From the IMG/VR virus record IMGVR_UViG_3300033153_006865, positions 1,035-65,034 of that record: a stretch of 64,000 nucleotides of DNA; one strand, written 5' to 3'. Positions 1 through 64,000 of this stretch are shown here, in pieces; position 1 is the first letter of the stretch, and every line of letters starts with the position of its first letter. This DNA comes from a virus (lineage: Duplodnaviria; Heunggongvirae; Uroviricota; Caudoviricetes). The notes below the pieces were generated by a model. That model did not search any database, had not been told where the DNA came from, and was given only the letters and a program-made list of their open reading frames with translations. A program made the translations under genes and the position numbers.

Positions 1-2
1 AT

Positions 3-284
3 TTGGTCGAGTATCCACCTGAACCTGGTGGAAAACGAAATCACCCAGACCATGAGGGTTATATCTCAATGTCTCCAAAAGATGTTTTTGATAAATACTA
101 TAGAAAATCAGGATCCTTTTATGATAGATTAGTAATTGAACATCTCGATTTATCTGAAAAGATAAACAAATTGTACGGAGCTCTGAAGGGAGATAAAGTC
201 CCCGAAGATCAGTTTGAAATCCTTGAACGCCAACTTGAGGCAATGGGGGATTATCAATTCATCCTCAAAGAAAGATTAAACTAA
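3..284 (+). CDS. hypothetical protein (5'-truncated at window edge)
   Basis: ORF open to the window start; no recognisable motifs. Confidence 0.35.
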   Translation: MVEYPPEPGGKRNHPDHEGYISMSPKDVFDKYYRKSGSFYDRLVIEHLDLSEKINKLYGALKGDKVPEDQFEILERQLEAMGDYQFILKERLN

Positions 285-365
285 TAGATGAAGCCTCGGA
301 TTATCCCGGGGCTTTTCCGTATGTAATAGAAATAAAGTTACTGTTTTCTTGTTTTTCCGGATTTA

Positions 366-566
366 ATGTTTTACATTCGCCGTATGTTTAATATACCAAC
401 AGAGGAAGAAATGATAGTGATCCGGGAAGAGGAGGGGCGAATAACTAGGCTGGAGGTCGATAGCAAGATACTTCAACATCTCAGGGATCACGTTATGACA
501 TCCGATGTTGTAAAGACATATATCGATAAGAATAGAAAAAGATTAAACAAAAAAGAGGGGATATGA
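366..566 (+). CDS. hypothetical small protein
   Basis: 66-aa ORF whose stop overlaps the DHFR start (ATGA overlap). Confidence 0.3.
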   Translation: MFYIRRMFNIPTEEEMIVIREEEGRITRLEVDSKILQHLRDHVMTSDVVKTYIDKNRKRLNKKEGI

Positions 567-1081
567 GAACGAACTTAATAGTGGCAACCGGAATCAATGG
601 GGAAATTGGAAAAGATAATGATCTCCTATGGAAGAAGCAGCGTGCTGATATGGCAATGTTCAAAACATTGACTAATGGTGCAACTGTTGTGATGGGGAGA
701 AACACCTGGGAGTCTATCCCTGAGAAGTATAGACCACTGCCGAATAGGATTAATATCGTTGTTTCTACAACACTTAAAAATATTGAGGGTGCAATCGTAG
801 TAGCCTCGATAGAAGGGGCAATTGACAGAGCGAAAGAGGTCAATACTACCGAATTATGGTTCATGGGTGGGGAACGAATCTACGAAGAAGCAATTAGAAT
901 GTGCGATCGTCTGTCAATTACTATGATACATAAGGAGTTCCCAGACGCAGATGTCTTCCTTGAAGAAGCAATCAACCCAACAGAATTTGGATTCGAATTA
1001 GTATCATCATCATCAAAGTTTTCAGCAGATGATGGAAATGAGCATGATTACACATTTGAAATGTGGGAGAAAGTAATATAA
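563..1081 (+). CDS. folA: dihydrofolate reductase
   Basis: 172 aa with N-terminal LIVA..NG.IG.DN.LLW and VVMGRNTWESIP...RPLPNR.NIVVS, the classic DHFR fold signature. Confidence 0.9.
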   Translation: MRTNLIVATGINGEIGKDNDLLWKKQRADMAMFKTLTNGATVVMGRNTWESIPEKYRPLPNRINIVVSTTLKNIEGAIVVASIEGAIDRAKEVNTTELWFMGGERIYEEAIRMCDRLSITMIHKEFPDADVFLEEAINPTEFGFELVSSSSKFSADDGNEHDYTFEMWEKVI

Positions 1082-1113
1082 AGTAAAAACGTTTAAACTA
1101 AAACTTAAGAGAT

Positions 1114-1479
1114 ATGAAAAAATTTGTTACAATACTTCTGGTACTTATTGGGTCTATATCATTTGGACAAGTGAATATGGATGTTATTATTGAGTCTGGA
1201 GATACTATAGTCCACAAGGATTTAATAATGTTGGCTCCACGCCTTGATACATCTTCAAATGTTTTAACAATGGAACATTTCTTTGAGGGCGGTTCAACAA
1301 TTACTGCTAAGTACTCGTTAAAAAACGAAGCCGAGGTAGGGGAATCTTTAGTCTTACTAGCTGAGAATAGTACAGGTAACTTGGTATACATTATAATCAG
1401 CAGTAATGGAAAGGCGATAAGAGTTGCAGCTCCAGATATGTCGTATGTCCAATACAATGGAAAAGGCATCATTTGGTAA
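1114..1479 (+). CDS. secreted hypothetical protein
   Basis: N-terminal signal peptide MKKFVTILLVLIGSISFGQ. Confidence 0.5.
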   Translation: MKKFVTILLVLIGSISFGQVNMDVIIESGDTIVHKDLIMLAPRLDTSSNVLTMEHFFEGGSTITAKYSLKNEAEVGESLVLLAENSTGNLVYIIISSNGKAIRVAAPDMSYVQYNGKGIIW

Positions 1480-1501
1480 TATAATTCTAATTAAGGACCA
1501 A

Positions 1502-2035
1502 ATGGAATCTAAGAAAAAGTTGAATAGAATTGGTAGGATAATGACCTACCTTCTACGACACAACCCAAAACAAGGACAACTGGATATGTCAAACCAAGGA
1601 TGGGTTCCGGTATCCCAACTTAAGAAGTCATTAAAGATAAATCAAGATGACCTAGATTATATTGTTTCAAACGATAATAATGGCAGATTTTCATTTTACT
1701 CAAACAGGGGAATGGTACGAGCAAATCAAGGTCACAGCCTCCCCTTTGTAAAAATAAAGTATGATAAGTTTCTCCCAACGGGACCTTTGTATCATGGGAC
1801 TGCAACAAAAAATATTAGCCCTATCCTACGGGGCGGTATTGAAAAGTTGAATCGTACACATGTACATTTATCTCATGATAGGGAGACAGCCACTACTGTG
1901 GGTAGTAGACATGGAGCTCCACTAACCTTGAAGATAGATGCAGTACAAATGCACAAAGACGGGGTTGAGATTTTTATCAGCGAAAACAATGTTGTTTTAA
2001 CAGAGTATGTTGATCCAAAATATATTGTACTATAA
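1502..2035 (+). CDS. RNA 2'-phosphotransferase Tpt1/KptA family
   Basis: Motifs RIGRIMTYLLRHNP...GWVPV, RANQGHS and HGT...VHLS match the KptA/Tpt1 family. Start taken at the internal ATG 1502 to avoid overlap with the upstream gene. Confidence 0.75.
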   Translation: MESKKKLNRIGRIMTYLLRHNPKQGQLDMSNQGWVPVSQLKKSLKINQDDLDYIVSNDNNGRFSFYSNRGMVRANQGHSLPFVKIKYDKFLPTGPLYHGTATKNISPILRGGIEKLNRTHVHLSHDRETATTVGSRHGAPLTLKIDAVQMHKDGVEIFISENNVVLTEYVDPKYIVL

Positions 2036-2048
2036 AAAACACGAAACT

Positions 2049-2156
2049 ATGAGTTACCAAAAATGTCCAATTTGTTGTGGGTCAGGGAGGGAGAGTATAA
2101 TAAATGGGGGCTCAGTTCCATGCCCAACCTGTAACGGCTCGTCAATAATAGATTAG
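2049..2156 (+). CDS. small zinc-ribbon protein (35 aa, below ORF-track cutoff)
   Basis: MSYQKCPICCGSGRE...PCPTCNG with two CxxC pairs; fills an intergenic gap. Confidence 0.3.
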   Translation: MSYQKCPICCGSGRESIINGGSVPCPTCNGSSIID

Positions 2157-2194
2157 GTAAAGATCTACTTAAAATAAGTAGAGGTGGATTTTCA

Positions 2195-2326
2195 ATGACA
2201 GGGACTTACGCTGAGCTGGTCCAATATTTTAAAACTACAGGATACGAAAAGGTAAGGGTTTCCACTATTGTAAATGCAGTAACAAGAAAAATAAATATTT
2301 ATAAACATAAAATAGAAAAACTATGA
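2195..2326 (+). CDS. hypothetical small protein (43 aa)
   Basis: ORF whose stop overlaps the start of the next gene (ATGA). Confidence 0.25.
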   Translation: MTGTYAELVQYFKTTGYEKVRVSTIVNAVTRKINIYKHKIEKL

Positions 2327-3138
2327 GTCGTTATTTCCTGGATACAGAGTTCCATGAATATCCTAAGAAAAGGCTATTCGGAAAAGCAATTAATACTATA
2401 GATCTCATTTCTATTGGAATGGTGTCTGAAGATGGACGTGAATACTATGCCATCTCAAAAGACTTTAACCTAAAGGATGCTTGGAATAGCTGGCAACCAA
2501 AATCACAAAGAGTTAGTGATACTAATTTCATCACAATTAAAGAATATTGGCTTAGAGAGAATGTGCTGTTGCCAGTATTGAAAGATTTAATGAACCTAGA
2601 GCACATTGATATGTTTGGCACCCCCATTATGGAGTGGGAATGGGAGACTATTGATACATCAATAAAAGGGATGAGCTATAGATATTTAAAAAGGTTACTG
2701 AAAAAATACGGTAAATCAAACAAAGAAATAGCTGAAGAGATAATTAAATTCACGGAGCCCAGATTAACAGGAAAAGTATTGTTAGTTGATCCTCCGATAA
2801 ACGAATATGACAACACCCCTATTGAATTCTATGCTTATTACGCTGACTATGACTGGGTGGTATTTTGCTGGCTATTTGGTAGGATGATTGATCTTCCGGA
2901 CGGTTTCCCGATGTATTGCAAAGACCTGAAACAGATTTCTGATGAGGTCTATGAAGAGAAGAAAAAGTCTTACTATGGTAACTCTAAGGAACAGGCAATA
3001 AAACATTCTGGAGTATTTTTAAATAAGATGAGCGACCATTTAGATTATCCCAGACAACAAAACGAACATAACGCATTGGATGATGCCAAATGGGATTTTG
3101 AATTATATAAATTTTTAACCGGAATAAAAACAAGATGA
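2323..3138 (+). CDS. DEDDh-family 3'-5' exonuclease
   Basis: Exo I YFLDTEF, Exo II YYADYDWVVF, Exo III HNALDDA (H-x4-D). Confidence 0.7.
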   Translation: MSRYFLDTEFHEYPKKRLFGKAINTIDLISIGMVSEDGREYYAISKDFNLKDAWNSWQPKSQRVSDTNFITIKEYWLRENVLLPVLKDLMNLEHIDMFGTPIMEWEWETIDTSIKGMSYRYLKRLLKKYGKSNKEIAEEIIKFTEPRLTGKVLLVDPPINEYDNTPIEFYAYYADYDWVVFCWLFGRMIDLPDGFPMYCKDLKQISDEVYEEKKKSYYGNSKEQAIKHSGVFLNKMSDHLDYPRQQNEHNALDDAKWDFELYKFLTGIKTR

Positions 3139-3332
3139 AATTGAGAAGATTGTGGATAGAGTTTCTACTTTGGAGACTGTCAAACCAGTACACCCAATTG
3201 GATATCGACCTTGTGTGTGGAACACGTGGGATGAGTAAGTCATTAGACTACTCGGCCTACAAAGTCAGAAAAGATAAACTGAGTAAGAAACATATCATTT
3301 TATTAGAACGTTTAAAAGATCTCCAACAATAA
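3135..3332 (+). CDS. hypothetical protein
   Basis: 65-aa ORF, start and stop overlap neighbouring genes. Confidence 0.3.
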   Translation: MKLRRLWIEFLLWRLSNQYTQLDIDLVCGTRGMSKSLDYSAYKVRKDKLSKKHIILLERLKDLQQ

Positions 3333-3844
3333 TGGAAAATAAATATTACACACCGGAGGAAGAAGAATTCCATGTAGGACTTGAGTACGAATATAGACAT
3401 ATTCTATGGTTGGTGACGGCAACCATAACGAAACACCCCTTTTATAATGATGACCGATGTGTTGAGCATGGCGAGTTAAAACAAAAAGATGGACTTAGGA
3501 CTTTCTATGCTTGGATAACTCAAACGTTTACCGAGAGGGGTGTTTTAAATAAAGGGGAATATCGAGTTAAACGCCTCGACAGAGAAGATATAGAGAGTTT
3601 GGGGTGGGAGTGCATTGAAACTGAAAAATCTCCATTCACACATAATTTACTACATAAATTCTACAAGAACAAGGAAGAAGGATTTAATACAGGTTCAAAT
3701 TACTACATAGACTTAATGGATTCAAATATAGTAAAAATTACTATAGATATCTACGGTGAGTATGGCACTACCATCCAGCTAATGGAATTCATTATCAAGA
3801 ATAAATCCGAACTTAAACGTATCCTCAAACAAATAGGAATATGA
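3332..3844 (+). CDS. hypothetical protein
   Basis: 170-aa ORF in an operon-like array. Confidence 0.45.
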   Translation: MENKYYTPEEEEFHVGLEYEYRHILWLVTATITKHPFYNDDRCVEHGELKQKDGLRTFYAWITQTFTERGVLNKGEYRVKRLDREDIESLGWECIETEKSPFTHNLLHKFYKNKEEGFNTGSNYYIDLMDSNIVKITIDIYGEYGTTIQLMEFIIKNKSELKRILKQIGI

Positions 3845-4146
3845 GCAAGGAAGTAATATTTGGATTTGAAGACAGCCTCGGTAAAAGAATAGGTTATTCT
3901 GTATGGTGCCCCGGATGTGAGAGATATCATGGAATATGGGTGTATAGCCCAAATCCAACTACTGGAGCAAAATGGAAGTTCAACGGGAATCTGGTAAAAC
4001 CTACATTCAGTCCCAGTTTACATGTTGAGCGAGGAACAAAGAGTACCTGCCACAGTTACATCCGGGACGGCAACTGGGAGTTTCTTCCTGACTGCCACCA
4101 CAAACTAAAGGGCCAGACAGTCCCACTTGTTCCAATAAGAGATTAA
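3841..4146 (+). CDS. Cys/His-rich putative zinc-binding protein
   Basis: CPGCERYHG...CHSY...DCHH conserved Cys/His pattern. Confidence 0.45.
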   Translation: MSKEVIFGFEDSLGKRIGYSVWCPGCERYHGIWVYSPNPTTGAKWKFNGNLVKPTFSPSLHVERGTKSTCHSYIRDGNWEFLPDCHHKLKGQTVPLVPIRD

Positions 4147-4166
4147 TTTAAAACCAAATAAAAACT

Positions 4167-4376
4167 ATGAGTAATAAAAAACAAACAGCAAAAGTAGTAT
4201 GTAAGTTTAACAACGGAGAGAAAATGGAAATAGCCATCTTGGATGAAGGAGCTGATTTTTCAATGTCTATCAAACAACCAAACCCAAATCCAGAAATGTT
4301 TGAAACAACTTCCTCCATCACATTCACCTCTCCTGGTGGAGAAACATTTGAAATAAGTGTAGAGTTATCTGATTAA
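4167..4376 (+). CDS. hypothetical protein
   Basis: 69-aa ORF followed by a terminator. Confidence 0.4.
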   Translation: MSNKKQTAKVVCKFNNGEKMEIAILDEGADFSMSIKQPNPNPEMFETTSSITFTSPGGETFEISVELSD

Positions 4377-4420
4377 ATACAGATAATCATTAGTATCTGC
4401 TCTACAGCAGATAATTCACC

Positions 4421-4452
4421 AATCCCCATTACATAACGTTTTGGGGATTTTT
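4421..4452 (+). terminator. intrinsic terminator hairpin
   Basis: aatcccca-(13 nt loop)-tggggatt followed by ttt; preceded by a second hairpin tatctgct/agcagata at 4393..4412. Confidence 0.6.
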
Positions 4453-4524
4453 AAACAAAATTAAGTTCTATATGGAAAACAAAGAATTAATACATTACGG
4501 TTTTGGATCAGAATATCTCCCAAA

Positions 4525-5514
4525 ATGGGTACGAAGCAAGCGTTAAGAGAGATATACCAAAACTTTCTAGACTTTGGTCAATATAATGAAGAGATGATTA
4601 ACTTGACTGAATCAGGGACGCCTGATAGAGTGTTAGTCAAATTGTCTAGTGAATACAATCCGGAGAATTTAGAATTCCTGAGGATAGGCAATTCAAATAA
4701 AAACGGGAATTCAAGTGCCATTGGAAAACACGGAGAAGGATTAAAGATGGCTTTCCTTATTCTGCTCAGACAAGGGGATGGGATAAGGATAACGACTGAC
4801 AAATACATTATTGAGCCCTGTTTCTACGATTCCGGGAGTATTGGAAAGTGTTTTGGGGTACAATATACCCACCACGAAGAAGAGCATAAGTTCACTTTAG
4901 AATTTGAGTGCCCTAAATCTGACTTCTTGGATTTTCACCAGGGTATTATAGGGGAGGATGATTACCTATTTACACTTCCTGGTCATGGAAGTGTGGTCAA
5001 TAAGGAGAAGGGAAATATTTATTCAGGAGGACTGTTTGTATGCAACTTAAAGAATTTCACCCAATCCTACGACATCCCACCTAACTATCTCCCGTTGGAC
5101 AGAGATAGGGAAGTCCCAAGATCATTTGATGTGGCCTACCACAGCTCCAAAGTGGCTGAGGCATTCGACCAGTGGGATATCGAAGATATTGGAGCAAATG
5201 ACACATCGTATATAGACAAGGTTCCAGCAAGGGTAAAAGAGAAGATCCGCCCTGTTCGGGTCGGTAACAGTGTGGAATTTGTAGCCAAGGATAAAAACAA
5301 TCAAGATAAAGTAATTACTAACTCCGCCATCACAGATGTTTTAAAACGGGATAATTTTTTCCAAAAAGCAATTAAGAAGATTAAGCATGCCATTATTAAA
5401 AATCTAGGTTTGTATGATCTATTGGTCTCATTTCAAGAGAAGCATGTGCATAGCCAAGAAGCTATTGAGGATTTTAAAGATATCCTTGCTATGGTCAAAA
5501 AGTCTAGTAAGTAA
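4525..5514 (+). CDS. GHKL (Hsp90/His-kinase/MutL-type) ATPase-like protein
   Basis: N-box-like EIYQNFLDFG and G-box-like IGNSNKNG...GKHGEGLKMAF spaced as in a Bergerat fold. Confidence 0.5.
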   Translation: MGTKQALREIYQNFLDFGQYNEEMINLTESGTPDRVLVKLSSEYNPENLEFLRIGNSNKNGNSSAIGKHGEGLKMAFLILLRQGDGIRITTDKYIIEPCFYDSGSIGKCFGVQYTHHEEEHKFTLEFECPKSDFLDFHQGIIGEDDYLFTLPGHGSVVNKEKGNIYSGGLFVCNLKNFTQSYDIPPNYLPLDRDREVPRSFDVAYHSSKVAEAFDQWDIEDIGANDTSYIDKVPARVKEKIRPVRVGNSVEFVAKDKNNQDKVITNSAITDVLKRDNFFQKAIKKIKHAIIKNLGLYDLLVSFQEKHVHSQEAIEDFKDILAMVKKSSK

Positions 5515-5532
5515 CTGGTATCTGTTGTGGGC

Positions 5533-5596
5533 CTGCATAATCACGTTATGCAGATATTATAAGATTCTCCTTACATAATGTTTGGGGGATTTTTGT
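5533..5596 (+). terminator. terminator region (hairpin plus GGGGATTTTT element)
   Basis: ctgcataa-tcacg-ttatgcag hairpin, then ttacataatgtttgggggattttt, which repeats the element at 4431..4452. Confidence 0.4.
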
Positions 5597-5606
5597 AAAG
5601 TAAACT

Positions 5607-6155
5607 ATGAAAAGTAAAAGATTAATATACGCATTAAAATGCCCCATCACTGATGAGATACACTACATTGGTAAAACAATACAGGGGATGACCAAGCCAC
5701 TACAACATCTGAGTAAAAGTCATTCTGATAAAGTAAAAGCTTGGGTAGGAGAGTTAAAAGAACTGGCACATGCCCCAAAGATTCAAATATTAGAAAACCT
5801 GAGTAGTGTTGATGACCTAGATAGTAGAGAAAGATATTGGATTAGAAAGAGTGTGGAGAATGGAGATTTACTTCTTAACGATTGTCTGGTATCCCCAATT
5901 ACCATAAGCAGGTCCCTTGAGAAATTGATGGGGAGCGATAGAGGTAGGGAGATGGAAGTGATCGGGAAATTTGTTAAGGAGAGAAGGAAATTAACCGGAC
6001 TCTCTCAAGAGAGGTTTGCAGATATGACAGGCATAGCCTTAACGGTTGTCCGTAAAATTGAACAAGGTAAATCAAATCTCAGTCTTAAAAGCCTTTTACA
6101 AACCCTCGAGATGTTTGGATGTACCATCGGTATACAGAAAATCAATAGGGATTAA
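5607..6155 (+). CDS. GIY-YIG endonuclease with C-terminal XRE-type HTH
   Basis: LIYALKCP...HYIGKT (GIY/YIG), RERYWIRK and LLN, plus C-terminal LSQERFADMTGIALTVVRKIEQGK helix-turn-helix. Confidence 0.7.
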   Translation: MKSKRLIYALKCPITDEIHYIGKTIQGMTKPLQHLSKSHSDKVKAWVGELKELAHAPKIQILENLSSVDDLDSRERYWIRKSVENGDLLLNDCLVSPITISRSLEKLMGSDRGREMEVIGKFVKERRKLTGLSQERFADMTGIALTVVRKIEQGKSNLSLKSLLQTLEMFGCTIGIQKINRD

Positions 6156-6333
6156 AATTAGGCTCGTCAGGAGACCTTCTCCCAATCCACGTATAAACAG
6201 ACCACATATTGTCTAAAGAGCTACCCTAATAGCCAGAATGGGCTAAATATTGTCTGTATAGACACTATGGTAGCAAGTTATCATCTTTTAATTAGGTTAG
6301 GTTTAAATATGTTATACTTTTATAAAAAATCTT

Positions 6334-6669
6334 ATGATAAGAATCTATAATAATAGAATATTCATCCCAACTTTTACAGAACATGTAAAATGGCTGATTG
6401 AGAACTCAACCCACGAGTTGTACATAGTCTATTTAAACAGTAAGAACCTGGAGAAGGAGGAAGTTAATAAGCATAACTATATTCGACTATGTAAGGAAAT
6501 TGACAGGTGCAGGGAAAAACAAATTGGGGGAGATCAAATATTTATGGTGGAGGATATAGGGGAACTAACAATGACCCATACAAGAAACTCTTATCAAGAG
6601 GTGGGTATAAATTACAGCTCCTCTATTGAAGATTTTAGGCATCTCCGGTTTGGGAGTAAAGACTATTGA
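6334..6669 (+). CDS. hypothetical protein
   Basis: 111-aa ORF. Confidence 0.4.
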   Translation: MIRIYNNRIFIPTFTEHVKWLIENSTHELYIVYLNSKNLEKEEVNKHNYIRLCKEIDRCREKQIGGDQIFMVEDIGELTMTHTRNSYQEVGINYSSSIEDFRHLRFGSKDY

Positions 6670-6872
6670 CAAAAGAGCTAATCTTTTGGGTTGCCCTAAC
6701 TCTGTGACAAAATTAAATAAAACTACTCTTATTCTATTACAAGGATCGGCTGGGCAGTCCCCACCCTAACAACAATCCAATTAGATTATCTATTATCATA
6801 CTTATCAGGTTGGCCAGATCCAACCTATCCTAAGTGATACGCAATGGTTCGTAAATATCCGAATGTGACCCT

Positions 6873-6931
6873 TAGTAAACACATATTGCATAATAAACTA
6901 GTATGGGCTATTATGCAATATGTGTTTACTA
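6873..6931. repeat. perfect 21-23 bp inverted repeat with 13-nt spacer
   Basis: gtaaacacatattgcataata ... tattatgcaatatgtgtttac, immediately 3' of the convergent HNH gene. Confidence 0.85.
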
Positions 6932-6933
6932 CT

Positions 6934-7431
6934 TCAATATGACATGAAGTAATCACCCATTTCAATCTCTACTTCGGTTCTTCTGTCCTGGGCCTGCTGT
7001 AAAGTATCAAACACTTCTCGTATTACATTTTTTATGCGTAGAGTATATCTACTCCCTCTTTTCTCAATGCAATAAGTACCATCTTTGAATCTATCAGTAT
7101 CCTTCAGCCTATTGAGTCTGTGGGATATAATTTGGGAATTCACTAATCTGTTGTCTTCCTTAATTTTATTTATATGATCGGTAACATACCGTCTACCATC
7201 TGGATGAGACCTATGTGGGAGAAACGTGTTTGTAACCATATTATGGATAAACATATATCCCTTATGGGTATCAACTGTTTTATACCCATCCTTATGTACT
7301 CTTCCAACTAAATATCTCCCAGTAGATATATTCTTAATCCTACCTAAAGTACTTACTAGGTATACATTATCTAGCTTTGGTACAAAATCCCATTCTTCCA
7401 TAATGTAAATATAAGGATTATTTTTAAGCAC
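6934..7431 (-). CDS. HNH homing endonuclease (NUMOD4/HNH_3-type, I-HmuI-like)
   Basis: WDFVP..YLVSTLGRIKN..TGR...GY..V-H..V...F....V.HIN.IK.DN...N; opposite strand to neighbours. Confidence 0.7.
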   Translation of the reverse strand: MLKNNPYIYIMEEWDFVPKLDNVYLVSTLGRIKNISTGRYLVGRVHKDGYKTVDTHKGYMFIHNMVTNTFLPHRSHPDGRRYVTDHINKIKEDNRLVNSQIISHRLNRLKDTDRFKDGTYCIEKRGSRYTLRIKNVIREVFDTLQQAQDRRTEVEIEMGDYFMSY

Positions 7432-8778
7432 TCTTATTTATTTTACAAATATCCCGTGTAAAAATAAGAAATTGGGCTGTTTCTATGCTGTTTGGACAGT
7501 TTATATGTTGGGGAGATATATGTCTGTAACCCTTACTACTATTGGGCTGTATAAATTATATGCAAATAATTAGCAAGTATGAAAGTGAGATTGGGTGAAT
7601 TTTTATATGTTTAGTACCACCTACACCCAAACTCCCCCACCCTATTAGAGTTTTGCCCCAACCCCCTATACATTTGAAAAACCAACTTTTCAAAATTTCA
7701 TCCTACAAAACGGAACCACCTATTTTAGTATTTATATTTTATACTCTCTTAATATCTATATACTACCCATAAAGTATCTGAATACTAACCTATCTACTAC
7801 ACACACATAACTATAAAACTACCTACTATTTATGTACATATATACTATAATAATATATTAAATTTAATTTAATTGCGTTTTTATATTGTTTATCCAACTA
7901 ATTGTTGTATATTAGCATAAGCGAATGAGGGGAACGTCCCTATTAACATTTACTAAGTTCTTTTTATATTTTTACCCAATAAGCAAATAGCATACTAGGA
8001 CACAATAGACCAGTCGTCCCCATTGTGAGGACGTGAAATTAATGGTTTGGAAATCGACAAAGCTTTACAGTGTTGAGGGTAAAAATATTAAAAGATTATT
8101 TTAATTCTATACCGTTTTAATTAGGTTTATTGAATTAAAAGAATTATATTTACATAAGCGTTACAAAGGTAACCATTTAGTAAAATTGACATAGGGATAA
8201 CAATATTTTTTTAATAATAACTTGCAAATTATTTGCAGTTCTTATTTATTTTCCTTATATTTGTTAAGAGTTACAAAGGTGGCTTTAATAACATTAGTTC
8301 ATTGACATACCGATTAATCACTTAAGTAGTGACGGGATTAACATTAATACTTTAAGCTTTATTAATATGGGTGCAACGCTCATTTAAGTTTGACGAACTT
8401 ACGAAATGTAAGTTATTATATTAATGCCTTTCTTTATACGGTGGTTCTATTCCTTGAAAGGTCAATTAAGAGTCGTAAGGCTTGAAAGTTGGGGGTTTGG
8501 TTAAGTGTGGCGTAATGTCCAAGGTTTGATAATAAAGAACTGATAGGTAGCCAGGGGTTGAATTCCCTTCATTAGACGTATAGAGAAGACTATACGCAAC
8601 AAAATTATATAATCTGTGCCCTTGTAGTGGTGCTAAAGGATTGAAAGCAAAACTACAAAGCTTTATTGAACGTCATGTTTAATAAAGCCCTAAGTCGTTA
8701 GACAGAATAATATTTGGCAAAGTGTCAAAATCCGTATAGGGTTGAACAAAGAAAATTTTACAAATTAATATAATTGTT
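7432..8778. other. 1.35 kb ORF-free structured region (candidate origin, early-promoter hub or large ncRNA)
   Basis: No ORF of 60 aa or more on either strand. C-rich tracts 7620..7670, extreme AT tract 7700..7900, many local hairpins 7920..8720, repeated GTTACAAAGGT...TTGACATA modules. Confidence 0.5.
8187..8225 (+). promoter_or_regulatory. sigma70-like promoter candidate
   Basis: TTGACA, 17-nt spacer, T/A-rich -10; preceded by GTTACAAAGGT at 8160. A second copy sits at 8271 (GTTACAAAGGT) and 8304 (TTGACA). Confidence 0.3.
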
Positions 8779-9186
8779 ATGAAAAATTCTAAAAATAGTG
8801 CATCGAACGAAAATAAATTAACTGGGCAACAAAAATTAGAGCTTAGAATAGCTAATTTAAAAGAAAGGTCTAAGAAAGAGGGGCTAAACCTTAATGAAAC
8901 TAAGATATTAGCCAATGCTGAGGAAAAAATTGACTGTAAGAGTGCAAGTCGTGTATATAAAGTAATGGACGCTTTGAATAAAACTAAAAAGGGATCTTTA
9001 TTGGGTGGTTCTAAGTTCCCTAGCTTCAAAACGTTCAAAGGATTGCTACCAGAGGGTAAAACATTGTTTAGTGCATGGGATGGGTTCGGAGTTTTGGTAA
9101 AATGTAACAAAAAGGCTGCTATGAAGTCGAAAGTAGACGCTCAAGGCGGTGTTATAGTGGGGAATAATGAATTATTATCTGCATAG
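8779..9186 (+). CDS. hypothetical protein (first gene after the ORF-free region)
   Basis: 135-aa Lys-rich ORF. Confidence 0.5.
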   Translation: MKNSKNSASNENKLTGQQKLELRIANLKERSKKEGLNLNETKILANAEEKIDCKSASRVYKVMDALNKTKKGSLLGGSKFPSFKTFKGLLPEGKTLFSAWDGFGVLVKCNKKAAMKSKVDAQGGVIVGNNELLSA

Positions 9187-9196
9187 TTGTGTATTA

Positions 9197-9241
9197 GTGG
9201 GGTTTTACGTGTAAATGCTTAAGTGGTAACGTAAAACCCCC
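9197..9241 (+). terminator. hairpin (12-bp stem)
   Basis: ggggttttacgt-(18 nt)-acgtaaaacccc directly after the stop of the 8779 gene. Confidence 0.5.
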
Positions 9242-9801
9242 AAATTACCGTTAAAATAGTAATGTTTTAAAATGTATAAGACTATATTAATCGCTTGTAT
9301 AATGGTAATATTGTTACTAAGGTTTTTAGTCAGGAATTTAAAACAAATAAAAATAATCAAATCACATTCTTATTTTAAATGGCAATATAAGAGTGTATAA
9401 ACCCATACGATTTAGTTAGTGTTTACCTATTAGTATAAGTATGTCTTATAGGTAAAGAATGAACTTTGGTTTAATCAAGGATGGATCTTACTTGCCGCTA
9501 AATTTGTTAAAACTTTTATTATGTTAGATATACAAATATTTTTAAGCTTCCCTTTAAAGTATAACAAGGGAGTTATCTTAAGAGGGCATTTTATTGTCTT
9601 TACGAACACAGAAATTCTTGCTGGATTGAATTAATAGTTCCCCATTCGCTTAAGACGTGGTATTCAATTACAAATTTGGGCAAAGGCGTTACGCCACATT
9701 TAAGTCGATGGGGGACTATAACCCTACGTTTTAACAACTCAAAATCTATTCGTCTAGTTGTTGAGTTCAACGGCTATTAGCCATCATTAAATATTATTGT
9801 T

Positions 9802-10056
9802 ATGAGAGATATTAAAGAATTATTAGAAGTAGTCAGAGGAGTAATTATCTTGGATCACTTTAAATACGGACTATGTAAAGAATTGCGTGATTTAACGTGG
9901 AGGTCTGAAATCTCACTAAATGAGTCTTTTATAGTAGATGACTACTTCAGGGAAAATCTACCAGGAAGAATATTTCGCTACAATAATGAGCCAGCAGATG
10001 AACCAGACCAATTTTGTTGGAGGGTGGGGGAAAGGAGCCCAGGCTTAAATGGTTAG
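9802..10056 (+). CDS. hypothetical protein
   Basis: 84-aa ORF. Confidence 0.35.
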   Translation: MRDIKELLEVVRGVIILDHFKYGLCKELRDLTWRSEISLNESFIVDDYFRENLPGRIFRYNNEPADEPDQFCWRVGERSPGLNG

Positions 10057-10093
10057 ATGAACATATTATTAAGAATACTAAATAAGCACTATC

Positions 10094-10198
10094 ATGCGAG
10101 ACCTACTCAAACATATCTTTAGACCAGTGAATAATTTAGAAAGGGGATTGGTAGTAGTAGCCCTTATAATATTGGGAATTATAATTGCAAATATTTAA
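10094..10198 (+). CDS. small membrane peptide (34 aa, below ORF-track cutoff)
   Basis: ATG embedded in the AAGCACTATCATG start motif; hydrophobic GLVVVALIILGIIIANI. Confidence 0.35.
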   Translation: MRDLLKHIFRPVNNLERGLVVVALIILGIIIANI

Positions 10199-10273
10199 TT
10201 AGTTACTTATAGACTAGAGTAGGATATAGGAGTTAATCAGGGTAAGTCTTATTCGCCCCGAAAAATTAATACG

Positions 10274-10507
10274 ATGGGAATTAAAGTAGATATTAGTTAC
10301 AGCTGGTCTTGTGACGCAGGAGTTGAAATACCTGAAGCACATAAAGAGGCATTGAAAGAAGATGTAGAAAGTAGAATTTTTGAAATGTTAAAGGGAGGAA
10401 ACAACCAAGGGGAGTTAAACACAACAGTAAGGTTTGGTAAAGATATAGTGCCAGAAGAAGACGAAGAAGAAGGACTTCAATACAGCGGTTGGTGGTTTTA
10501 TTCATAG
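10274..10507 (+). CDS. acidic hypothetical protein
   Basis: 77-aa ORF with EEDEEEG. Confidence 0.4.
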   Translation: MGIKVDISYSWSCDAGVEIPEAHKEALKEDVESRIFEMLKGGNNQGELNTTVRFGKDIVPEEDEEEGLQYSGWWFYS

Positions 10508-10514
10508 AGAAATT

Positions 10515-10574
10515 CGCAGTCACGGTTGCAAATAGTAATAAGCTATTTGGGTGGTTCGAATCCACCGATTGCGA
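10515..10574 (+). ncRNA. tRNA-like element lacking a D-arm (acceptor stem + hairpin + canonical T-arm)
   Basis: Acceptor CGCAGTC pairs 7/7 (one G-U) with GATTGCG. T-arm GGTGG-TTCGAAT-CCACC. Internal 7-bp hairpin CAAATAG-TAATAAG-CTATTTG. Discriminator A. Only 60 nt. Confidence 0.4.
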
Positions 10575-10610
10575 CTAACAGGCGTTATGCCAACTAAAAC
10601 CAAAAAACAA

Positions 10611-10985
10611 ATGAGAAATTTATTATTAGTTATTGCAGTTATTTTTACCGTAGGAATCTGTCACTCACAAGGTGTGTATGAAGTAGATACAAGTTATGTA
10701 GCAACTGAAAACTATTCCTATAAACCCAGTATCAAATTAATTGATGCAACTCTTATTTCAGACAGATTGGATGAAAATAGAATTTGTTTACAGGAGTTGA
10801 AAGATACATTTAATAATCTTTCCTACTATGCTAAGTTATCCAGTGTCCAAAAAATAAAGCTGAATAAAAGAGTTGATTCTTATAAAAAGTGGGAGTCAAA
10901 GACAGATCTAAGTATAGAAAGTAATTATTCCTACGCATATAATTATCTTGATGACTCCATTGACTTAATGAAATCTTACAAGTAA
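10611..10985 (+). CDS. secreted hypothetical protein
   Basis: Signal peptide MRNLLLVIAVIFTVGICHSQ. The ORF track extends upstream to 10551 over the tRNA-like element, so the start is ambiguous (10587 or 10611). Confidence 0.5.
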   Translation: MRNLLLVIAVIFTVGICHSQGVYEVDTSYVATENYSYKPSIKLIDATLISDRLDENRICLQELKDTFNNLSYYAKLSSVQKIKLNKRVDSYKKWESKTDLSIESNYSYAYNYLDDSIDLMKSYK

Positions 10986-11034
10986 TATCATAACACTATC
11001 ATCAGTTCACTCAGTTGTTAGTGTCCAGGGCGTT

Positions 11035-11304
11035 ATGCCACCATTAAACTCATATACTATGTACTATCAATTACACGATGCGGAGAGCGAAGAAATACTT
11101 GGAACTGTTAAAGTCAGGAACGAGAAAGAATGCCAACTTAAAGGCATTTCTCACAGCAACGAAGTTTCAGAAAGTTGGGACGATTTTAATAGGTGCGAAG
11201 AGTCTGAAAATGACCACAGGGATGTTGGGGCGTTTGTTGAATGGAACAATGAAAATAGGGTCACACAGTTGGATCGTATTTACTTAGAGTATTGTCAACC
11301 TTAA
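11035..11304 (+). CDS. hypothetical protein
   Basis: 89-aa ORF. Confidence 0.4.
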   Translation: MPPLNSYTMYYQLHDAESEEILGTVKVRNEKECQLKGISHSNEVSESWDDFNRCEESENDHRDVGAFVEWNNENRVTQLDRIYLEYCQP

Positions 11305-11750
11305 ATATTTATAAATCAAAACCAACAGTTATGAACAGGAAAGGCAGAATCTTAAATAGTGCACTCCTTAAACAGGGGAAGTATGACCGTAAAGGTAAGA
11401 GCTATATGGACCTTTACCATAACAGAGTGTTAAATAAAAGGATAGAGGATTTGATTGTTAAATCTCATGTATTAGCTATTAGAACAAGAATAAGAAAGTT
11501 TATAGATGAGTGCTACAACAGCTTCAAAGACATAGACGAAATTGTAGGGGACCTCTATCCAATGACAGATAGTTGGTTTATAGACCTCGAATGTTTTGAT
11601 ATGGGGTTTGGAGAACTTACTGATAAGGACATCGACAAATATGACCTAGACTTCTGTTTGTACATACCTGAAATAAGAGAGTGTGTAAAAGAGATTGTCA
11701 TTATGGAGATACGAAAAATTGAATCGGGTACATTAAGTATGAATCTTTAA
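11292..11750 (+). CDS. hypothetical protein
   Basis: 152-aa ORF. Confidence 0.45.
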   Translation: MSTLNIYKSKPTVMNRKGRILNSALLKQGKYDRKGKSYMDLYHNRVLNKRIEDLIVKSHVLAIRTRIRKFIDECYNSFKDIDEIVGDLYPMTDSWFIDLECFDMGFGELTDKDIDKYDLDFCLYIPEIRECVKEIVIMEIRKIESGTLSMNL

Positions 11751-11762
11751 AACAGAGATGTT

Positions 11763-12323
11763 ATGAGAAATATAGCAACAATAGTAGAACATTATCTAGT
11801 GGCTGCCCTTTGGACAAATGAGATTGATAATATGTCAGTTAAGTGTAACATGGACAGGAAGGCAATAGAGGACGCCACATTACAAGTACAATGTTTCTTA
11901 GGTGCAGCATCGGCACTGCTTACAGAAGAGTGGACAGACGAACAGATAGGTCATGATTTATGGCTTACTCGTGGTGGACATGGTGCAGGATTTTGGGACA
12001 GGGGTTTACCTAATGGCGATAAGCTTACAGAGATTTGTAAACTGTTTGAGTTTCACGGACATGTATGGGTAGACAATGATAAAGAGATTGTTTACATAGA
12101 GGGAGATGAGCAATCAATTAATTTGTTTGAACACTACGAACTACTTCCACATAATGTGCAAGATGTTTTGATGGAGTTTGGAGAGGTCGAAGATACTTAT
12201 GAAGACTGTGCAAATCTTATAACAAGACTTGAAACAGTTGGATATACTTGTAGCTACTACCTTAACACAGAACCTTTTGATTTAAGATTAAATCAAGAGC
12301 CAGACTTTAAAGGACATTCATAA
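11763..12323 (+). CDS. hypothetical protein
   Basis: 186-aa ORF. Confidence 0.45.
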   Translation: MRNIATIVEHYLVAALWTNEIDNMSVKCNMDRKAIEDATLQVQCFLGAASALLTEEWTDEQIGHDLWLTRGGHGAGFWDRGLPNGDKLTEICKLFEFHGHVWVDNDKEIVYIEGDEQSINLFEHYELLPHNVQDVLMEFGEVEDTYEDCANLITRLETVGYTCSYYLNTEPFDLRLNQEPDFKGHS

Positions 12324-12356
12324 ACTAATAATCACTATCATTAAAAACTTACTACT

Positions 12357-12578
12357 ATGAATGGGTACAGAACAGACGAACAATTTGAAACTATATGTGA
12401 AAATATGGTAAATGGTAACTGGAGTGACGCAGCTCAAAATTGTGTTGACTTTGGCTTCTACGCTAATGATTTGAGCAACAAACAAGAAGAATACGAAGAT
12501 GCTGGAATGAACCCAATTACTGATAGAATGGACTTCGCCACCCTTTGTGAAATGGCTACGGAATTAAGACATAAGTAA
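12357..12578 (+). CDS. hypothetical protein
   Basis: 73-aa ORF. Confidence 0.4.
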   Translation: MNGYRTDEQFETICENMVNGNWSDAAQNCVDFGFYANDLSNKQEEYEDAGMNPITDRMDFATLCEMATELRHK

Positions 12579-12604
12579 AATTAATTATTACTAAAACTAT
12601 TACA

Positions 12605-13351
12605 ATGGAGTATTTAGAACAAGCAAAAAGTTTTTTAGAAACTACGAACACAACGTTTAAGGCAGAATATTTAGAACACGGTCTTCATTTCGAAGGTGAC
12701 AAAGAAAAAAGAGCTATTTACAAGATAACACTTTCAAATAAAGAAGGTGAGTTTTGTTTTGATTTTGGGCAAAGTATAGAGGACAGCTTTAAAAAAGAAA
12801 TGGGACCACAAAGGGATATATTGGAGACTATAAATGTTTATGCGGGGCTAGAGACAGCTTCTTCTTCATGTGGTCATTCCTTTAAGCTTAAAAAAGAGGA
12901 GGGGTTTAATCTTAGTGATGTCCGTTTTCAGGAATTAGCTTCTGATTTAGAAACAGAATACTACAGAAAAATAAGTAATAGGAATGAAAAATTACTTGAA
13001 AAGTTTAATAAAGGTGAAATTAGTCGTAATCTAATGAACGCAAAAAAAGACGGAGGAAATCTCGGATCTGGTGCTTTTACCCAATGCATTCAAAATGCAA
13101 TTAAAAGAGAATTAAACAAAGAAGTTGAAACAGCTGGTGAGTTCTTGCAAATTACACCGACTGAGTATGACGTACTCACTTGTTTAACTAAGTATGATCC
13201 AGAAACGTTTGAAGACTTTTGTAGTGAGTTTGGATATGATGAAGACAGTAGAAAGGCTGAAAAGATATACAAAGCAGTTGTAAACGAATACAATAATGTT
13301 GCGATGCTGTGGAATGACTCAGAAATTGAATTGTTAAGTGAGATACAATAA
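12605..13351 (+). CDS. hypothetical protein
   Basis: 248-aa ORF. Confidence 0.5.
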   Translation: MEYLEQAKSFLETTNTTFKAEYLEHGLHFEGDKEKRAIYKITLSNKEGEFCFDFGQSIEDSFKKEMGPQRDILETINVYAGLETASSSCGHSFKLKKEEGFNLSDVRFQELASDLETEYYRKISNRNEKLLEKFNKGEISRNLMNAKKDGGNLGSGAFTQCIQNAIKRELNKEVETAGEFLQITPTEYDVLTCLTKYDPETFEDFCSEFGYDEDSRKAEKIYKAVVNEYNNVAMLWNDSEIELLSEIQ

Positions 13352-13432
13352 CAGTCGTTTGAGCGACTCAAAACTTCATTAAGCTCAAAGCGTCCCACTT
13401 AGGTGGGGGTTGAACCATTAATAATCACTATC

Positions 13433-13648
13433 ATGAGCAAATACTTTGAAATATCAGGACATTGGAAAGATGACAAAACCGAGTTTGAAGGCTTAATAGT
13501 CAAAGAATTTGATGATGTCGACGAAGATACAGACGATTTAATTTTCTTCTACGGAATGGGTGAGAAGGATTTAAAAGAAGCCGTGGAGCATAAAGAAGAA
13601 ACGGCATTGGAGTTTGTTATAGAATCTTACAAAGAAACCAACCTTTAA
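13433..13648 (+). CDS. acidic hypothetical protein
   Basis: Start chosen at the ATG inside TAATCACTATCATG (13422..13435). Confidence 0.45.
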   Translation: MSKYFEISGHWKDDKTEFEGLIVKEFDDVDEDTDDLIFFYGMGEKDLKEAVEHKEETALEFVIESYKETNL

Positions 13649-13659
13649 AAATTTGAGTT

Positions 13660-14196
13660 ATGAAAACCATTAAAATAACAGTTTATAAGTTCGATGAACT
13701 TTCAAAAAGGATACAACAGTTAGCTATTGAAAAGCTGTATGGCATAAATGTAGACTATGCTTGGTGGGGGACTACCTATGAAGATGCTAAAACAATCGGT
13801 CTAGAGATAGAGAGTTTTGAGCTTGACAGAAATAGACATTGTTCTGGCGGTATTATGTACTCAGGGAATGAAACATCTAATTTAATATTGGAGAACCACG
13901 GAGAAAAATGTCAGACTACAGCCCTTGCAATAGGTTTTCGTTCTCGATGGGATAACTTAGTATCTGAATTTTCAGATGGTGTGAAAACTGATGAGGTAAC
14001 AGAAGAAAACGAACAAGAATTTGACGAAAAAGCCGATGAACTAGAAAAGGAGTTTGAGAACGATTTGTTAAGTGAGTACGCTAATATACTACAAAAAGAA
14101 TCTGAATATCTAATGAGTGAAGAGGCTATAATCGAATCAATCAAAGCGAATGATTATGACTTCACTGATGACGGAGAAATATACCTTATTAAATAA
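13660..14196 (+). CDS. acidic hypothetical protein
   Basis: 178-aa ORF. Confidence 0.45.
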   Translation: MKTIKITVYKFDELSKRIQQLAIEKLYGINVDYAWWGTTYEDAKTIGLEIESFELDRNRHCSGGIMYSGNETSNLILENHGEKCQTTALAIGFRSRWDNLVSEFSDGVKTDEVTEENEQEFDEKADELEKEFENDLLSEYANILQKESEYLMSEEAIIESIKANDYDFTDDGEIYLIK

Positions 14197-14204
14197 GCAC
14201 TATC

Positions 14205-14510
14205 ATGAAAAACACTGCTGAGAATAATAAATTGATTGCGAAGTTTATTAAATTAGGGTTCGCTCAAGATCCAAGAGGTAGTTCACCTCTATTTTATACT
14301 AGAAATAATTTAGATTACAAATCCAGTGAACTGAAATTTCATTCATCATGGGATTGGTTAATGCCAGTAGTAAGTGAAGTTGGTAAATCTTCTGACGAAA
14401 ACACCCTAGAAATAATAAAGGATATTGAGTATGGCTTGATTAACGTATCCATAGGCAATGTATATGAAGGGGTGATAGAATTTATCAAATGGTACAACGA
14501 AAACAAATAA
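14205..14510 (+). CDS. paralog-family protein (copy 1 of 4)
   Basis: Shares KLIAKFI, SSWDWLMPVV and GVIEFIKWYNENK blocks with the ORFs at 17051, 20364 and 22624. Start within AAGCACTATCATG. Confidence 0.55.
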   Translation: MKNTAENNKLIAKFIKLGFAQDPRGSSPLFYTRNNLDYKSSELKFHSSWDWLMPVVSEVGKSSDENTLEIIKDIEYGLINVSIGNVYEGVIEFIKWYNENK

Positions 14511-14511
14511 T

Positions 14512-14748
14512 ATGAAAACATTCCCCAACAAATTAGAGCTGAGGATCCACACCTTAAACCTCCTTGCATTCACAGAGATGGAACACATCTTAGATGAGGA
14601 AGAAATAGCGGAACGACTAACAACTGAAGCGTTTGAGGCTGCAAAGGAATTTGGATTCGACTTCGAAGATGAAGAGCATAGAGAGTACCTCTTAAAAGCA
14701 ACAACACCGGAGTCTCTTAAATATTTAATAGAGCAGTTAGAAAAATAA
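14512..14748 (+). CDS. acidic hypothetical protein
   Basis: 78-aa ORF. Confidence 0.4.
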   Translation: MKTFPNKLELRIHTLNLLAFTEMEHILDEEEIAERLTTEAFEAAKEFGFDFEDEEHREYLLKATTPESLKYLIEQLEK

Positions 14749-14779
14749 GGCAATATTGCCGTCATCAATAATCACTATC

Positions 14780-15016
14780 ATGACAGAATTTATAGTAGAA
14801 CTAGTTAAGCTGAAAGAGGAAAAATTGAAAATCCTACTGGCGTTTGCAATTGTGGCTATAGTATTAAGTGGGACAGCAGTAGGATTTTCAATTCTCACAG
14901 AACCTCATCAATATAATTACTACATTGATATTGACCAAGAACACGGTGTAATTATCAATAACGATACTATTCAGCTAGAGCAGTTGGAAGAATACATCAT
15001 TGAAGATAATATTTGA
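14780..15016 (+). CDS. membrane hypothetical protein
   Basis: Start within AATCACTATCATG; one TM helix. Confidence 0.45.
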   Translation: MTEFIVELVKLKEEKLKILLAFAIVAIVLSGTAVGFSILTEPHQYNYYIDIDQEHGVIINNDTIQLEQLEEYIIEDNI

Positions 15017-15019
15017 ATT

Positions 15020-15295
15020 ATGGAAATAAGATATATAAAACTATTAACATACAACCAAGCTTGTGATGTAATAAAATTTGTAAATAATAACGATATCCAT
15101 GACTATGCTAATCCAACAACCGGTGGAGTGTCAGTCCAATCTATAGATTTTAAACCAATTGAAAAATTTATTAAGGACAAAGGATGGCAACATGAATGGA
15201 GCGAAGTACCTCCACATAAGGTAAATGAAAAAATAGTCGAGAGTCTAAAAGACGATATTCTAACAAAAGAAAAAAAGGTTTATAACGGCTATTGA
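15020..15295 (+). CDS. hypothetical protein
   Basis: 91-aa ORF. Confidence 0.45.
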   Translation: MEIRYIKLLTYNQACDVIKFVNNNDIHDYANPTTGGVSVQSIDFKPIEKFIKDKGWQHEWSEVPPHKVNEKIVESLKDDILTKEKKVYNGY

Positions 15296-15341
15296 CGGAT
15301 CGTATGGCATAGACCCCATATCCAATTGTGATTCATACAGA

Positions 15342-15497
15342 ATGGGTGTTACCAAGTTAGAGTATGATGAGGACAACAATACGTTGAATGTCTATCTTAG
15401 AAGACCTGGGCTATTAATTGGTAAAGCAGGCTCAAATATAAATAAATTAAAAGAATATTTAGGGGCCGAAATTCATATACATGAGGTCATCTTTTAA
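15342..15497 (+). CDS. KH-domain mini-protein (51 aa, below ORF-track cutoff)
   Basis: RPGLLIGKAGSNINKLKEYLGAEI contains the KH GxxG loop (IGKAG). Confidence 0.35.
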   Translation: MGVTKLEYDEDNNTLNVYLRRPGLLIGKAGSNINKLKEYLGAEIHIHEVIF

Positions 15498-15510
15498 TAG
15501 CAATAAAACG

Positions 15511-15534
15511 AATCACTATCATTTCGTTTCATTA
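15511..15534 (+). promoter_or_regulatory. hairpin presenting the TCACTATCAT motif in its loop
   Basis: aaacgaa-TCACTATCAT-ttcgttt. Confidence 0.4.
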
Positions 15535-15697
15535 CGGGTTTGTGACTAAAGGCTGTTAAGCCACAAAAAGGAGGGAGCATGAAGAAATAATTATTTAAAC
15601 TTGCAAACTAAAAAGTAGGCACAAAAATGTTCTACGACCAAACAAAAAGGAAGAGCAGGAAACGTAAGCCTCTCCATTTTACTTAAAACTCAATATT

Positions 15698-15940
15698 ATG
15701 AATACACCAATCTATAATTTAGAATTGAAAATGAAAGACAGCATTCCAGAGGAAAGCAGACAACTTTTCAAAGCCATAACTTGGAACAGCCTATTGGAGA
15801 ATTTAAAACCAAAGGATTTTTCATTATCAACTGTGGCGTGTGTTAATACCTATAATAGACTTGCTACTATAGTTGAAAATGAAGGTACTATTACTATACA
15901 ATGCCCCACATCCGGTTCAGAATTAATAATAACTTACTAA
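15698..15940 (+). CDS. hypothetical protein
   Basis: 80-aa ORF. Confidence 0.4.
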   Translation: MNTPIYNLELKMKDSIPEESRQLFKAITWNSLLENLKPKDFSLSTVACVNTYNRLATIVENEGTITIQCPTSGSELIITY

Positions 15941-15957
15941 TTAACCATATAAAAGTT

Positions 15958-16125
15958 ATGAAAAGAATACTCATTATAATCTATTTATTGATAATGGGTA
16001 TCCTATCTTATTTCATGCTGATATTAGTCAGCTCTGTGGCAGCCTTCTTACTAGTACTAACCTGTGTAGTAAGAAGGAAACAGTCATGGTACGAAGATAA
16101 GGAGGTGCCTCCATTATTATACTGA
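15958..16125 (+). CDS. small membrane protein
   Basis: MKRILIIIYLLIMGILSYFMLILVSSVAAFLLVL. Confidence 0.4.
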   Translation: MKRILIIIYLLIMGILSYFMLILVSSVAAFLLVLTCVVRRKQSWYEDKEVPPLLY

Positions 16126-16211
16126 ATGCCTGAGACACTCGAATAGAAAGAGAAAACCAGCAGGTAGCCTTTGCAAGTAACTGGTCACTTTTATTAACTA
16201 AATCTAACATT

Positions 16212-16409
16212 ATGCGGATATATTATATAATCCTTATTGCAATGTTTTTAGAGATTCTAGTTATCGAAGTAATATTATTAGAAACATATGTGAGTCTAGA
16301 TCCGAAGCCATACAGAAGCTTTGGTAATTGGCTCCTTTCTATTTACAACGATAAAGAACCTCATCCATTGACAAAGAGTGCGCCTGAAGTACATTCTCCC
16401 AAAGAGTGA
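16212..16409 (+). CDS. small membrane protein
   Basis: hydrophobic N-terminus. Confidence 0.35.
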   Translation: MRIYYIILIAMFLEILVIEVILLETYVSLDPKPYRSFGNWLLSIYNDKEPHPLTKSAPEVHSPKE

Positions 16410-16596
16410 GAATAGAAAACCAGCAGGTATGTAGTCACAAATAACTGGTCGCTATGAAGAACCCCAACACGGGGATAAAAAGGAATCGCCCACCTAACAG
16501 TAGGAATCAGAGGCGATTATATAGAAAGTACGGAAATCCCCTAATAAACTGGGGGATTTCTGCCAAGCCTGTTAAGGCACCATTAAAATTAAGACC

Positions 16597-16794
16597 ATGA
16601 AAAATAGATACACATTCGATGTAATACACCGAGACAGTTTTCCAAGACAATTCCAAGTCAGATTTGCAAACCAAAATGATGACGAAGGGGATGTTTTTGA
16701 CTCGCTCAAAGGTTGTCTAAAAGTTTTGGACAAAAGCATGAGCTTTGATGTGTTTATATCACTAGAAGTAATGAGAGATTTTGTAAAACTTTAA
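16597..16794 (+). CDS. hypothetical protein
   Basis: 65-aa ORF; its stop codon TAA abuts the start motif of the next gene. Confidence 0.4.
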   Translation: MKNRYTFDVIHRDSFPRQFQVRFANQNDDEGDVFDSLKGCLKVLDKSMSFDVFISLEVMRDFVKL

Positions 16795-16806
16795 ATCACT
16801 ATCATG
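16793..16806 (+). promoter_or_regulatory. start-codon-embedded conserved motif AAATCACTATCATG
   Basis: One of at least 9 copies: 10084, 13422, 14195, 14770, 16793, 17595, 18574, 19296, 20713. Confidence 0.6.
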
Positions 16807-17040
16807 AAAACAATCAAGGTACAGAGCGATGAACACAATATACATATAGATTGTCCAGAATGTGATATGTGGGAGCAATTGGGGGGGGGGGTGGACGACC
16901 CCCGAAAGAGGTTAAATGTATTACCTATAATCAAATGGCTGCCTGGTGAAGACGATTCACATGAAGAGTCAATTCATAAATGTGTTGGCTGTGAAACAGA
17001 ATTTAAGGTTGAATGGGATTATAGTAATCCAATAAATTAA
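16804..17040 (+). CDS. zinc-ribbon protein containing an in-frame G10 tract
   Basis: CPECD...CVGCE; GGGGGGGGGG at 16878..16887 encodes GGG. Confidence 0.45.
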   Translation: MKTIKVQSDEHNIHIDCPECDMWEQLGGGVDDPRKRLNVLPIIKWLPGEDDSHEESIHKCVGCETEFKVEWDYSNPIN

Positions 17041-17050
17041 AAACATAGGT

Positions 17051-17377
17051 ATGGAAACTGCTGAAGAGAGTAACAAGATTATTGACTTATTCATGGCTGA
17101 ATTTGAAGAGCATGAATCAGACAGACTTAATATTATTAATGACCTACTAGTTAAAGGCCACACACCAAATAGGTATGATGAGTCTTGGAGTTGCCTAATG
17201 CCAGTAATAGCAGCAATGAACTTTGAATGTAGGATATTGGACGGTGCAGCCGACCAATATGAATCAGTTGTCCAAACGATAGAAGATGCTATTTGGACTG
17301 ATGACATAAGCCAAGCGTTCGAAGCGGTAGTTGAATTTATAAAATGGCACAATGAAAACAATAACGATAAGAGCTAG
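17051..17377 (+). CDS. paralog-family protein (copy 2 of 4)
   Basis: ESWSCLMPVI and AVVEFIKWHNEN. Confidence 0.55.
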   Translation: METAEESNKIIDLFMAEFEEHESDRLNIINDLLVKGHTPNRYDESWSCLMPVIAAMNFECRILDGAADQYESVVQTIEDAIWTDDISQAFEAVVEFIKWHNENNNDKS

Positions 17378-17609
17378 GTACCAACCCTCTAGTAAAGCCC
17401 ACATATTCCTCTCTTCTTCACCAAGGACTTACAAAGGAGACTTTCTCAATAGTATGATAAGCCTACCAAAATCACAGGTGGAAATCATAGAAGTTAAGGA
17501 AATAGCTATGAGTTTGAAAGAGGTAACTGTGAGTATGCCGGAATGGTTATATGACACACTTCCGTTTGGAGAATCTGAGTGGGGTAAAAAACTAAAATCA
17601 CTATCATGA
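17352..17609 (+). CDS. hypothetical protein
   Basis: 85-aa ORF. Confidence 0.35.
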   Translation: MKTITIRARYQPSSKAHIFLSSSPRTYKGDFLNSMISLPKSQVEIIEVKEIAMSLKEVTVSMPEWLYDTLPFGESEWGKKLKSLS

Positions 17610-17827
17610 AGAATTATATTTTAATGCACACTCATAAACATGGGATAACTTATTACTTATTCAGAAGTAATAGAGCATTTTCAGGGTACTATGATGAAGA
17701 GAACGAGGAACCTGATTTCGAGCTACAACAAGTGCTTTCTGGGTTAGGCATATATTACGAGCCCGATAGAAATGAGAGTCTAGAAATAGAACAAGGTGTG
17801 GAAGGGTTAAAAGAATTTAAATTTTAA
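17606..17827 (+). CDS. hypothetical protein
   Basis: Start within AAATCACTATCATG. Confidence 0.45.
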   Translation: MKNYILMHTHKHGITYYLFRSNRAFSGYYDEENEEPDFELQQVLSGLGIYYEPDRNESLEIEQGVEGLKEFKF

Positions 17828-17895
17828 TTATTACAGAACTGAAATAACCTTGCAAAAACTTGCAGGAGATTTAAATTTACATTACATTTGTTATT

Positions 17896-18576
17896 ATGAA
17901 ATTCCTCACTAAAGCAAAATCAAAGAATAGTTTGAGTACATGGATATTGTATCTCAATCCTGCCGAGCAAAATAGTAAAGGTATAAATCTATGTCCATTT
18001 GCATCGAAAGGTTGTCTGGTATCTTGTATTCATACAGCAGGAAGTGGCGGATTAGATATTGTAAAGGAAGCAAGAGCAAGAAGGACTGAACTTTTAGTGA
18101 AGAATCGCAGACAGTTTTACATGCAATTGGCAAAAGAGATACTTAGTAAAGTTGCTTATTACCAACGTAAGAATCAAATGATTGCTTTTAGGCTAAATGG
18201 TACGAGTGATATCGACCATGCTAAGGCTTTAAAAGTGTATGCTGGATTGGAGATTGAAGACCTTCACGGTAAAGCTGTGTTCTTTGATTTTACAAAAAGT
18301 ATTCACATGGCTGTAAAATACAAAGACTCCCCTAACTATATCCTTACGTTTTCAAGAGCTGAGGATAATCAAGAGCATGTATTAACAGCGATGGAGTATA
18401 ATATAAATGTATCTGTTGTGTTCTCAAATAAACCCCCAAAAGAATTTTTAGGAAAGTCTGTTATAGATGGGGGCCAAAACGGGATTATGATGATTTATAA
18501 CAGGAATGTAATAATAGGAATATTGGCTAAGGGTGCTGCCAGAAAAGATACTACAGGATTCACTATACAAAACTAA
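17896..18576 (+). CDS. Cys-motif hypothetical protein
   Basis: 226 aa with CPFASKGCLVSC. Confidence 0.45.
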   Translation: MKFLTKAKSKNSLSTWILYLNPAEQNSKGINLCPFASKGCLVSCIHTAGSGGLDIVKEARARRTELLVKNRRQFYMQLAKEILSKVAYYQRKNQMIAFRLNGTSDIDHAKALKVYAGLEIEDLHGKAVFFDFTKSIHMAVKYKDSPNYILTFSRAEDNQEHVLTAMEYNINVSVVFSNKPPKEFLGKSVIDGGQNGIMMIYNRNVIIGILAKGAARKDTTGFTIQN

Positions 18577-18583
18577 CACTATC

Positions 18584-18970
18584 ATGAAAAAAGAAAAGCA
18601 ATATCTAAAAGACCACTGTATTAAAATCTATGCTGGTAACAATCATATCCATATGGATGATGTAGCAGAGGCCATGAAAGGGTTTTCAGAGCAACAACTT
18701 GAAGAGAAAGAGGGACACTACCAAGGAGCCTACAACGGCCTTAAGTTCAAATTTGATGAGGCAGAAGAAAAGCTTAAGAAAGCAAACAAAACTTCTAACT
18801 ACTGGATGAAGTCAAGTCTTTCAGCAGAAGATGCTGTAAAAGAACGAGACAACCAAATCAAGCTTTTGAATGATGCCTTGAAAGAACTCAACGATTTAGT
18901 GATACAGCAAGAGCCTACTCATAGTTGGAAAAGGTATGATGATTTAATCACTAGTAGCCCTATTTCATAG
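18584..18970 (+). CDS. hypothetical protein
   Basis: Start within TAACACTATCATG; coiled-coil-like. Confidence 0.45.
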   Translation: MKKEKQYLKDHCIKIYAGNNHIHMDDVAEAMKGFSEQQLEEKEGHYQGAYNGLKFKFDEAEEKLKKANKTSNYWMKSSLSAEDAVKERDNQIKLLNDALKELNDLVIQQEPTHSWKRYDDLITSSPIS

Positions 18971-19108
18971 AATTGTAATAAAGAAAACTTAAATTAAAAT
19001 ACAGGGGGTACAGTATAGGAAGACGTGAGTGTAAACTTTGATCGGAATTGCCTAGTTCAATATGCAAGAAATTGAGCTGCACCCTTATTTAAAACTAACA
19101 ATTGAATT

Positions 19109-19294
19109 ATGAATGAGTGTGATGTAAAAAGACTAGCTCAAGTTTTAGCTGTGCAAGCCGAGATTGAAGGTATGAAAGCCTTCAACAAACAAAGGGAAAT
19201 TCAAGATGAGAGCCCAGGATACAACCAAAAGGATTTTAATGATATGGCAGATCAATTAAACAACTTAGGCCACTCACACAATGACCAGTTATAA
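19109..19294 (+). CDS. hypothetical protein
   Basis: 61-aa ORF. Confidence 0.35.
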   Translation: MNECDVKRLAQVLAVQAEIEGMKAFNKQREIQDESPGYNQKDFNDMADQLNNLGHSHNDQL

Positions 19295-19305
19295 TAATCA
19301 CTATC

Positions 19306-20343
19306 ATGGGTAAAAAAGATAAAGTAATTCAGACATTGGAGCAAGCGAAGGCACTACTTGGGGATATTCAATCCTACGACAAGTTCATTGTATGTTTCTC
19401 CGGAGGAAAAGATTCCATTGCTCTTTTCTTATACTTATTAGAGTTAGGAATAGAAAAAAGCAAGATTGAGCTTTGGCACCACGATATTGATGGTGAGCTT
19501 AAAGTTGGAGAAAGTAATTTTATGGACTGGCCTATCACTAAGCCTTACTGCAAAGCATTTGCAAAAGCTTTCAATGTACCCATTTATTTCTCCTGGAGGG
19601 AAGGAGGGTTCAAACGTGAGATGTTGCGAGAGAATCAGCCCACAGGTGATACTCTTTTTGAGGATGAAAATCACAATATTATTCGCATAGAGAGCCGAAA
19701 AGGAGATCGGTATAATAACACAAGACTTAAGTTTCCACAAGTAACTGCAGATCTTTCTACACGCTGGTGTAGTGCGTACCTTAAGATTGACATCTGTGCA
19801 AGCGCCATTCGTAATCAAGATAGGTTCAAAGGGATAAAAACTCTGGTACTAACTGGTGAACGAGGAGAGGAAAGTAAGGCAAGAGGGACATACAACATTG
19901 TAGAACCAGATAGAAGTGATCTCAGGGATGGAAGAACTCCTAGATATGTCGATCATTACCGGCCTATAAGAGATTGGACAGAACGAGAAATTTGGGAAAT
20001 AATTGAACGATGGTCGGTCCGACCCCATCCTGCATATGTCCTTGGATTTGGGAGGGTAAGTTGTATGAAATGTATTTTTGGCAATGCCAACCAATTTGCA
20101 AGCGCAGCAAAGATTGACCCAGCTGGAACAAAAGATGTTTCAAATTACGAAAAAACCTTCGGTGTTACAATTAAAAGAAAAGAGTCTGTTGATGAATTAA
20201 TTGCAAAAGGTACTCCATATGAAATGGATAAACAAATGAGGCAATTAGCAATGGAGAAGGAGTATCCCCTGAACATAATAATGAGGCATGACGCATGGGA
20301 GTTACCATCAGGGGCTTATGGAGAAAGTTGTGGACCAACTTAA
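19306..20343 (+). CDS. PP-loop ATPase of the PAPS-reductase family
   Basis: FIVCFSGGKDSIAL (SGGxDS PP-loop); 345 aa; start within AATCACTATCATG. Confidence 0.7.
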   Translation: MGKKDKVIQTLEQAKALLGDIQSYDKFIVCFSGGKDSIALFLYLLELGIEKSKIELWHHDIDGELKVGESNFMDWPITKPYCKAFAKAFNVPIYFSWREGGFKREMLRENQPTGDTLFEDENHNIIRIESRKGDRYNNTRLKFPQVTADLSTRWCSAYLKIDICASAIRNQDRFKGIKTLVLTGERGEESKARGTYNIVEPDRSDLRDGRTPRYVDHYRPIRDWTEREIWEIIERWSVRPHPAYVLGFGRVSCMKCIFGNANQFASAAKIDPAGTKDVSNYEKTFGVTIKRKESVDELIAKGTPYEMDKQMRQLAMEKEYPLNIIMRHDAWELPSGAYGESCGPT

Positions 20344-20363
20344 TAATTATAAATTGAAAGTAG

Positions 20364-20714
20364 ATGAAAAGAACTGAAGAACATAAAATGATCGCTGAGT
20401 TCATGGGAAAAGAGGTTGAACTTATTGACGGAGTATATAAAGAGGTTGGAAAGGATATCCATCCCCAACCTTTATACTACCATGATTCATGGAGTTGGTT
20501 AATGGAAGTAGTTGAGAGGATTGACAAAACACCGACAGTAACCAGCACAGAAGAGGAAAAATATTATTACTGCGTATCTTTAATGGGATCCCAAGTTGAA
20601 GTATTAGACCCCAAAGCAAACACTCTTATCATCAATATAAAGATAGATGAGACGGACTGGAAGAAATCAACATATGAAGCGGTAGTTGCATTTATTACTT
20701 GGTATAACCTTTAA
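20364..20714 (+). CDS. paralog-family protein (copy 3 of 4)
   Basis: MIAEFMGK, DSWSWLMEVV and AVVAFITWYN. Confidence 0.55.
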   Translation: MKRTEEHKMIAEFMGKEVELIDGVYKEVGKDIHPQPLYYHDSWSWLMEVVERIDKTPTVTSTEEEKYYYCVSLMGSQVEVLDPKANTLIINIKIDETDWKKSTYEAVVAFITWYNL

Positions 20715-20723
20715 ATCATTATC

Positions 20724-20924
20724 ATGAAGATTAACATACCAATAATGCAAGTCGGGCCTCCTCCAGGACATGGACCACCACCTTGGGCACCTCCTGGGGG
20801 TAACTGCTGGCCACCTCCGTGTGTTGACATCGTGTCAAACTCAGTTATAATACTTCTAGTATTAACAGCAATATTCATAGCTTGGAAAAAGATAAGAAAC
20901 AATAAAATAGATGGCATTAATTAG
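20724..20924 (+). CDS. Pro/Gly-rich single-TM peptide
   Basis: GPPPGHGPPPWAPPGGNCWPPPC followed by a TM helix; start within AAATCATTATCATG. Confidence 0.4.
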   Translation: MKINIPIMQVGPPPGHGPPPWAPPGGNCWPPPCVDIVSNSVIILLVLTAIFIAWKKIRNNKIDGIN

Positions 20925-21141
20925 AAAAACTTACGACAGACTTAAGAAGAGAGGTTTACATACTAAACAAGTATTTAGAATTCTTCAAGGAGCAGGATTT
21001 ACATTTTCACAAAGAACATTACAGAATTATCTAGATGATGAGTTCTTGACTTGCAAGGACGATGACATTAAAAAGGCTATTACCGGAATTATTAAAAACT
21101 ATGATGAACTTGTAGCTAACCTTAAAAAAGAATTCACATGA
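20911..21141 (+). CDS. hypothetical protein
   Basis: 76-aa ORF. Confidence 0.4.
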   Translation: MALIRKTYDRLKKRGLHTKQVFRILQGAGFTFSQRTLQNYLDDEFLTCKDDDIKKAITGIIKNYDELVANLKKEFT

Positions 21142-21243
21142 AATTTGCATTAATAGGATTACTCATTTTTGGCTTTCTTGTCGCAATATTTGACGATAAA
21201 ACAGCCAAGAAAAATAAAGACAACACCAACTAAATTTAAAGTC

Positions 21244-21504
21244 ATGGGTAAGAAGGACGACAGACTAACACAGGATGCTATAAATTCTTTAGTAGAAGAA
21301 TTTTCAGAGCGGGATTTGGCTGACCTTGTTGAACCATATCGTGAGATAGGTAAGAAGGAAATTAGAACATCACCTAATAAACCTGTTGAATCACGGATAG
21401 CTGATCACTGGTTGGAGTTTTGTGATCTAAGACACACAGCCTCGAAATTTGAAATTAGAACCGGAGAGGTATTATTAATTTTGGAAAAACAAGGAATACT
21501 ATGA
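21244..21504 (+). CDS. hypothetical protein
   Basis: Internal ATG chosen. The ORF track start at 21169 encodes a hydrophobic leader, so the start is ambiguous. Confidence 0.35.
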   Translation: MGKKDDRLTQDAINSLVEEFSERDLADLVEPYREIGKKEIRTSPNKPVESRIADHWLEFCDLRHTASKFEIRTGEVLLILEKQGIL

Positions 21505-21944
21505 AAAATCTATTTAAAGCACTATCATTGGTCGTTGTTTTATCTACAAATATGGTGGGTCAAGATACTATTATTGTAGACACCTTTTCTGTGGAAGCTC
21601 TCAAAATTTACTTGGAGGAGGTCAATGTAAGATATCCAGATATTATATTTGCGCAGGCTGTCCTAGAATCAAAGAACTTTACATCGGATGTTTTTAAAGA
21701 TAACCATAATTTAATGGGGATGAAATGTGCAGCATCTAGACCCTATACCCACCTGGGAGTAAGTAACAGAGGGCATGCAGTCTATGCGTCATGGCGTATG
21801 AGTGTGTTGGATTATGTAATCTATCAATCTTGTTATACAAGGGGCTTGAAAACTGAAGAAGAGTATCTTAAGTTTTTAGGACATAGTTATGCTACGGATC
21901 CTAGGTATGTAGAAAAGCTAAAAAGTATAATGGGACAAAAATAA
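21501..21944 (+). CDS. secreted peptidoglycan N-acetylglucosaminidase (FlgJ-like)
   Basis: Signal peptide plus AQAVLESKNFTS...NLMGMK glucosaminidase signature. Confidence 0.6.
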   Translation: MKNLFKALSLVVVLSTNMVGQDTIIVDTFSVEALKIYLEEVNVRYPDIIFAQAVLESKNFTSDVFKDNHNLMGMKCAASRPYTHLGVSNRGHAVYASWRMSVLDYVIYQSCYTRGLKTEEEYLKFLGHSYATDPRYVEKLKSIMGQK

Positions 21945-21949
21945 ACACT

Positions 21950-22627
21950 ATGTCAAACTACAAACCTCTGCCAAAAGAAATAAATGGACTAAAGATTATT
22001 AAAGATTTAGGCAGAATATACCCTACCGAGAAGTCAAAGAGAAAGGAGAGGTTCGCAATTCTATTGTGTAGGTGTGGAGAAGAGTTTAGGGCCAGAACAG
22101 ATAGTATTAAAAATGGGAGTACAACATCTTGTGGATGTGTACAAAGGTCATTAACCGCTGAGAGGTCTATTACACATAACTTATCCAAACACCCACTATA
22201 CAAGACGTGGGGGAATATGAAGAGGCGTTGCTACAATAAAAATAGAGAAGATTATGATAACTACGGAGGCCGGGGTATTAAGGTCTGTGACAGGTGGTTA
22301 GACTCTTTTCCAAACTTCCTGTCTGATATGGGGGTAAAACCTTCTAAATCCCACTCTCTTGACAGAAAAGAAAATGACGGGGATTACACCCCTGAAAATT
22401 GTAGATGGGCCACAAAAGAAGAGCAGACACTTAACCAACGTATAATGAAAACAAACAAGACAGATTTTGTTGGTATATCCTTTAGTGGAGGTAAACTTAG
22501 ATCGGTTATTTACTACAAAGAGAGGCAAACCCACCTGGGAACATTTGACACTCCTGAAGAAGCTGCAAGAGTAAGAGATAAATATATTATTGACAATAAT
22601 TTACCCCATAAACTATCAAAACTATGA
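21950..22627 (+). CDS. AP2-domain homing endonuclease
   Basis: LYKTWGNMKRRCYN...YGGRGIKVCDRW..FPNFLSDMG nuclease module plus C-terminal AP2 (GISFSGGKLRSVIYYK..HLGTFDTPEEAARVRD). Confidence 0.7.
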   Translation: MSNYKPLPKEINGLKIIKDLGRIYPTEKSKRKERFAILLCRCGEEFRARTDSIKNGSTTSCGCVQRSLTAERSITHNLSKHPLYKTWGNMKRRCYNKNREDYDNYGGRGIKVCDRWLDSFPNFLSDMGVKPSKSHSLDRKENDGDYTPENCRWATKEEQTLNQRIMKTNKTDFVGISFSGGKLRSVIYYKERQTHLGTFDTPEEAARVRDKYIIDNNLPHKLSKL

Positions 22628-23046
22628 ATATTAAAGAAGCAAACAAACTAATATCTGAATATATGTATCCAGATTGGGTACATCCAGAGGACACATCAGA
22701 ACATATTACACCTCTCCTAGAAGCTGTTGGAGGAAGCTATGCTGTTCTTGCCAGACTATTAGATGAGGATTATGAAAGTTTAAACTTTCATAACTCATGG
22801 AGCTCTTTGATGAAAGTAGTAATTAAGATCACCAACTTCAAATTTGTAGGTGATCTTAATGGAGACCACGCCTACTTTAGAACATTTGGAATGAAGACAA
22901 AAGGGACTGATCTATATATGGTAAGAATAAATAGATTTAAGGTGCACACAGCTGAAGAGTTTATCGATGCAGCCTATGCAGCAGTAGTAGAATTTATTAA
23001 TTGGTACAACGAAAACAAAAATGATGACGGACAAGTTAGTAGCTGA
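22624..23046 (+). CDS. paralog-family protein (copy 4 of 4)
   Basis: KLISEYM, NSWSSLMKVV and AAVVEFINWYNENKND. Confidence 0.55.
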   Translation: MNIKEANKLISEYMYPDWVHPEDTSEHITPLLEAVGGSYAVLARLLDEDYESLNFHNSWSSLMKVVIKITNFKFVGDLNGDHAYFRTFGMKTKGTDLYMVRINRFKVHTAEEFIDAAYAAVVEFINWYNENKNDDGQVSS

Positions 23047-23335
23047 GAGATACCTCTCAAAAATAGATAGGGCAAAAATAAATGGAGTAGACTTCGACCT
23101 AAGCTTTAATGAGTTTAAAGCACTCATGAACATAAAGAAGTGTCAGATAACTGGAAAGGTTTTCACCACACACGGAGACAATGCAATTTCCCTAGACAGA
23201 CTTGATAATTATAAAGGCTATATAAAAAGCAATGTGATTGCATGTACAAAAAGAATCAACACCCTAAAAGGGAATCTTACCCCTAGTGAAATTAAAGCAA
23301 TTTATAAACTCTTGTTAAAACAAAAATTGGTATGA
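23024..23335 (+). CDS. small HNH-like endonuclease
   Basis: ISLDRLDNYKGY...NV.ACT..IN.LKGN. Confidence 0.45.
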   Translation: MTDKLVAERYLSKIDRAKINGVDFDLSFNEFKALMNIKKCQITGKVFTTHGDNAISLDRLDNYKGYIKSNVIACTKRINTLKGNLTPSEIKAIYKLLLKQKLV

Positions 23336-23871
23336 AAAAGCAACTTATTTTTATCGATAATGATCGAGAGGATCTAACAAAGGAAGACCTTGATTACGTT
23401 CAGTACGCATTGGAATACTTTAACCTGCATGATGATGTTATCAAGACGGAGAATATTAAATTGATTTCTAACTTTAGAGGCTTGGAGAGACGGGAGGCAG
23501 CCGAGATGTTATTTGACACCAATAATGTGATTTGCACCTATAGTATGTACACTGGAACTCATTATAATTCTCTTGGACAAATGCAGAGATTTTTAGCAGC
23601 AGCAGGTAGAAGTGATATTAAGGGGTGCTTTAATATAGATTGTAGTGGTAACATTTGTGAAGCATTGACTAGAATTATACGGGATAATAAAAATGCATTC
23701 TATATACTGAAGGCAATAGAAAATAATTACATCCTGACTACACACAGAGAGCCAGGAGAAAAGACCATAGGTAAAAGGCTAAGAGTAGATCTTGAATCCG
23801 ACGCATACTCTCCATTCAGATTTGAAGATATTGACTTACCAAAATTACTAAAATGTAAAACGGCAGAATGA
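23332..23871 (+). CDS. hypothetical protein
   Basis: 179-aa ORF. Confidence 0.45.
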   Translation: MKKQLIFIDNDREDLTKEDLDYVQYALEYFNLHDDVIKTENIKLISNFRGLERREAAEMLFDTNNVICTYSMYTGTHYNSLGQMQRFLAAAGRSDIKGCFNIDCSGNICEALTRIIRDNKNAFYILKAIENNYILTTHREPGEKTIGKRLRVDLESDAYSPFRFEDIDLPKLLKCKTAE

Positions 23872-24248
23872 TTATGGAAAATCTAATAACAAGAGAAAAC
23901 TTTAAAAAGTACTTTAAATTACCTTTAGTACATGATGAGTATGCACCATGTATGGTTTGGGACTCTGATGATAACAGAGCACTTGATTTTACCTTTGATG
24001 ATAAAGAGAATCAAGTTAAGATAGTAAAACTACTAAATGGTGAACTGGATAAAGAGTCCTATATAAAAGGAGAGTTCACACACAAAGGAGGAGAGATTTA
24101 CCTAGACGGCTCAAAACTATTAATGGTAAGATCCTGGGGTAGACTAACAGGAACTGGAGGAGGTCTCGGATTAAGCACAGATAAAGCTGCAGAAATTCAA
24201 GATGGATTCTGTGACTGGATTATAAACACATTAAAAGGAGAGCCATGA
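23868..24248 (+). CDS. hypothetical protein
   Basis: 126-aa ORF. Confidence 0.45.
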   Translation: MIMENLITRENFKKYFKLPLVHDEYAPCMVWDSDDNRALDFTFDDKENQVKIVKLLNGELDKESYIKGEFTHKGGEIYLDGSKLLMVRSWGRLTGTGGGLGLSTDKAAEIQDGFCDWIINTLKGEP

Positions 24249-24667
24249 AAGACAACAAGTTAATACCAATGACCGACTACGTGTTGGAGCAAGAAAAGCA
24301 ATGGTATGAAATGACACCGGCAGAGGTAATGGGGATTTTCAACTATGCAAATTTTCTAAAGTTACTTTTAAAACTTTGGATGTTTGTTCCTTGTGATGTA
24401 GATGTTTTGAAAGAGCCTGACGAAGATAATTCTAAATATTGGAATGTGACTGCTGACGGAAATTTCAATCATGGTTTATTTAATGAAGATATTGAGCAAT
24501 ATCAACAAGCAAAAGAGCGTGTATTATTCCATTCAATGGAAGAACTTCCTAGAACTAAGCGTCAGTTTTTAAGTTGGACTTCGTATAATAATTATAAGAC
24601 AGTGGAATGTATTATTAAGTACAATGTCACCCTAACCCCTAACGCTTTAAAACAAATAGGATTATGA
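24245..24667 (+). CDS. hypothetical protein
   Basis: 140-aa ORF. Confidence 0.45.
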   Translation: MKDNKLIPMTDYVLEQEKQWYEMTPAEVMGIFNYANFLKLLLKLWMFVPCDVDVLKEPDEDNSKYWNVTADGNFNHGLFNEDIEQYQQAKERVLFHSMEELPRTKRQFLSWTSYNNYKTVECIIKYNVTLTPNALKQIGL

Positions 24668-25297
24668 AAACAGTTAACTATTTTAATGGGTGTGCCGGCC
24701 TAGGTGCGAACGTACACCTACTAAAGAAAAATGTAAACGTCACATCAGTAGAGATGTTTCCAAAAATCGCAGACGCAAATAAGTTGATGCACCCAGAGCA
24801 TGAAGTTATAACAGACGATGCGTTTAAGTATTTTCAGGATAACCATGAGAATTTTGATTTTGCTTGGTTCTCCCCCTAATTGTCAAAGTCATACCAGAAT
24901 GGTAAAGGCAACACGTCACAAAGTAAATAGGATGCCAGACATGACTGGGTTGTATGGAACTATAGTATTTCTACAACATTTTTATAAAGGTGATTGGATA
25001 GTAGAAAATGTAGTACCTTTTTATGAACCGTTAATAAAACCTACACTAAGAGTAGGGAGGCACTTGTTTTGGAGCAACAAACCCCTGTTTGGAATAGAGG
25101 ATATTAAACGTCCTAAGGGGTTTATAAATAATACAAATACAGAGGGGGCTAAGGAACTAAAAAAGTGGTTGGGGATGGAGTATGAGAAGAACCTTTACTA
25201 TAAGGGTAACCACTGCCCTGCACAAGTCTGGCGGAATTGTGTACATCCGTTGGTTGGAGAGCAACTATATGATTGTATACAGTCACAACGAGGCTGA
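24664..25297 (+). pseudogene. C5-cytosine-methyltransferase-like gene split at a C5 homopolymer
   Basis: N-terminal part NYFNGCAGLGANV (motif I-like) stops at 24879. The next frame continues SPPNCQSH (motif IV-like) and ENVV (motif VI). The break is at ccccc 24872..24876. Confidence 0.4.
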
Positions 25298-25386
25298 AAC
25301 AATTATACAGGAGTATTGATATTTCTGTCCAAAATAATAGGTTTTTATCGATATAGTTTTTATATTTGACCAAAGAAAAATAAATC

Positions 25387-26805
25387 ATGAAGAAGATATT
25401 ACTAGAAATTAAAGCAGCCCGAGGAAGTGTTAAAAAGACAGTGTTGGAAAAATATAAAGGTAGTGATACTCTAATGAGGATTTTATACCTGGCTACCTCG
25501 AATAAAATAACTTTTGGGATTAAAAAAATTCCCGACTATGTGCGATTGCAAACCACTATTACACTTCCTGAGGCCCTTGAAGAACTAAAGCCTTTAATTA
25601 GTAGAGAGGTTACTGGAGACGCTGCGATTGGACAGTTAACACATGTCTTAGGAATGTTGAATGAGGATGATGCATTTGTTCTTGAAAGGATAATTGATAA
25701 AAATTTACAAATCGGCCTCCAGGCAAATTCTATTAATAAAGTAATACCTGGACTGATAGAGAAAACTTCTTACCAAGGCTGTCAACCCTTTTCAAAAAAG
25801 AAGATATTAAAGATATTAGAAAACGGCCCCGCGTTGCTGCAGACTAAGGAAGATGGGTTTTTCTTAGACTGTTTAGTAGGTGGAGATTTTGTAGGACTTT
25901 CTACAAGGTCTGGAGAAATTATAAACCTTGGAGGGGCTGCATTTGTGAATGAACTTGAAAAAATACAAGTAAAAGAACCTTTTGTATTAAATGGCGAACT
26001 TTTACTTAAATCTATCCCTAAGAGATCTATTGCAAATGGTATTCTTTTATCAGTATCTGATATTTTAACCAAAGCTGGAGAACGGACTCAAAAGGAGACA
26101 GATAAGAAGATTGAAAAATTACTAAAAGATATTCCAGAAGAGTTGGGATGGGCAGCCTTAAAAGACATCCTAGATGATACTATGTATTCAATATGGGATC
26201 TTCTTACTAAGAAAGCCTATGATGAAGAATATTCTGAGGTGAGGGCTGATGAACGTTTCCTTCACGCACGTGCTTTAATAGAAAAGTTTGAATTGAAGAG
26301 TACTAGATTAGTAGATTGGAAAATTGTCACCACTTACTCAGAGGCTATGGAGTATTTCCAACAGAAGCTTTCAGAAGGTAAAGAAGGTGCAGTAATCAAA
26401 CAAAAAGATAGTCCGTGGAGGTCTGGTAAACATTCGAACAATATAAAACTGAAGTTAGAGATGGAGTCTGAAATGATTATTGTTGGATTCCAGTTCGGAA
26501 AAACCGGAACCAAAAATGAGAATGTATATTCATCACTACATGTAGAATCAAGTGACGGAATAGTCACTGCCACTCCATCTGGTATGACAGAAAAATTAAT
26601 GGACGAGATAACAGCAGATCCAGAAAAATACAGAGGGGCTATTGTAACAGTAAAGTGCTATGGCCTGTCAGAGAATAAGGAAGGGGAAAAGTCAATGATG
26701 TCACCTAGTGTTGTTGAGATTAGAAGAGATAGAACTGAAGCTGATAACTACGAAGAAATTTTAGCTATAGAAAATGCGGCAAAAGGCTTGCAAGTCTCAG
26801 TATAA
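25387..26805 (+). CDS. ATP-dependent DNA ligase (T4-type)
   Basis: N-terminal domain matches T4 DNA ligase (KILLEI...G..KK..LEKYKG...L.R.LYLA; LTG.AAI..LT). Motif I TKEDG, NGELLL, EGAVIK, KLKLE. Confidence 0.85.
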   Translation: MKKILLEIKAARGSVKKTVLEKYKGSDTLMRILYLATSNKITFGIKKIPDYVRLQTTITLPEALEELKPLISREVTGDAAIGQLTHVLGMLNEDDAFVLERIIDKNLQIGLQANSINKVIPGLIEKTSYQGCQPFSKKKILKILENGPALLQTKEDGFFLDCLVGGDFVGLSTRSGEIINLGGAAFVNELEKIQVKEPFVLNGELLLKSIPKRSIANGILLSVSDILTKAGERTQKETDKKIEKLLKDIPEELGWAALKDILDDTMYSIWDLLTKKAYDEEYSEVRADERFLHARALIEKFELKSTRLVDWKIVTTYSEAMEYFQQKLSEGKEGAVIKQKDSPWRSGKHSNNIKLKLEMESEMIIVGFQFGKTGTKNENVYSSLHVESSDGIVTATPSGMTEKLMDEITADPEKYRGAIVTVKCYGLSENKEGEKSMMSPSVVEIRRDRTEADNYEEILAIENAAKGLQVSV

Positions 26806-26917
26806 ATATCTACATTTGAATTAAATTATAAAGAGTCCCACCGGCTTCTCATAAGAACAGCTCAACAAGGTTTATATACTGTGTGCATGCGGTGTGTTAT
26901 TAATGGGGCATTTTACT

Positions 26918-26946
26918 AACTACATTTGTCACAATTATTGACGTGA
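26918..26946. repeat. 7-bp inverted repeat TGTCACA...TGTGACA in an intergenic region
   Basis: tgtcacaattattgacgtgatgtgtgaca. Confidence 0.5.
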
Positions 26947-26974
26947 TGTGTGACAGATTTTAACCTACTTAACT

Positions 26975-27238
26975 ATGAAAAAAGCACTTAAACCTGGAGA
27001 TGACTTTACTGAGAACAAGCCCTTTTGGAAGTGGCTAGTCTCTGGCTCACAAATAATGATGTTGTTTGGAATGATATTCTTTGCATGGGTTGCTGCCTCA
27101 CCTTGGATAAACGGCAATAAAGATCACAAGATTTCTATCTGTATAGTAGGGTTGTTTATGGTGTGGGTGATGTATGCTTTAGCTAGAAATTTATATAAAA
27201 CAATGCAGAGAGGAGAAACTTGGAGGTTTAAAATTTGA
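26975..27238 (+). CDS. membrane protein
   Basis: Two hydrophobic helices. Confidence 0.4.
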   Translation: MKKALKPGDDFTENKPFWKWLVSGSQIMMLFGMIFFAWVAASPWINGNKDHKISICIVGLFMVWVMYALARNLYKTMQRGETWRFKI

Positions 27239-27241
27239 CAC

Positions 27242-27918
27242 ATGAGGGAGTTGAAACCATTACCAAAAGAGATAAACGGTATTAAGGTTGTTAAAGATTA
27301 TGGGACTATCTTCCCTACCGAGACTTCTAAAGAAAGGAAGAGGTATGCTACATTTTTATGTAGGTGTGGTGCTGAGTTTAAGGTCAGAGTCTCTAGTGTG
27401 AAGAATGGTGACACTACCTCTTGTGGCTGTTTAAAGACCAAATTATTTTTGAGACAATTGTCAAACATGGGTTACATAGGCACCCTCTATACAATACGTG
27501 GTCTAACATGAAGAAGAGATGTTATAATATAACCAATAAGGACTACAAACATTATGGAGAAAGAGGAGTAGAGGTTTGTGACAGGTGGTCAAACTCTTTC
27601 CCAAATTTTCTAGAGGATATGGGTGAAAAACCATCACAAAAACACTCTCTTGATAGAGAAGATAATGATGGAGATTACACACCAGAAAATTGTAGGTGGG
27701 CAACAAAAACTCAGCAAAATATTAATCAAAGGGTACGTAAAAATGCCTCTGGTTATACAGGAGTTGTTGTTAACCGTGGAAAATGGAAATCCCGTGTATC
27801 TTATAAGGGCAAAGTAAATCACATCGGCACTTACGACACTATAGAAGAGGCAGTAAAATCGAGGAATAGTTACATAATCAAAAATAATTTACCACACAAA
27901 ATTCAAGAATATGGATGA
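27242..27918 (+). pseudogene. AP2-domain homing endonuclease, frameshifted paralog of 21950..22627
   Basis: Same architecture, split across two frames (27242..27511 and 27421..27918) with the break near the T5 run at 27446..27450. Confidence 0.6.
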
Positions 27919-28129
27919 AGATAGACTAAACAAGATAGATGAGTCTCTCACTATAATTACGATTAGAAAAGATGGGCTATGTCTAGATTGGACCCTCTCT
28001 AAAATTAAATTCAATGGCCACGGCCATGCTGTTTCTGAAAAAGAAATAGTTTTTAAATCAGATGGACTGGCTGAAGAATTGGAAGAACTTTACACAGATC
28101 TCGGCCACAATGTCGATGTTATAAGATAA
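27911..28129 (+). CDS. hypothetical protein
   Basis: 72-aa ORF. Confidence 0.35.
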   Translation: MDEDRLNKIDESLTIITIRKDGLCLDWTLSKIKFNGHGHAVSEKEIVFKSDGLAEELEELYTDLGHNVDVIR

Positions 28130-28365
28130 TAAATTATGGAAAATAGTAGACAACATTACTGGACAGATATAGAGTCGGGGGGTTAGATTTCCTTGCCCTA
28201 AGAAGTATTATGATGTTATGACGAAGATGTGGGAAGACGTAAGACCAAAACTTCTGAAAGGGGGTAATAGATTTGGAACCTTATTAATTTTTGGAACTGG
28301 TGGAGAAATGACTGACGAGAGAAAGGAGAATTTATCTAGTCAACCTTAAATTAAAAACAGAAATC

Positions 28366-28518
28366 ATGGAAAAAGCATGGGTAGTAATATTGAAACAAGG
28401 AAATAAAAGTCAATTTAGTTTCTTTTGTAGAGCTAAGGATGAAGAAGCGGCTAGGGAGTATGCTTTAAAGGTTTACGAAGGTCATTATGTAGTTGGCTCT
28501 TACCTAGACTACGAATAG
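28366..28518 (+). CDS. small hypothetical protein (50 aa)
   Basis: Unlisted ORF in an intergenic gap. Confidence 0.25.
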   Translation: MEKAWVVILKQGNKSQFSFFCRAKDEEAAREYALKVYEGHYVVGSYLDYE

Positions 28519-28538
28519 ACCCACTAAAGAAATAAATT

Positions 28539-28775
28539 ATGGAAGAAGATTTAATAACACTAGAAACAGCCAAGCTGGCGAAGGAAAAGGGGTTTAATGA
28601 AAGGTGCCGCTTTATAATGAGGGACAGTGATTCTATAAAGCCAGACAAACTTTCTGACTTTATAGATAGAGAGTTTACTACTAACTCCGGATGTGCAGAC
28701 AATGATTATGCAATTCCAACCCAACCCCTTTTACAGAAATGGCTAAAACTAAACATGGACTATATGCTTATTTAG
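28539..28775 (+). CDS. hypothetical protein
   Basis: 78-aa ORF. Confidence 0.4.
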   Translation: MEEDLITLETAKLAKEKGFNERCRFIMRDSDSIKPDKLSDFIDREFTTNSGCADNDYAIPTQPLLQKWLKLNMDYMLI

Positions 28776-28939
28776 ATTGGGTAAATCAAGAAGCAATCAT
28801 TGTTGATTATAAAAATCACGAAGGAAAAGTGATGTTTAAAAAGACCCTCTGGGATTTAGTAGTCGATTATGAAACTGATGAAGAGGCTTTAGAAGAGCTA
28901 CTAAAAGAAGCGTTGAAACTCACACCAAAAGAACAATAA
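28739..28939 (+). CDS. hypothetical protein
   Basis: 66-aa ORF. Confidence 0.35.
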   Translation: MAKTKHGLYAYLDWVNQEAIIVDYKNHEGKVMFKKTLWDLVVDYETDEEALEELLKEALKLTPKEQ

Positions 28940-29055
28940 GTTTATTAGATATGGAAAAACAAGGAAGAGATTTAATAATAGGAATGGCAATAGGGATACT
29001 AACTCTAGCTGCCGTTCTTACAGCATTTTATTCTAGCATCTAAATTAACAGTATA

Positions 29056-29287
29056 ATGATAAATCTAAAAAAAAAAATTAAGTCTGATCGAGAGGGAAAT
29101 CAAAATCTTACAATCAGTTGTTGACGATGCAAAGAAGCGTGTTAAGAAAAATCTTGAAAACGACTGGTACGTCAAAGAGAATATAAAGGATTGTTCTATT
29201 AATGGCACTAAGGAAAGTGCGGCTGTCAAAAATCAATTCAAAATGTTTAATTACCAAGTTGGTAAAATCTTGAAATCATATGAGTAG
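29056..29287 (+). CDS. small protein whose reading frame changes at an A11 tract
   Basis: ATG at 29056, then A11 at 29067..29077. The only long ORF (about 70 codons, to 29287) is in the +1 frame and has no start codon of its own. Confidence 0.35.
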
Positions 29288-29510
29288 TATAGAATTTGGC
29301 TTTAGAATAAAGCTGTTAAAGGAACTTTACAGAGAGTTTAATGAGCGAACCAATTGCGCTGGGCTGTGTGAAGCAGCAGAATTTCTTTCTAAACGAGAGT
29401 ACCCTGCCAAGTGTACCTCAGTCAGAATAATACTGATAGGGATTATTGAGGATTTGCAACCAAAAACTTGTTATAAAAACCCGCCCCGAATTCTATTGGA
29501 AACCATATAA
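29280..29510 (+). CDS. hypothetical protein
   Basis: 76-aa ORF. Confidence 0.35.
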   Translation: MSSIEFGFRIKLLKELYREFNERTNCAGLCEAAEFLSKREYPAKCTSVRIILIGIIEDLQPKTCYKNPPRILLETI

Positions 29511-29578
29511 ACGATGGCCCCGTAACAGAGCCATGAAAAAACTAATTAAAAAGTACGAACTTAAGATAAAAACACTCA

Positions 29579-29818
29579 ATGACTGAAGAATCATTAGGGT
29601 ACAGAATACTGCTGAACTTCTGTTGGACTGAGATAGAGGCCGACCTAGACGCTCTAGGGGACGAAGAATTATTAGAGATACACCAAACATGTACCAGAGA
29701 ATTTGCTATCGAGAATAGGCTCTTCTGTGAGTGGTTAGAGTTTACATCTTATTTACGTTCCGAGTTAAAGCAACGAGGACTGTACAAAATTAAAAATAAA
29801 CAACATGGATACATTTAA
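29579..29818 (+). CDS. hypothetical protein
   Basis: 79-aa ORF. Confidence 0.4.
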   Translation: MTEESLGYRILLNFCWTEIEADLDALGDEELLEIHQTCTREFAIENRLFCEWLEFTSYLRSELKQRGLYKIKNKQHGYI

Positions 29819-30338
29819 CTATTTAATAATCGCACTGGTAATTTGCCTTATAGCTTTAGGAATTTTGCTACACAGAATCCGGAAAACTGGTAAAAAAGAG
29901 AAGAAGTTAATGCCAATTGAATTAACTATGTATGAGAAAGCATGGATTAAGTTCTCAAAAGGTCATTTCAAGGATATGTTGAGAACTGATGCCAGCAGCT
30001 GGGTAGAGTCAGCAAAACCACTATTTAAACAGATTTATGGATGGGATCCAGACGAGGGTAATAATATGAAGGATTTTAGATCGTGCCTGTTTAATAAGTT
30101 ATACTCAATACATTATAAGATAGCCGAGGGTGCTTGGTCTAGGGAAAGAGTTACCCTAGATGTATTTAAACAAGCCTTTAGTCACACTGAACGCAGAGAT
30201 TATGATCTACCAATAGAACGGGCCATTGCTGAATTATTAGGGGAGATCAAATGTAATACAGTAATTGAGGATGGATTTCATAGATACAACCTAGACCTTA
30301 CTGATGAGGAGATGAGTAAGCTAATTCCTGTCAACTAA
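29805..30338 (+). CDS. membrane-anchored hypothetical protein
   Basis: N-terminal TM helix. Confidence 0.45.
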   Translation: MDTFNYLIIALVICLIALGILLHRIRKTGKKEKKLMPIELTMYEKAWIKFSKGHFKDMLRTDASSWVESAKPLFKQIYGWDPDEGNNMKDFRSCLFNKLYSIHYKIAEGAWSRERVTLDVFKQAFSHTERRDYDLPIERAIAELLGEIKCNTVIEDGFHRYNLDLTDEEMSKLIPVN

Positions 30339-30706
30339 CTTAATTTATTCTGTTTTCTCTTCTTGATTAACCCCAACCCCCAAAAAATATAGAATGGAAC
30401 TATTAAAATCAAACAAGATAATACTGTTATAAAACTTAGCGCCAAAAATGCAACTACAAGCTTTGCCGGTCTATAGCTTTCGTTTTTATCCTTTAGATAA
30501 GAGTCATAACAATGATTTATCCCATCCAATGGATAGAAAGTTGCATCAACAATAAATTGCATAACTAGCCAGTACAGTACTACTTTTGTATCCGGGCTAC
30601 TTGCAAAGTATCCAATCCTACCAGATATTGTTGCATCTGGATTTCCTCCTGCTATAGCATTGCCAAGCTGGTCAATTGCTATAAGTACTCTTTTTAAATA
30701 GCTCAT
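30335..30706 (-). CDS. membrane protein with GGxPDxTIS motif (lone opposite-strand gene)
   Basis: RVLIAIDQLGNAIAGGNPDATISGRIGY plus two C-terminal TM helices. It is the only - strand gene inside the + block, with 4-nt convergent stop overlap. Confidence 0.5.
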   Translation of the reverse strand: MSYLKRVLIAIDQLGNAIAGGNPDATISGRIGYFASSPDTKVVLYWLVMQFIVDATFYPLDGINHCYDSYLKDKNESYRPAKLVVAFLALSFITVLSCLILIVPFYIFWGLGLIKKRKQNKLS

Positions 30707-30879
30707 AATATTTCTCTTAAACTGTGTTAGTAGTGGCTGGATTGTAAATGTACACCAAAATTTTAAACCTGACAAATACATTGATTATTATACCCTAAAA
30801 GATTTAAATCGATAATATATTTGTTTAGTATGATAATCATCACTACATTTGCAGGACATAACCAATAAAACAATAAACT

Positions 30880-31344
30880 ATGAAAAATTTAATCGTTGTC
30901 TTAATACTCTTGACAAGTCTATTAGGATCAGCCCAACAATATTTCGACCAAAAACCAGATTTTTTAGGTATAGAGGTATTAGTAATCACCACTGGCGACA
31001 CCTCAGACAATTATTACTCAGAAATTGCTTGGCCTATCGGGGATTCTAGTTTTATACATACACATTATAATAATGTGGTCTGTATGACTAGGTCAGAGAG
31101 TGGAGAGAGCGTTAATAGGTTTCTTATAATTGAAGGATACGGCAGTGAGTTTTATTTTGCACACACCCACACTTGGTCCACCTGTACTGTATTGCCTGAT
31201 TGTAGAGAAGGAATTATAACCGACCCAGAGGAAGTATATGGCACAATAGAATTAGACTATAGAGATATGGAAATTCGAGTGACATACTTCTGGAAAAGAG
31301 GTACAGAAGTCAAAGTATTTCCTATACTTAAAATTTTTATTTAG
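30880..31344 (+). CDS. secreted hypothetical protein
   Basis: Signal peptide MKNLIVVLILLTSLLGSAQQ. Confidence 0.5.
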   Translation: MKNLIVVLILLTSLLGSAQQYFDQKPDFLGIEVLVITTGDTSDNYYSEIAWPIGDSSFIHTHYNNVVCMTRSESGESVNRFLIIEGYGSEFYFAHTHTWSTCTVLPDCREGIITDPEEVYGTIELDYRDMEIRVTYFWKRGTEVKVFPILKIFI

Positions 31345-31405
31345 TTTCTCTTGCACAATTGAGAATTAATATTTATGTTTGCAGCCAACTAAAGAAATTT
31401 AAATC

Positions 31406-31612
31406 ATGAAAACAGAAGATCGTATTTTAGTTAAGATACTTACAATTTTAGGGCTTATATTTGGGGTGTTTGTAGGAGCACTTTTTATAGCAAAGGCACC
31501 TGGCCCATTTAAAATATCTGGTGCAGCAATAGCCATAATATGTATTTGGGGTTCCATAAAAGTTATGAGAGCCATTAGTAAAAATAGAAAACAAAACAAA
31601 AAACAACAGTAA
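31406..31612 (+). CDS. two-TM small membrane protein
   Basis: 68 aa, two hydrophobic helices, basic tail. Confidence 0.45.
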   Translation: MKTEDRILVKILTILGLIFGVFVGALFIAKAPGPFKISGAAIAIICIWGSIKVMRAISKNRKQNKKQQ

Positions 31613-31613
31613 A

Positions 31614-32435
31614 ATGAAAAGATTTATTTATCTATTATCAGCAATCTTAATGATTGGAATGACAACAACATCATGTACAACGGTAGAACCTGGTGACGAG
31701 GGATTTTACAATTATTACTCCGCTGGAGTTGACACCGCTGTCACTGAGACAAACGGAACACACTGGCATGCACCTTGGACCGACATGATTACAATGTCAG
31801 TTAGACAAGAAGCTATCGACTATGACAACGCTGGGCTAAAAGATGCCGATGGTGTTAAATTAACAGTTGATTATAGCGCAGGTATTCGAGCTATAAAAGG
31901 AAAGACTCCTCAATTATACTTATTACATGGTGACACCTATGTCGATGGATTTGTTCAAGCTAAAGTAACATCAGCAGTTAAAGATGTTTTTGGTAAATAT
32001 AGTTATGTAGATATTCTTGGGGCAAAAAGAGATATAGTTGAAGATGAAATTGAAGCACTTATATCAATTGAATTTGAAGGTAATTTTATTACTCTTGACT
32101 ATGTAGAAATTATGGATATACAACTTCCTAACTCTATACAAGATCAAATTACAGCAAAAGAAACACAGGAACAAAGAAATCTTACAGCTGAAAAGAAGAA
32201 AGCTGAAGAGGGTTTTTTAGCGGATGCTCGAATCGAAAAATCGAGAGGGGACTCTTCATTGGTAGTGTCTGCACGTTTTGAGGCAGAAGCTATTGAAGAA
32301 ATTAGTAAACAAATTGCTAAGTCTCCTTCATATATTGAATATATCAAATGGGCAGGATTTGCTGATGGAAAAGGTTCGCCTTTTGGGGAAAATAATGTTT
32401 TCGGTACTGCAGGTATCTTGAAACAGATAAAATAA
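31614..32435 (+). CDS. SPFH (band-7/HflC-like) domain lipoprotein
   Basis: Lipobox ...TTTSC plus SPFH signature (VEPGDEG, VDYSAGIRAI, DIQLPNSIQDQITAKE, Glu/Ala-rich coiled tail). Confidence 0.65.
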   Translation: MKRFIYLLSAILMIGMTTTSCTTVEPGDEGFYNYYSAGVDTAVTETNGTHWHAPWTDMITMSVRQEAIDYDNAGLKDADGVKLTVDYSAGIRAIKGKTPQLYLLHGDTYVDGFVQAKVTSAVKDVFGKYSYVDILGAKRDIVEDEIEALISIEFEGNFITLDYVEIMDIQLPNSIQDQITAKETQEQRNLTAEKKKAEEGFLADARIEKSRGDSSLVVSARFEAEAIEEISKQIAKSPSYIEYIKWAGFADGKGSPFGENNVFGTAGILKQIK

Positions 32436-32457
32436 AACATAGTACATATATTAATTT

Positions 32458-32490
32458 AAAGCCATCTCATAACGGGATGGCTTTCTTTTA
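32458..32490 (+). terminator. rho-independent terminator
   Basis: gccatc-(9 nt)-gatggc followed by tttcttttt. Confidence 0.7.
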
Positions 32491-32522
32491 CCTACTAATT
32501 ATTCAATTTTTTAAGAGATTGT

Positions 32523-32927
32523 TTGGATTTATTAGAAATAATAAGTATATTTGAAAATATGACTTACAAAAAAGTACCAAAAATTAAAAGGGATGAGGGT
32601 GGAAGCTATCCCATGACAATTATGCAACAGGCCAATGCAGCTCCAAAGATGGAGGAAGGGTTATACATGATTGCTACAGAAGCTAACCATCAAATGGGAG
32701 AGTTACACAGAGAGTTCGGAGAAATGAGTGTGGAAAACCTTTGTTTTGTAACAAAAGAGACCGAAGATCATTACATTGGAGCATGGATTACTGGATATGG
32801 TTTCTTTAATGTAATGTACCCTAAAAAATCCACTAGAAGATTGACCAAAGAAGAGGTGGAGTATTTTAGAACAAAGAGCGTACGATTGGCTAATTACACT
32901 CCTGTCCAACTAAAAGATGTTAAGTGA
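32523..32927 (+). CDS. hypothetical protein
   Basis: 134-aa ORF. Confidence 0.45.
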   Translation: MDLLEIISIFENMTYKKVPKIKRDEGGSYPMTIMQQANAAPKMEEGLYMIATEANHQMGELHREFGEMSVENLCFVTKETEDHYIGAWITGYGFFNVMYPKKSTRRLTKEEVEYFRTKSVRLANYTPVQLKDVK

Positions 32928-33409
32928 CCACTAAAATTCAGCAGATGAAAATAAATAATGTAGTCGAATTTGTAAAATTCATTGAAGGGTTAGGATTTCA
33001 TTCAGATACGAAAATGAGGTCGTATAGAAATACAGATAAAGGCCTCCGTATATTAATTACCAATCTAAGTTTCAAAGTTTTTGGGAATGGCGTTAAATAT
33101 TTTGGAGAAATATCTTTCATGTCTATGAGCATTGTTGAAAATAAAGAGGTGATTGAAAAGGTATTAGACACAATGGAGCATCACACAAATGTATTAACTA
33201 ACAACAGCCTTGGTAAAATTACACTAGAAGAATATTTAATTGATGTCGGAATAAGAGCATCAGACAACGGCCACGTCATTTACAATGAAGAACGTGAACT
33301 ACTTAAAGATAATGTTGAATATTTTTCAAAGTGTCATAAAACAGGACTAAGTGCATGCAAAGCCCTTCTATTCTTCGGGGACTATTTAAAAGGAGATTAT
33401 AATATTTAA
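32924..33409 (+). CDS. hypothetical protein
   Basis: 161-aa ORF. Confidence 0.45.
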   Translation: MTTKIQQMKINNVVEFVKFIEGLGFHSDTKMRSYRNTDKGLRILITNLSFKVFGNGVKYFGEISFMSMSIVENKEVIEKVLDTMEHHTNVLTNNSLGKITLEEYLIDVGIRASDNGHVIYNEERELLKDNVEYFSKCHKTGLSACKALLFFGDYLKGDYNI

Positions 33410-33418
33410 AAATTTACT

Positions 33419-33601
33419 ATGAAAATTAAATGCCCACATTGCCTCGCTGAAAACTCATTGGGTGCTTCAGACTTCTTAAATGAATTTGTACCCCATGCGG
33501 AAATATTAAATATCCAGGTTGTTTGTTCAAGCTGTGGTGAAGAAATTCACACAATTGATGTTGCACTAGATTTTGAATTGAAAGAATTAATTGTAGATTA
33601 A
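33419..33601 (+). CDS. zinc-ribbon protein
   Basis: CPHC...CSSCG. Confidence 0.4.
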   Translation: MKIKCPHCLAENSLGASDFLNEFVPHAEILNIQVVCSSCGEEIHTIDVALDFELKELIVD

Positions 33602-33692
33602 ATCCACGAGTATGACAACAGACGAAATGCTTGGCAATGGTTGGAATATTGACACTATTGTACATATCCTAAGCAGTATTAATAAGTGAACT

Positions 33693-33875
33693 ATGGAGAA
33701 AGAAAAGAAGATAGAAATCGGAGATTGGTATGAGGTATGCAGTGTTCACATTGCTCCAGATATCTATTCCTGCTCCTCTTATAAAATAGAGACAGAAGAG
33801 GATATCAAACGGTTGGAAGGCCTTAAGACATCAAAGCGACACAAGTTTAAACTAATAGAAAATCCAAATGAGTGA
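33693..33875 (+). CDS. hypothetical protein
   Basis: 60-aa ORF. Confidence 0.3.
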   Translation: MEKEKKIEIGDWYEVCSVHIAPDIYSCSSYKIETEEDIKRLEGLKTSKRHKFKLIENPNE

Positions 33876-34209
33876 CATAAAGAATAAATTCGTGATAACG
33901 CAAGATAAGAAATTGATCATCGGTAGGTGTATATTTCACAAGGAATTGGATGAAAACCCAGTAGGTGGAGGTTCATGGTACTACGAAAGTGAGACCAACC
34001 GTTTATTTCTGTGGGGTAAAAGTCAGGACTTTGGACGAGTTACTCAACAGGAGGTCAATAAATCTGAATTGCAAGGTTCGATAGGGAGATCAGATCCACC
34101 AGTAGAGATTGTGTTCGAACAGGATGAAAATCTGGAAGCATATGAAGTATTACACAGTCATATGAGTTACAAAGTTGCTACAATTGCATGCCAATGTGGT
34201 TTTCTATAG
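33868..34209 (+). CDS. hypothetical protein
   Basis: 113-aa ORF. Confidence 0.4.
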   Translation: MSDIKNKFVITQDKKLIIGRCIFHKELDENPVGGGSWYYESETNRLFLWGKSQDFGRVTQQEVNKSELQGSIGRSDPPVEIVFEQDENLEAYEVLHSHMSYKVATIACQCGFL

Positions 34210-34213
34210 GATT

Positions 34214-34834
34214 ATGGACTATAATGAAACATACATACAATGCGCTTTTTCACAGGTACTTAAAAGCCTTCAAAGCGGAGCTCCTATGAAGGAAGCCTTT
34301 AAGGAGCTGCAGATTAGTCCCAATGGTCTCAAGTCCCGTCTTACCGATTCACAAAACCAAACCTTAAAAGAAGTCTCAGTTAGAATTCTTTGTAGAAAGG
34401 TGGAGTTTTTTGGTAAAACTCTTGGAGTAACAGAGATTTGTAGGGCTATAGGCTATAGTGAGGAACGGACTAAATGGGTAATTACTAGGCTTGATAAAGG
34501 GGTATTATTTAGAGAAATTGTCAAAACAAGCCCCCACCGAGGTGGTAGAAGAAGGACTTTAACAGATGCCGAGAAGCAAACACTCTTAACTCAGATGAAA
34601 GCTGGGATGAGTGTGATAGAAATGGTAGACAAGACTTCAATACCCCTCCGTACCATTAATAGAGAGTGGAATGATATTGTAAAACTTTGGAGAACTGACA
34701 CTCCAGTCAATGAACTTGATAGCAGAACAATCGTATGGCCTTCTCTCACACTTTATCCCCATGAAGGACTATGTAAACTTGAGAAAGATTTATTCATCAA
34801 TAAGGTATTTTTGGATCTGCCATACCACAAATAA
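34214..34834 (+). CDS. HTH-containing putative DNA-binding protein
   Basis: Internal start chosen to avoid overlap. Arg-rich HTH-like segments (SPHRGGRRRTLTDAEKQTLLTQMKAGMSVIEM). Confidence 0.4.
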   Translation: MDYNETYIQCAFSQVLKSLQSGAPMKEAFKELQISPNGLKSRLTDSQNQTLKEVSVRILCRKVEFFGKTLGVTEICRAIGYSEERTKWVITRLDKGVLFREIVKTSPHRGGRRRTLTDAEKQTLLTQMKAGMSVIEMVDKTSIPLRTINREWNDIVKLWRTDTPVNELDSRTIVWPSLTLYPHEGLCKLEKDLFINKVFLDLPYHK

Positions 34835-34845
34835 AAACAAATTAT

Positions 34846-35424
34846 ATGCACTTAAAATCAGTCTGTATTATAAAAGATGATCACTGTTATTTTGACAAAG
34901 GGTTTGAAATAAAAGATCTACAAAATATCACATTATTAGTAGGTGACCAAGGCTGTGGTAAGTCTTCTTTGTTGGGAATGCTAAGGAAGAATGAGGGATT
35001 GTCTGTAAAAATGTACCACAATAATACTGTCAGTAGTATGTTTTTTGACTTTGAGCATATGAATCCAAGGGTTATACCAAGCCACGAACTTGCAAATCCA
35101 GACGGGTCCAGTCGATTATTTGGTGTTGGGGAGAAACTACTCTCTAAATGGAAATCACATGGAGAGACTTTAAAATACTACTCAGTAGACAATTTAAGGA
35201 GGATGAAAGATTCAGTGGTATTATTTGATGAGCCCGAGAGTTCCCTTTCATTAAGAAGTCAGTACGAGCTGATAAAATCATGTAATATTGCGATAGAGAA
35301 TAATTGCCAGTTAATTATAGCCACTCACTGTCTTCCTTTAATAGCATCACAAGAACAAGTGTATTCAATGGAACACAAGGAATGGATGAAATCAAAAGAT
35401 TTTATAAAAACTCAAAAACTTTAG
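34846..35424 (+). CDS. ABC/SMC-type ATPase (AAA_21-like), minimal
   Basis: Walker A GDQGCGKSS, Walker B VVLFDEPESSLS, switch ATH. Confidence 0.55.
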   Translation: MHLKSVCIIKDDHCYFDKGFEIKDLQNITLLVGDQGCGKSSLLGMLRKNEGLSVKMYHNNTVSSMFFDFEHMNPRVIPSHELANPDGSSRLFGVGEKLLSKWKSHGETLKYYSVDNLRRMKDSVVLFDEPESSLSLRSQYELIKSCNIAIENNCQLIIATHCLPLIASQEQVYSMEHKEWMKSKDFIKTQKL

Positions 35425-35425
35425 C

Positions 35426-35824
35426 ATGGAAAATTTATTACTAGTACTTAGTATGATAGTGTTGGCTGTTTTAAGTGGAATGTTCGATGCAGTCTGTGAT
35501 ACTCTTATGCACCACTTCAATATATCTATTTTTAGTGGTAAAAGTAACTGGTGGAATCCTAAAGAATCGTGGAAATATAAATATAAACTCGATGATCCTA
35601 AAAACGGATCAAGGTTTCCGGGATCTACTACGGTCCTAGTCTTTACCACCGATGCATGGCATTTCTTTAAGTTTCTCAGAAAGACATGCGTGGAAACTGC
35701 TATGATGTTGCCACTGACACTTGTGTGGCCCTGGTGGACAGTTTTAGTAGGAGTTTTGGTGTTTAAAATTTGTTATGGAGCAGGCTTTCAACCCCTATAT
35801 AACAACTGGCTAATCAAGAGGTAA
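35426..35824 (+). CDS. membrane protein
   Basis: Several hydrophobic helices. Confidence 0.45.
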   Translation: MENLLLVLSMIVLAVLSGMFDAVCDTLMHHFNISIFSGKSNWWNPKESWKYKYKLDDPKNGSRFPGSTTVLVFTTDAWHFFKFLRKTCVETAMMLPLTLVWPWWTVLVGVLVFKICYGAGFQPLYNNWLIKR

Positions 35825-35956
35825 ACACTAAAAGATAACTATCGCACAACACGTTAAACTAATTCACGTCCGACATGCTGGGCTAATTTTCATATCCAGT
35901 TACTTACATAAAAGCTAAACAACTGGATATAAATAACATTTTAAAGCAATTTAACT

Positions 35957-36175
35957 ATGACAGTAAAGGAGGTAAAAATAGATGTAGAGTATATGTTTAA
36001 AAATAATATAGTTAAGACCGTGAAGAGGATTAGGAATAACCGAAAGGAGAAATGGCACTACGGATTTGGAACTAAACACCAAAAAATTCAACATAGAAAA
36101 GAGACTACTTTCCTACTAAATAATGGAATTGAAGTTTTTGCTAAAGAACTTAGTGTTACTACCCAGTTAATTTAA
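35957..36175 (+). CDS. hypothetical protein
   Basis: 72-aa ORF. Confidence 0.35.
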   Translation: MTVKEVKIDVEYMFKNNIVKTVKRIRNNRKEKWHYGFGTKHQKIQHRKETTFLLNNGIEVFAKELSVTTQLI

Positions 36176-36256
36176 CTAGTCAACAAAATAAGAAATAATA
36201 AAACTAATAGAGTAGAAACATAGTATCTGAAGAACAATTACAATAAAACATTAGTT

Positions 36257-36472
36257 ATGAGTACAACATTTGGAATAACAGTTCCCTCATCATATAATGA
36301 GGGAGAAACAGAAATAGTAGAAGTCGCTTTTAGAAGTGGGGGTATCCGGTGGAAAAATCCTTTGGCACAACTTTTACCTGATGATACTAAGGTAGAACCA
36401 TTAAATAATTCAGCGCAGGGGATTCATACTATTGGCGATATTAAAAAAGTAATTAATTCACAAAAACGTTAG
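36257..36472 (+). CDS. hypothetical protein
   Basis: 71-aa ORF. Confidence 0.35.
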   Translation: MSTTFGITVPSSYNEGETEIVEVAFRSGGIRWKNPLAQLLPDDTKVEPLNNSAQGIHTIGDIKKVINSQKR

Positions 36473-36474
36473 TT

Positions 36475-36726
36475 ATGAAGCTATTTAAAAAGAAAAAGAA
36501 CTATGGTTATTATTTTCAATATAATGGAGAGCTACAAAGAGTTGATGCCGATTCGATGCAGGAAGCTGTTGACATTATTTTTTGGCAATGGTTTTTGCGT
36601 GGGGCAAAACACACTATTATATATGAAAGTGGTAATGATCCGAATGGACTAATTGGAGACCATGAGCTAAAACACAATCGTAAATTCTTCCAACCGAGAA
36701 TTAAAGTAGAATTAATTACAAATTAA
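36475..36726 (+). CDS. hypothetical protein
   Basis: 83-aa ORF. Confidence 0.4.
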   Translation: MKLFKKKKNYGYYFQYNGELQRVDADSMQEAVDIIFWQWFLRGAKHTIIYESGNDPNGLIGDHELKHNRKFFQPRIKVELITN

Positions 36727-36745
36727 ACGTTAGTAAAATTAGACT

Positions 36746-36934
36746 ATGTCAGACTACTATGAAAGTGAAATTGAACCAATGTTTGGAAGGGGGTTTCTTG
36801 ATGATAATGAAAAGCACAGCCAACCTAAAAGTAGTGGAACAAGAGTATATTACAGCTGTAAAGTATGTGGTAAAGATGGTAGAATTGAGAAAGAGTGTTG
36901 CGGAGAGGTAAGAATTAAGTGCTACGATCTCTAA
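36746..36934 (+). CDS. zinc-ribbon protein
   Basis: CKVCGKDG...CCGE. Confidence 0.4.
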   Translation: MSDYYESEIEPMFGRGFLDDNEKHSQPKSSGTRVYYSCKVCGKDGRIEKECCGEVRIKCYDL

Positions 36935-37009
36935 TTAAACTGAATACTCTATAAATAGTAAAATATTTTAAAACTTTTCCTGAAATCGTATTGTTGGTTT
37001 CAGGAATTT

Positions 37010-37198
37010 TTGTATATTAGCGAAATGAAAGACGTACCGGAAAAAGATAGAAGATATTCCCTCAGAATGACACTTATGGGAAAGCAAGAGTTTTTAATAA
37101 ATTCTAAATCCTACCCGTATTGCCTAATGGTAAGAAAAGATAAAGAAAACCTAATCCAATTTAAAGATGCCTCGTTCGAAATTGTGAGGGTTTTATAA
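37010..37198 (+). CDS. hypothetical protein
   Basis: 62-aa ORF. Confidence 0.3.
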   Translation: MYISEMKDVPEKDRRYSLRMTLMGKQEFLINSKSYPYCLMVRKDKENLIQFKDASFEIVRVL

Positions 37199-38286
37199 TG
37201 GCTAGGAAAAAGACACATAAAGAATTTGTAGACCAACTAAGGGAGGTTCAACCTAATCTGACTGTTATAGGAGAGTATGCCAAGGATAGTAAAAAATTAC
37301 TTGTTAAAGATCATCTTGGGATAAGATACTCAACCTCTCCATCTAATCTATTACAGGGTAATAAGCCCTCTGCTGTGTTAGCGGTAGACAAAGACAATTG
37401 GTTTAGAGTAAGAAGTAAACAAATTCACGGAGAATCTTATGATCACTCTAGATCAAAATACTTAGGAGACTCTGTTAAAGTAGAGATTATCTGTCTAAGA
37501 CATGGGTCTTTTTGGCAGACTCCTGCATCACATCTAAAAGGTAGGGGATGTATGGAATGTGGGCATGTAGCTACAGCTAAAAGTAAAAGAAAAACTACAG
37601 ATGAGTTTATTTTAGAGGCGGAGAATATTCATCAGGGAGTCTATGACTACTCTAAGTCACAATATATTAACTCAAAGACAAAAATAAATATAATTTGTCC
37701 CAGTCACGGAGTATTTACACAGGTTCCAAACGATCACCTAAATGGTCACGGGTGCACTTCGTGCGCCTATGCGTCAAATAGTAAGACAACAGAACAATTT
37801 ATATACAAGGCGAATAAAATACATAAGGGTACATACTCCTACTATGATACTGTGTACACTTCATCTGCCTCTGAAGTAGTTATAACTTGTAAAATACATG
37901 GGGCTTTTAAACAAAAACCAAAGGTGCACCTAGAAGGACATGGGTGTAAGAAATGCGCCTCATACAACCATCCTGGATCCTATGCGTCTGTATGTAAATA
38001 TACCCCTGACCATTTGGTACCATTGTACATAATTAAATGTTCCTACAAGGACGAAGTTTTTTACAAAATTGGGCTGTCAATTGACTGTAGGACCAGATTT
38101 TATGGGATACCTTATGAAATAGAACTCCTTAAAATCATTGAAGGTCCTATAGGTAGGACCTATCCATTAGAGCAATCTCTAAAAAAGAAATACGCAATAT
38201 ATAAATATATACCTCAAAAGTATTTTGGTGGGTACACAGAGTGCTTTTCAGTAAACCCACTAAAATACTTTAAAGAATTAAAATAA
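37198..38286 (+). CDS. T5orf172 (GIY-YIG-like) endonuclease with triplicated zinc-ribbon repeats
   Basis: Three HG.F.Q.P..HL.G.GC..C repeats, then C-terminal YIIKC..YKIGLSID...E......F.GGYTECF T5orf172 signature. Paralog of 53758..54855. Confidence 0.7.
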   Translation: MARKKTHKEFVDQLREVQPNLTVIGEYAKDSKKLLVKDHLGIRYSTSPSNLLQGNKPSAVLAVDKDNWFRVRSKQIHGESYDHSRSKYLGDSVKVEIICLRHGSFWQTPASHLKGRGCMECGHVATAKSKRKTTDEFILEAENIHQGVYDYSKSQYINSKTKINIICPSHGVFTQVPNDHLNGHGCTSCAYASNSKTTEQFIYKANKIHKGTYSYYDTVYTSSASEVVITCKIHGAFKQKPKVHLEGHGCKKCASYNHPGSYASVCKYTPDHLVPLYIIKCSYKDEVFYKIGLSIDCRTRFYGIPYEIELLKIIEGPIGRTYPLEQSLKKKYAIYKYIPQKYFGGYTECFSVNPLKYFKELK

Positions 38287-38297
38287 AACCAAATAAT

Positions 38298-38894
38298 ATG
38301 TCAGAAGAAAAGAAAAGAGCAGCAATAGACTTCATTTCCCCCATAATAGCAGCAGCAGATGAACAAGATGCCCTAAATGTTATTGTAGAAATAGGAGAGC
38401 TCTTAGGGATATCTGAAAGCTATACTAAATTACAATCTATTAAGGTTGAATTAGATAAGTTTAATGTCAGATTTAAGGCGATCAGAGGTAGAATAGAAGC
38501 TATGTCTCGACCATATGTAATAGAGGATCTACTTGATATTAGATTGGACCTCTCTTTATTATTATCTGAACTGGTAGATAGTGGTTTAGTATATGAGGCA
38601 AACAAACTAAAGATATTTTTTGAGAATCGTGAACGGGGAGCAAAATCGGAGGCTTTTATGTTCATAAAGAGTAGTGAGGAGTTGATGAAAGAATTAGGCA
38701 GTAAATCGATTGAGGCTGTAAAAACTAGAAGTGGGGATACTCCTCCCCTACTTGAATGGAATAGGTGTAATTCAGCTGCATATGGAAACTTCACGCTACT
38801 AAGATCTACTCAAAGCTCAATAGAGCAAGTCATACACTCTGTGAGTAGTTTGTTGAACTCGGAATTGACAATAAAAAAAATTGACGCAAAGTAA
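38298..38894 (+). CDS. hypothetical protein
   Basis: 198-aa ORF. Confidence 0.45.
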   Translation: MSEEKKRAAIDFISPIIAAADEQDALNVIVEIGELLGISESYTKLQSIKVELDKFNVRFKAIRGRIEAMSRPYVIEDLLDIRLDLSLLLSELVDSGLVYEANKLKIFFENRERGAKSEAFMFIKSSEELMKELGSKSIEAVKTRSGDTPPLLEWNRCNSAAYGNFTLLRSTQSSIEQVIHSVSSLLNSELTIKKIDAK

Positions 38895-38949
38895 TAGGAT
38901 TATTCAAAATTAATATTATCTTTACAAACAAGTTAAAACCAAATAGTAA

Positions 38950-40227
38950 ATGAAAAATTTAAGAGAGATAGACTCCAGTAAGGTAGTTGCACTTGACATT
39001 GAAACCTGCAGAATCTACGAGAAACTAAAAGATGCGCCTGAAGATATGCAGACAGCGTGGAGTTATAAAAACAAAGACAAGGGCAGGATTCTTGAGTTCA
39101 AGGAATTAGAGCTACTATGGGATGAACAATCTGCCCTATTTCCAGAATTTGCCAAGATAATTTCTGTATCAATGGTATTTAAATCCGATGATGGAAGACT
39201 ACTTTGCCAGAACTTTACATCAACAGATGAAAAGTTTATCTTAGAAGGGTTGTCAAACATGTTTACCAGAATGCAGGCAAAAGATCGTAATTACAGACTT
39301 ATAGGGCATTCAAGTCTATACTTCGATTTCCCTTGGATAGCTAAACGTTGTATAATAAATGGACTACCAGTTCTAGACATGATTGATAACTACGGGGTTA
39401 AGCCTTGGCTGGCTACTAACCTTGACACTAACCAAATTTGGAAAGGTGGGTACACTGGACCAGGTTCTTCATTAGTAGCCCTTTGTTCAGCTTTAGGCTT
39501 GGAGATATCAAAAGACGATATGGTAGGCTCAGATGTAGCAGATCACTACTTTGCTGGAAATTTAGCTGGCATCGGGAAATATTGTGACAAAGACACAATC
39601 GCTACATTCAATGTGTTCTTAAGATTCAAAGGAGAGGAGCCATTCCTATTTGCTGATGTTGTCCACCTTGGAGAACAGACAGTAGAAGAGGTTAAAGAGG
39701 AAGCAGCTAATCAGCCAGTTATCCCCGTACTGACTCGAATATTCAGATCTAAGGGGTTTACTGAAGAGGATAAGCAGGAACTTGAAGCTATATTTCTTGA
39801 CCCCAAGAAAACATTCCGGAAAAAAGAATGGGCTCAATTAGATTACCTATTGACAACCTTGTACCAAAATAACAAGATTATGCAATCTGATAAACCAGAT
39901 GTGCTGAAAGAGAAGGCTGCCGAAGTGAAGGACTTTATTGAAGTCATGAAGTACTCAAAGATTAATGAGCCGGGAGATGCTAAAAAATTAGGCGAGGCTC
40001 CTAAAGATGGACCAGTATTAGGAACTCAGGTAAAAGAGGTAACTACACCAGTACCAGCAGCAAAACCTGAGTCAGCTGTACCAAAGATGTCAGCAGCATT
40101 TGTAGAAGCCTTGCCTTTTGTACCACCTACACCAGCATCAATAGTGGCGGGTCCATCATCAGAGGCATTACCTCCAGCACCTGTACCTGCAGTAGAAAAA
40201 GCAGAGACGAAAGAAGAAACTAAGTAA
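38950..40227 (+). CDS. RNase-H-fold 3'-5' exonuclease (PolB-exo-like) with Pro/Ala-rich tail
   Basis: VVALDIETCRI Exo I-like motif, YFDFPWIAKR; C-terminal PVPAAKPESAVP...PPAPVPAV low-complexity tail. Confidence 0.5.
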   Translation: MKNLREIDSSKVVALDIETCRIYEKLKDAPEDMQTAWSYKNKDKGRILEFKELELLWDEQSALFPEFAKIISVSMVFKSDDGRLLCQNFTSTDEKFILEGLSNMFTRMQAKDRNYRLIGHSSLYFDFPWIAKRCIINGLPVLDMIDNYGVKPWLATNLDTNQIWKGGYTGPGSSLVALCSALGLEISKDDMVGSDVADHYFAGNLAGIGKYCDKDTIATFNVFLRFKGEEPFLFADVVHLGEQTVEEVKEEAANQPVIPVLTRIFRSKGFTEEDKQELEAIFLDPKKTFRKKEWAQLDYLLTTLYQNNKIMQSDKPDVLKEKAAEVKDFIEVMKYSKINEPGDAKKLGEAPKDGPVLGTQVKEVTTPVPAAKPESAVPKMSAAFVEALPFVPPTPASIVAGPSSEALPPAPVPAVEKAETKEETK

Positions 40228-40250
40228 AACCTATTTAAAAATAAAATCAA

Positions 40251-40988
40251 ATGCCAAAATTAAAATTTGAAACCTATGATTGTCTTAGAACGGACAATCC
40301 TAAATTCCAACACTTAGTTGGTAAAGCTAAAATGTCCTACTCAGCTTACACTAGTTGGAAGGAATTAAAATATAGAGGAGAATTCATTGCACAGAAATTT
40401 TTAAAAGAAGTAGTTGCTGGTGGAATGTTTGCTGACTATGGCTCTGCCTGTGGAGAATTTATAGAGCACTCAGGTGATGTCGCTAAAGTAAGAGCTGAAA
40501 TCGCTCATCTATTATCTGAAAGTGATATAGCTATATTAACAGGAGTTGTGGATTCAGCCACTGAGGGTTCTGAATACGAACGAGAAATTGTCCTTGATAG
40601 AGGAGATTATGTTATTCACGGATTCATTGATGAATGTTCTATCCTAGATGATGCATCTCTTTTTGTAAAGGATTTCAAAACTGGTAATGATAAAAAAGTA
40701 AAGATGTATTCTGACTTTAAGCAGTACCAACAAACTGGTCTATATGCCCATGCTCTGATTCAGGAAGGTGAACATGTAGGAGGATGTGGAGTAGTATTAC
40801 TTGATCGTAAAGGTAACAATACTACAGTTGGGGATAAGAATGTTCTTAGACTTACTGGGACTATTACTGATGTTCCTACTCCTTATGATCCAGAGGCTAC
40901 AGAAGCTTGGCTTAAAAAAGATTTTGATAAGGTGGCTAAAGAGATTTCTGATTTCAGACGCTTTTATAATAAATTCTTTCCAGTATGA
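40251..40988 (+). CDS. RecB-family PD-(D/E)xK nuclease
   Basis: HGFIDE..., LFVKDFKTG (D-x-K), QQTGLYAHAL (QxxxY). Confidence 0.55.
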   Translation: MPKLKFETYDCLRTDNPKFQHLVGKAKMSYSAYTSWKELKYRGEFIAQKFLKEVVAGGMFADYGSACGEFIEHSGDVAKVRAEIAHLLSESDIAILTGVVDSATEGSEYEREIVLDRGDYVIHGFIDECSILDDASLFVKDFKTGNDKKVKMYSDFKQYQQTGLYAHALIQEGEHVGGCGVVLLDRKGNNTTVGDKNVLRLTGTITDVPTPYDPEATEAWLKKDFDKVAKEISDFRRFYNKFFPV

Positions 40989-41215
40989 TTGGATTAATAT
41001 ACCAACACATTAGGACTTCCAATGCTTATGAGGTATTGGATACTCCTGATGGTAAGATAGAAGGATTAGGCTGGGTAGAGGGAGTCTACTATAAGTCAGT
41101 GGTTTCTGGGAAGATGTACTGGTCACCACTAAAAAGATTTGATAAAAAATTCAGGCTTCTCGAAGAGTCAGAGAGTAATTCGGGCTTTAGTGATCCAGAA
41201 GAAATTTTACCATAA
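40985..41215 (+). CDS. hypothetical protein
   Basis: 76-aa ORF. Confidence 0.4.
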   Translation: MIGLIYQHIRTSNAYEVLDTPDGKIEGLGWVEGVYYKSVVSGKMYWSPLKRFDKKFRLLEESESNSGFSDPEEILP

Positions 41216-41230
41216 AATAAAACCAACAAA

Positions 41231-41758
41231 ATGAATAAAGATTTAGAAAAAGAATTAGGTGATGTCGTGGACAAACATCTATCAAAAGTAGGAGCTGATG
41301 CTTTAAAAAGAAGGCTAGATGATGCTGATGGAATGGAAATCAAATTAGCAGCAAATAAGGAAGCTAAAAAGGACTCTGATAAAAAGATCATTGATTTACA
41401 AACAGCACTCGAAGGAAAGACAAAACAATACGATGAACTTAAGAAGAGTGAAGACCACGTTGAAAATGAAAATCTAAGACTTGAAGAATTGAAAAGGGCA
41501 CTCTCTGAACAAGCTCAAACAATGGAGGTGACACTTCTTAAAAAGGAGTTGGAAATGACTCTTTCTTCAAAAGAAGAAACTAAGTCTTTAATAAATGTTG
41601 TGTTCAAGAATGCCACAGTTAGAGAATCAGTTCTTACTACTGGTGGGGAACAAATGGGTATGACTGCATACGATGAGAAAATTGGCATGCATATTTGGGT
41701 TCCAACAGGTGCTCCAGACCCTAACAAAACTGAAACAAAAACGACTGAAAAATTGTAA
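41231..41758 (+). CDS. coiled-coil hypothetical protein
   Basis: Lys/Glu-rich heptad-like sequence. Confidence 0.45.
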   Translation: MNKDLEKELGDVVDKHLSKVGADALKRRLDDADGMEIKLAANKEAKKDSDKKIIDLQTALEGKTKQYDELKKSEDHVENENLRLEELKRALSEQAQTMEVTLLKKELEMTLSSKEETKSLINVVFKNATVRESVLTTGGEQMGMTAYDEKIGMHIWVPTGAPDPNKTETKTTEKL

Positions 41759-41787
41759 ATTTTAAACCAAAAATAAATAGTAAAATC

Positions 41788-42279
41788 ATGAAAGAAGAAA
41801 CAAATGAAAATGTGGGACCAGGAGCATTAGCTGAAGAGTCGAAACAGCCAGCAGTAAATCCTTTAGTATTAATGATGAACAGACAAAAGGAATTAGCATT
41901 AGAGATGGAAGCTAAAAGTCTTGCTCTTGAGCAAAATGGATTTGGTGGACACACTTATGCTCCTGGAGTAATGGTAGAAGTAGAGGGTACTTGGTTAGCA
42001 GGAGTTAGTAACTTCATCGCTAAATTAAGTAGCAACATCCAGGTATTACAGGCATCGTTGATCCAACAGGATACATTATGTACTGGTATTGTAACTACTG
42101 GATTGGAGTACCAAAATGAGATTGTAAGTCTACACACTAAAAATTGTGAGGCTGGATTGACAATCACTAAAGAGGCAGCTCAAGCACTTGCTGCTAAGGA
42201 GGATATTACTGAAGTTGTACCAACTGTTAAAAAGGTTGTTCCCGCACCAGAGGTAGAAGAGGGTGTTGCAGATATGTAG
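41788..42279 (+). CDS. hypothetical protein
   Basis: 163-aa ORF. Confidence 0.45.
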   Translation: MKEETNENVGPGALAEESKQPAVNPLVLMMNRQKELALEMEAKSLALEQNGFGGHTYAPGVMVEVEGTWLAGVSNFIAKLSSNIQVLQASLIQQDTLCTGIVTTGLEYQNEIVSLHTKNCEAGLTITKEAAQALAAKEDITEVVPTVKKVVPAPEVEEGVADM

Positions 42280-42369
42280 TACACGGATATTACCTAATCA
42301 CAATCCCTCAGGAATTTTTTCTTGGGGGATTTTTTTGTTTATACCAATAATTATTCTTACATTCGCATT

Positions 42370-42759
42370 ATGGAAAATGAATTTTACGTGGGTCAGAAAA
42401 TATGTTGTGTTAATTCTGTGTTTGACCACAACCAGAATTTCTTCGACACATACTTTCAAGAGTTGCCTGAGGAGAATATAACTTACACAGTTAGAGAAGT
42501 GGATGGAGAGAGTGTTCTTCTGGAGGAAATTATCAATAAACCTCGTCCATTTAGTCTGGGAGGGACGGTAGTTCAGTTAGAACCCGGTTTCAACACAAAG
42601 AGATTTGTCCCACTTGATACAAAAGAAGAAAGTGATTCGTATGCTGATAGCATACTTAAAAACCTAGAGGAAGGATTTACTGAAGTTAGAGAATTAACTG
42701 GTGTAGAGGACGAAGGCTACAAAACTGATTTTTCACCTGAGAGATTTGATAAAGTATGA
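42370..42759 (+). CDS. hypothetical protein
   Basis: Internal start MENEFY chosen; the ORF track starts at 42322. Confidence 0.4.
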   Translation: MENEFYVGQKICCVNSVFDHNQNFFDTYFQELPEENITYTVREVDGESVLLEEIINKPRPFSLGGTVVQLEPGFNTKRFVPLDTKEESDSYADSILKNLEEGFTEVRELTGVEDEGYKTDFSPERFDKV

Positions 42760-43280
42760 GCAGTAGAATTTATGATCTTAATCGTAGGAGGTCTTTAATA
42801 GGCAAAGCTAAAGTAATATACGATAGCCAAGTTAAGTCTACTAAGAAGAAAGGCCATCCCCCAATGGAGTATAATAAAAAAGAGTTTGTAGACTGGCTAA
42901 TATCACAACCGGAATATTTAAAACTTCACAAAGCTTGGGTGAAATCTGGATATGATATGTGGCTGGCCCCATCTTGTGACCGTCTCGATGATTACTTAGG
43001 ATACACTTTTAAGAATCTCCGAATAGTAACTTGGAAGGTTAATTATGACAAAGGTAATAATGATACAAAATCAGGTATTAATAATAAACGTAATAAGGCA
43101 GTAGTAAAATTAAGATTGAATCAAGAATTTGTTGAAGAACTCCACTCCTTAGCTGAGGCACTTAGAGTGACAGGAGTGCGTAATATAGGTCAGGTCTGTA
43201 GTGGCAACAGACCATTAGCTGGGGGTTTTAAATGGATGTTTAAAGAAGATTACGAAAAATTAAAAATAGATAAGAAATGA
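42756..43280 (+). CDS. degenerate-HNH homing-endonuclease-like protein with NUMOD-type C-terminal motif
   Basis: APSCDRLDDYLGY..NLRIVTWKVN (HNH-like fold) and C-terminal IGQVCSGNRPLAGGFKW. Paralog of 60653..61285. Confidence 0.55.
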   Translation: MSSRIYDLNRRRSLIGKAKVIYDSQVKSTKKKGHPPMEYNKKEFVDWLISQPEYLKLHKAWVKSGYDMWLAPSCDRLDDYLGYTFKNLRIVTWKVNYDKGNNDTKSGINNKRNKAVVKLRLNQEFVEELHSLAEALRVTGVRNIGQVCSGNRPLAGGFKWMFKEDYEKLKIDKK

Positions 43281-43460
43281 TTAGGAAGCACGGATGCTAA
43301 AGACCTTCAAGGATTAATGACCCTTATTAATTAGGTCACCGAGGGTTAGCGGTCTATCGTACCTTAGATTGAGGTTTCCAGGTTTGTTAGAATACAAGCC
43401 AATAGGTGTAAAAATCTAACTCTCGTGCTTCCTTTTTGTAATTTAAAAACAATAGAAATT

Positions 43461-43958
43461 ATGTCAAATGAATCACAAGTCGCAAAAGCTTTAATTTTTG
43501 CAGAAAAACACCACGGAAACCAAAGGTATGGTGACCATCCTTATATTGTCCACTTAACACTTGTATTAGGTGTAGGAATAGAATTGGGGTTTCCAGATTC
43601 TGTTTTGGCTGGATGCGTCTTACATGATACTCTAGAAGACACACCTGTATCATACAACGATATTAAAAAAGTATTTGGAGCCCAAGTTGCTGATATTGTT
43701 TATACCTGCACGGATGAATTGGGTAAGAACAGGACTGAGAGAAAATTAAAAATCTATGAAAAACTGAGATTAAATGAGTTGGCACTTTGTACTAAATTGT
43801 GTGATCGAATTGCAAACGTTAGGTTTTCAAAAATGACTGGGTCAAAAATGTGGCACATGTATCAAGAAGAACATGAGAAGTTTGCCGAAAAACTCTATGA
43901 TGGAAATCAGGCTGGCCTAGAGCACGCATGGAGAACTCTTGAAAGAGAGTTTATATAG
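43461..43958 (+). CDS. HD-domain (SpoT/RelA-type) alarmone hydrolase-like protein
   Basis: ALIFAEKHHGNQRYGDHPYIVH...LAGCVLHDTLEDT matches the (p)ppGpp hydrolase HD signature. Confidence 0.6.
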   Translation: MSNESQVAKALIFAEKHHGNQRYGDHPYIVHLTLVLGVGIELGFPDSVLAGCVLHDTLEDTPVSYNDIKKVFGAQVADIVYTCTDELGKNRTERKLKIYEKLRLNELALCTKLCDRIANVRFSKMTGSKMWHMYQEEHEKFAEKLYDGNQAGLEHAWRTLEREFI

Positions 43959-44183
43959 ATATGAGAGCTCTCTTCGGAGGGCTTTTCTTTTACTTATTAG
44001 TTGCAAATTTTTTGCAAGTGTTCACACTGGGCCTCTGTTCACGACCAAAATGGACACGTTTGTGGGAGCTGTTCATTATTTGTGCTTGTTCGAGAAACAT
44101 GAACAGTCACTTAAAATATACAAGAAAACTATAGGATAATCCATTTTCAATTCTTATATTTACCCCGAATCAAAAACTAACAA

Positions 44184-44669
44184 ATGACATTATTTAAGAA
44201 AAAAGATTGTATTGACACATTCAGTGAGATGGTGGGGGATGTTGCCCACTTCCACAACACCTTTAAAATTACCAATAGGTATCAACCAAATTCGAATATT
44301 GGACCAATTGAGGTTGCACTACGTTACAAACTAGCTAAAGAAGAATTAGATGAATACCTAGAAGCAGCAAGGGAAGGAAACATGGTTGAAATAATAGGCG
44401 CTCTTGGAGACCAACTATACATCCTATTAGGCACTATAATGACACACGGTATGCAAAATATAATTGCTCCAGTATTTGAGGCTATTCAAAAATCTAATAT
44501 GAGTAAATTAGATGAGAATGGAAATACTGTAGTGAGGGAAGATGGAAAGATTTTAAAAAGCAATCTGTATACTCCCCCAACAAATGATATCAAAGAGATA
44601 ATCCGGAAAGAGTTAAATGAACCGGTAATTGACGTAATTGACTTTAACCAGTGCAGAGAAAGTATATAA
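44184..44669 (+). CDS. MazG-like all-alpha NTP pyrophosphohydrolase
   Basis: EELDEYLEAAREGNMVEIIGALGDQLYILLG. Confidence 0.5.
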   Translation: MTLFKKKDCIDTFSEMVGDVAHFHNTFKITNRYQPNSNIGPIEVALRYKLAKEELDEYLEAAREGNMVEIIGALGDQLYILLGTIMTHGMQNIIAPVFEAIQKSNMSKLDENGNTVVREDGKILKSNLYTPPTNDIKEIIRKELNEPVIDVIDFNQCRESI

Positions 44670-44698
44670 AGAAGATTAATTAAAACTAAAAAATAAAG

Positions 44699-45826
44699 AT
44701 GAAAAATTATTTAGATCTATTACAGGATATTACAGATAATGGATGTGTAAAGGGTGAAGCCAGAGATAATATGCCAACAACTAGGAGCTTGTTTGGGAGA
44801 CAAATGAGACATAACCTACAAGATGGATTTCCTCTTCTTACGACAAAAAAGATGTTTTGGAATGGAATAGTCACAGAACTTTTTTGGTTTTTGAGAGGAG
44901 AGACTAACATTAAGTCTTTGGTAGATAATGGATCAAACTTCTGGAATCAGGATTCTTATAATTTTTACTTAAAAAAGGTTGGACAGTTTAGTAAAAGTAA
45001 TGAGGAACCCCCATTTAGTTTACTCCTAGATTCTCCCAATGAGAATAAACTTAGGTCCTATACTTTCGAGGAGTTCATTCTTTTAATAAAAGATGGTACA
45101 CTGCTTAAATATGAAGATTATACTTTAGGTGACTGTGGTTTCCAATACGGTAAAACTTGGAGGAATTGGGGAGGTGACGGAAAGACCGATCAGATCATGG
45201 AGTTAATTAAATCATTGAGAAATTCTCCAATGTCCAGAAGACATATTATTTCTGCATGGGATCCTGCTAATCTAGATAAGGTGGCGCTCCACCCATGTCA
45301 TGCCTTGTTTCAATTTAACTGTAGACCTTTATCTTTTGTTGACAGGGCTATTATTTATGAGAAAAAATATAATACGGGTATATCACCAGACGACCAGAAT
45401 GATGAGTTCCTGGATAAGTTCGGTATTCCCAAACACTACCTTGACTGTCAAATGTACCAAAGAAGTGCTGACACATTCTTAGGTGTTCCGTTTAATATTG
45501 CATCGTATGCATTATTGACTCACATAATGGGAGCTCTTTGTAATATGATTCCGGGAGAGTTTATTCATTCATTCGGGGATGCGCATATCTACAGTAATCA
45601 TGAGGACCAGGTAGCAGAGCAATTAACCAGAGGACCTTATCCTCTTCCAAAGCTTGATATTATGACGATTCAAGGTTTACACGAATTATCTCTAGAAGCT
45701 GTTGAACTATTCTTCAAACATGCTGATAAAACAGACTTCCAATTGGTTGATTATAAATATCACCCAGCAATTAAAGCAGAGCTGTCCACAGGGATGAAAA
45801 CTAAAGTTGAAGAAAATGAAGTATAA
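44699..45826 (+). CDS. thyA: thymidylate synthase (ThyA-type, with an insertion of about 60 aa)
   Basis: LLTTKK..W..I..ELFWFLRGETN; catalytic HPCHALFQFN; YQRSADTFLGVPFNIASYALL, where Asn marks dUMP specificity. Confidence 0.85.
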   Translation: MKNYLDLLQDITDNGCVKGEARDNMPTTRSLFGRQMRHNLQDGFPLLTTKKMFWNGIVTELFWFLRGETNIKSLVDNGSNFWNQDSYNFYLKKVGQFSKSNEEPPFSLLLDSPNENKLRSYTFEEFILLIKDGTLLKYEDYTLGDCGFQYGKTWRNWGGDGKTDQIMELIKSLRNSPMSRRHIISAWDPANLDKVALHPCHALFQFNCRPLSFVDRAIIYEKKYNTGISPDDQNDEFLDKFGIPKHYLDCQMYQRSADTFLGVPFNIASYALLTHIMGALCNMIPGEFIHSFGDAHIYSNHEDQVAEQLTRGPYPLPKLDIMTIQGLHELSLEAVELFFKHADKTDFQLVDYKYHPAIKAELSTGMKTKVEENEV

Positions 45827-45869
45827 GTTTGTAGTAAAAATAGTATATCTTTTCTTCCAGGAGGGGAAG

Positions 45870-46253
45870 ATGAATAAAATAACGGAGCATTTACTAGTTC
45901 AAGAATTGACGTTCGGATCCGCAGAAGAGGCTGCGTATCATTATGCAAAGGACAGAATTACAACTGACTTTAGTGTTGAGGCAATTTCCAGAGTATCCTT
46001 TCAAGAAATGTTTGATAACGATGAGGATGAAAACTTCTATGAGATCAAAGTCAAAGCGGTGATGATTTCAGATGAGGAGTTCAAGGAAAAAGAAAGCACA
46101 GTCAACTTTTTAATCCGGGCAAAATCCACTAAGGATGCTATTAATATCCTTGAAGAAAAAATTGATGATTGGTATAATGGATTCAGTATAGTTGCTACCA
46201 AGCAATCTGTTATTTTTGAGATTTGTCCACCGGTGCCGGTAAAGTCGGATTAG
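45870..46253 (+). CDS. hypothetical protein
   Basis: Start at the ATG preceded by AGGAGG; the ORF track start at 45807 overlaps thyA. Confidence 0.4.
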   Translation: MNKITEHLLVQELTFGSAEEAAYHYAKDRITTDFSVEAISRVSFQEMFDNDEDENFYEIKVKAVMISDEEFKEKESTVNFLIRAKSTKDAINILEEKIDDWYNGFSIVATKQSVIFEICPPVPVKSD

Positions 46254-46254
46254 T

Positions 46255-47037
46255 ATGGACTATAAAGATGATAAGGTGTGGCTCATGCAAGGTGATGCCG
46301 TAGAGAGGATGAGGGAGATACCAACAGGTAGTGTAGATTTAATATTTGCAGATATTCCTTACGGTATGACGGCAAATGACTGGGATATAATAATTCCGTT
46401 TCTTGGGATGTGGGAGCAAATACATAGGATTACGAAAATAGATGCAGCAATATGTCTAATGGCTGCATCTCCTTTTGATAAACTTTTGGGGGCATCGAAT
46501 ATAAAAGAGTTGAAATATGAGTGGATATGGCAAAAGAATAAGTCTTCTGGCCATTTGAATGTCAATAAAAGACCAATGAGGAATCATGAAAATATTTTAA
46601 TATTTTATAGAAAGCAGCCAATATACAACAGTCAAAAAACAAAAGGGCATAAAATGTCTAATTCAGCAAATAGGTCAAGTATCGGGAGTAATTATGGAAA
46701 AGCAGGATTGACGTCATACAAAACATCAACTGAAAGGCACCCACTCACAATATTACCAATTCCGGTAATTAACAACGATGGGTCTGGGGAGGAAAAGATA
46801 CATCCAACACAAAAACCAATACAGTTACCAGAACATTTTATTAAGACATACTCAAATGAGGGAGATACTGTATGTGATTTTACCATGGGTAGAGGAGGAA
46901 CAGTTGAAGCTGCAGTAAAATTAAACAGAAAAGTAATAGGTATTGATAATGGTAAGTGTGAGAAAGAGGGTCACAAGTACTTTAATATGAATTGGACTGA
47001 CATTGTATATAGAGATTTAAGGGAAAGGGTCTTATAA
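46255..47037 (+). CDS. DNA N6-adenine/N4-cytosine methyltransferase (beta class)
   Basis: Motif IV DIPYG near the N-terminus and motif I DFTMGRGGT near the C-terminus, i.e. beta permutation. Confidence 0.75.
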   Translation: MDYKDDKVWLMQGDAVERMREIPTGSVDLIFADIPYGMTANDWDIIIPFLGMWEQIHRITKIDAAICLMAASPFDKLLGASNIKELKYEWIWQKNKSSGHLNVNKRPMRNHENILIFYRKQPIYNSQKTKGHKMSNSANRSSIGSNYGKAGLTSYKTSTERHPLTILPIPVINNDGSGEEKIHPTQKPIQLPEHFIKTYSNEGDTVCDFTMGRGGTVEAAVKLNRKVIGIDNGKCEKEGHKYFNMNWTDIVYRDLRERVL

Positions 47038-47121
47038 GTACGGGGATATAAGTTAGATTACCGGTTAACCAACCGTTGGCCTCATAATTAGTTTTGTGGG
47101 GTCTTCTTTTTGTCCAGGTTT

Positions 47122-47154
47122 ATCTAGACATGAAAAATCCCCAACCAAATTAAT
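47122..47154 (-). terminator. terminator hairpin at strand-convergence point
   Basis: atcccca-(14 nt)-tggggat with a T-run on the - strand (aaaaa on +). Confidence 0.55.
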
Positions 47155-47186
47155 GACTGGGGATCTATTTACTTTTAGTAAATTAA

Positions 47187-47384
47187 CTAAACCTCATTCA
47201 ATGTGAAGTATCTAACTACTACTTCAGCTTCATAAGATTCATGACTCTTCCAAGCAAGAACTGTTATGTATAAAACATATTCTAATCCCGACTCTCCTAT
47301 ATTATGTTGCCTATTAATTTTAAAGTTGTTGAAGCCAAAATAATCTTTAATCATTATAGCTGCATAATCTAACGTGCTTGCCAC
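47187..47384 (-). CDS. hypothetical protein
   Basis: 65-aa ORF in the convergence zone; weak. Confidence 0.2.
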   Translation of the reverse strand: MASTLDYAAIMIKDYFGFNNFKINRQHNIGESGLEYVLYITVLAWKSHESYEAEVVVRYFTLNEV

Positions 47385-47538
47385 TCCTATGACATCCTTT
47401 TCATTATCGCTCTTATCTATTGTCTCTATTACGTAGAATATTTTATCTTTAGGTCAAGTATTTAACTGTTTGGCCAACAAAGTAGAATAGTCTTCCGTTC
47501 TTATCTATATATAGCATTTGTTAGGTTTTGTTGGGTAG

Positions 47539-48080
47539 TTAGATTCTATTTAATGACTCTTTTGCCTTTAATTGTTGTAGTGCAGCTTGCTGTGTACATA
47601 ACTTCAAGCAACATACCCCTTCACAAACATAGCATTCTATGTCTTGACTCTCATGTATACCTTCGTTACTAATTTTAGAACCACAATGGGGACAAACAAT
47701 TTCATCTGTATATTCGCAATCAGGTTCATTCCCGTCTAATTTTTCAAACGCTTCTCTTCTTATTTCTGAGTCTTTAGCTTCTTTACACGGGTTGCAAATC
47801 CATCCTTTTTTACCCCCCCCCAAACACTATTTCCTTTTACGTCCTTCCTTTTGGTCTGACAACTTCTACACCTGTCATGCTCCTCACATTCAATATAGCT
47901 CATCCAGTCTCTAGGCTCACCATTGCATTCACGACAACCGCTAACCCAATACCATTTACTATCAATTAACTCAGCGTACATTGCTTTGTCTTCATGTTTA
48001 AGAGATAAATCACAATTACCTAGACCAATAAATGACCTATCATCTTTATTCCCTTCTCTAAAAAAACTGAGTGCTGCCAC
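47539..48080 (-). CDS. Cys-rich zinc-finger protein interrupted at a G9 tract (two ORF-track pieces)
   Basis: 47760..48080 (CRECNGE...CRSCQ) and 47539..47823 (CNPCK...CPHCG...CYVCEGVCC) overlap exactly at GGGGGGGGG (C9 at 47813..47821 on +). The downstream piece lacks an ATG. Confidence 0.4.
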
Positions 48081-48144
48081 TTCTAACCCTTTGCATTGTA
48101 GGAGTCAATCTTTTATCGTTTATTAATTCTTGTGTCTTCATAAC

Positions 48145-48681
48145 TTACTTATAATATTTATACATGACACTTCTATACATATCTAATAAAACTTTATCAG
48201 ATACTTTATCCATGTGGAACCTTTTTGGTTTCTTTATCTGGGTACAGATTACTCTCGTATAATCCTTGTAATTCATACTGATCTCCTCTGCATAAATTAA
48301 ACCCGCATAATCCGGTACTTCTTCAATTGATATTAAATCTTTAGGGCACACGAAGAAAAAGTAGTTTACAAATGGTTTCTGTATTTCCTCCCATTCTTCA
48401 TAAATCCCTTCATTAGTAGTTTTACAATGCCCAGTCCACTTTCTTCTGGAGATTAACTCCCCGACCATTCGTTTATGTTTGGCTACTTTGTTTCTAAAGT
48501 CTGCTTTGAAATCGGACTTGCTCACTTTAATCTCATACTCTGTTATGAACAGACTCTTATTAACTGAAAGAAAATCAGCCTCACCAACACCTGGAATACA
48601 CATAGTATTTGAACACATATATTTATGCCCTTTATCGTTAGCGAAATTGAATAACGACTTTATTATTTTTTGTTCTGTCAT
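48145..48681 (-). CDS. putative PD-(D/E)xK nuclease
   Basis: GEADFLSV...ITEYEIKVS (D...E-x-K). Confidence 0.4.
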   Translation of the reverse strand: MTEQKIIKSLFNFANDKGHKYMCSNTMCIPGVGEADFLSVNKSLFITEYEIKVSKSDFKADFRNKVAKHKRMVGELISRRKWTGHCKTTNEGIYEEWEEIQKPFVNYFFFVCPKDLISIEEVPDYAGLIYAEEISMNYKDYTRVICTQIKKPKRFHMDKVSDKVLLDMYRSVMYKYYK

Positions 48682-48865
48682 TTATTGCTGGAATTTAAAA
48701 TCTCTTTGGCTAATTCTAACCCCTCCCTGCCATCAAAAGAGTTGTGTACTATCAAAACGCCTCCTTCTCCTATTTTTACTTCTGGATTGCATCTACACAT
48801 AGAACTTTCCTTGTGCTCTTCTAAATCATCTGTTGGCAGTAGGTGCCAAATGTTTTCTTCCATAT

Positions 48866-49393
48866 TTATCCAGGCGCAAGTTCAGTATGATCTAGGGGGT
48901 TATAAACCTTTACTGTTTTAAAATGTGTCATCTTAGCAATTGGCCAGACGGAGTCAAACTCTTGTTCTGTGTCGTCATCAAACTTACACATACAATTCTT
49001 TTTACCCTCTATGTCAAATAGATCTTCATTACCTATGAATTCAATCCAATCATCCACATTTACTGTTGATGCTTTAGGATTGGTCCTATTAATCCTATCT
49101 ATTTCAGCAGCTATTAATGCACCTGCCTTGACTAGTTGTCTAACTGGGTCTTCTGGTGTCGGTTTGAACCACTCAAAATCAAATGGCCACAAGCTGGTAG
49201 AATAATCCTTAAATATGCGCTTCCAGTCATCAGACGCCTCGGAGTGTTTTGAGGCAGCGACATCTAAAGCATACGATGCGGCTGCAGTGGATAGGCACAT
49301 GTCTGTATGGGACTCATCATGAAAACTGTCCCAGCCCTCTTTTTCAATTTGACGAGTTCTTTCATCTGCTATTAATTCTGTTCCTGTCTTCAT
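48866..49393 (-). CDS. hypothetical protein
   Basis: 175-aa ORF. Confidence 0.45.
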   Translation of the reverse strand: MKTGTELIADERTRQIEKEGWDSFHDESHTDMCLSTAAASYALDVAASKHSEASDDWKRIFKDYSTSLWPFDFEWFKPTPEDPVRQLVKAGALIAAEIDRINRTNPKASTVNVDDWIEFIGNEDLFDIEGKKNCMCKFDDDTEQEFDSVWPIAKMTHFKTVKVYNPLDHTELAPG

Positions 49394-49420
49394 AATTAAA
49401 TTTGTTAAAGATTTTGTTAA

Positions 49421-49915
49421 TTATATTTCTCTCCAGAGTTTTACATTCTTAATTTCAAAATCTCTGTTGTCGTAGAAATCATTAAATTCTGATCCATCTA
49501 AAGCTCCAGAATAGACTCTTCCAATATTTCGTGCACCTGACTCATCTTCTACAAGGACAAATTCGCTTCTTTTACCATCCCACATTCCTGTTTGTGTACA
49601 GATTGGATAACTGTCTTCAACATTTTTCCACCCATTCGCCTCGACTAGCTTTTTATTCTCTTCTTTCAACTCTTGACATTGTTGGTGAATTGCTCTCAAC
49701 ACCTTAGTTGCTGCAAAATCATTTATCCATTTAATATCATCTATGAAGGTTAAGATAACTCCCTCCCCTCTGTTTAGATCATACAACATTCCATCAATAG
49801 GTTGTTTTATGAATTCATTTAAAGACATTGATTGGAGGCCATCTCCTGACGCTACTGAAATATTGCCTTCTTTGTAGCCTTGGATTACTAGATCTTTTAT
49901 TTTTGATATTTCCAT
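49421..49915 (-). CDS. hypothetical protein
   Basis: 164-aa ORF. Confidence 0.45.
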   Translation of the reverse strand: MEISKIKDLVIQGYKEGNISVASGDGLQSMSLNEFIKQPIDGMLYDLNRGEGVILTFIDDIKWINDFAATKVLRAIHQQCQELKEENKKLVEANGWKNVEDSYPICTQTGMWDGKRSEFVLVEDESGARNIGRVYSGALDGSEFNDFYDNRDFEIKNVKLWREI

Positions 49916-50577
49916 TATATTATAAATTTAGGTGTGAATCCCCCTTGGTGAGTTCCTGGCACAGGAATCATATTATCCCCTGTTTGATCTACTTCAAAGT
50001 TATCTTGAATTAATTTATACCAATTATTCTTTGGAGTCTTCTTGGGGTCAACTAAAACATGAAACCCTCCTCTAGTTTCTATTAGTGTATAACTCTCTCT
50101 AGGGATAATTTGATTTAGGTCTTCAAAATCAATTTCTTTTGTATCAAAATCAAAATCTACATAACAACTTCTTGACTTACTTTTTTGAATACATGACAAT
50201 GCCTCTGCATGGATATTATAATTATTAGCATCACTCTGAATTAATTTTAATGATTTATTAATTAATTCAAAGGTGGCCTTCTTCATATCTCTTGGATTAG
50301 GATTGATATAAAAAGCTAAAGCTTCTTGAGGTGCTGTTCTTTCTCTTAAAGTATATGAATCAATACTGACCTCAAGTTGCTTTATTTTTTCAAATAGCCT
50401 TTCCTTATTGGATGTGAATCTTCTTAGTTGAGTTTTGTCATTCGACTTTATTAGATCAGTACAATACTTCTTCCTTGCAAATAACGAACAGTAGTACTTT
50501 TCATTATCCTCTAATTCAGGCAGCCAGTTAATAAACTCCTTCAACTTTTCTTCGTCTGTTATTATTGTATAATTCAT
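49915..50577 (-). CDS. AEP (primase-polymerase)-like domain protein, second copy
   Basis: YVDFDFD (DxD) and TRGGFHVLV (sGGxH) spaced about 30 aa apart, as in the prim-pol at 62761..63750. Confidence 0.45.
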   Translation of the reverse strand: MNYTIITDEEKLKEFINWLPELEDNEKYYCSLFARKKYCTDLIKSNDKTQLRRFTSNKERLFEKIKQLEVSIDSYTLRERTAPQEALAFYINPNPRDMKKATFELINKSLKLIQSDANNYNIHAEALSCIQKSKSRSCYVDFDFDTKEIDFEDLNQIIPRESYTLIETRGGFHVLVDPKKTPKNNWYKLIQDNFEVDQTGDNMIPVPGTHQGGFTPKFII

Positions 50578-50692
50578 AATTTCAGTTTATTTTAGTGCTC
50601 AAGAGTCACCTCCTCATTTTCAAGCACTCCATCGGTTAAATCAAATACATCTCCGCAATTAGCACAAGGTGTTGGCATTTCTTGATACATGT

Positions 50693-50974
50693 CTATTTTG
50701 TTTTTACCAATTTACTTGCATTTTCTATTAACTTGAATGTATAATCTGTTTTAAAATTTCCTTCGAGTTCATCAATCAGTGATACGATCATTTCTTTCAA
50801 TGTTTCAATATCCTCCACCATCACTCCATAATTGCCATTCAAGAGTTTAAATGCTTTTCTAGATATCTCTTCATCTAGAATTAATAAATCGATTACCTCC
50901 AACTGTCTTGGAGACAAATTGTGGAATAATACATGCCCAAATTCTGGGTGTGGTAATTTAGTCTCTGTTGCCAT
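50693..50974 (-). CDS. hypothetical protein
   Basis: 93-aa ORF. Confidence 0.4.
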   Translation of the reverse strand: MATETKLPHPEFGHVLFHNLSPRQLEVIDLLILDEEISRKAFKLLNGNYGVMVEDIETLKEMIVSLIDELEGNFKTDYTFKLIENASKLVKTK

Positions 50975-51249
50975 TACTTAAATTTTATTGGGTGTATTGC
51001 CGTCACTTCTGCCAGTTTCTGAAGAGTGGTAAATCCACCTAGTCCTATAGCTTCAGAAAAATACTCCTGTTCTGGTTTTTTCTCTAGAAAATCTGAGTAA
51101 TCGAAAATATAATTTTCAACTCCTACTGCTCCTCCAGCTTCTTGACATCTATCTTTATGGAAATCTGATTCAAAGAAATCTTCGCTTCTAGTCCAATTAA
51201 TATACTTCCTCAAAGTTATTAGGTGGCTTATTCCAAATCTATTTTTCAT
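50974..51249 (-). CDS. hypothetical protein
   Basis: 91-aa ORF. Confidence 0.4.
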   Translation of the reverse strand: MKNRFGISHLITLRKYINWTRSEDFFESDFHKDRCQEAGGAVGVENYIFDYSDFLEKKPEQEYFSEAIGLGGFTTLQKLAEVTAIHPIKFK

Positions 51250-51259
51250 AATTTTTATT

Positions 51260-51409
51260 TTCCTGGTTTACTCACTCTATGTTCATGCTTACAATTATTG
51301 CAGACAGAAGAGAATGCTACCCCTCTTTGAAAAAGATGGACCATCATTGGAATTAATCCAACCGGCTTATTGCATTTGTGACATGGGAAGATTACTATAT
51401 TCATATACT
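51260..51409 (-). CDS. small zinc-ribbon protein (49 aa, below cutoff)
   Basis: MNIVIFPCHKCNKP...CNNCKHEH. Confidence 0.25.
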
Positions 51410-51633
51410 TGGTTTATGTTCTTCTAAATTTAGTGCACAATCAATCGCCCCCTGTGAGGCGAACTCATTACTTAGAAATATATCAGGTATGTCTTGTATT
51501 TGATAGGGCCAATCGTTTACGATCACCCAATCACCTATCTTTTTTTCTTCATCCATAACTCCCACTTATAATTATTTATTTTTGCTAAAGTAGTGATAAA
51601 TTCTGGAGTGGCAACACAATTAACAGAAAAGTT

Positions 51634-53064
51634 TTAAACTTCTCCCATTATTGTCTGACGAATTGCCTCTTTACAACGATTCACTAATCCAGGTCCATAC
51701 TTGGAAGTATCTGCATTCTCAATATACCACAGTAGATAACCTTGATGATTTTCGGCTATCCAAGTGAGCTTTTTACCTTTGTGTTTGCCAAAAGGGATTA
51801 TACCTAAATCAGTCTTACCTTTAACTATACCGTTGTGTTTATCTTTTAAATCCTGTCTGGTTATGTTAATCTGCCCCCCAATTGGAACACCTGTTACAAC
51901 CTTATCCCCTGCAAAAACTGTCCAGCCCTTGTTGTACTCAACATTTTCTATAGATAGTAATCTTGGATGTCCTAACCTACTTACATTCCCACAACAATCC
52001 ACGAATACAAAATCCTTCTTTCCCTCAGCTATTCTAACGCCCCTACCATAAATTTGATAGGCTACAGCTAAACTATTTGTAGGCCTTCCTAATATAATTG
52101 CATCTAACTCAGGACAATCAAAACCTTTATCTAGCGTAGCGAAGTTAAACATAATCTTCAACTCCCCTTCTTGGAACCTTCGTATATTCTCTTCCCTGTC
52201 TTTTTTCTTTGTTGATCCGGTTATCATAGCAGCTACCTCTCTGCCAAACCCTTTAGGCCCATTACACCAATTCACAAATACCTCTGCATTTTGTACTGAA
52301 TCTACAAATACAAGAATCCTATCCCGCTGGCCTGAATCAATTAATTGCTTTAGTCTTACACAGATAGATCTGTTGACTCCATTTGACTCATTAGCCCTTA
52401 TTACAGTCTCTTCCTTGTAAGCACTTCCTGTGGTATTTAATTCCAATTCTGTCTCATCATATATCCAACTCTCATCAACTGATGGAGCCCAGAATCCAAG
52501 ATCAATTATCTCTGATATTTGCTGAACATATCCAATTTCTGCAAAATATCTAGGGCGGGTACGGTTTAACATCTTCAAAGTAGATCCGCCAAATGAGTTG
52601 TATAACCTAAAAGGGGTTGCAGTAAATCCAATTGATTTATAAGGTCTAATCCTACTGGTAAATCTCATGAACTGTGATCCCCTGTCTGGAGAGGCCTTGA
52701 AGTGACACTCATCTGTAATTAACAGAATGTTCTTAATCTTGGACAGATTTTCAGCCTCCTTTATTATTGATCCCATGGTGGCATAAGTTATATGTCCCAA
52801 CTCTTTTACACCTAGAGATGCACTATATACAGAACATTCTCCACCAAGTAGCTTAAACTTCTCAACATTTTGGGCTAAGAGTTCCTTGGATGGTTGAAGT
52901 ACTACAATGGGTCCATCATGCACTTTTGCTATTCCAGCAATTACCCAAGATTTACCACTGCCTGTGGGAAGGACAGCAACTATTGGCTTTGCCGAAGTGC
53001 CTTGTATATATTTTATACATACATCAACACACTCTTGTTGGTAATCTCTTAAGGCTGCTTTCAT
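51634..53064 (-). CDS. SF2 DEAD/DEAH-box (ResIII-type) DNA helicase
   Basis: LRDYQ, Walker A LPTGSGKS, DEAH-like ITDECH. Confidence 0.8.
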   Translation of the reverse strand: MKAALRDYQQECVDVCIKYIQGTSAKPIVAVLPTGSGKSWVIAGIAKVHDGPIVVLQPSKELLAQNVEKFKLLGGECSVYSASLGVKELGHITYATMGSIIKEAENLSKIKNILLITDECHFKASPDRGSQFMRFTSRIRPYKSIGFTATPFRLYNSFGGSTLKMLNRTRPRYFAEIGYVQQISEIIDLGFWAPSVDESWIYDETELELNTTGSAYKEETVIRANESNGVNRSICVRLKQLIDSGQRDRILVFVDSVQNAEVFVNWCNGPKGFGREVAAMITGSTKKKDREENIRRFQEGELKIMFNFATLDKGFDCPELDAIILGRPTNSLAVAYQIYGRGVRIAEGKKDFVFVDCCGNVSRLGHPRLLSIENVEYNKGWTVFAGDKVVTGVPIGGQINITRQDLKDKHNGIVKGKTDLGIIPFGKHKGKKLTWIAENHQGYLLWYIENADTSKYGPGLVNRCKEAIRQTIMGEV

Positions 53065-53138
53065 AATAAGTGGTCTATTTTTCTCTGTTTGAGAGTATAG
53101 TAATGTTTGTAGAGTACCTTTGCTCGTTCATATTTTCC

Positions 53139-53741
53139 TTATTTCTCATTCTCTTCTTTATTTTTATGTTCTGGCTCTTGTTGCTTTTCGAATTCTATAA
53201 TTCGTGGCCATTTCCTACGGGCTAGGTCTTGCATCATGAAAGGAATGGGCTCATTGCCATGTAGTGAAATTACAACAGAATCATCCTCCTCACCATCATT
53301 AATCTCTCTTAACGTATGTTCTGCCTTATTAATATCCTCAAGTACTAGAGAACGAAGTTTCACCTCCTCTTCCTGTTTCTTAAGAACTGCTTTTGCTTGT
53401 TTGTCGGTAAGGTTCTCTTCAACTAGTTCCATCCATGATACGTCTTCTGAATAAACAGAGTACCTTTCATCCAATATAGTAAAGAAAGTCCTAAGAAGCT
53501 TTAGTGAGTTTTTGACCCTAGTGTTGTTTAGATCCTCTGTCTTCTCTGCCATTTTATAAAGCTTAGACATATTATCTATCGCCCTATTGTTTAACACCCT
53601 TTGGAGTGCATAGCTATCTGTCCTGCCCTTAATATTCTTAACTTCCAACCAGTTGTTGTCTCTGATGAACTTTAATTCTTTTTTGGCACCAGGTAATACC
53701 CGTGAGATAAAAGAATCTATTTCTGTTTTTACTTCTGACAT
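53139..53741 (-). CDS. acidic hypothetical protein
   Basis: 200-aa ORF. Confidence 0.45.
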   Translation of the reverse strand: MSEVKTEIDSFISRVLPGAKKELKFIRDNNWLEVKNIKGRTDSYALQRVLNNRAIDNMSKLYKMAEKTEDLNNTRVKNSLKLLRTFFTILDERYSVYSEDVSWMELVEENLTDKQAKAVLKKQEEEVKLRSLVLEDINKAEHTLREINDGEEDDSVVISLHGNEPIPFMMQDLARRKWPRIIEFEKQQEPEHKNKEENEK

Positions 53742-53757
53742 ATTGCAATATAATAAT

Positions 53758-54855
53758 TTATTTTAACTCTTCAAAATGTTCTAGTGGATTAATTGAAAAG
53801 CACTCAGTGTGGCCACCGAATTTTATATTTGGTGTATACTGGTGTTCTTTATATTTATCAATGCACAACTGCTCTAAGGGGAAGGTTTCATACAGCCTCC
53901 CTTCAATTAGTTTAAGATGCTCTACTTTATAAGGAAACGCTCTGTGCCTAACCTTATAATCTATGGACAGTCCTATCTTATAGAATACTTCACTATCAGA
54001 TGTGCACTTTACTACATAAAGAGGGACATGTTTATTAGGGTCTGATCTGAACACTGCTTCATATCCTCCTGGTATTCCTTCATCTCCACATTTTATACAT
54101 CCATGACCTTGGAGATGTTTACTAGGGTTTTGTTCAAATACACCATGATTATTACACTTAATTTTAACCTTCATCCTTGAAGTTAAATATTCAACGAATT
54201 GATAATCATATTTATTCCCATGAATTTCTATTGCTTTGTGTTTAAAACATTTATTTTTATCAACTGCTAGTTGTATTGTAGGTGCTGAGCCTTTTAACAT
54301 CCCTGATGGCGTCGCTAGGTATCTTATACCTCCTTTATCTTCAACTAATATTTTTGTGGTGGCTCCTTTAAAATCTCCGATAACGTTAAGCTCTGGATGT
54401 ATACACTTTAATTTCTTAGTAAAGTTAGCCTTCTCCCTCTGTGAGGCTGGAGGTGTATTACATGAACATTTACTACACCCATGTCCTAGAAGATGGTTGC
54501 TAGGAGTCTGGGAGAATAAACCATGTGTCTTACACACTATCTCCACTTTTTTACTGCAGAGCTCATATCTAATGTGGGAATAATCATATTTATCTCCGTG
54601 TACCAGCCTACTTTTTACTATAAAACACTCTGTTTTATCTACAGCGGCTCCAATCGATGGTGCTGACCCCCTTAATAAATTTGTTGGTAGGCACATATAT
54701 TCAGTACCTAGTTTATCTACTACTTTTAATAGTGTTTTAGAGTGGGTGTATCTTCCAACCACAGTGAGTCCAGGTTGGACACTTTTCAACCTTGTTACAA
54801 ACTCAATATGTGTCCTTTTTACTTCCCATGGTGTAAAGATACAAATTAATCTCAT
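53758..54855 (-). CDS. T5orf172 (GIY-YIG-like) endonuclease with zinc-ribbon repeats; paralog of 37198..38286
   Basis: Repeated HG.F.Q.P..HL.GHGC..C and C-terminal VPLYVVKC..SEVFYKIGLSIDY...GGHTECF. Inserted between the polymerase and helicase genes. Confidence 0.7.
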   Translation of the reverse strand: MRLICIFTPWEVKRTHIEFVTRLKSVQPGLTVVGRYTHSKTLLKVVDKLGTEYMCLPTNLLRGSAPSIGAAVDKTECFIVKSRLVHGDKYDYSHIRYELCSKKVEIVCKTHGLFSQTPSNHLLGHGCSKCSCNTPPASQREKANFTKKLKCIHPELNVIGDFKGATTKILVEDKGGIRYLATPSGMLKGSAPTIQLAVDKNKCFKHKAIEIHGNKYDYQFVEYLTSRMKVKIKCNNHGVFEQNPSKHLQGHGCIKCGDEGIPGGYEAVFRSDPNKHVPLYVVKCTSDSEVFYKIGLSIDYKVRHRAFPYKVEHLKLIEGRLYETFPLEQLCIDKYKEHQYTPNIKFGGHTECFSINPLEHFEELK

Positions 54856-54866
54856 TAAATCAAAAA

Positions 54867-56876
54867 TTAATGGACCTCTGCATAATTTTTTCCAACCATC
54901 ACGTCAATTTCTATTTCAAAAGGAAAATTAAAAATTTTATTTACTTGTTGCATACTTTCTCTAAGGATTAGTTCTGTCTTTTCAATATCCTCTGGGTTAT
55001 TTTTCGCATATAGTCCGACCTCATCATGAAACTGCATTATGGGTTTTATGCCCCTCTGTATCATTTCGTAGCACCAATAGTCAAATACTTTTACGCCTGC
55101 ATTTTGATTCAATACAGAGAATCTAAGGTGGTCAGAGGTTAATAATAGCCACAACTTTGATATTGGATTATATATAAACTCCCTACCATCTGAAATAGTT
55201 TTCGTCCTCTGGTCAGCTGCATATTGTTTTACTGCCCAATTTATCTCCCAGTACGCATCTAGTAATTTCTTTGCTTCTTTATAGGTTCTCCCAATACTCT
55301 CTGAAAGTTTTTGGGCTCCTACTCCATAAACACTAGAGTAGTTTACTGTTTTGGCCGATGCTCTTGTCTTGTTAATGTCTTCAAATAAGTGGTGGTGTTC
55401 CTCATAATTCATACCAACCCATTCCTGTAATTCAGGATCTGCTTGTAACTCACTAATCAATTCAGCAGTGATCTCCTCTTTTCTGTGAACCTTTTCAAAT
55501 CTTTTGAACCACCTATAGAATTTTACTTCCTCAGCAGTTAACATATCTGCCTTTACTCCAATCTCAAGATGACTGTCATATCCAGTACCACTCATAGAAT
55601 TTACATAATCTGGATCATAAGGAAATATTGCTGCTTTCTTTGTCTGATCTTCCAAAGAGCTTATGTCAGAACCTACTAATACATAACCTTCTGGGGCCAC
55701 CATAACAGACCTAACAAACTCGCCATAGGCTGCTGTTGGTTTTGGTAAATTTTGAAAACCTCCACCATGTTTGAGCCTAAGAGTTTTAGCAAACCCATTT
55801 GCTCTGGCTGGCATATATCCATTCTCATCTACTGTTTTTAAGAATTTAGTTAAGTATCCCAGACGATGCTGAGCCACAGACAATCCACTAAGAGCTTGTA
55901 GAGATGGATTACTTTCAATAAGTCTGTCAATGTCCCTACAAAGAGTTTTCTCATCGTCGTCATTCTTCAATTGTGGTACTTTATCCCCAGTGCTGGTACT
56001 TTTCTTGTAAACACTTGGTTCCCATCCCAGAGTAAATAAGTACGTCTTCATCTGTGCTACAGATTGTGGGTTTGGTTCTATGTATTTTGTAGTTACAATA
56101 ACTTCCCCATCATACTCATGAGGATAGCCTATTTGGTCCATTAAATCGAACCACTTCTGGCCTGTATTACTCATAGTGCCGTCCTTTTTAAAGGGTTTTG
56201 CAGGTCTTTTTCTCTTTGCTGTTACAGGAACTTCGGGCATTAACTTTTTAAGCTCCTCGACTTTCTCGTCCACAATAGCTTGTAAGATGTCTGAATTCTT
56301 TTGGCATTGGACTACATCTATTAACACCTGGTTCTCGTCTTGTATAACAAGACACTCCATCTTGAAGTTTGAGTAGTTTATTACCTTTTCAATCTCTGCG
56401 TCAGTGTCGTAAAGCTCTCTTAAAACACCTAAGAATTTAACCCACATTCCAATCTGTAATTTGGTATCAACCTCACAACGTTCTTTATACTCCTCGTAGG
56501 AGAGGCCCTTCCAATCTTCAATCTCTACTTTACCTACTTCATCTCCATACATTTCTTTTGCCCACGCAGCGACTCCGTGTTGCATCTTATCTGGATATAA
56601 CATCCAACTTAAAGATAAAGTATCAATGATTGTACAGTTTACTGTATAGCCTAGCTTTTCAAACGCACGTTTATCATATGGTAATCCATTGTGGAATGCT
56701 AACACTTTTTCTGGGTCTCCTAATAGACTTTGAATACTGTCTCGGTCATTGGTTGATCTAATCTCCCAGACATTTTGTTCATTGACAAATCCTATAGAAA
56801 GTACATGGCACTTTGTAAGGTCTTCAAGTAAAGAGTCAAATTCTGCGTCGGCTATGATTACACTATTTAAATTCAT
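54867..56876 (-). CDS. family A DNA polymerase (T7-like, with 3'-5' exonuclease)
   Basis: Exo I IIADAEFDSL, Exo II AFHNGLPYD; pol motif A GSDISSLE, motif B RASAKTVNYSSVYGVG, motif C QFHDEV. Confidence 0.85.
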   Translation of the reverse strand: MNLNSVIIADAEFDSLLEDLTKCHVLSIGFVNEQNVWEIRSTNDRDSIQSLLGDPEKVLAFHNGLPYDKRAFEKLGYTVNCTIIDTLSLSWMLYPDKMQHGVAAWAKEMYGDEVGKVEIEDWKGLSYEEYKERCEVDTKLQIGMWVKFLGVLRELYDTDAEIEKVINYSNFKMECLVIQDENQVLIDVVQCQKNSDILQAIVDEKVEELKKLMPEVPVTAKRKRPAKPFKKDGTMSNTGQKWFDLMDQIGYPHEYDGEVIVTTKYIEPNPQSVAQMKTYLFTLGWEPSVYKKSTSTGDKVPQLKNDDDEKTLCRDIDRLIESNPSLQALSGLSVAQHRLGYLTKFLKTVDENGYMPARANGFAKTLRLKHGGGFQNLPKPTAAYGEFVRSVMVAPEGYVLVGSDISSLEDQTKKAAIFPYDPDYVNSMSGTGYDSHLEIGVKADMLTAEEVKFYRWFKRFEKVHRKEEITAELISELQADPELQEWVGMNYEEHHHLFEDINKTRASAKTVNYSSVYGVGAQKLSESIGRTYKEAKKLLDAYWEINWAVKQYAADQRTKTISDGREFIYNPISKLWLLLTSDHLRFSVLNQNAGVKVFDYWCYEMIQRGIKPIMQFHDEVGLYAKNNPEDIEKTELILRESMQQVNKIFNFPFEIEIDVMVGKNYAEVH

Positions 56877-56881
56877 GGTTT

Positions 56882-57349
56882 TTACTTTTGTCGGCCCTCG
56901 CCCAATTCAATATTTTTTAGTAGTTTGTCAACAGCAGTCTTAACAACTTCTAAGTCTGACTTTGTTCCTCCAGCTATCTTTTTTCCTAAAAGGCCATTTA
57001 TTCCTAATATGTTGAGCTTGTCGTCTGCTGATACCTTTATATCCAACATACCTTCTGATTTGAAAACGCCTGTATTTACAAGCTTTATAGAAGCCGATCC
57101 TCTACTAGGGGTCTCATCGATAATTTCTTTAAACCCTTGGTCAACAAGATAAGCTCGAATACCTGTAATATTTGAACTCTTAACAATTAAGTTGAGATTA
57201 TTTACTTGGTTAATATCTATCAATTCCGCCCTATAAAGTATGTACGAACCATAAATTTCCGCCCCAAAGTATAGGTTTGTCCCTCTAATAATTTCTTCTA
57301 GTTTTTTCATGTGGTAATTATAGTAAAAATTTTTGATATAACAACACAA
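56882..57349 (-). CDS. hypothetical protein
   Basis: 155-aa ORF. Confidence 0.45.
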   Translation of the reverse strand: MCCYIKNFYYNYHMKKLEEIIRGTNLYFGAEIYGSYILYRAELIDINQVNNLNLIVKSSNITGIRAYLVDQGFKEIIDETPSRGSASIKLVNTGVFKSEGMLDIKVSADDKLNILGINGLLGKKIAGGTKSDLEVVKTAVDKLLKNIELGEGRQK

Positions 57350-57354
57350 ATCCC

Positions 57355-57396
57355 CAGAAACTTTCCCGAGGGTTTGGATTTTTTGTTGTATTATTT
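57355..57396. repeat. GGGGATTT-type terminator cassette, copy A
   Basis: acaaatccccagaaactttcccgagggtttggatttttt; related copies at 57985 and 58349. Confidence 0.55.
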
Positions 57397-57939
57397 GTTA
57401 ATTAAGTAATTCCACGCTTTCCATGTGTACTTAATTTGATGTTTGGCATCATCAAGTCCGTAATGGGGAATTCCAGTAACAGGCTCTGCTGCCTTAAATT
57501 GTGGGGCCATGGCTTCAACTGTTCTCACATCTCTTTCAAGACGGAAGTTCCAGAATTGGTCTTCGGATCCAACCTTACGAGCTGCGTTCTCTATTATACC
57601 TACATCAAATCTAGGCGACCTTCCCCACAGGCATAACTCTTCAGCTCCATTATTTTCTATGAATTGTTTAAAAAGGAGAAGTCCTGCTGCGATACCAACC
57701 CTCCTTAACTCTCCTCCAAATACCATTTTTCTGGCAGACTCACTTTGATTCATCCACCATGTTATTGTGGACCCATTTACTTCCAACCCTAAATCCAGGC
57801 AGCTTTGAGTATCAATATCTACGTGAAATTCTGCACCGGTTTCTCCTGTGTGAATATCGAATACCACGGCTGATATTGACAAAATTACTGAATTGTTTCC
57901 CTTTCCTAGAGTCTCAATGTCCAACATTGCATCTTTCAT
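57391..57939 (-). CDS. DEDDh 3'-5' exonuclease
   Basis: Exo I MLDIETLG, Exo III HYGLDDAKH (H-x4-D). Confidence 0.7.
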   Translation of the reverse strand: MKDAMLDIETLGKGNNSVILSISAVVFDIHTGETGAEFHVDIDTQSCLDLGLEVNGSTITWWMNQSESARKMVFGGELRRVGIAAGLLLFKQFIENNGAEELCLWGRSPRFDVGIIENAARKVGSEDQFWNFRLERDVRTVEAMAPQFKAAEPVTGIPHYGLDDAKHQIKYTWKAWNYLINK

Positions 57940-57984
57940 ATTATTAGTTTTAGTTAGGTTTCAAAATTACATAAACTTATTCAT

Positions 57985-58023
57985 ATAAACAAAGAAATCC
58001 CCGAGAAAATTTTCTCGGGGATT
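57985..58023. terminator. perfect palindromic terminator (cassette copy B)
   Basis: aaatccccgagaaaa|ttttctcggggattt. Confidence 0.6.
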
Positions 58024-58044
58024 AAATTTTAATTATGAGAATAC

Positions 58045-58287
58045 CTATTCTCCTAAGAAAGCGTTTGCGTTCTTAATAATTTTATAATTAGAATCCATTT
58101 GGGCGGAAATCTCATTGTTTATTTGTTCAATCTCTTGAATGGCTGATTCATTATCGTTTCGGGTAATGAATGCTGCATTGTTCAATTCTACAAGAGAGTC
58201 TCTAAACCTTCTAAATTCCGAAACAGCTGCATTTGATTTCTTTGAAAAAAGGTCAGCTATTGCCTTCCTACTAAGTTTTCCTAACAT
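58045..58287 (-). CDS. hypothetical protein
   Basis: 80-aa ORF flanked by cassette copies B and C. Confidence 0.4.
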   Translation of the reverse strand: MLGKLSRKAIADLFSKKSNAAVSEFRRFRDSLVELNNAAFITRNDNESAIQEIEQINNEISAQMDSNYKIIKNANAFLGE

Positions 58288-58348
58288 GTTTTTATTTTTT
58301 AAGTGGTTAATATATTAATATGGTGCAAGGTTAAGAATAATTTTTGGT

Positions 58349-58387
58349 ATAAACAAAGAAATCCCCGAGAAACTTTCCCGAGGATTT
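58349..58387. repeat. terminator cassette, copy C
   Basis: ataaacaaagaaatccccgagaaactttcccgaggattt. Confidence 0.55.
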
Positions 58388-58581
58388 AAGTCAATTCTAA
58401 AAGTCCTATGAAAGGTCATTAGAATTATGTGTGGTAACAGCTATGTTGGAGTGTGAGTTTGAGCTTTGCCTCTAATGGGCCGCAATTCTAATTAATCCAA
58501 CTCTTCTACTGTTCAACCACGGATCAAATGTAGTTATAATTTATTTAATCTCCAAATTTCATATGAAGATTACCAATACTA

Positions 58582-59382
58582 TTAACCTTTTGGTACTTCT
58601 CTTTCCATGACAAGCTGTCTACAAGCTGCGTAGAAACCACATCCTGGAGTTTCCCCAGCCATATTTGAAATATCATCAATGCTCAACAATCTTTTATAGG
58701 TTAATGAAACTTCGAATGCTGCATCATAACTAGCAAAGTTTAAAATATCCCCTGGTGTACCAGGGGACTCTGAATCTACAATTTCTCCTACCTTTACACC
58801 ACTTGTGTATACTACGAAATACTCATCATCTTCATAAATAGATTTTCCATCCTCAGTTATAAGTATGGGATCCTTTTCCTCTGGTTGACTCTCTTTTTCA
58901 GAGGCTTCAACGAGGGCTATAATATCCCCCTCTAAAAACTTGAATCCTGCAACTATACAATCATTTTCGTGCACAATTATACTGTCTCCCACGCTTAATA
59001 TAAAATCAGTGGAATCTTCCACAGCTGTGATTTCGTATCTGTCCGACCCAAAAAACTCCTCTTCGCCATCCATAATTCGAACAAGGTTTAGATCCGAAGT
59101 CATGTAGATATTGAAAGCTACTAATGTATATTCTATTTTTAAAATTTTGTCGATAAAAGAGTATACCTTGTCTATAGTAACCTCATCACATTCATCACAT
59201 TTAGATATCGGCCCTTCTTTTACAGCGTGTTGAGGTTCTCCCCCACCGTAAATACCCAACCTCTTCATTAATTCAGAAGGACTGTTAAATACTGCCATTA
59301 AGGACTCAGTATCAGAGTTTAATAGGTGTGATAAACGACTCTTTAGTATGTCGGCTTTCAGTTCAATTTTTTCTTTTTCCAT
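58582..59382 (-). CDS. hypothetical protein
   Basis: 266-aa ORF. Confidence 0.5.
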   Translation of the reverse strand: MEKEKIELKADILKSRLSHLLNSDTESLMAVFNSPSELMKRLGIYGGGEPQHAVKEGPISKCDECDEVTIDKVYSFIDKILKIEYTLVAFNIYMTSDLNLVRIMDGEEEFFGSDRYEITAVEDSTDFILSVGDSIIVHENDCIVAGFKFLEGDIIALVEASEKESQPEEKDPILITEDGKSIYEDDEYFVVYTSGVKVGEIVDSESPGTPGDILNFASYDAAFEVSLTYKRLLSIDDISNMAGETPGCGFYAACRQLVMEREVPKG

Positions 59383-59393
59383 TGTCTTTGTTT

Positions 59394-60635
59394 TTAAAAT
59401 GGTGCTTCTACTACACCGGGTTTATTGTCATTACTTTGTTTACTTTCTAAATTTTCTTCTGGCTCCGGTTGTACATTATGTCCTTCCTCAAAACCATTTC
59501 CTCTTGCGGCCTCTAGCACTTTGTTATTAGGAATAACTATGGTCGTCATATCAAATTCTGGAGGACCAGTCTTTTTTGGTTTAAAAGTTGGAGCCTTTTT
59601 CTCAATCTTTGCCTCCTCAGAATAATACTGCTTGGTTATTTCATCTTCTTTTGTGAAATCAATAATATCACAGAACATCCTTGGTGCGGAAAAATCATCA
59701 TTCAATCTAATCTTTATATAATTATAATAAATCCTATTTCGTCCCTTTAAACGTACTGATTTATTATCAGTGCTATCATCAACGAAATGTTCAGATAAAT
59801 GATCATTCCTCTCACGATGTACACTAGTATACTCATCAAGTCCAACAACTTGTGGTATTACTTGGGTCATGATTAAGTCTGCAAACTGATATAAAGAATC
59901 TGTATTGTAGATATGGGATGAATTAGGTACATAACTCTTTGGGTTTGTTTTTACCTTTGCATCTATGCTGCCTCTCCAAGCCCTTTCTAATTCTCTGTTC
60001 AATTGAAAAAATATAATGAATGTAAGATTCTTGTGCTTCTTTTTCAGTTCGTTACATAGAGATAAAAACTCATCAATTTCCTTTTTAGTAAGGATTACAT
60101 GAATGTGATCTATTAGCACCACCACCTCATCTTGAGGTCCTTTTGCTATATAGTTCTCAATTAAATGTCTAAAATTCTCTCCTGTGACAACCTGGTCAAA
60201 GGTGAGTGCCCTTGGATCCATTAGGTTATTTATTGTCTGTGTCACCTTCTCCTTCTCCTCAGCATTGAATTTGTTATTGAGGATGTCTTTTATCCCCTTT
60301 CCTAGTTTCTGCTGCATCGCTCTCAAAACAGTGGACTTTAAAGTCATCTCCCAATCTAAATTCAACAGTCTTATATTAGCACCTTTATTCAAGGTTTCAT
60401 CTAGAAGACTTTTCTTTATTACAGCAGACGTATATGTCTTACCCTGACTTGGTCTGGCTCCTATAAATATCATCTGATTGGAGGCTCCTGATACTAGGGT
60501 ATTATCTAGATGCTCGATACCTAACTTCAGTAGAGGTATCTTTCCATGCTGGACATCAGCAATCTCTGCACATGCCTCAATGACTCTATTATCAGCCCCA
60601 GAAAGTATATTGTCTATTTCTTTTGTCGTTATCAT
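59394..60635 (-). CDS. DnaB-family replicative helicase (RecA-like C-terminal domain)
   Basis: GIEHLDNTL.G...QMIFIGARPSQGKT Walker A as in DnaB; Walker B VVLIDHIHVI. Confidence 0.7.
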   Translation of the reverse strand: MITTKEIDNILSGADNRVIEACAEIADVQHGKIPLLKLGIEHLDNTLVSGASNQMIFIGARPSQGKTYTSAVIKKSLLDETLNKGANIRLLNLDWEMTLKSTVLRAMQQKLGKGIKDILNNKFNAEEKEKVTQTINNLMDPRALTFDQVVTGENFRHLIENYIAKGPQDEVVVLIDHIHVILTKKEIDEFLSLCNELKKKHKNLTFIIFFQLNRELERAWRGSIDAKVKTNPKSYVPNSSHIYNTDSLYQFADLIMTQVIPQVVGLDEYTSVHRERNDHLSEHFVDDSTDNKSVRLKGRNRIYYNYIKIRLNDDFSAPRMFCDIIDFTKEDEITKQYYSEEAKIEKKAPTFKPKKTGPPEFDMTTIVIPNNKVLEAARGNGFEEGHNVQPEPEENLESKQSNDNKPGVVEAPF

Positions 60636-60652
60636 TAGTGCGAATGTAGTTA

Positions 60653-61285
60653 TTAATTTTGGTTTGTCCTAATGTTCTTCATTTTTTCATAGTCCTCTTT
60701 ATGCATCCATTTAAATCCCCCAGCTGTGCTTCTGTTGCCATTACAAACTTCTGAAATATTTGCATGGCCTATATTTGTTTGCCTGTAGGCTTCCTTCATT
60801 GAATAATATTCCTCAACAAACTCCAAGTCCAACGCTAACTGGACAATAGTCTTACTAGCCTTGTTATTGACACCACTTACCCTATCGAAATGGGATTTAT
60901 TTAGATTCTCCTTCCAAGTCTTGATTTCAATTCTTTCAAGGCTGTAGGGTTTATAGTCATCTGTCCTATCACACGATGGGGCTAGCCACCTACTGTAGTC
61001 AGACTCCACCCACTCTTTGTGGAGTCTTAGATACTTAGGCTGCTTGATAAGCCAATCAACAAGCTCCTCCTTTGTGAATTCGGGTAGGGTGTGGCCCCTT
61101 GTTTTTGAAGAACTTACCTGAGTATCGTAAATCTTTTTTGCCTTACCCGTCAAGGTCCTAATCCTGATAAACTTCACCTCGCCTGCACACTGCTTACACC
61201 AGGTATGGACACCTTCTGCATGATCTTTAGAATCATAAAAATCAGCCTTGTCCTTAGCTGCCCTACATTTTGTACATACTTTCAT
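60653..61285 (-). CDS. degenerate-HNH homing-endonuclease-like protein with N-terminal zinc finger; paralog of 42756..43280
   Basis: CTKC...CKQC; APSCDRTDDYKPY..RIEIKTWKEN; C-terminal ISEVCNGNRSTAGGFKW. Sits between the DnaB-like gene and the next gene. Confidence 0.6.
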   Translation of the reverse strand: MKVCTKCRAAKDKADFYDSKDHAEGVHTWCKQCAGEVKFIRIRTLTGKAKKIYDTQVSSSKTRGHTLPEFTKEELVDWLIKQPKYLRLHKEWVESDYSRWLAPSCDRTDDYKPYSLERIEIKTWKENLNKSHFDRVSGVNNKASKTIVQLALDLEFVEEYYSMKEAYRQTNIGHANISEVCNGNRSTAGGFKWMHKEDYEKMKNIRTNQN

Positions 61286-61287
61286 AA

Positions 61288-61863
61288 TTATTCTCCAATT
61301 TTCTCAAAACTTCTGTCAAAAAATTCCTGGTGTTTCAGGTAATACTGATAAAGCCTACATTGATCTAATGAAAATTTAGTCTGGAACACGTTCTGGGCCT
61401 TCCAAAATACATATTCTAATCTATGACTATACGCCTGTTCTCCAACATCATTTACAAATGATTGTATCAAGAAGGCAAGTTTATTTTTACTAATTCCAGT
61501 TTGGGCTCTTAGATTGGCCAAATTTATCTTTGACTGCTTCATGTTTCCAATCTGCTTATCCTCCTCTTTATACCTCTCTTTTATCCACTCGTATAATATC
61601 AAGTCTTCCTCTTCTACTTCTGCAATCTGAATATCTTCTAGAACTCGATTTCCTTTTTTGGTCAGCCTTATTTTTGTGCGCCAGTGGTCCTTTTTCTTAC
61701 CTTTTATCAGATGGATAAATTCTTCCTCTATCAATCTATTAACAATTATCTCAACAAAATGTGACTCGACTGGTTCATTCTTGTTCTGTTTAGCTAATTG
61801 AAGAGTCATGGCTTCAAAAGTAGATAAGTTTTTTGATTCAAGTAGTTTTAGATTAATATACAT
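61288..61863 (-). CDS. hypothetical protein
   Basis: 191-aa ORF. Confidence 0.45.
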   Translation of the reverse strand: MYINLKLLESKNLSTFEAMTLQLAKQNKNEPVESHFVEIIVNRLIEEEFIHLIKGKKKDHWRTKIRLTKKGNRVLEDIQIAEVEEEDLILYEWIKERYKEEDKQIGNMKQSKINLANLRAQTGISKNKLAFLIQSFVNDVGEQAYSHRLEYVFWKAQNVFQTKFSLDQCRLYQYYLKHQEFFDRSFEKIGE

Positions 61864-62215
61864 TTGGCCTTCTTAAATAAATTAATTCTCTTATACTCCT
61901 ATTATTCAAGGGGGTGTACCAAAGTATAATTCCTCCATGCTGTATACGACATACTATAGGTCTGAATCCATACAGGATCAGTAAAACGATTATTGTAAAT
62001 GCAATTCCCATTATTTATCTATTTATTAGTAATACTATGTTATCTTTGTAAATCTTTCTACTGCTACTTCGAACTCTATAAAACCCTCCTTACTCATTAG
62101 CATTGATGCCATGCCGGCAATACTCACTCTATATGAACCTTCAGCTATTTCCTTATCCAGCTTCGCTCTTAACTCTTTTTCCCAATCTTCCATTACTTAA
62201 ATATTATTAATAATG

Positions 62216-62758
62216 CTATGTTATATCTACTCCTATGTAATCAGCAAGTGCTACAAGCAACTTCGTTCTTTCTTTACATTGAGGAATTAATACTCTTAGT
62301 CTGGAGCATGACATTGCCCAAGCATTTTGAAATTCTAAATCTAGGGCATCAAACTTTAAAGAAAATAGCAACTCATCGAATCTAGTATGTTCGTCTACTG
62401 TGAGGTACACATAGTTATTCAGGTGTGCCTCTAAACTTGGGTGTCTTCCTTTGTCAAGCAAGTGGCAAACGTTTGCTCTAGTGGCATGTGAAATTCTTAT
62501 GCCTGTCTCCTCAGACATAAAACAAAGAGGTATGTGGAAATCAAAGAATACAGCTCTCCTTTCTGAACGTTCCTTGTTTTTCTTCTTAGTTTTGTCAGTG
62601 GTCTTCCTAATGGAAGTTCTTTTTTGGCTGTTCTTTTTTGATACACAGAATGTACAAACTTTCAATCCTTTATCTTCACCAGTTTTAATGGTGGTTCGAA
62701 TATTACAATCCTTGCCACATTTTTGGCAAGGAAGGGCTTTGCTTTTGATCTGTCCCAT
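62216..62758 (-). CDS. zinc-ribbon protein with possible HNH-like C-terminal region
   Basis: CQKCGKDC...CTFCV, then CH..DKG.HP....H..N...L...EH. Confidence 0.4.
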   Translation of the reverse strand: MGQIKSKALPCQKCGKDCNIRTTIKTGEDKGLKVCTFCVSKKNSQKRTSIRKTTDKTKKKNKERSERRAVFFDFHIPLCFMSEETGIRISHATRANVCHLLDKGRHPSLEAHLNNYVYLTVDEHTRFDELLFSLKFDALDLEFQNAWAMSCSRLRVLIPQCKERTKLLVALADYIGVDIT

Positions 62759-62760
62759 AA

Positions 62761-63750
62761 TTATTCCTTGTTTGAATTATAATATTGATTTAGTGCCTCG
62801 ATCCCCTCCTCTGTGGTGAAATCTCTCGATATACAATACATCTCGAATGGGCTGAAGGAATCCTTGTCATCCGTAGTAAGTGGATTAAACCCAAAAATCT
62901 TAGATACGCCTGTATCTGAATAGATATACATACTAAACAAGCTCCCAGATCCTACTCTCTTCATCCTGTAGTTTCCATTTGAATCTATGTCGTGTAATGT
63001 GAACATTCCAGTTTTTTCCACATATTCCACAACTTTTTCTGCTGTTATGTCTTCATTAAATTTCTTTAATATTGCAAAATTATTAACACCTGGCATAGGT
63101 GGTTTTGGCTTAATATATCGATAGTCCATCGAATACGCAATCATTAATAATTTATTGACCTCTTCTTTTGTAAATGAATTTAAGGCGGTTCCTTGATGTC
63201 TGCTGTAGCTTGGGTGTAAAAAAACTGCATAAGATCCTCGGCTCCGGGTTTCAATAACACACTGAACTGGCCTCCTCAAAAGCATTGCTGATGCAGTCTG
63301 GGAACTAGCCCCCAACCCTGTTATAGATTCATACCTATCCATAAGTTCCGGAATAAGTAAGGGTCTATGCATTATCTTTCTGGATTTATCCTCGTAGTCT
63401 GTTCTCAGATATACATGGAAGCCTCCAGATCTAGTTCTGTTGATTAACATCCTCTCCTTTAAATCCGGTGGTACATGAGACATATAAAGTTCCCAATCTT
63501 CTTCTGGAGTAAGAGATTTATCTAAATCAAAATCCAAGCAGATTAAATTTGAAATCTTACCAGTTATCACTACCACGCCACCTGCAGAGGAGAAATTAAC
63601 TACGGCTTCCTCATCTGTCATTAGCCTAGATTGGAACTCTTTCCACCTAATCTTTGGTAACTTGCTTCCGTCTAATGCTACCGGAATCACACTGATTCCT
63701 ATCGAGAGTAAGAATCTGGCCTCCTCTACATAGTTTGTCTTCTTTTCCAT
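62761..63750 (-). CDS. bifunctional primase-polymerase (AEP) N-terminal domain protein
   Basis: GISVIPV, ICLDFDLD (DxD), RSGGFHVYL (sGGxH). Confidence 0.7.
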   Translation of the reverse strand: MEKKTNYVEEARFLLSIGISVIPVALDGSKLPKIRWKEFQSRLMTDEEAVVNFSSAGGVVVITGKISNLICLDFDLDKSLTPEEDWELYMSHVPPDLKERMLINRTRSGGFHVYLRTDYEDKSRKIMHRPLLIPELMDRYESITGLGASSQTASAMLLRRPVQCVIETRSRGSYAVFLHPSYSRHQGTALNSFTKEEVNKLLMIAYSMDYRYIKPKPPMPGVNNFAILKKFNEDITAEKVVEYVEKTGMFTLHDIDSNGNYRMKRVGSGSLFSMYIYSDTGVSKIFGFNPLTTDDKDSFSPFEMYCISRDFTTEEGIEALNQYYNSNKE

Positions 63751-63753
63751 TCT

Positions 63754-63939
63754 CTACTTTAGTAAATACTCTCTCTTCTCTCTGGGAGAGAGTTGGTGTA
63801 TGTTCTCCTTATAATAAAATTTGTCTGACTCATACTTTTCCAATGCTGTTTGGTACGTATTTGATGCATCGACCTCACCAACCTGTGTAAAAGGAAATGA
63901 GCCAAGGCATAGTTTAGGCCCTTCTAGTCTAATATCCAC
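63754..63939 (-). CDS. hypothetical protein
   Basis: 61-aa ORF. Confidence 0.3.
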   Translation of the reverse strand: MDIRLEGPKLCLGSFPFTQVGEVDASNTYQTALEKYESDKFYYKENIHQLSPREKREYLLK

Positions 63940-64000
63940 ATCGTATCTATTGTTCGCACCTTCTGTCCGAGCACGGACTCCTGTATACCTACTAGAATTA

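Follow-up and report, generated by a model that had tools for sequence, protein, structure and literature searches.

A predicted Tpt1/KptA RNA 2'-phosphotransferase without recognisable partner enzymes in the complete genome of a distant crAss-like phage

We have identified in a phage genome a gene whose 177-residue product agrees in family membership, active-site residues and predicted fold with a full-length Tpt1/KptA RNA 2'-phosphotransferase, and which is apparently catalytically competent. As far as profile searches can tell, the enzyme is an orphan, accompanied by no partner enzymes anywhere in the 130,264-bp genome. We suggest, with a probability of roughly one half, that it performs a clean-up step in RNA repair and would rely on healing and sealing enzymes of the host. 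Phage-encoded Tpt1 is already documented, the present gene is one more example of a catalogued phage family, and nothing at the locus points to a new mechanism. What is specific to this case is the 130-kb genome of a distant crAss-like lineage, an identity of at most 50%, and the lack of partners in a complete genome.

Positions given here are those of the window, the whole stretch of 64,000 nucleotides of viral DNA that was analysed. The gene and the relevant parts of its predicted product are as follows.

1502..2035, + strand: Tpt1/KptA RNA 2'-phosphotransferase gene, 177 aa plus stop codon (ORF, Pfam PF01885, PHROG 5470, PDB 7kw8, AlphaFold2, Foldseek)
1502..1756, + strand: predicted N-terminal lobe, about residues 1-85, winged-helix-like and RNA-binding, carrying R19, H20 and R62 (AlphaFold2 model, superposition; boundary approximate)
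1556..1561, + strand: Arg19-His20, tetrad members 1 and 2 (codons CGA-CAC), equivalent to RslTpt1 Arg16-His17
1685..1687, + strand: Arg62, tetrad member 3 (codon AGA), equivalent to RslTpt1 Arg64 and yeast Arg71
1769..2032, + strand: predicted C-terminal lobe, about residues 90-177, ADP-ribosyltransferase-type and NAD+-binding (invariant columns, fold match; boundary approximate)
1853..1855, + strand: Arg118, tetrad member 4 (codon CGT), equivalent to RslTpt1 Arg119

The reading frame runs on the + strand from an ATG at 1502 to a TAA at 2033-2035 (177 codons), and JGI called an identical gene on the source contig. The ATG follows the stop codon of the upstream ORF (1114..1479) by 22 nt and has AAGGA 5 nt on its 5' side, and the N-termini of aligned homologues fall within a few residues of this start. 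On the strength of the ORF, the JGI call and the homologue N-termini, the position of 1502-2035 assigned in a preliminary description of this DNA is exact. Longer starts at TTG 1424 or ATG 1445 were rejected, as they would overlap the upstream ORF. A promoter and terminator scan of positions 1..6500 returned counts not above those of shuffled sequence.

The protein matches Pfam PF01885 (PTS_2-RNA, Tpt1/KptA) with 142.2 bits against a cut-off of 26 (E = 2.4e-41), residues 8-168 aligning with profile positions 4-176 of 177, and PHROG 5470 'RNA 2'-phosphotransferase' with E = 1.8e-48. A sequence search of the PDB matched 13 distinct solved Tpt1/KptA sequences, the best being Runella slithyformis Tpt1 (RslTpt1; 7kw8, E = 2.1e-37). 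None of the NCBIfam equivalogs NF002014, NF002013, NF002015 and NF002012 reaches its curated cut-off; the best, NF002014, scores 173.6 bits against 239 (E = 3.7e-51). This shortfall appears to mark a diverged member and not another family, leaving PF01885 membership unaffected, and the phage protein seems too far from the curated cellular seeds for automatic naming at the equivalog level. In a collection of 5.8 billion proteins, no other sequence exceeds 50% identity to it. Its nearest named homologues are from Bacteroidota (Saprospiraceae, Chryseobacterium, Deminuibacter and Flavobacteriaceae), with Runella represented among the PDB entries.

Mutagenesis has defined an essential Arg-His-Arg-Arg tetrad in yeast Tpt1 (R23/H24/R71/R138), Escherichia coli KptA (R21/H22/R69/R125) and RslTpt1 (R16/H17/R64/R119) (PMC6097658). 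Pairwise alignment to 7kw8 sets R19, H20, R62 and R118 of the phage protein against R16, H17, R64 and R119 of RslTpt1, R62 being placed by 'ngRFSF' of the phage protein against 'kkRfaF' of 7kw8. These four residues are invariant in each of three alignments (12, 55 and 53 homologues), and H98-G99-T100, V121-H122, G77-H78 and further core positions are also invariant among Tpt1 homologues. The arginine of the conspicuous 'RANQGHS' motif, R73, was considered for the tetrad and rejected, the tetrad member being the 'RFSF' arginine R62.

An AlphaFold2 model built from the alignment of 53 sequences (mean pLDDT 96.5, pTM 0.85) has the two-lobed Tpt1 fold, with an N-terminal winged-helix RNA lobe and a C-terminal ADP-ribosyltransferase-type NAD+ lobe. 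The best Foldseek match in the PDB was TkoKptA (9ldg; TM 0.90, rmsd 1.4 A), and the model also matched Tpt1 of C. thermocellum (CthTpt1; 6e3a and 6ede, TM 0.87-0.88), P. horikoshii (PhoTpt1) and A. pernix (ApeTpt1; TM 0.86-0.89 for these two), with rmsd 1.4-1.9 A and TM 0.86-0.90 across the four enzymes. Secondary structure in the N-terminal lobe of the model comprises helices at residues 4-19, 22-25, 37-44 and 48-56 and strands at 63-65 and 71-74. The C-terminal lobe holds the invariant H98-G99-T100 and R118-x-x-V121-H122 (53-55 homologues) and matches the NAD+-bound Tpt1/KptA structures 8tfz and 9ld6. Top structural matches of the model include TkoKptA complexes with 5'-p-ADPR-DNA. Thus, the preliminary description of a phage-encoded Tpt1/KptA is borne out by the Pfam, PHROG and PDB matches, the tetrad and the predicted fold; it had named loss of the R-H-R-R tetrad on alignment as the result that would count against it, and the tetrad is intact.

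The exact protein is also encoded on a JGI metagenome contig (Ga0366832_1000080, 126,544 bp) and in a second assembly of 130,346 bp. Merging Ga0366832_1000080 with the window, with zero mismatches, gave the complete circular genome of 130,264 bp, which has a G+C content of about 36%. The Tpt1 gene lies inside a block of genes in the same orientation that serve replication and nucleotide metabolism, among them DHFR, a ThyA-type thymidylate synthase, a T4-type DNA ligase, DNA polymerase A, a DnaB-like helicase, a primase-polymerase, a RecA-like protein, GroEL/ES and numerous ORFs resembling homing endonucleases. Structural genes form the other block, with giant proteins of 1.6-2.0 kaa, crAss tail ring protein 2 (PF25702) and a crAss001_48-related protein. 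The capsid-like protein shares 34-37% identity with its counterparts in Cellulophaga phages phi4:1 and phi17:2 and in gut phage csAssE-Sib, and the genome is that of a distant crAss-like, or Cellulophaga phi4:1-like, phage. The host is probably of Bacteroidota type, because G+C content, nearest named Tpt1 homologues and capsid relatives point there together. Megablast of window positions 1-25000 against 50,697 phage records gave no match, so annotation cannot be borrowed from a closely related sequenced phage.

Partner enzymes were sought across the whole genome, with Pfam profiles applied to almost every ORF of 50 aa or more, PHROGs to ORFs lacking a Pfam match, and precomputed JGI Pfam matches covering the giant structural proteins. 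The Pfam and PHROG searches of the 130,264-bp genome found no Rnl1, Rnl2 or Trl1-type ligase, no RtcB, no polynucleotide kinase, no 2H, LigT or other cyclic phosphodiesterase, no Macro, NADAR or Nudix domain and no NAD+ salvage gene. No tRNA gene was found in the window or the remaining genome, and motif scans of all ORFs (Walker A, the two HxT/S motifs of 2H enzymes, and KxDG) gave no further convincing candidate. The genome thus holds neither the fungal and plant-type heal-and-seal set (a ligase needing or leaving a 2'-PO4, a 5'-OH kinase and a cyclic phosphodiesterase) nor a repair module of T4 type (Pnkp with Rnl1 or Rnl2) or RtcB type, there being no match to RNA_ligase, RNA_lig_T4_1, RtcB or PNK. 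Modules of the latter two types are usually accompanied by tRNA genes of the phage. As a positive control, the same tools readily identified RtcB, RlaP, CCA-adding enzyme, Thg1 and SpoU methylase beside Tpt1 in other viral contigs. A heal-and-seal route encoded by the phage itself, one of the options first raised for this gene, is therefore unsupported: the search then proposed, for an Rnl/Trl1-type RNA ligase and a polynucleotide kinase, found neither.

Three proteins were considered as partners and rejected. The sole nucleotidyltransferase-type (KxDG) ligase, ORF 25387..26805, is a T4-type DNA ligase (PHROG 114 'ATP-dependent DNA ligase', 1e-87; T4 DNA ligase PDB 6dt1, 5e-23) and was dismissed as an RNA ligase. 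A 536-aa metallophosphoesterase-like protein encoded outside the window, tried as an RNA end-healing enzyme, matches PHROG 1745 'DNA transfer protein' (4e-125). A guanylate-kinase-like protein, tried as a polynucleotide kinase, scores above the cut-off for Pfam Guanylate_kin and is encoded beside the DHFR and ThyA-type genes.

Downstream of Tpt1, beyond two mini-ORFs, lies a gene that had been described as its exonuclease neighbour.

2323..3138: predicted DEDDh 3'-5' exoribonuclease homologue, Rv2179c-like, with an insertion, 288 nt downstream of Tpt1

This gene is real, with matches to PDB 4oke (E = 9e-13), Pfam PF16473 (E = 3.7e-7) and PHROG 2259 (E = 7e-47) and the motifs DxE, D and HxxxxD, but its place beside Tpt1 is not kept in 80 other viral loci; therefore there is no evidence of a functional link between the two. 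Three-round jackhmmer searches against the same 80 loci likewise led us to discard a link between Tpt1 and any other neighbour, as none recurred. Closely upstream of Tpt1 are weak anti-defence-like genes, for an Acb2/Tad1-hairpin-like protein and a crAss001_48 ('Sequestin') protein, and the phage also encodes an HD_4 (RelA/SpoT-type hydrolase) protein and a MazG-like protein. PADLOC searches (PADLOC-DB) returned no family at E <= 1e-3 for Tpt1 or its immediate neighbours. The Pistol ribozyme at 13353..13414 was weighed as a possible link to Tpt1, in a genome that lacks a cyclic phosphodiesterase. Self-cleavage of the ribozyme yields a 2',3'-cyclic phosphate, which is no Tpt1 substrate.

Tpt1 is patchily distributed among phages. 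It was found by tblastn in 98 of 50,697 GenBank phage records, where it is frequently so annotated; the positive records include jumbo phages of Erwinia, Dickeya, Klebsiella, Serratia and Yersinia, and further phages of Clostridioides, Clostridium, Bacillus and Listeria. None of these 50,697 records from related Cellulophaga phages, or from any isolate of the lineage, gave a match. A scan of IMG/VR with two patterns detected at least 153 contigs with Tpt1. KptA has been reported in 'several caudoviruses' and in jumbo phages and assigned there to NAD+-dependent RNA repair (Iyer et al.; PMC7824862, 2021; PMC9503650, 2022). Our reading of the literature found no experimental study of phage Tpt1 and none of Tpt1 in anti-phage defence, only the comparative-genomics surveys and general papers on ADP-ribosylation.

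The surroundings of Tpt1 in other viruses were surveyed over 8 kb on either side of 80 IMG/VR loci (1,715 neighbour ORFs). BLAST clustering of these ORFs gave no family present at more than 12 of the 80 loci. At 17 of the 80, RtcB, RlaP, CCA-adding enzyme or Thg1 is encoded within 8 kb of Tpt1: RtcB abuts Tpt1 at loci L024 and L051 and lies 357 nt away at L073 and L074, the gene for CCA-adding enzyme starts 3-7 nt downstream of Tpt1 at L050 and L065, RlaP is near Tpt1 at nine loci and Thg1 at four. An RNase T-like exonuclease, of a family other than that of ORF 2323..3138, is encoded near Tpt1 at seven of the 80, a weak hint of a link. At the nearest viral relatives (L012-L016, L092 and L094) Tpt1 is isolated among small hypothetical ORFs as it is here, and the same holds for the phage-like contigs of P0016 and P0086, which are also among the nearest relatives.

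The chemistry of the family is well described. The RNA 2'-phosphate attacks C1'' of NAD+, expelling nicotinamide and giving RNA-2'-phospho-ADP-ribose, the phosphate of which is then attacked by O2'' of the ADP-ribose; some members also take off terminal 2'- or 3'-phosphates or ADP-ribosylate 5'-phosphate ends (PMC6097658, PMC6573784). We propose that the phage enzyme clears 2'-phosphates, at internal junctions or termini, from damaged or repaired RNA in the infected cell, a clean-up that would keep the translation apparatus running after attack by host ribonucleases. This role is suggested because RtcB, CCA-adding enzyme and RlaP adjoin Tpt1 in other phages and because it follows a published model (PMC7824862, PMC9503650). 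Because the phage itself encodes neither an RNA ligase nor such a kinase nor a cyclic phosphodiesterase, healing and sealing would need another source, and could be supplied by the Bacteroidota-type host, from which the Tpt1 gene was probably captured, or by phage proteins of no recognisable family. Several observations stand against the proposed repair role: no partner enzyme was found anywhere in the 130,264-bp genome; no known bacterial pathway yields internal RNA 2'-phosphates (PMC6097658, PMC6573784); RslTpt1, the closest characterised relative, is poor on terminal 2'- and 3'-phosphates (PMC6573784); and none of the neighbours in this phage recurs beside Tpt1 elsewhere, the closest viral relatives also carrying an isolated Tpt1.

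A job independent of any ligase deserves consideration because the complete genome keeps an intact Tpt1 gene without an RNA ligase, kinase, phosphodiesterase or tRNA. We regard it as improbable that a stand-alone Tpt1 serves in this way, either by capping 5'-phosphates with ADP-ribose or by erasing an RNA 2'-phosphate installed by the host; if true, however, a bacterial-type Tpt1 would for the first time have a physiological substrate assigned. If capping were the main activity, NAD+-dependent ADP-ribosylation of 5'-monophosphate RNA or DNA ends (of phage transcripts, processed RNAs or the genome) would keep 5'-dependent nucleases away from them, or alternatively serve to tag or disable nucleic acids of the host. 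Such an activity would fit a genome without a ligase or kinase partner, and the best structural matches are the TkoKptA complexes mentioned above, but no sequence feature marks a capping-proficient Tpt1, and the phage lacks a Macro, ARH or PARG-type eraser or other ADP-ribose-handling gene. Although 5'-phospho-ADP-ribosylation by Tpt1/KptA is established in vitro, ADP-ribosylation of phosphate ends is of unclear physiological relevance even for cellular enzymes (PMC11833690), and we consider this role unlikely. Erasure of a 2'- or 3'-phosphate placed on host RNA, by tRNA modification or a defence toxin, would restore translation without a ligase, and seems to us quite unlikely. KptA is reportedly the eraser of 2'-phosphouridine in archaeal tRNA, and the HD_4 and MazG-like proteins and the anti-defence-like genes near Tpt1 are in keeping with such a role; however, we know of no such defence or modification from Bacteroidota. 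Tpt1 chemistry requires only a phosphomonoester nucleophile, and some members remove terminal 2'- or 3'-phosphates (PMC6573784), but the gene context lends no support and PADLOC gave no link between Tpt1 and a known defence system.

Tpt1 might instead be a recently captured host gene, or moron, with little or no specific part in infection. The patchy distribution in 98 of 50,697 records, with none from related Cellulophaga phages, the isolation among unrelated small ORFs with unconserved neighbours, and the cellular Bacteroidota origin of the closest named homologues are all consistent with this. However, because identity to every other protein in the 5.8-billion-protein collection is 50% or less, capture would not be recent; all catalytic and core residues are kept, which argues for purifying selection, and unrelated large phages have acquired Tpt1 repeatedly. 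We give the moron explanation little weight. It is highly improbable that the protein is a toxin or host-takeover factor modifying host macromolecules, in the manner of T4 Alt, ModA and ModB. Tpt1 does belong to the ART superfamily, Foldseek gives weak, low-ranking similarities to DarT, PARP and diphtheria toxin, and 'KptA/Tpt1-like toxins' have been suggested (PMC11833690), but the phage protein is an orthodox full-length Tpt1 with an RNA-binding lobe and complete tetrad, and lacks a PADLOC match or antitoxin-like neighbour. KptA homologues have moreover been set apart from the fast-evolving ARTs of biological conflict (Iyer et al., PMC7824862).

We thus retain the clean-up of RNA 2'-phosphates, with host enzymes healing and sealing, as the working explanation. 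Phages retain only genes that pay their way, and an intact Tpt1 in a genome free of partners may offer a small, clean system for probing the bacterial substrate of the enzyme. What Tpt1 does in organisms that have no tRNA ligase of fungal type is recognised as an unanswered question (PMC6573784).

To turn to known systems, in the published phage model (PMC7824862, PMC9503650) KptA works together with RNA ligases and 2H enzymes of the phage, which are missing here. The KptA proteins of large and jumbo phages (Dickeya JA29 gp263 and those of Erwinia amylovora, Klebsiella and Serratia phages, and kptA of Clostridioides phiCD211) resemble ours in being single-domain, of similar length and 28-45% identical, and JA29 gp263 also has hypothetical ORFs all round. 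Those phages differ in having Enterobacterales or Firmicutes hosts and genomes mostly of 250-300 kb, against 130 kb here. The IMG/VR pairs of Tpt1 with RtcB (L024, L051, L073 and L074) or CCA-adding enzyme (L050 and L065) encode Tpt1 that is 37-40% identical, but sit in an evident RNA-repair module, often with RlaP, Thg1 or SpoU methylase nearby, whereas the present phage has no such module. In fungal and plant tRNA splicing (Trl1/AtRNL ligase-kinase-CPDase with Tpt1), the final step belongs to the same enzyme family and has the same chemistry; the phage, in contrast, has no Trl1-type ligase, kinase or CPDase and no tRNA, hence none containing an intron. The gene for RslTpt1 is one of a cellular cluster of four, the others encoding HD-Pnk, an ATP-dependent ligase-like protein and MTase-HIT, all of which are lacking throughout the phage genome, yet RslTpt1 and the phage protein are about 39% identical over their full length, are of nearly equal size (177 aa in the phage against 178) and share the same essential residues.

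A Pistol self-cleaving ribozyme (Rfam RF02679) is encoded at window positions 13353..13414 (+), where it covers the entire model and scores 61.5 bits (gathering score 34.5; E = 9e-9). It occupies an 81-nt gap separating the ORFs at 12605..13351 and 13433..13648, and is the sole Rfam match across the window; the remaining ~66 kb of the genome has none. The predicted cleavage would cut an early/middle transcript, producing 2',3'-cyclic-phosphate and 5'-OH ends.

Additional noncoding features lie closer to the Tpt1 gene. An inverted repeat with perfectly complementary 23-nt arms and a 13-nt loop (6873..6931) falls between the convergent genes 6334..6669 (+) and 6934..7401 (-), and is probably a bidirectional terminator hairpin. 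Beyond it, an A+T-rich stretch of ~1.35 kb (7430..8780) is flanked by the minus-strand NUMOD4 endonuclease gene on one side and the next plus-strand genes on the other. The longest ORF on either strand of this stretch is at most 45 aa, and we found neither gene calls in the annotation table of the source metagenome contig (JGI) nor Rfam matches within it. Several imperfect inverted repeats are present, for example 7959-7977 with 8077-8095 (95% complementary), and the region may serve as a replication origin, have a regulatory role or encode an unrecognised RNA.

Further genes lie on either side of Tpt1, the first two listed here being small and located ~1.2-1.5 kb upstream of it (L001 denotes locus coordinates that extend upstream of the window start):

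L001 8132..8374: 80-aa protein, immediately ahead of the next gene; weakly resembles the Acb2/Tad1 hairpin domain, below the threshold (E = 5e-4)
L001 8385..8783 (C-terminal part at window 3..284): crAss001_48-related protein (PF21825, E = 5e-15), 'Sequestin' in the JGI table
3841..4146 (+): DUF6527 protein, 101 aa (E = 6e-10), 'BubE' in the JGI table
4525..5514 (+): 329-aa member of PHROG 6077, of unknown function (E = 3e-36)

The two upstream proteins may be nucleotide-signal sponges with anti-CBASS or anti-Thoeris roles. The 329-aa protein has no Pfam match, and its motifs 'EIYQNFLD' and 'GKHGEGLK' look, from sequence, like those of a GHKL/Bergerat ATPase fold. Two mini-ORFs, 2049..2156 (+) and 2195..2326 (+), separate Tpt1 from the DEDDh exonuclease gene. 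The former, which lacks a JGI gene call, encodes 35 aa with two CxxC(x)GS motifs resembling a DnaJ/anti-TRAP zinc ribbon, and matches Pfam Anti-TRAP below the cut-off (E = 9e-6).

The mobile-nuclease load of this phage genome is unusually high. Two paralogues of ~360 aa, one per strand block (37198..38286, +; 53758..54855, -), carry repeated CxxC/HG motifs and belong to DUF723 and PHROG 681 'endonuclease' (E = 6e-63), and numerous further homing-endonuclease-like ORFs occur in the genome:

5607..6155: GIY-YIG+HTH homing-endonuclease-like
6934..7401 (-): NUMOD4 homing-endonuclease-like
21950..22627 and 27508..27918: HNH-like homing-endonuclease-like
42756..43280 and 60653..61285: endonuclease VII-like

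Other genes resemble defence and nucleotide-hydrolase functions:

34846..35424 (+): mini ABC-type ATPase, 192 aa, Walker A GDQGCGKS
43461..43958 (+): HD_4 (RelA/SpoT-type hydrolase) protein
44184..44669 (+): MazG/PRA-PH-like pyrophosphohydrolase

In PADLOC, the mini-ATPase best matches the ATPase components of two defence systems, PARIS (AriA, E = 5e-12) and Septu (PtuA). We saw no gene for a partner nuclease beside it, and the protein may act as a decoy or inhibitor, or may be a remnant. The HD_4 and MazG/PRA-PH-like genes adjoin each other, with thymidylate synthase shortly downstream, and their products are candidate alarmone or non-canonical-nucleotide hydrolases.

In other uncultivated viruses, Tpt1 is joined in apparent operons with RtcB or a CCA-adding enzyme (IMG/VR loci L024, L051, L073, L074, L050 and L065), and in L024 and L051 the Tpt1 start overlaps the RtcB stop. 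RtcB junctions are clean. Thus, the pairing of Tpt1 with RtcB suggests that the role of Tpt1 there is removal of terminal 2'-phosphates, which would otherwise block RtcB. This would be an idea that could be tested for phage Tpt1 generally.

Follow-up and report, generated by a model that had tools for sequence, protein, structure and literature searches.

Phage T4 carries 15 homing endonuclease genes (HEGs), which account for 11% of its coding potential (PMC2988022), while Pectobacterium phage CB7 carries 23, with HNH open reading frames (ORFs) occupying ~7% of the genome (PMC7344957). The genome of the vibriophage ICP1 is enriched in two architectures, T5orf172 combined with zinc fingers and IPA-HNH (PMC10448857). 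In the His-Me finger superfamily, PacI and its largely viral group have an omega-loop Tyr in place of the His (PMC5714182; PMC3384342).

We analyzed a window of 64 kb, approximately half of the circularly assembled genome (~130 kb) of an uncultured tailed phage, whose PolA shows at most 36% identity to that of any sequenced phage. The window contains nine HEG-type genes, or ten if the gene cut by its end is counted (Table 1; genes are named by their first coordinate). All nine ORFs listed in an earlier note on this DNA were found, each matching nuclease or HEG families, and most of their Pfam matches fall below the curated cut-offs. The note grouped them into five architectures, but its own list contains six. 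PHROG scans of 60 other ORFs of the window revealed no further HEGs. Two superfamilies are represented: GIY-YIG (5607, 37198 and 53758) and the His-Me finger (6934, 21950, 23021, 27242, 42756 and 60653). With the exception of 6934, the His-Me genes, including the frameshifted 27242, have in common a His-less S-x-D-R…Y…N core. The DNA-binding modules found across the set comprise an XRE HTH, NUMOD4, a NUMOD-like tail, AP2 and repeated zinc ribbons.

The nine genes sum to 6,032 bp. This is 9.4% of the window, a value between those given above for CB7 and T4, so the earlier claim of an exceptional density is not supported; the load is heavy, yet inside the range reported for T4, ICP1 and CB7. The G+C content of the genes (0.34-0.41) is near that of the window (0.359) and therefore bears no mark of recent import. 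Since an Rfam scan of the window matched no group I or group II intron model, and the ORFs flanking the HEG-type genes are intact, the genes are free-standing, as the earlier note had proposed. They occupy intergenic positions between genes of replication and nucleotide metabolism. The set is a mixture of stages of the HEG life cycle, with about six or seven genes of intact appearance.

Table 1. HEG-type genes of the window and the conserved genes adjoining them.
Coordinates	Strand	Feature	Basis or remark
5607..6155	+	GIY-YIG-like N-domain and XRE-type HTH_3 C-domain, 182 aa	Pfam
6934..7431	-	NUMOD4 and HNH_3-like putative endonuclease gene	NUMOD4 40.7 bits (cut-off 23.4)
21950..22627	+	AP2-associated HNH-type (IPA-HNH-like) putative endonuclease gene, 225 aa	phrog_374 HNH, E 1.6e-63
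23021..23335	+	Small stand-alone PacI-type His-Me-finger-like protein, 103-104 aa	phrog_3118 HNH, E 6.5e-23
27242..27918 (ORFs 27242-27511 and 27421-27918)	+	Frameshifted paralog of 21950	tblastn, two linked HSPs
37198..38286	+	T5orf172 (GIY-YIG superfamily) putative endonuclease gene, 362 aa	phrog_681, E 1.3e-62
42756..43280	+	PacI-type His-Me finger and NUMOD-like tail, 174 aa	phrog_1035; S-x-D-R…Y…N core
51634..53064	-	DEAD/ResIII helicase	Next to 200-aa ORF 53139-53741
53758..54855	-	T5orf172 putative endonuclease paralog, 365 aa	phrog_681, E 1.2e-41
54867..56876	-	Family A DNA polymerase (polA)	PF00476; conserved neighbour, synteny anchor
59394..60635	-	DnaB-like helicase	PF03796 (DnaB_C), phrog_37407; conserved neighbour of 60653
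60653..61285	-	Zinc ribbon, helical region, PacI-type core and I-HmuI-like NUMOD tail, 210 aa	phrog_1035, profile, AF2, Foldseek
63754..64000, past window end	-	Tenth HEG-type gene, 3' part (NUMOD4/HNH_3, 204 aa)	PF07463, PF13392

We consider it probable (roughly three chances in four) that these are free-standing homing-endonuclease-type genes, most of them joining a nuclease to a DNA-binding module, which spread by intronless homing. This reading is based on family and fold assignments, intergenic positions, five sites that are HEG-less in relatives, and hot spots occupied by unrelated HEG families, while the activity of the encoded nucleases, their targets and the movement of the window genes are predictions. 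In co-infection with a related HEG-less phage, the enzyme would cleave the allele devoid of the HEG close to the point of insertion, in or next to a conserved gene (e.g. polA or the genes for DnaB, primase, exonuclease or ThyA). With the HEG-carrying genome as template, recombinational repair would then copy the HEG together with flanking markers, leading to marker exclusion.

The two T5orf172 proteins share 42% identity, and their alignment revealed a different arrangement of repeats, with shuffled modules. In 37198, which retains the motif Y…YKIG…R…E…TECF, an N-terminal module is combined with three zinc-ribbon repeats (weak DUF4379 and CapR matches), and 53758 has a precomputed PF05265 DUF723 assignment. 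Full-length homologs, including those of phages Skate and 141O35-1, score above the Pfam cut-offs for T5orf172 and MUG113. Gene 6934, the only one on the minus strand in its section of the plus arm, starts at 7401 in the JGI gene call (155 aa); its translation contains the D-H…N…N motif of a canonical, His-containing His-Me finger, and it matches phrog_959 HNH (E 3.5e-17) and, weakly, HNH_3 (E 0.046). The tenth gene, placed between a primase-like gene and a 1897-aa gene, is called at 2509-3123 in a contig (L002) whose sequence is that of the window. Gene 21950 is apparently intact and has homologs in 1055 phage records. The profile of its C-terminal tail matches plant AP2/ERF structures (WRI1 7WQ5, E 3.8e-11); the profile search gave no PDB match for the AP2-HNH core, and the alignment of this core (HSLDRKENDGDY…N) with that of the 60653 family is weak (hhalign E 7e-4, probability 26%).

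The 42756 and 60653 proteins are 58% identical, and the former is devoid of the N-terminal zinc ribbon found in the latter. [quoted passage not shown] The same two structures, in this order, were the top Foldseek matches of the AF2 model (pLDDT 95.7; beta strands 103-107 and 119-123, helix 124-137). The earlier note had described this core as a degenerate HNH. Since its DR…Y…N residues are invariant in 46 homologs and fit the PacI-type active site, we regard it as a variant and not as a product of decay. The canonical catalytic His is absent, and nuclease activity of the PacI-type core is therefore predicted by analogy with one characterised enzyme.

The comparison of gene order suggested in the earlier note came out in its favour at the sites that could be compared. 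In the nearest relatives, which share about 52-53% PolA identity with the window phage and whose gene order is partly rearranged, the HEG is absent from the sites of 37198, 42756, 53758, 60653 and the window-edge gene, and at three of these five sites the flanking genes are directly adjacent. Gene 60653, correctly located by the note between the DnaB-like gene (DnaB_C) and its neighbour (a 191-aa gene at 61288), is missing from four relatives, in which the homologs of these two genes adjoin each other (L003, L004, L020 and L026). In three of them (L003, L020 and L026), the primase homolog adjoins the giant gene at the edge site, the 45807 homolog comes immediately after that of 42322 at the 42756 site (where non-HEG genes are missing as well), and the ORF after polA at the 53758 site is 141 aa long and not a HEG. 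Gene 53758 was said to lie between polA and the helicase; this holds for the polA side, while on the other side the 200-aa ORF precedes the helicase, and the block formed by these two has the opposite orientation in the closest relatives. L003 and L091 lack the HEG at the 37198 site and have small non-HEG ORFs upstream of their 38298 homologs. No relatives with recognisable flanking genes were found for the sites of 5607, 6934, 23021 and 27242.

More distant relatives have homologs from the same HEG families elsewhere in their genomes. A T5orf172 gene in L025 is located exactly between the homologs of 61288 and DnaB, and NUMOD4-HNH-AP2 or AP2-HNH-like genes abut polA in L009-L012 and L017; those directly upstream of polA in L009-L012 are homologs of 6934. 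The polA of L020 itself contains an intein-sized insertion. In unrelated phages, homologs occur sporadically and at classic HEG positions: G7C ORF15.1, a homolog of 60653, lies between the N4-like genes for RNAP1 subunit B and RNAP2 subunit A, and the Skate homolog between portal and head-morphogenesis genes. Mobility of these genes is supported by the HEG-less sites and by the occurrence of different HEG families at these hot spots. Because the relatives are very distant (PolA at most 53% identical) and partly rearranged, absence from a site is not proof of recent gain.

Over 51.6 kb, the window and contigs from other samples differ solely in one G10/G11 run (100% identity elsewhere), and no HEG polymorphism was detected among three independent contigs. 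With siblings identical and the next relative at 53% PolA identity, recent gain or loss is not visible, and the earlier suggestion that homing is ongoing is not borne out. Nor is the earlier idea of the paralogs as substrates for genome inversion supported: their longest exact match is 12-14 nt, and they share short stretches of 74-81% identity.

It is possible, although the balance tilts against it, that a substantial subset of the genes are not selfish mobile elements but derivatives that are decaying or have been domesticated for other roles. According to this explanation, 23021 may act in host takeover in the manner of Srd, 5607 may be an XRE-type regulator with an attenuated GIY-YIG domain, and 27242 a pseudogene. 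The 23021 protein, recorded in the earlier note (at 23024) as a small HNH and as a HEG, does match an HNH family; its HEG status is doubtful, given that it is a homolog of T4 Srd, which to our knowledge has not been described as a HEG. It matches phrog_1400 'Srd' (E 2e-22), shows 40% identity to T4 Srd over residues 18-91 and lacks a DNA-binding domain. However, it retains D-R…Y…N where T4 Srd has E-R. The protein aligns with the 60653 family (hhalign probability 84%, E 7e-6). Judged from its sequence, 23021 may encode a nuclease resembling those of HEGs or a factor resembling Srd, T4 Srd being an activator of RNase E (PMC4980113).

A regulatory role of 5607 would agree with its strong HTH_3 match (E 6e-10), beside a GIY-YIG match that is weak and under the Pfam cut-off (E 0.009). 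Its N-domain has 1780 homologs; in a sample of 50, HTH_3 was present in 43 and a Pfam GIY-YIG match in 18. The residues invariant in the family are Y8, Y20, G22, H34, E75 and N91, whereas at position 30 the catalytic-type Arg, found in 49 of the 50 homologs, is replaced by Lys. This change is conservative, however, and may preserve activity. The frameshift of 27242, already recognized in the earlier note, was confirmed by tblastn, which placed two halves with 57-60% identity to 21950 in different frames, and by three-frame translation, which locates the break at a T5 run (27446-27450) where one added T restores a single ORF. Its occurrence in an independent sibling contig favours a genuine pseudogene. 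Against this explanation, six other genes have complete nuclease and DNA-binding architectures with family-invariant residues, and the HEG-less sites in relatives would be left unexplained.

We find it unlikely that the nucleases serve mainly as restriction-like weapons that degrade the DNA of the host, competing phages or satellites, even though PacI is a restriction enzyme whose viral homologs have been proposed to be viral restriction enzymes (PMC5714182), and T5orf172 and CapR-type domains act in the conflict between ICP1 and its satellite (PMC10448857). Long modular DNA-binding regions, intergenic sites by conserved genes, a sporadic distribution and a frameshifted copy form the classic HEG signature and not that of genes retained for attack or defence, and there would be no parallel for nine distinct weapons within 64 kb. 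An artefact of annotation or assembly (chimeric assembly, wrongly joined contigs or ORFs arising by chance), conceivable for a metagenome assembly with so many sub-threshold Pfam matches, is effectively refuted by PHROG E-values down to 1e-63, hundreds to thousands of homologs, the identical contigs from other samples and the confidence of the 60653 model.

Of the known systems, I-HmuI shares with the 60653 family the beta-beta-alpha core, the C-terminal NUMOD-like DNA-binding tail and the metal-ligand positions D and N, but the family has Arg at the position of its general-base His75, and I-HmuI is an intron-encoded enzyme that nicks DNA, whereas 60653 is a free-standing gene whose product bears a zinc ribbon at its N-terminus. 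R.PacI (3LDY/3M7K; His-Me group 20, PMC5714182), the second-best match of 60653, aligns over 141 of 142 residues and shares the N-terminal CxxC…CxxC zinc ribbon and the G/S-x-D-R-x-D-x3-G-Y…N core, with the omega-loop Tyr replacing the catalytic His. PacI, however, is a restriction enzyme that forms homodimers and has a site of 8 bp; a second zinc site lies around its core, and NUMOD or AP2 tails are absent, while the window genes have HEG-type DNA-binding tails and genomic positions. ORF15.1 of Escherichia phage G7C and a protein of rV5 annotated as 'endonuclease VII' are directly homologous to 60653 (35% identity across 92% of its length); they are putative HNH homing endonucleases by annotation, from phages different from that studied here. 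Membership of the phrog_1035 genes in the F-CphI/T4 endonuclease VII 'DHHRN' family (PMC6083498) was rejected: the 'endonuclease VII' label of phrog_1035 and the His-Me superfamily are common points, but the DHDH motif with CX2-4C and CX2C is absent, the universal H41 position is Arg, and the cysteines flanking the Asn are lacking.

The seg and mob genes of T4 (Edgell et al. 2010, PMC2988022) resemble those of the window in being free-standing, in their location between conserved genes, in the mix of GIY-YIG and HNH types and in a comparable load; the window families are mostly others (T5orf172 and PacI-type cores), and cleavage and marker exclusion are predicted for them. ICP1 (Barth, Dunham & Seed 2023, PMC10448857) belongs to an unrelated lineage, and HEG presence varies between its close relatives, whereas the relatives of the window phage are all distant. 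Its T5orf172 proteins with repeated CapR, DUF723 and DUF4379 zinc fingers can be likened to 37198 and 53758. Its IPA-HNH proteins correspond to 21950 and 27242, which are likewise HNH-like, missed by Pfam HNH_3 and equipped with a C-terminal AP2 domain, although we read the window core as PacI-like (DR…Y…N). The frameshift-split IPA-HNH gene gp115/gp116 parallels 27242, and the 'HEG islands' of ICP1, in which essential replication genes are bracketed by HEGs, have their counterpart in the window.

The genes considered here are best explained as free-standing homing endonuclease genes (HEGs), for which we infer nuclease activity, targets and mobility. Such genes may act by intronless homing, as do the seg and mob genes of T4, for which this process is established (PMC2988022), and those of the window would represent various phases in the life cycle of HEGs. 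Each of the nine ORFs named in the earlier note (designated by their window coordinates) was found in place and matches a nuclease or HEG family; the list contained six architectures, and not five as had been counted. PHROG scans of 60 further window ORFs revealed no additional HEG. A tenth gene (a NUMOD4/HNH_3 ORF of 204 aa) is truncated by the window end, and an eleventh HEG-type gene (NUMOD4, 182 aa), flanked by a 526-aa gene and one resembling GroEL, precedes window position 1 by approximately 3.2 kb. The HEG-type ORFs sum to 6,032 bp and their G+C content is similar to that of the genome. They sit in the gaps separating conserved genes and interrupt none of them, all flanking ORFs being intact.

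Location of the HEG-type genes and associated features
Feature	Location	Strand	Family or remark
5607	window 5607	+	XRE-type HTH_3, GIY-YIG-like
6934	window 6934	-	NUMOD4/HNH_3; phrog_959 HNH, E 3.5e-17
21950	window 21950	+	AP2-HNH; phrog_374 "HNH endonuclease", E 1.6e-63
23021	window 23021-23335	+	phrog_3118 HNH, E 6.5e-23; phrog_1400 "Srd", E 2e-22
27242	window 27242-27918	+	AP2-HNH, split over two frames
T5 run in 27242	window 27446-27450		frame break
37198	window 37198	+	T5orf172-like; phrog_681 endonuclease, E 1e-62
42756	window 42756	+	phrog_1035; NUMOD-like tail
53758	window 53758	-	T5orf172-like; phrog_681 endonuclease, E 1e-41
60653	window 60653	-	phrog_1035; NUMOD-like tail
Edge gene	window 63754	-	NUMOD4/HNH_3; between primase-like gene and 1897-aa giant gene
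Eleventh gene	L084 1714-2262		NUMOD4
polA	window 54867-56876	-
DnaB-like gene	window 59394-60635	-
200-aa ORF and helicase block	window 51634-53741		co-directional with polA
Same block, inverted	L003 12533-14592		closest relative
Same block, inverted	L026 12491-14553		closest relative
Same block, inverted	L020 14508-16446		closest relative
polA with intein-sized insertion	L020 9998-12925		closest relative
Zinc-ribbon repeats fused to HNH	L023 14917-15921		related locus
HNH plus DR…Y…N core	L035 9411-10175		related locus
T4 srd	L122 738-1484		N-terminal region aligns with 23021
Stretch without called genes	window 7432-8778		1.35 kb
Stretch missing from sibling contig	window 11058-14777		3.7 kb
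Pistol ribozyme	window 13353-13414	+	Rfam RF02679
G11 homopolymer	window 16881-16891		G10 in sibling contig

The comparison of gene order proposed in the earlier note was performed with 24 IMG/VR loci around PolA homologs and with loci obtained by walking along the contig of the closest relative. It bore out the expected presence/absence variation at five sites, since in relatives with PolA of about 52% identity there is no HEG at the positions of 37198, 42756, 53758, 60653 and the edge gene. In the closest relatives (L003, L004, L020 and L026; PolA 51-52% identical) the homolog of 61288, the gene next to 60653, directly abuts that of the DnaB-like gene, polA is followed by a 141-aa non-HEG ORF in place of 53758, the homolog of 38298 is preceded by small non-HEG ORFs in place of 37198, and the primase homolog abuts the giant gene. 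The homologs of 42322 and 45807 also adjoin each other, so that 42756 is absent together with the genes for an HD hydrolase, MazG and ThyA. The site of 21950 is not collinear in the relatives, whose homologs of its upstream gene have no HEG beside them. The contig walk (L091, L123) towards the sites of 5607, 6934, 23021 and 27242 met early-region genes which were too diverged and not collinear in order. No HEG polymorphism was detected among three near-identical contigs.

Among approximately 110 related loci, homologs of the HEG families of the window were rare and never found at the same positions. Different HEG families occupy the same intergenic hot spots in related phages, namely upstream of DnaB and around polA. 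At one locus (L025) a T5orf172 gene is located exactly between the homologs of 61288 and DnaB, while polA is abutted by NUMOD4-HNH-AP2 genes in L009-L012 and by an AP2-HNH-like gene in L017. Homologs in unrelated phages occupy textbook HEG positions: ORF15.1 of phage G7C (a homolog of the 60653 type) lies between the genes for RNAP1 subunit B and RNAP2 subunit A, and the T5orf172-type homolog of phage Skate lies between the portal and head-morphogenesis genes. The hot spots are consistent with the view of HEGs as markers of where genetic exchange between phages ends, to which they add no new principle; the window provides a clear environmental case in which several unrelated selfish endonuclease genes bracket a phage replication module.

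Two further phenomena were observed in the relatives. The polA of L020 contains an intein-sized insertion, and PolA homologs of 790-1026 aa (L020; P0005, P0013, P0017, P0019, P0021 and P0110) carry in-frame insertions, one of them with a LAGLIDADG_3 domain. Related phages therefore do have inteins in their polA, and the window polA (669 aa) has none. Moreover, one related gene (in L023) joins zinc-ribbon repeats of the 37198 type to a canonical HNH domain in place of T5orf172, and another (in L035) combines, within one ORF, a canonical HNH domain with a DR…Y…N core of the PacI type. Both look like domain swaps among the HEGs of the relatives.

The individual genes were assigned with varying ease. 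The minus-strand gene 6934 matches NUMOD4 with 40.7 bits (above the 23.4 cut-off) and HNH_3 with only 13.8 bits (below the 24.8 cut-off), and its translation holds the motif TDHINKIKEDNRLVNSQIISHRLN, a canonical D-H…N…N. With NUMOD4 and this core, it fits the definition of an HNH_3 / I-HmuI-like NUMOD4 HEG. Gene 5607 matches XRE-type HTH_3 strongly and GIY-YIG weakly (Pfam PF01541, 16.7 bits, below the 22.6 cut-off). An exhaustive HMMER search with its N-terminal 115 residues retrieved 1780 homologs; in a sample of 50, HTH_3 was present in 43 and Pfam GIY-YIG in 18 (E <=1e-3; best 4e-6), so that this architecture represents a real, widespread family. The residues invariant in the family (Y8, Y20, G22, H34, E75 and N91) are all present in 5607. 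Position 30 is R in 49 of the 50 homologs and K30 in 5607; judging by motif spacing, we take it to be the Arg of the GIY-YIG catalytic set, equivalent to R27 of I-TevI.

The paralogs 37198 and 53758 are 42% identical, with differently arranged repeat modules. Neither protein matched Pfam T5orf172 (PF10544) even at E 10. Full-length phage homologs which align to their C-termini do pass this model (Skate 28.6 bits and 141O35-1 28.2 bits; cut-off 20), as well as MUG113 (37.9 bits versus a cut-off of 22.3), and the T5orf172 motif residues are kept in both paralogs. An AF2 model of 37198 built from a two-sequence alignment was of poor quality, with a pLDDT of 61.8 that fell below 50 in the C-terminal nuclease domain. 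At least one zinc-finger DNA-binding repeat of the CapR/DUF723/DUF4379 type is present in each protein. The repeats match DUF4379 at E 2e-4 and 4e-3 (below cut-off) and CapR weakly (E 0.038), DUF723 (PF05265) is precomputed for 53758, and the alignment displays three and two copies of C..HG.F.Q.P..HL.G.GC..C in the two proteins.

Neither Pfam AP2 nor Pfam HNH was matched in 21950 and 27242. A profile of the C-terminal tail of 21950 and its relatives matches plant AP2/ERF structures (7WQ5, E 3.8e-11; 7ET4, E 8.9e-6; 5WX9, E 9e-4), which points to a C-terminal AP2 DNA-binding domain in both. Gene 27242 is a paralog of 21950 (57-60% identical) in which a sixth T in the T5 run would restore the ORF; the frameshifted sequence is the same in an independent contig.

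The genes 42756 and 60653 (58% identical) had been described as carrying a degenerate HNH domain. With 60653 alone as the query, a word-indexed search recovered its paralog and no other homolog, and an alignment query including its phage homologs retrieved 199 proteins; the only Pfam matches in these were to NUMOD1 and the I-HmuI NUMOD-like tail. Across 46 diverse members of the family, no variation occurs at P103, D106, R107, Y114 or N127, so the motif is conserved and not decayed, and it matches the PacI-type variant. The profile of the family aligns with I-HmuI (1U3E, E 5.8e-5) over core and tail, with Arg where the catalytic His stands, and with PacI (3LDY, E 3.5e-4) over the N-terminal zinc ribbon and the core; the latter corresponds column for column to GVDRSDSFEGY…CN of PacI. 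The AF2 model of 60653 (pLDDT 95.7) comprises a beta strand at 103-107, an omega loop with Y114, a second strand at 119-123 and a helix at 124-137, and the only Foldseek matches at probability 1.00 were 1U3E and 3LDY. Direct PDB sequence searches with 60653, 21950, 37198 and 5607 returned no nuclease, and HTH proteins for 5607 only. Judging from the aligned residues, 60653, 42756 and 23021 share the PacI pattern: the first beta strand does not end in a catalytic His, the omega loop contains a conserved Tyr, and the metal-binding Asp and Asn are retained. [quoted passage not shown]

A related core was recognised in 23021, which aligns with the 60653 family at an hhalign probability of 84%. The status of this gene as a HEG is less certain: the match to a nuclease family stood, but the protein lacks a DNA-binding domain and shares 40% identity with part of T4 Srd, and it may not be a HEG. 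The N-terminal region of Srd, which aligns with 23021, has S-L-E-R…G-Y…N, a PacI-type core with Asp replaced by Glu, suggesting that Srd derives from the PacI-type His-Me nuclease fold. Srd is a conserved protein of T-even phages reported to activate RNase E (PMC4980113).

The AP2-HNH core (HSLDR…DGDY…N) aligns with that of the 60653 family over a 29-residue motif only, and weakly (hhalign E 7e-4, probability 26%); a PDB profile search with it found nothing. Taken together, these alignments indicate that five of the nine genes carry the His-less DR…Y…N signature. The models and profiles argue well for a beta-beta-alpha-metal fold behind the signature in 60653, 42756 and 23021, while for 21950 and 27242 the likeness is at motif level only. 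To our knowledge, this kind of core is known biochemically only from the restriction enzyme PacI. It is possible, if rather doubtful, that all five genes share one S-x-D-R…Y…N core and that, if active, they belong to a predicted PacI-type Tyr class of phage homing endonucleases which is major and largely unrecognised. If true, this class would join the AP2-associated "IPA-HNH" genes, the widespread "endonuclease VII"/"HNH" genes exemplified by G7C ORF15.1, and a domesticated branch including Srd.

Alternatively, the 60653 family might belong to the endonuclease VII / DHHRN group (F-CphI), in accordance with the label that such genes bear. This group is defined by a central DHDH with an invariant first His, flanking CX2-4C and CX2C motifs and conserved R and N (PMC6083498). 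The family has S-x-D-R-x-D, with Arg at the position of the His, and no cysteines around the Asn, and this membership was rejected on the basis of these motifs.

The paralog pairs had also been proposed as substrates for genome inversion. Their longest exact matches are 14 and 12 nt, which makes them poor substrates for recombination. An inversion was nonetheless seen in the closest relatives, in which the block of the 200-aa ORF and the helicase gene is inverted relative to polA and one breakpoint coincides with the position of 53758. The other breakpoint (at about 47.1 kb) has no HEG, and the block is co-directional with polA in the window and in the more distant L005 and L006. Inversion mediated by the paralogs was therefore rejected, considering both the short matches and the single HEG breakpoint.

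Three further possibilities were dismissed. The HEGs are not intron-encoded, as a Rfam gathering scan of the whole window contained no intron family, its sole match being a Pistol ribozyme; they are not terminase-associated HNH genes, because none of the set adjoins a terminase gene; and the 375-aa ThyA contains no intein, its extra length consisting of several dispersed insertions common to relatives.

The window is AT-rich (G+C 0.36) and has no tRNA genes; its genes switch from the plus to the minus strand at about 47.1 kb. The genome also codes for GroES, DHFR, guanylate kinase and a PAPS-reductase-like protein. Window proteins are present exactly on JGI metagenome contigs of 126.5 kb (sample 3300033148) and 130.3 kb. 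The fetched pieces of the former show 100% identity to the window, as does a 3.3 kb contig from a third sample, except for one G10/G11 run, the sole difference across the 51.6 kb compared; this could be either a variable tract or an artefact of sequencing. Since the 126.5 kb contig has its two ends at window positions 11057 and 14778, the window derives from the longer, probably circular assembly. The stretch missing from this contig is bordered exactly by its two ends, at which no repeats were found; it could reflect a break in the assembly or lie close to the physical ends of the genome. Within it lies the full-length Pistol ribozyme (61.5 bits versus a gathering threshold of 34.5, E 9e-9), between ORFs 12605-13351 and 13403-13648. 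Another stretch, which has no called genes, adjoins 6934, the one HEG of the plus arm on the minus strand; this stretch gave no Rfam match and no excess of promoter-like or terminator-like sites, just short AT-rich repeats.

A near-identity DNA search against sequenced phages gave no match to the window, and its PolA is at most 36.6% identical to that of any sequenced phage. The nearest metagenomic PolA (53% identical) comes from a group of uncultured phages whose contigs measure 80-150 kb; single-protein locus scans with polA, the 4525 gene and the ligase found no relatives. No Shine-Dalgarno-like sequence was visible upstream of the HEG starts inspected (e.g. 5577-5606, 21920-21949 and 42726-42755), and the phage genes most similar to 21950 include some from Polaribacter phages. 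These features and the low G+C content hint at a host from the Bacteroidota.

To conclude, the observation made in the earlier note was sound and its interpretation held in part: the genes occupy positions of the HEG type, while the claims concerning inversion substrates, degenerate domains and an exceptional load did not survive. The suggestion of ongoing homing drew no support from three identical contigs, a next relative at 53% PolA identity and HEG G+C values that match the genome. The load is high and not exceptional, as 9.4% of the window compares with approximately 7% of the genome for the HNH ORFs of CB7, which has 23 HEGs (PMC7344957), and with 11% of the coding potential for the 15 HEGs of T4 (PMC2988022). 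Mild novelty attaches only to the classification of the His-less cores as PacI-type and to their connection with Srd. This classification is also the most useful by-product, since it names candidate catalytic residues for widespread, uncharacterised phage genes labelled "endonuclease VII" or "HNH". The genes themselves add new members, from a novel lineage of uncultured phages, to known HEG families, and the same architectures have already been described in ICP1, down to a frameshift-split AP2-HNH gene (PMC10448857).

What the first reader, a model, noticed from the sequence alone, without database searches (positions are those of the whole stretch)
7432..8778. 1.35 kb ORF-free, repeat- and hairpin-rich region: origin/early-promoter hub or large structured ncRNA
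This is the only kb-scale stretch without ORFs in an otherwise gap-free genome, sitting at a strand-switch. It holds C-rich tracts (ccacctacacccaaactcccccaccc...gccccaaccccc at 7617..7668), a 200-bp AT-rich tract (at least 85% AT) with tacta/ctact iterations (7700..7900), and two copies of a GTTACAAAGGT...TTGACATA module (8160/8187 and 8271/8304) resembling sigma70 -35 elements. It also has many 5-7 bp local hairpins (e.g. cgtatag/ctatacg at 8577..8598 and ctttatt/aataaag at 8661..8687). An origin or early-promoter cluster is the conservative reading. A GOLLD/ROOL-type large ncRNA is the exciting alternative.
Basis: partly seen in the sequence, partly recalled or inferred. Interest (0 to 1): 0.65.

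Follow-up and report, generated by a model that had tools for sequence, protein, structure and literature searches.

The report
Phage operon-boundary promoter region, no giant RNA
The 1.35 kb gene-free stretch is most likely an ordinary regulatory spacer of a roughly 130 kb phage of a Bacteroidota host, with one strong host-type promoter, a long untranslated leader and a mobile endonuclease gene next door, and nothing supports a giant structured RNA or a classical replication origin.

Summary
The gap 7432..8778 is real and is the largest ORF-free stretch in the window. Several details of the finding fail. AT content of 7700-7900 is 77%, not 85% or more. The TACTA iterations are at chance level. 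The strand switch is one mobile HNH homing-endonuclease gene.

Start-codon contexts (no Shine-Dalgarno, A at -3/-12/-13) and promoters of the form TTTG-N20-TAnnTTTG point to a Bacteroidota host, so the sigma70 reading of TTGACA does not apply. A 23-bp hairpin (6873-6931) ends the upstream operon. The only strong promoter in the gap is P3 (8232-8263, + strand). A palindrome overlaps its -33 element, and that composite is common in Bacteroidota genomes and viruses. Two degenerate in-register copies, P1 and P2, lie upstream.

P3 sits 515 nt before the first ORF, which is unusually far. Rfam finds nothing, folding z-scores are modest, and no homologous DNA turned up. There are no iterons, DnaA boxes or skew inflection.

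Best reading: an operon-boundary promoter region with a long leader. Two things stay unexplained: a 300-nt G-depleted tract (7601-7900) and the leader. Interest is low to moderate.

The parts
6873..6931 (.). 23-bp near-perfect hairpin between the convergent 111-aa ORF (+) and the HNH gene (-). Predicted bidirectional terminator that ends the upstream plus-strand operon.
   Evidence: dG -32.4 kcal/mol, z -9.4, 0 of 200 shuffles as stable. Sequence.
6934..7401 (-). Freestanding NUMOD4/HNH homing-endonuclease gene (155 aa from the ATG; the longest ORF runs to a GTG at 7431).
   Evidence: PF07463 NUMOD4, E 2.8e-10; phrog_959 HNH endonuclease, E 3.5e-17. JGI gene call; no close homologue elsewhere.
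7406..7437 (-). Promoter-like site for the HNH gene. The -7 box TATATTTA lies just upstream of the ATG at 7401.
   Evidence: 10.0 bits, second-best site in 7300-8900. TTATATTTA at 7406-7414 (-).
7558..7578 (.). Upstream copy of the 21-nt palindrome ACTTGCAAAnnnTTTGCAAGT (3 mismatches).
   Evidence: 3 sites in 64 kb against 0.07 expected; inverted repeat with 8220-8237.
7601..7900 (+). G-depleted tract (15 G against 69 C in 300 nt) containing the C-rich block 7617-7668 and the most AT-rich 200 nt of the window. The complement carries a G-run cluster at 7626-7666. Function unknown.
   Evidence: No promoter predicted to transcribe it. Unstructured.
7885..7945 (+). P1: degenerate promoter-like module (ATTG-N19-TATATTAG, then CATAAGCG, then hairpin GGGGAACGTCCC).
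   Evidence: in-register alignment with P2 and P3; 77 nt at 70% identity to P2, E 0.02. Not among the best PWM sites of 7300-8900 (all listed sites after the HNH promoter score 2.4 bits or less).
7959..8106 (+). Long stem-loop: a 19-bp stem (7959-7977 with 8077-8095) encloses a branched domain and is followed by a T-rich run. Possible terminator of a P1 transcript, or a DNA-level inverted repeat.
   Evidence: I3, 95% complementary; fold; z -3.8 on + and -4.5 on -.
8121..8200 (+). P2: degenerate promoter-like module (TTAG-N21-TATATTTA, CATAAGCG, hairpin GTTACAAAGGTAAC, ATTGACATA).
   Evidence: PWM -0.2 bits.
8220..8240 (.). Palindrome ACTTGCAAATTATTTGCAGTT overlapping the -33 element of P3.
   Evidence: The composite with a -7 box recurs in 27 IMG/VR contigs, almost always before an ORF, and in at least 120 genome loci that are mostly Bacteroidota.
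8232..8263 (+). P3: strong host-type promoter, TTTG-N20-TATATTTG. Predicted transcription start near 8268-8272.
   Evidence: 5 perfect sites against 0.63 expected, all intergenic and correctly oriented; 20.8 bits with a matrix trained without it, best untrained plus-strand site in 64 kb.
8264..8778 (+). Predicted 515-nt untranslated leader. It has a 5'-proximal hairpin at 8267-8286, a weak terminator-like hairpin at 8367-8383, and hairpins at 8622-8658 and 8660-8688. It is enriched in TTAAG and TTGAA.
   Evidence: No credible small ORF. z -2.5 overall.
8779..9186 (+). First ORF of the transcription unit: a 135-aa orphan protein. One homologue cluster at 55% identity, from a marine metagenome (a TARA-named scaffold among its contigs).
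   Evidence: No Pfam or PHROG hit. AlphaFold model unusable, pLDDT 48.8.
9197..9241 (+). 12-bp hairpin immediately after the 135-aa ORF. Possible terminator or attenuator.
   Evidence: dG -19.7, z -3.0.

Best explanation
The gap is the regulatory spacer at the start of a plus-strand transcription unit in a roughly 130 kb phage whose host is probably a member of Bacteroidota.

Proposed mechanism
1. The upstream plus-strand operon stops at the 23-bp hairpin 6873-6931.
2. A freestanding HNH homing-endonuclease gene with its own small promoter has settled on the minus strand.
3. Host sigma-A RNA polymerase starts at promoter P3 (8232-8263). P3 has an A/T-rich upstream region and a palindrome over its -33 element. 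That palindrome could be an upstream promoter element or the site of a dimeric regulator.
4. The transcript begins with a small 5' hairpin, runs through a 515-nt hairpin-containing leader, and then enters a string of small orphan genes starting at 8779.
5. P1 and P2 are decayed or weak duplicates of the same promoter module.

What is shown: the gap, the terminator-grade hairpin, the HNH gene, the motif statistics, and the taxonomic distribution of the promoter/palindrome composite.

What is inferred: host phylum, promoter activity, transcription start, leader extent, and any regulator binding.

Not explained: the 800 nt between the HNH gene and P3, including the G-depleted tract.
For: Host phylum
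- Only 7 of 59 upstream regions carry an SD-like motif. A dominates at -3 (39 of 59), -12 (42 of 59) and -13 (37 of 59). This matches the Bacteroidetes initiation signature and the -33/-7 TTTG/TANNTTTG promoter described in PMC6847099.

Promoter P3
- TTTG-N20-TAnnTTTG occurs 5 times against 0.63 expected, with 0 of 100 shuffles reaching 5.
- The other four sites lie after the end of the upstream gene in the right orientation; three sit 5-28 nt before a start codon, and the fourth (58556-) is followed by about 170 nt without an ORF.
- P3 scores 20.8 bits with a matrix trained on nine other sites.

Boundary
- The 6873-6931 hairpin has z -9.4.

Palindrome
- 3 sites against 0.07 expected.
- The palindrome plus promoter composite occurs in 27 IMG/VR contigs, nearly always closely upstream of an ORF.
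- Roughly 70 of the 80 genome loci listed are Bacteroidota by record title.

Modules and flank
- P1, P2 and P3 align in register.
- The HNH gene is identified.
- Downstream genes are small orphans on the plus strand.
Against: - Only one of the three modules scores as a promoter, so 'array' may be overstated.
- P3 lies 515 nt from the ORF. Other promoters of the type, here and in other viral contigs, lie 5-56 nt from theirs. The leader therefore needs its own explanation.
- About 800 nt (7440-8230) lies outside any predicted transcript and has the most extreme strand asymmetry in the window.
- There are no transcription data and no alignable relatives, so nothing is validated by conservation.
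Confidence: 0.55

Rival explanations
1. Replication origin, possibly transcription-primed. The AT-rich, strand-asymmetric tract 7601-7900 would act as an unwinding element. Its G-run-rich complement (7626-7666) would stabilise an R-loop made from a neighbouring promoter, as in T4 oriF/oriG, the T7 primary origin or ColE1.
For: - The most AT-rich windows (7721-7920 at 80%, and 8051-8290) and the most G-depleted 300 nt of the window lie here.
- The G-run cluster on the minus strand is one of only about four G-run clusters or G4-capable sites found in 64 kb.
- Promoter-like modules are adjacent.
- An analogous C-rich plus GT-rich block precedes the same promoter type in L025.
Against: - No iterons or tandem repeats.
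- TACTA is at chance.
- No DnaA box with 1 mismatch or fewer in the gap.
- Cumulative GC skew shows only a local dip; the window's extremum is at about 47 kb, where transcription switches strand.
- No scoring promoter reads leftward through the tract to make a G-rich RNA.
- Replication genes lie 40 kb or more away.
Confidence: 0.13
2. One or more novel non-coding RNAs. Candidates are the 515-nt P3 transcript (8270-8778), acting as a cis-regulatory leader or a stable RNA, and a roughly 185-nt P1 RNA (about 7922-8106) ending in the 19-bp stem followed by a U-rich tail.
For: - The promoter-to-ORF distance is anomalous for this promoter type.
- 8600-8759 has z -3.8 to -5.2.
- 8612-8700 has z -3.65.
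- 7900-8300 has z -3.7.
- GC skew of 8001-9000 matches the transcribed plus strand.
- TTAAG and TTGAA are enriched.
Against: - No Rfam match, even at E up to 10.
- 8268-8400 has z -1.2, 8400-8600 has z +0.3, and the whole leader -2.5.
- The structured windows score similarly on both strands.
- 4% of windows sampled across 17000-47000 (predominantly coding) reach z below -3.
- The P1 RNA has z -2.2, and P1 does not score as a promoter.
- No homologue was found, so no covariation test was possible.
- The motif enrichments were spotted by eye and are post hoc.
Confidence: 0.17
3. Mostly non-functional DNA. It would be spacer and scars accumulated at a hotspot of homing-endonuclease traffic, with a promoter duplicated and decaying, and only P3 under selection.
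For: - Two likely homing-endonuclease genes lie on the left: GIY-YIG-like/HTH at 5607-6155 and HNH at 6934-7401.
- P1 and P2 look like decayed copies of P3.
- The composition is a mosaic.
- No conservation was found in any collection searched.
Against: - Phage genomes are compact, and this is the only kb-scale gap in the window.
- The extreme G depletion is hard to obtain by neutral decay.
- TAAGnGTTACAAAGGT is kept with only its degenerate position differing, and ATTGACATA is kept exactly, in two copies whose surroundings have diverged to 77% identity.
Confidence: 0.15

Closest known systems
Bacteroidota sigma-A promoters (-33 TTTG / -7 TAnnTTTG), with SD-less, A-rich translation initiation (PMC6847099)
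   Same: P3 matches the consensus exactly with a 20-nt spacer. The window's genes show the A -3/-12/-13 signature and lack SD sequences.
   Different: P3 carries a palindrome over its -33 element and lies 515 nt from its ORF. Activity has not been measured.
Early-promoter region at the left end of coliphage T7 (tandem host promoters A1, A2, A3, then a long processed leader before gene 0.3). From general knowledge, not tested here.
   Same: A roughly 1 kb ORF-free stretch, tandem promoter modules 110-240 nt apart, a hairpin-bearing leader, and then small orphan genes.
   Different: Only one module scores as a promoter. Nothing shows this is a genome end. The promoter type and host are different. 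Early timing is inferred only.
Freestanding homing-endonuclease genes of T4-like phages (seg/mob genes; PMC2988022, surfaced but not read)
   Same: A small HNH/NUMOD4 ORF with its own promoter sits in an intergenic region on the strand opposite its neighbours. A second, GIY-YIG-like gene lies nearby.
   Different: No target site or homing event can be shown, and no close homologue exists.
GOLLD and ROOL large phage-associated ncRNAs
   Same: A large ORF-free stretch in a phage genome.
   Different: No covariance-model match, weak and patchy structure signal, and no conservation.
Transcription-primed origins (T4 oriF/oriG, the T7 primary origin, ColE1 RNA II). From general knowledge.
   Same: Promoter-like elements lie next to an AT-rich, strand-asymmetric tract with G runs on one strand.
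   Different: No promoter is oriented to make the G-rich RNA, and there is no replication evidence.

Membership tests
GOLLD / ROOL / other Rfam large ncRNAs, group I and II introns, HEARO | Match to the family covariance model | tested here: not met
   at gathering thresholds the only hit in the window is a Pistol ribozyme at 13353-13414; at E up to 10 over 7300-8900 there are only three noise hits of 14-16 bits.
Large structured ncRNA (generic) | Thermodynamic stability well beyond shuffles along most of its length, on one strand | tested here: not met
   most 160-nt windows have |z| below 2. The peaks (7955-8100, 8600-8759) are about -3.8 and occur on both strands. The sampled background windows (17000-47000, predominantly coding) reach z below -3 in 4% of cases.
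Large structured ncRNA (generic) | Conservation with covariation in relatives | not testable with these tools
   No homologous DNA in the phage collection, in IMG/VR, in 12 + 32 related loci, or in the metagenome pattern scan.
Bacteroidota sigma-A promoter | -33 TTTG and -7 TAnnTTTG about 19-21 nt apart, upstream of a gene on the same strand | tested here: met
   8232-8263. PWM 20.8 bits. The composite motif occurs mostly in Bacteroidota genomes.
Bacteroidota sigma-A promoter | Transcription initiation demonstrated | not testable with these tools
   No transcriptome data available.
Sigma70 (-35 TTGACA / -10 TATAAT) promoter cluster | More -35/-10 pairs with 16-18 nt spacing than chance | tested here: not met
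   14 against 13.8 and 85 against 78.6. The two ATTGACATA motifs have no -10 partner.
Iteron / DnaA-box replication origin | Three or more direct repeats (iterons), or DnaA boxes | tested here: not met
   only two-copy short repeats. TACTA at chance; no DnaA box in the gap.
Iteron / DnaA-box replication origin | AT-rich unwinding element | tested here: inconclusive
   77-80% AT, the highest in the window, but only moderately above the 65% genome average.
Iteron / DnaA-box replication origin | Global skew inflection at the site | tested here: not met
   a local dip only. The extremum at about 47 kb coincides with the transcription strand switch.
Freestanding homing endonuclease (HNH/NUMOD4) | HNH or NUMOD domain in a small intergenic ORF | tested here: met
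   PF07463, E 2.8e-10; phrog_959, E 3.5e-17.
Solitary CRISPR repeat / RNA anti-CRISPR (Bacteroidota type II-C repeat mimic) | Similarity to a host CRISPR repeat above chance | tested here: not met
   the hairpin 8621-8660 scores 20-25 against the B. fragilis, F. psychrophilum and F. columnare repeats (sequences from PMC6390457 and PMC5395568). Chance hits elsewhere in the window score 27-32.

The most novel reading that the evidence does not exclude
The gap holds something beyond a promoter. One possibility is that the 515-nt P3 transcript is a new phage leader or ncRNA class. The TTAAG/TTGAA-rich, hairpin-studded RNA would regulate or protect the first genes of the unit. The other possibility is that the G-depleted tract with its G-run complement, together with the neighbouring promoter modules, forms a transcription-primed origin of a Bacteroidota phage. 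A compositionally analogous block precedes the same promoter type in the unrelated viral contig L025.
Probability: 0.15. Interest if true: 0.6.

Novelty: new member of a known kind. Interest (0 to 1): 0.25.

Why it matters
If the reading is right, this is routine phage genome architecture and should not be listed as a candidate giant RNA. Three points are useful.
- The window's regulatory code is Bacteroidota-type, so sigma70-based readings of this genome will mislead.
- A palindrome-bearing promoter composite recurs across Bacteroidota genomes and their viruses and may mark a shared regulator or an upstream promoter element.
- The 515-nt leader and the G-depleted tract are concrete, cheap targets if transcriptomes of related marine or freshwater Bacteroidota phages become available.

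Tried and rejected
RNA families and hidden genes
- Rfam at gathering and permissive thresholds: nothing in the gap.
- tRNA scan: none.
- Hidden or frameshifted ORF: six-frame translation and a 20-aa ORF list show nothing credible.

Searches for homologous DNA
- blastn against 50,697 phage records: no match.
- Exact 22-mer in IMG/VR: none.
- Relatives of the 135-aa ORF: one cluster only, on 1.4-1.6 kb contigs with just 139 nt upstream, which do not align.
- Relatives via the 186-aa protein: 12 contigs, with different gene order and no similar DNA.
- Relatives via the GIY-YIG/HTH protein: 32 IMG/VR loci, mostly with no long gap and no palindrome.
- Metagenome scan for GTTACAAAGGT-N10-24-ATTGACATA: 15 unrelated hits, and the source contigs themselves were not returned.

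Ideas abandoned
- The HTH protein at 5607-6155 as cognate repressor of the palindrome. The protein looks like a mobile GIY-YIG endonuclease and co-occurs with the motif in only 1 of 32 loci.
- HNH cassette 'baggage'. No HNH homologue exists to compare with.
- Contig ends as evidence of a genome terminus. The 126.5 kb and 3.8 kb contigs simply add up to the 130.3 kb contig.
- CRISPR type II-C repeat mimicry of hairpin 8621-8660: below chance hits.
- Structure of the 135-aa protein: pLDDT 48.8, unusable, so no fold search was run.
- Long promoter-to-ORF gaps in other viral contigs: an artefact of my greedy ORF picking, since those stretches are coding.

Full report
SOURCE AND SETTING

The window is identical over its first 11 kb to JGI metagenome contig Ga0366832_1000080 (126.5 kb), and 6344-9226 is identical to a 2.9 kb contig from a sister sample. 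A 3.8 kb contig from the same sample continues where the large one stops. The two add up to the 130.3 kb contig recorded for the same proteins. The genome is therefore about 130 kb, and the contig ends say nothing about a physical terminus.

The window encodes DNA polymerase, helicases, primase, ligase, thymidylate synthase and several HNH endonucleases. The closest isolates share only about 36% identity in the polymerase. This is a phage without cultured relatives.

CHECKING THE OBSERVATION

The gap is real. 7432-8778 is the largest ORF-free stretch, and the next largest is 9187-9801. All six frames are full of stops. The C-rich block, the two copies of TAAGnGTTACAAAGGT and of ATTGACATA, and the named hairpins are all present.

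Other details do not hold.
- 7700-7900 is 77% AT, and the maximum for any 200-nt window is 80%.
- TACTA occurs 5 times against 3.2 expected, and 182 of 1000 shuffles do as well.
- There are no tandem repeats or iteron families.
- Sigma70-type sites are at chance.
- The 'strand switch' is one minus-strand gene, a NUMOD4/HNH homing endonuclease at 6934-7401, inside a long plus-strand array.

WHICH REGULATORY CODE APPLIES

Upstream of 59 start codons only 7 have an SD-like motif. A dominates at -3, -12 and -13. This is the signature described for Bacteroidetes, whose promoters have -33 TTTG and -7 TANNTTTG elements (PMC6847099).

TTTG-N20-TAnnTTTG occurs five times in the window against 0.63 expected, with 0 of 100 shuffles reaching five. 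All five sites are intergenic and point at a downstream gene. A weight matrix trained on nine other sites ranks 8232-8263 as the best untrained plus-strand site in 64 kb, at 20.8 bits. The next best site in the gap is the HNH promoter at 7437-7406 on the minus strand, at 10.0 bits.

ANATOMY, LEFT TO RIGHT

1. 6873-6931 is a 23-bp hairpin (dG -32.4, z -9.4) between the convergent 111-aa ORF and the HNH gene. It is a predicted bidirectional terminator.
2. The HNH gene follows, with its own promoter.
3. 7558-7578 is a degenerate copy of a 21-nt palindrome.
4. 7601-7900 has 15 G against 69 C, the most asymmetric 300 nt in the window. It contains the C-rich block, whose complement is a G-run cluster. 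It is unstructured, and no predicted promoter transcribes it.
5. Three modules align in register: P1 at 7885-7945, P2 at 8121-8200 and P3 at 8232-8312. Each has a -7-like box, then (C/T)(A/T)TAAG(C/A)G, then a small hairpin. P1 and P2 share 70% identity over 77 nt. P2 and P3 share 77% over 44 nt. Only P3 scores as a promoter.
6. Between P1 and P2, a 19-bp stem (7959-7977 with 8077-8095) closes a branched hairpin and is followed by a T-rich run.
7. The palindrome ACTTGCAAATTATTTGCAGTT overlaps the -33 element of P3. The pattern has 3 sites in 64 kb against 0.07 expected; the third is intergenic at 43999-44019.
8. From about 8270, a 515-nt ORF-free leader runs to the 135-aa orphan ORF at 8779. 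A 12-bp hairpin follows the ORF.

THE PALINDROME AND PROMOTER COMPOSITE ELSEWHERE

The core TTGCAAAnnnTTTGCA occurs twice in the only known relative of the 135-aa gene, from a marine metagenome (a TARA-named scaffold among its contigs). The full composite, palindrome plus N18 plus TAnnTTTG, occurs in 27 IMG/VR contigs. It is almost always intergenic and close upstream of an ORF. The apparent long gaps in that set were artefacts of my ORF picking.

Roughly 70 of the 80 titles listed are Bacteroidota. The composite is therefore a common Bacteroidota promoter architecture. This supports both the host assignment and the promoter call. It also makes a phage-specific operator less likely than a general upstream element or a widespread regulator site.

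One IMG/VR contig, L025, carries a homologue of the neighbouring GIY-YIG-like/HTH protein. It is followed by a roughly 930-nt ORF-poor stretch with a C-rich block, a GT-rich and C-poor block, and the same promoter type. However, 31 other homologues of that protein sit in unrelated contexts. I read the protein as a second mobile endonuclease, not as the regulator.

TESTING THE LARGE-ncRNA READING

Rfam gives nothing in the gap, even at E up to 10. Sliding 160-nt windows are mostly within 2 SD of shuffles. The two peaks, 7955-8100 and 8600-8759, reach about -3.8 with 150 shuffles and score similarly on both strands. 4% of windows sampled across 17000-47000 (predominantly coding) also reach z below -3. 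The G+C-richer core 8400-8600 has z of +0.3, and the whole leader -2.5.

No homologous DNA was found in any collection, so covariation could not be tested.

A resemblance between hairpin 8621-8660 and Bacteroidota type II-C CRISPR repeats was tested against published repeat sequences (PMC6390457, PMC5395568). It scored below chance hits elsewhere in the window.

TESTING THE ORIGIN READING

There are no iterons, no DnaA boxes and no global skew inflection. The AT-rich, asymmetric tract next to promoter-like modules resembles the layout of transcription-primed origins. But no scoring promoter reads in the direction that would make the G-rich RNA. This reading remains possible but unsupported.

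VERDICT

The best-supported reading (about 0.55) is an operon-boundary regulatory region. It consists of a terminator, a homing-endonuclease insertion, an unexplained spacer, one strong Bacteroidota-type promoter with two decayed duplicates, and a long leader into a run of small orphan genes.

Rival readings:
- novel leader or small RNAs, about 0.17
- mostly non-functional spacer at a homing-endonuclease hotspot, about 0.15
- replication origin, about 0.13

Two features are unusual and unexplained: the 515-nt promoter-to-ORF distance and the G-depleted tract. They keep the finding from being entirely trivial, but nothing here supports a GOLLD/ROOL-like discovery.

Noticed in passing
window 13353-13414 (+): Pistol ribozyme (RF02679, 61.5 bits, E 9e-9) immediately after the stop of ORF 12605-13351. 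It is the only Rfam hit at gathering thresholds in the window.
   Followed up: no
window 9187-9801, especially 9634-9719 (+): The second-largest ORF-free gap. It contains an 86-nt long-stem element (dG -33.1, z -4.7) just before the 84-aa ORF at 9802.
   Followed up: partly
window 42334(+), 57993(-), 58357(-), 30820(+) versus 8232(+), 17859(+), 26787(+), 31350(+): There are two promoter sub-classes. One has a near-identical 'TTTGTTTATA...ATTATTCTTA' body, and in three of the four listed members (42334+, 57993-, 58357-) it is preceded by a terminator-like hairpin of the ccgagaaa..tttctcgg type. The other has a -33 element of the form yTTGCA. They may mark different temporal classes.
   Followed up: partly
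window 58380-58556 (-): A perfect promoter at 58556-58525 is followed by about 170 nt without an ORF before the next promoter at 58357. This could be a small RNA.
   Followed up: no
window 43999-44110: The best copy of the palindrome (AGTTGCAAATTTTTTGCAAGT) lies after a terminator-like hairpin. It is followed by several TGTTCA repeats in both orientations, which may be another operator set.
   Followed up: no
window 5607-6155 (+): A 182-aa protein with a GIY-YIG-like N-terminus (IYALKCP..IHYIGK; R74, E75 and N91 invariant between the window protein and its L025 homologue, the only two sequences aligned) and a C-terminal HTH_3 domain. It has 32 homologues in IMG/VR in varied contexts and is likely a second mobile endonuclease beside the gap.
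   Followed up: partly
L005 5377-6140 and L007 3620-4275 (relatives found via the 186-aa protein): Gaps of 650-760 nt with CCTGGCAGC-type repeats, three copies of the hairpin ccaggttagtcgtgtttcctgg and a tRNA-like sequence. This is a different kind of non-coding block from the one studied here.
   Followed up: no
L012 250-1580: Four copies of TTGTAACTTTTTrAAA-N-ATCGTTATAT, apparently a phage-specific promoter motif, together with a tRNA-like sequence and an HNH-like ORF.
   Followed up: no
L025 7900-8826 (IMGVR_UViG_3300040801_002794): A roughly 930-nt ORF-poor stretch after a GIY-YIG/HTH homologue. It has a C-rich block (8122-8150), a 125-nt GT-rich and C-poor block (8247-8370), and two Bacteroidota-type promoters. 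This is an analogous architecture without sequence homology.
   Followed up: partly
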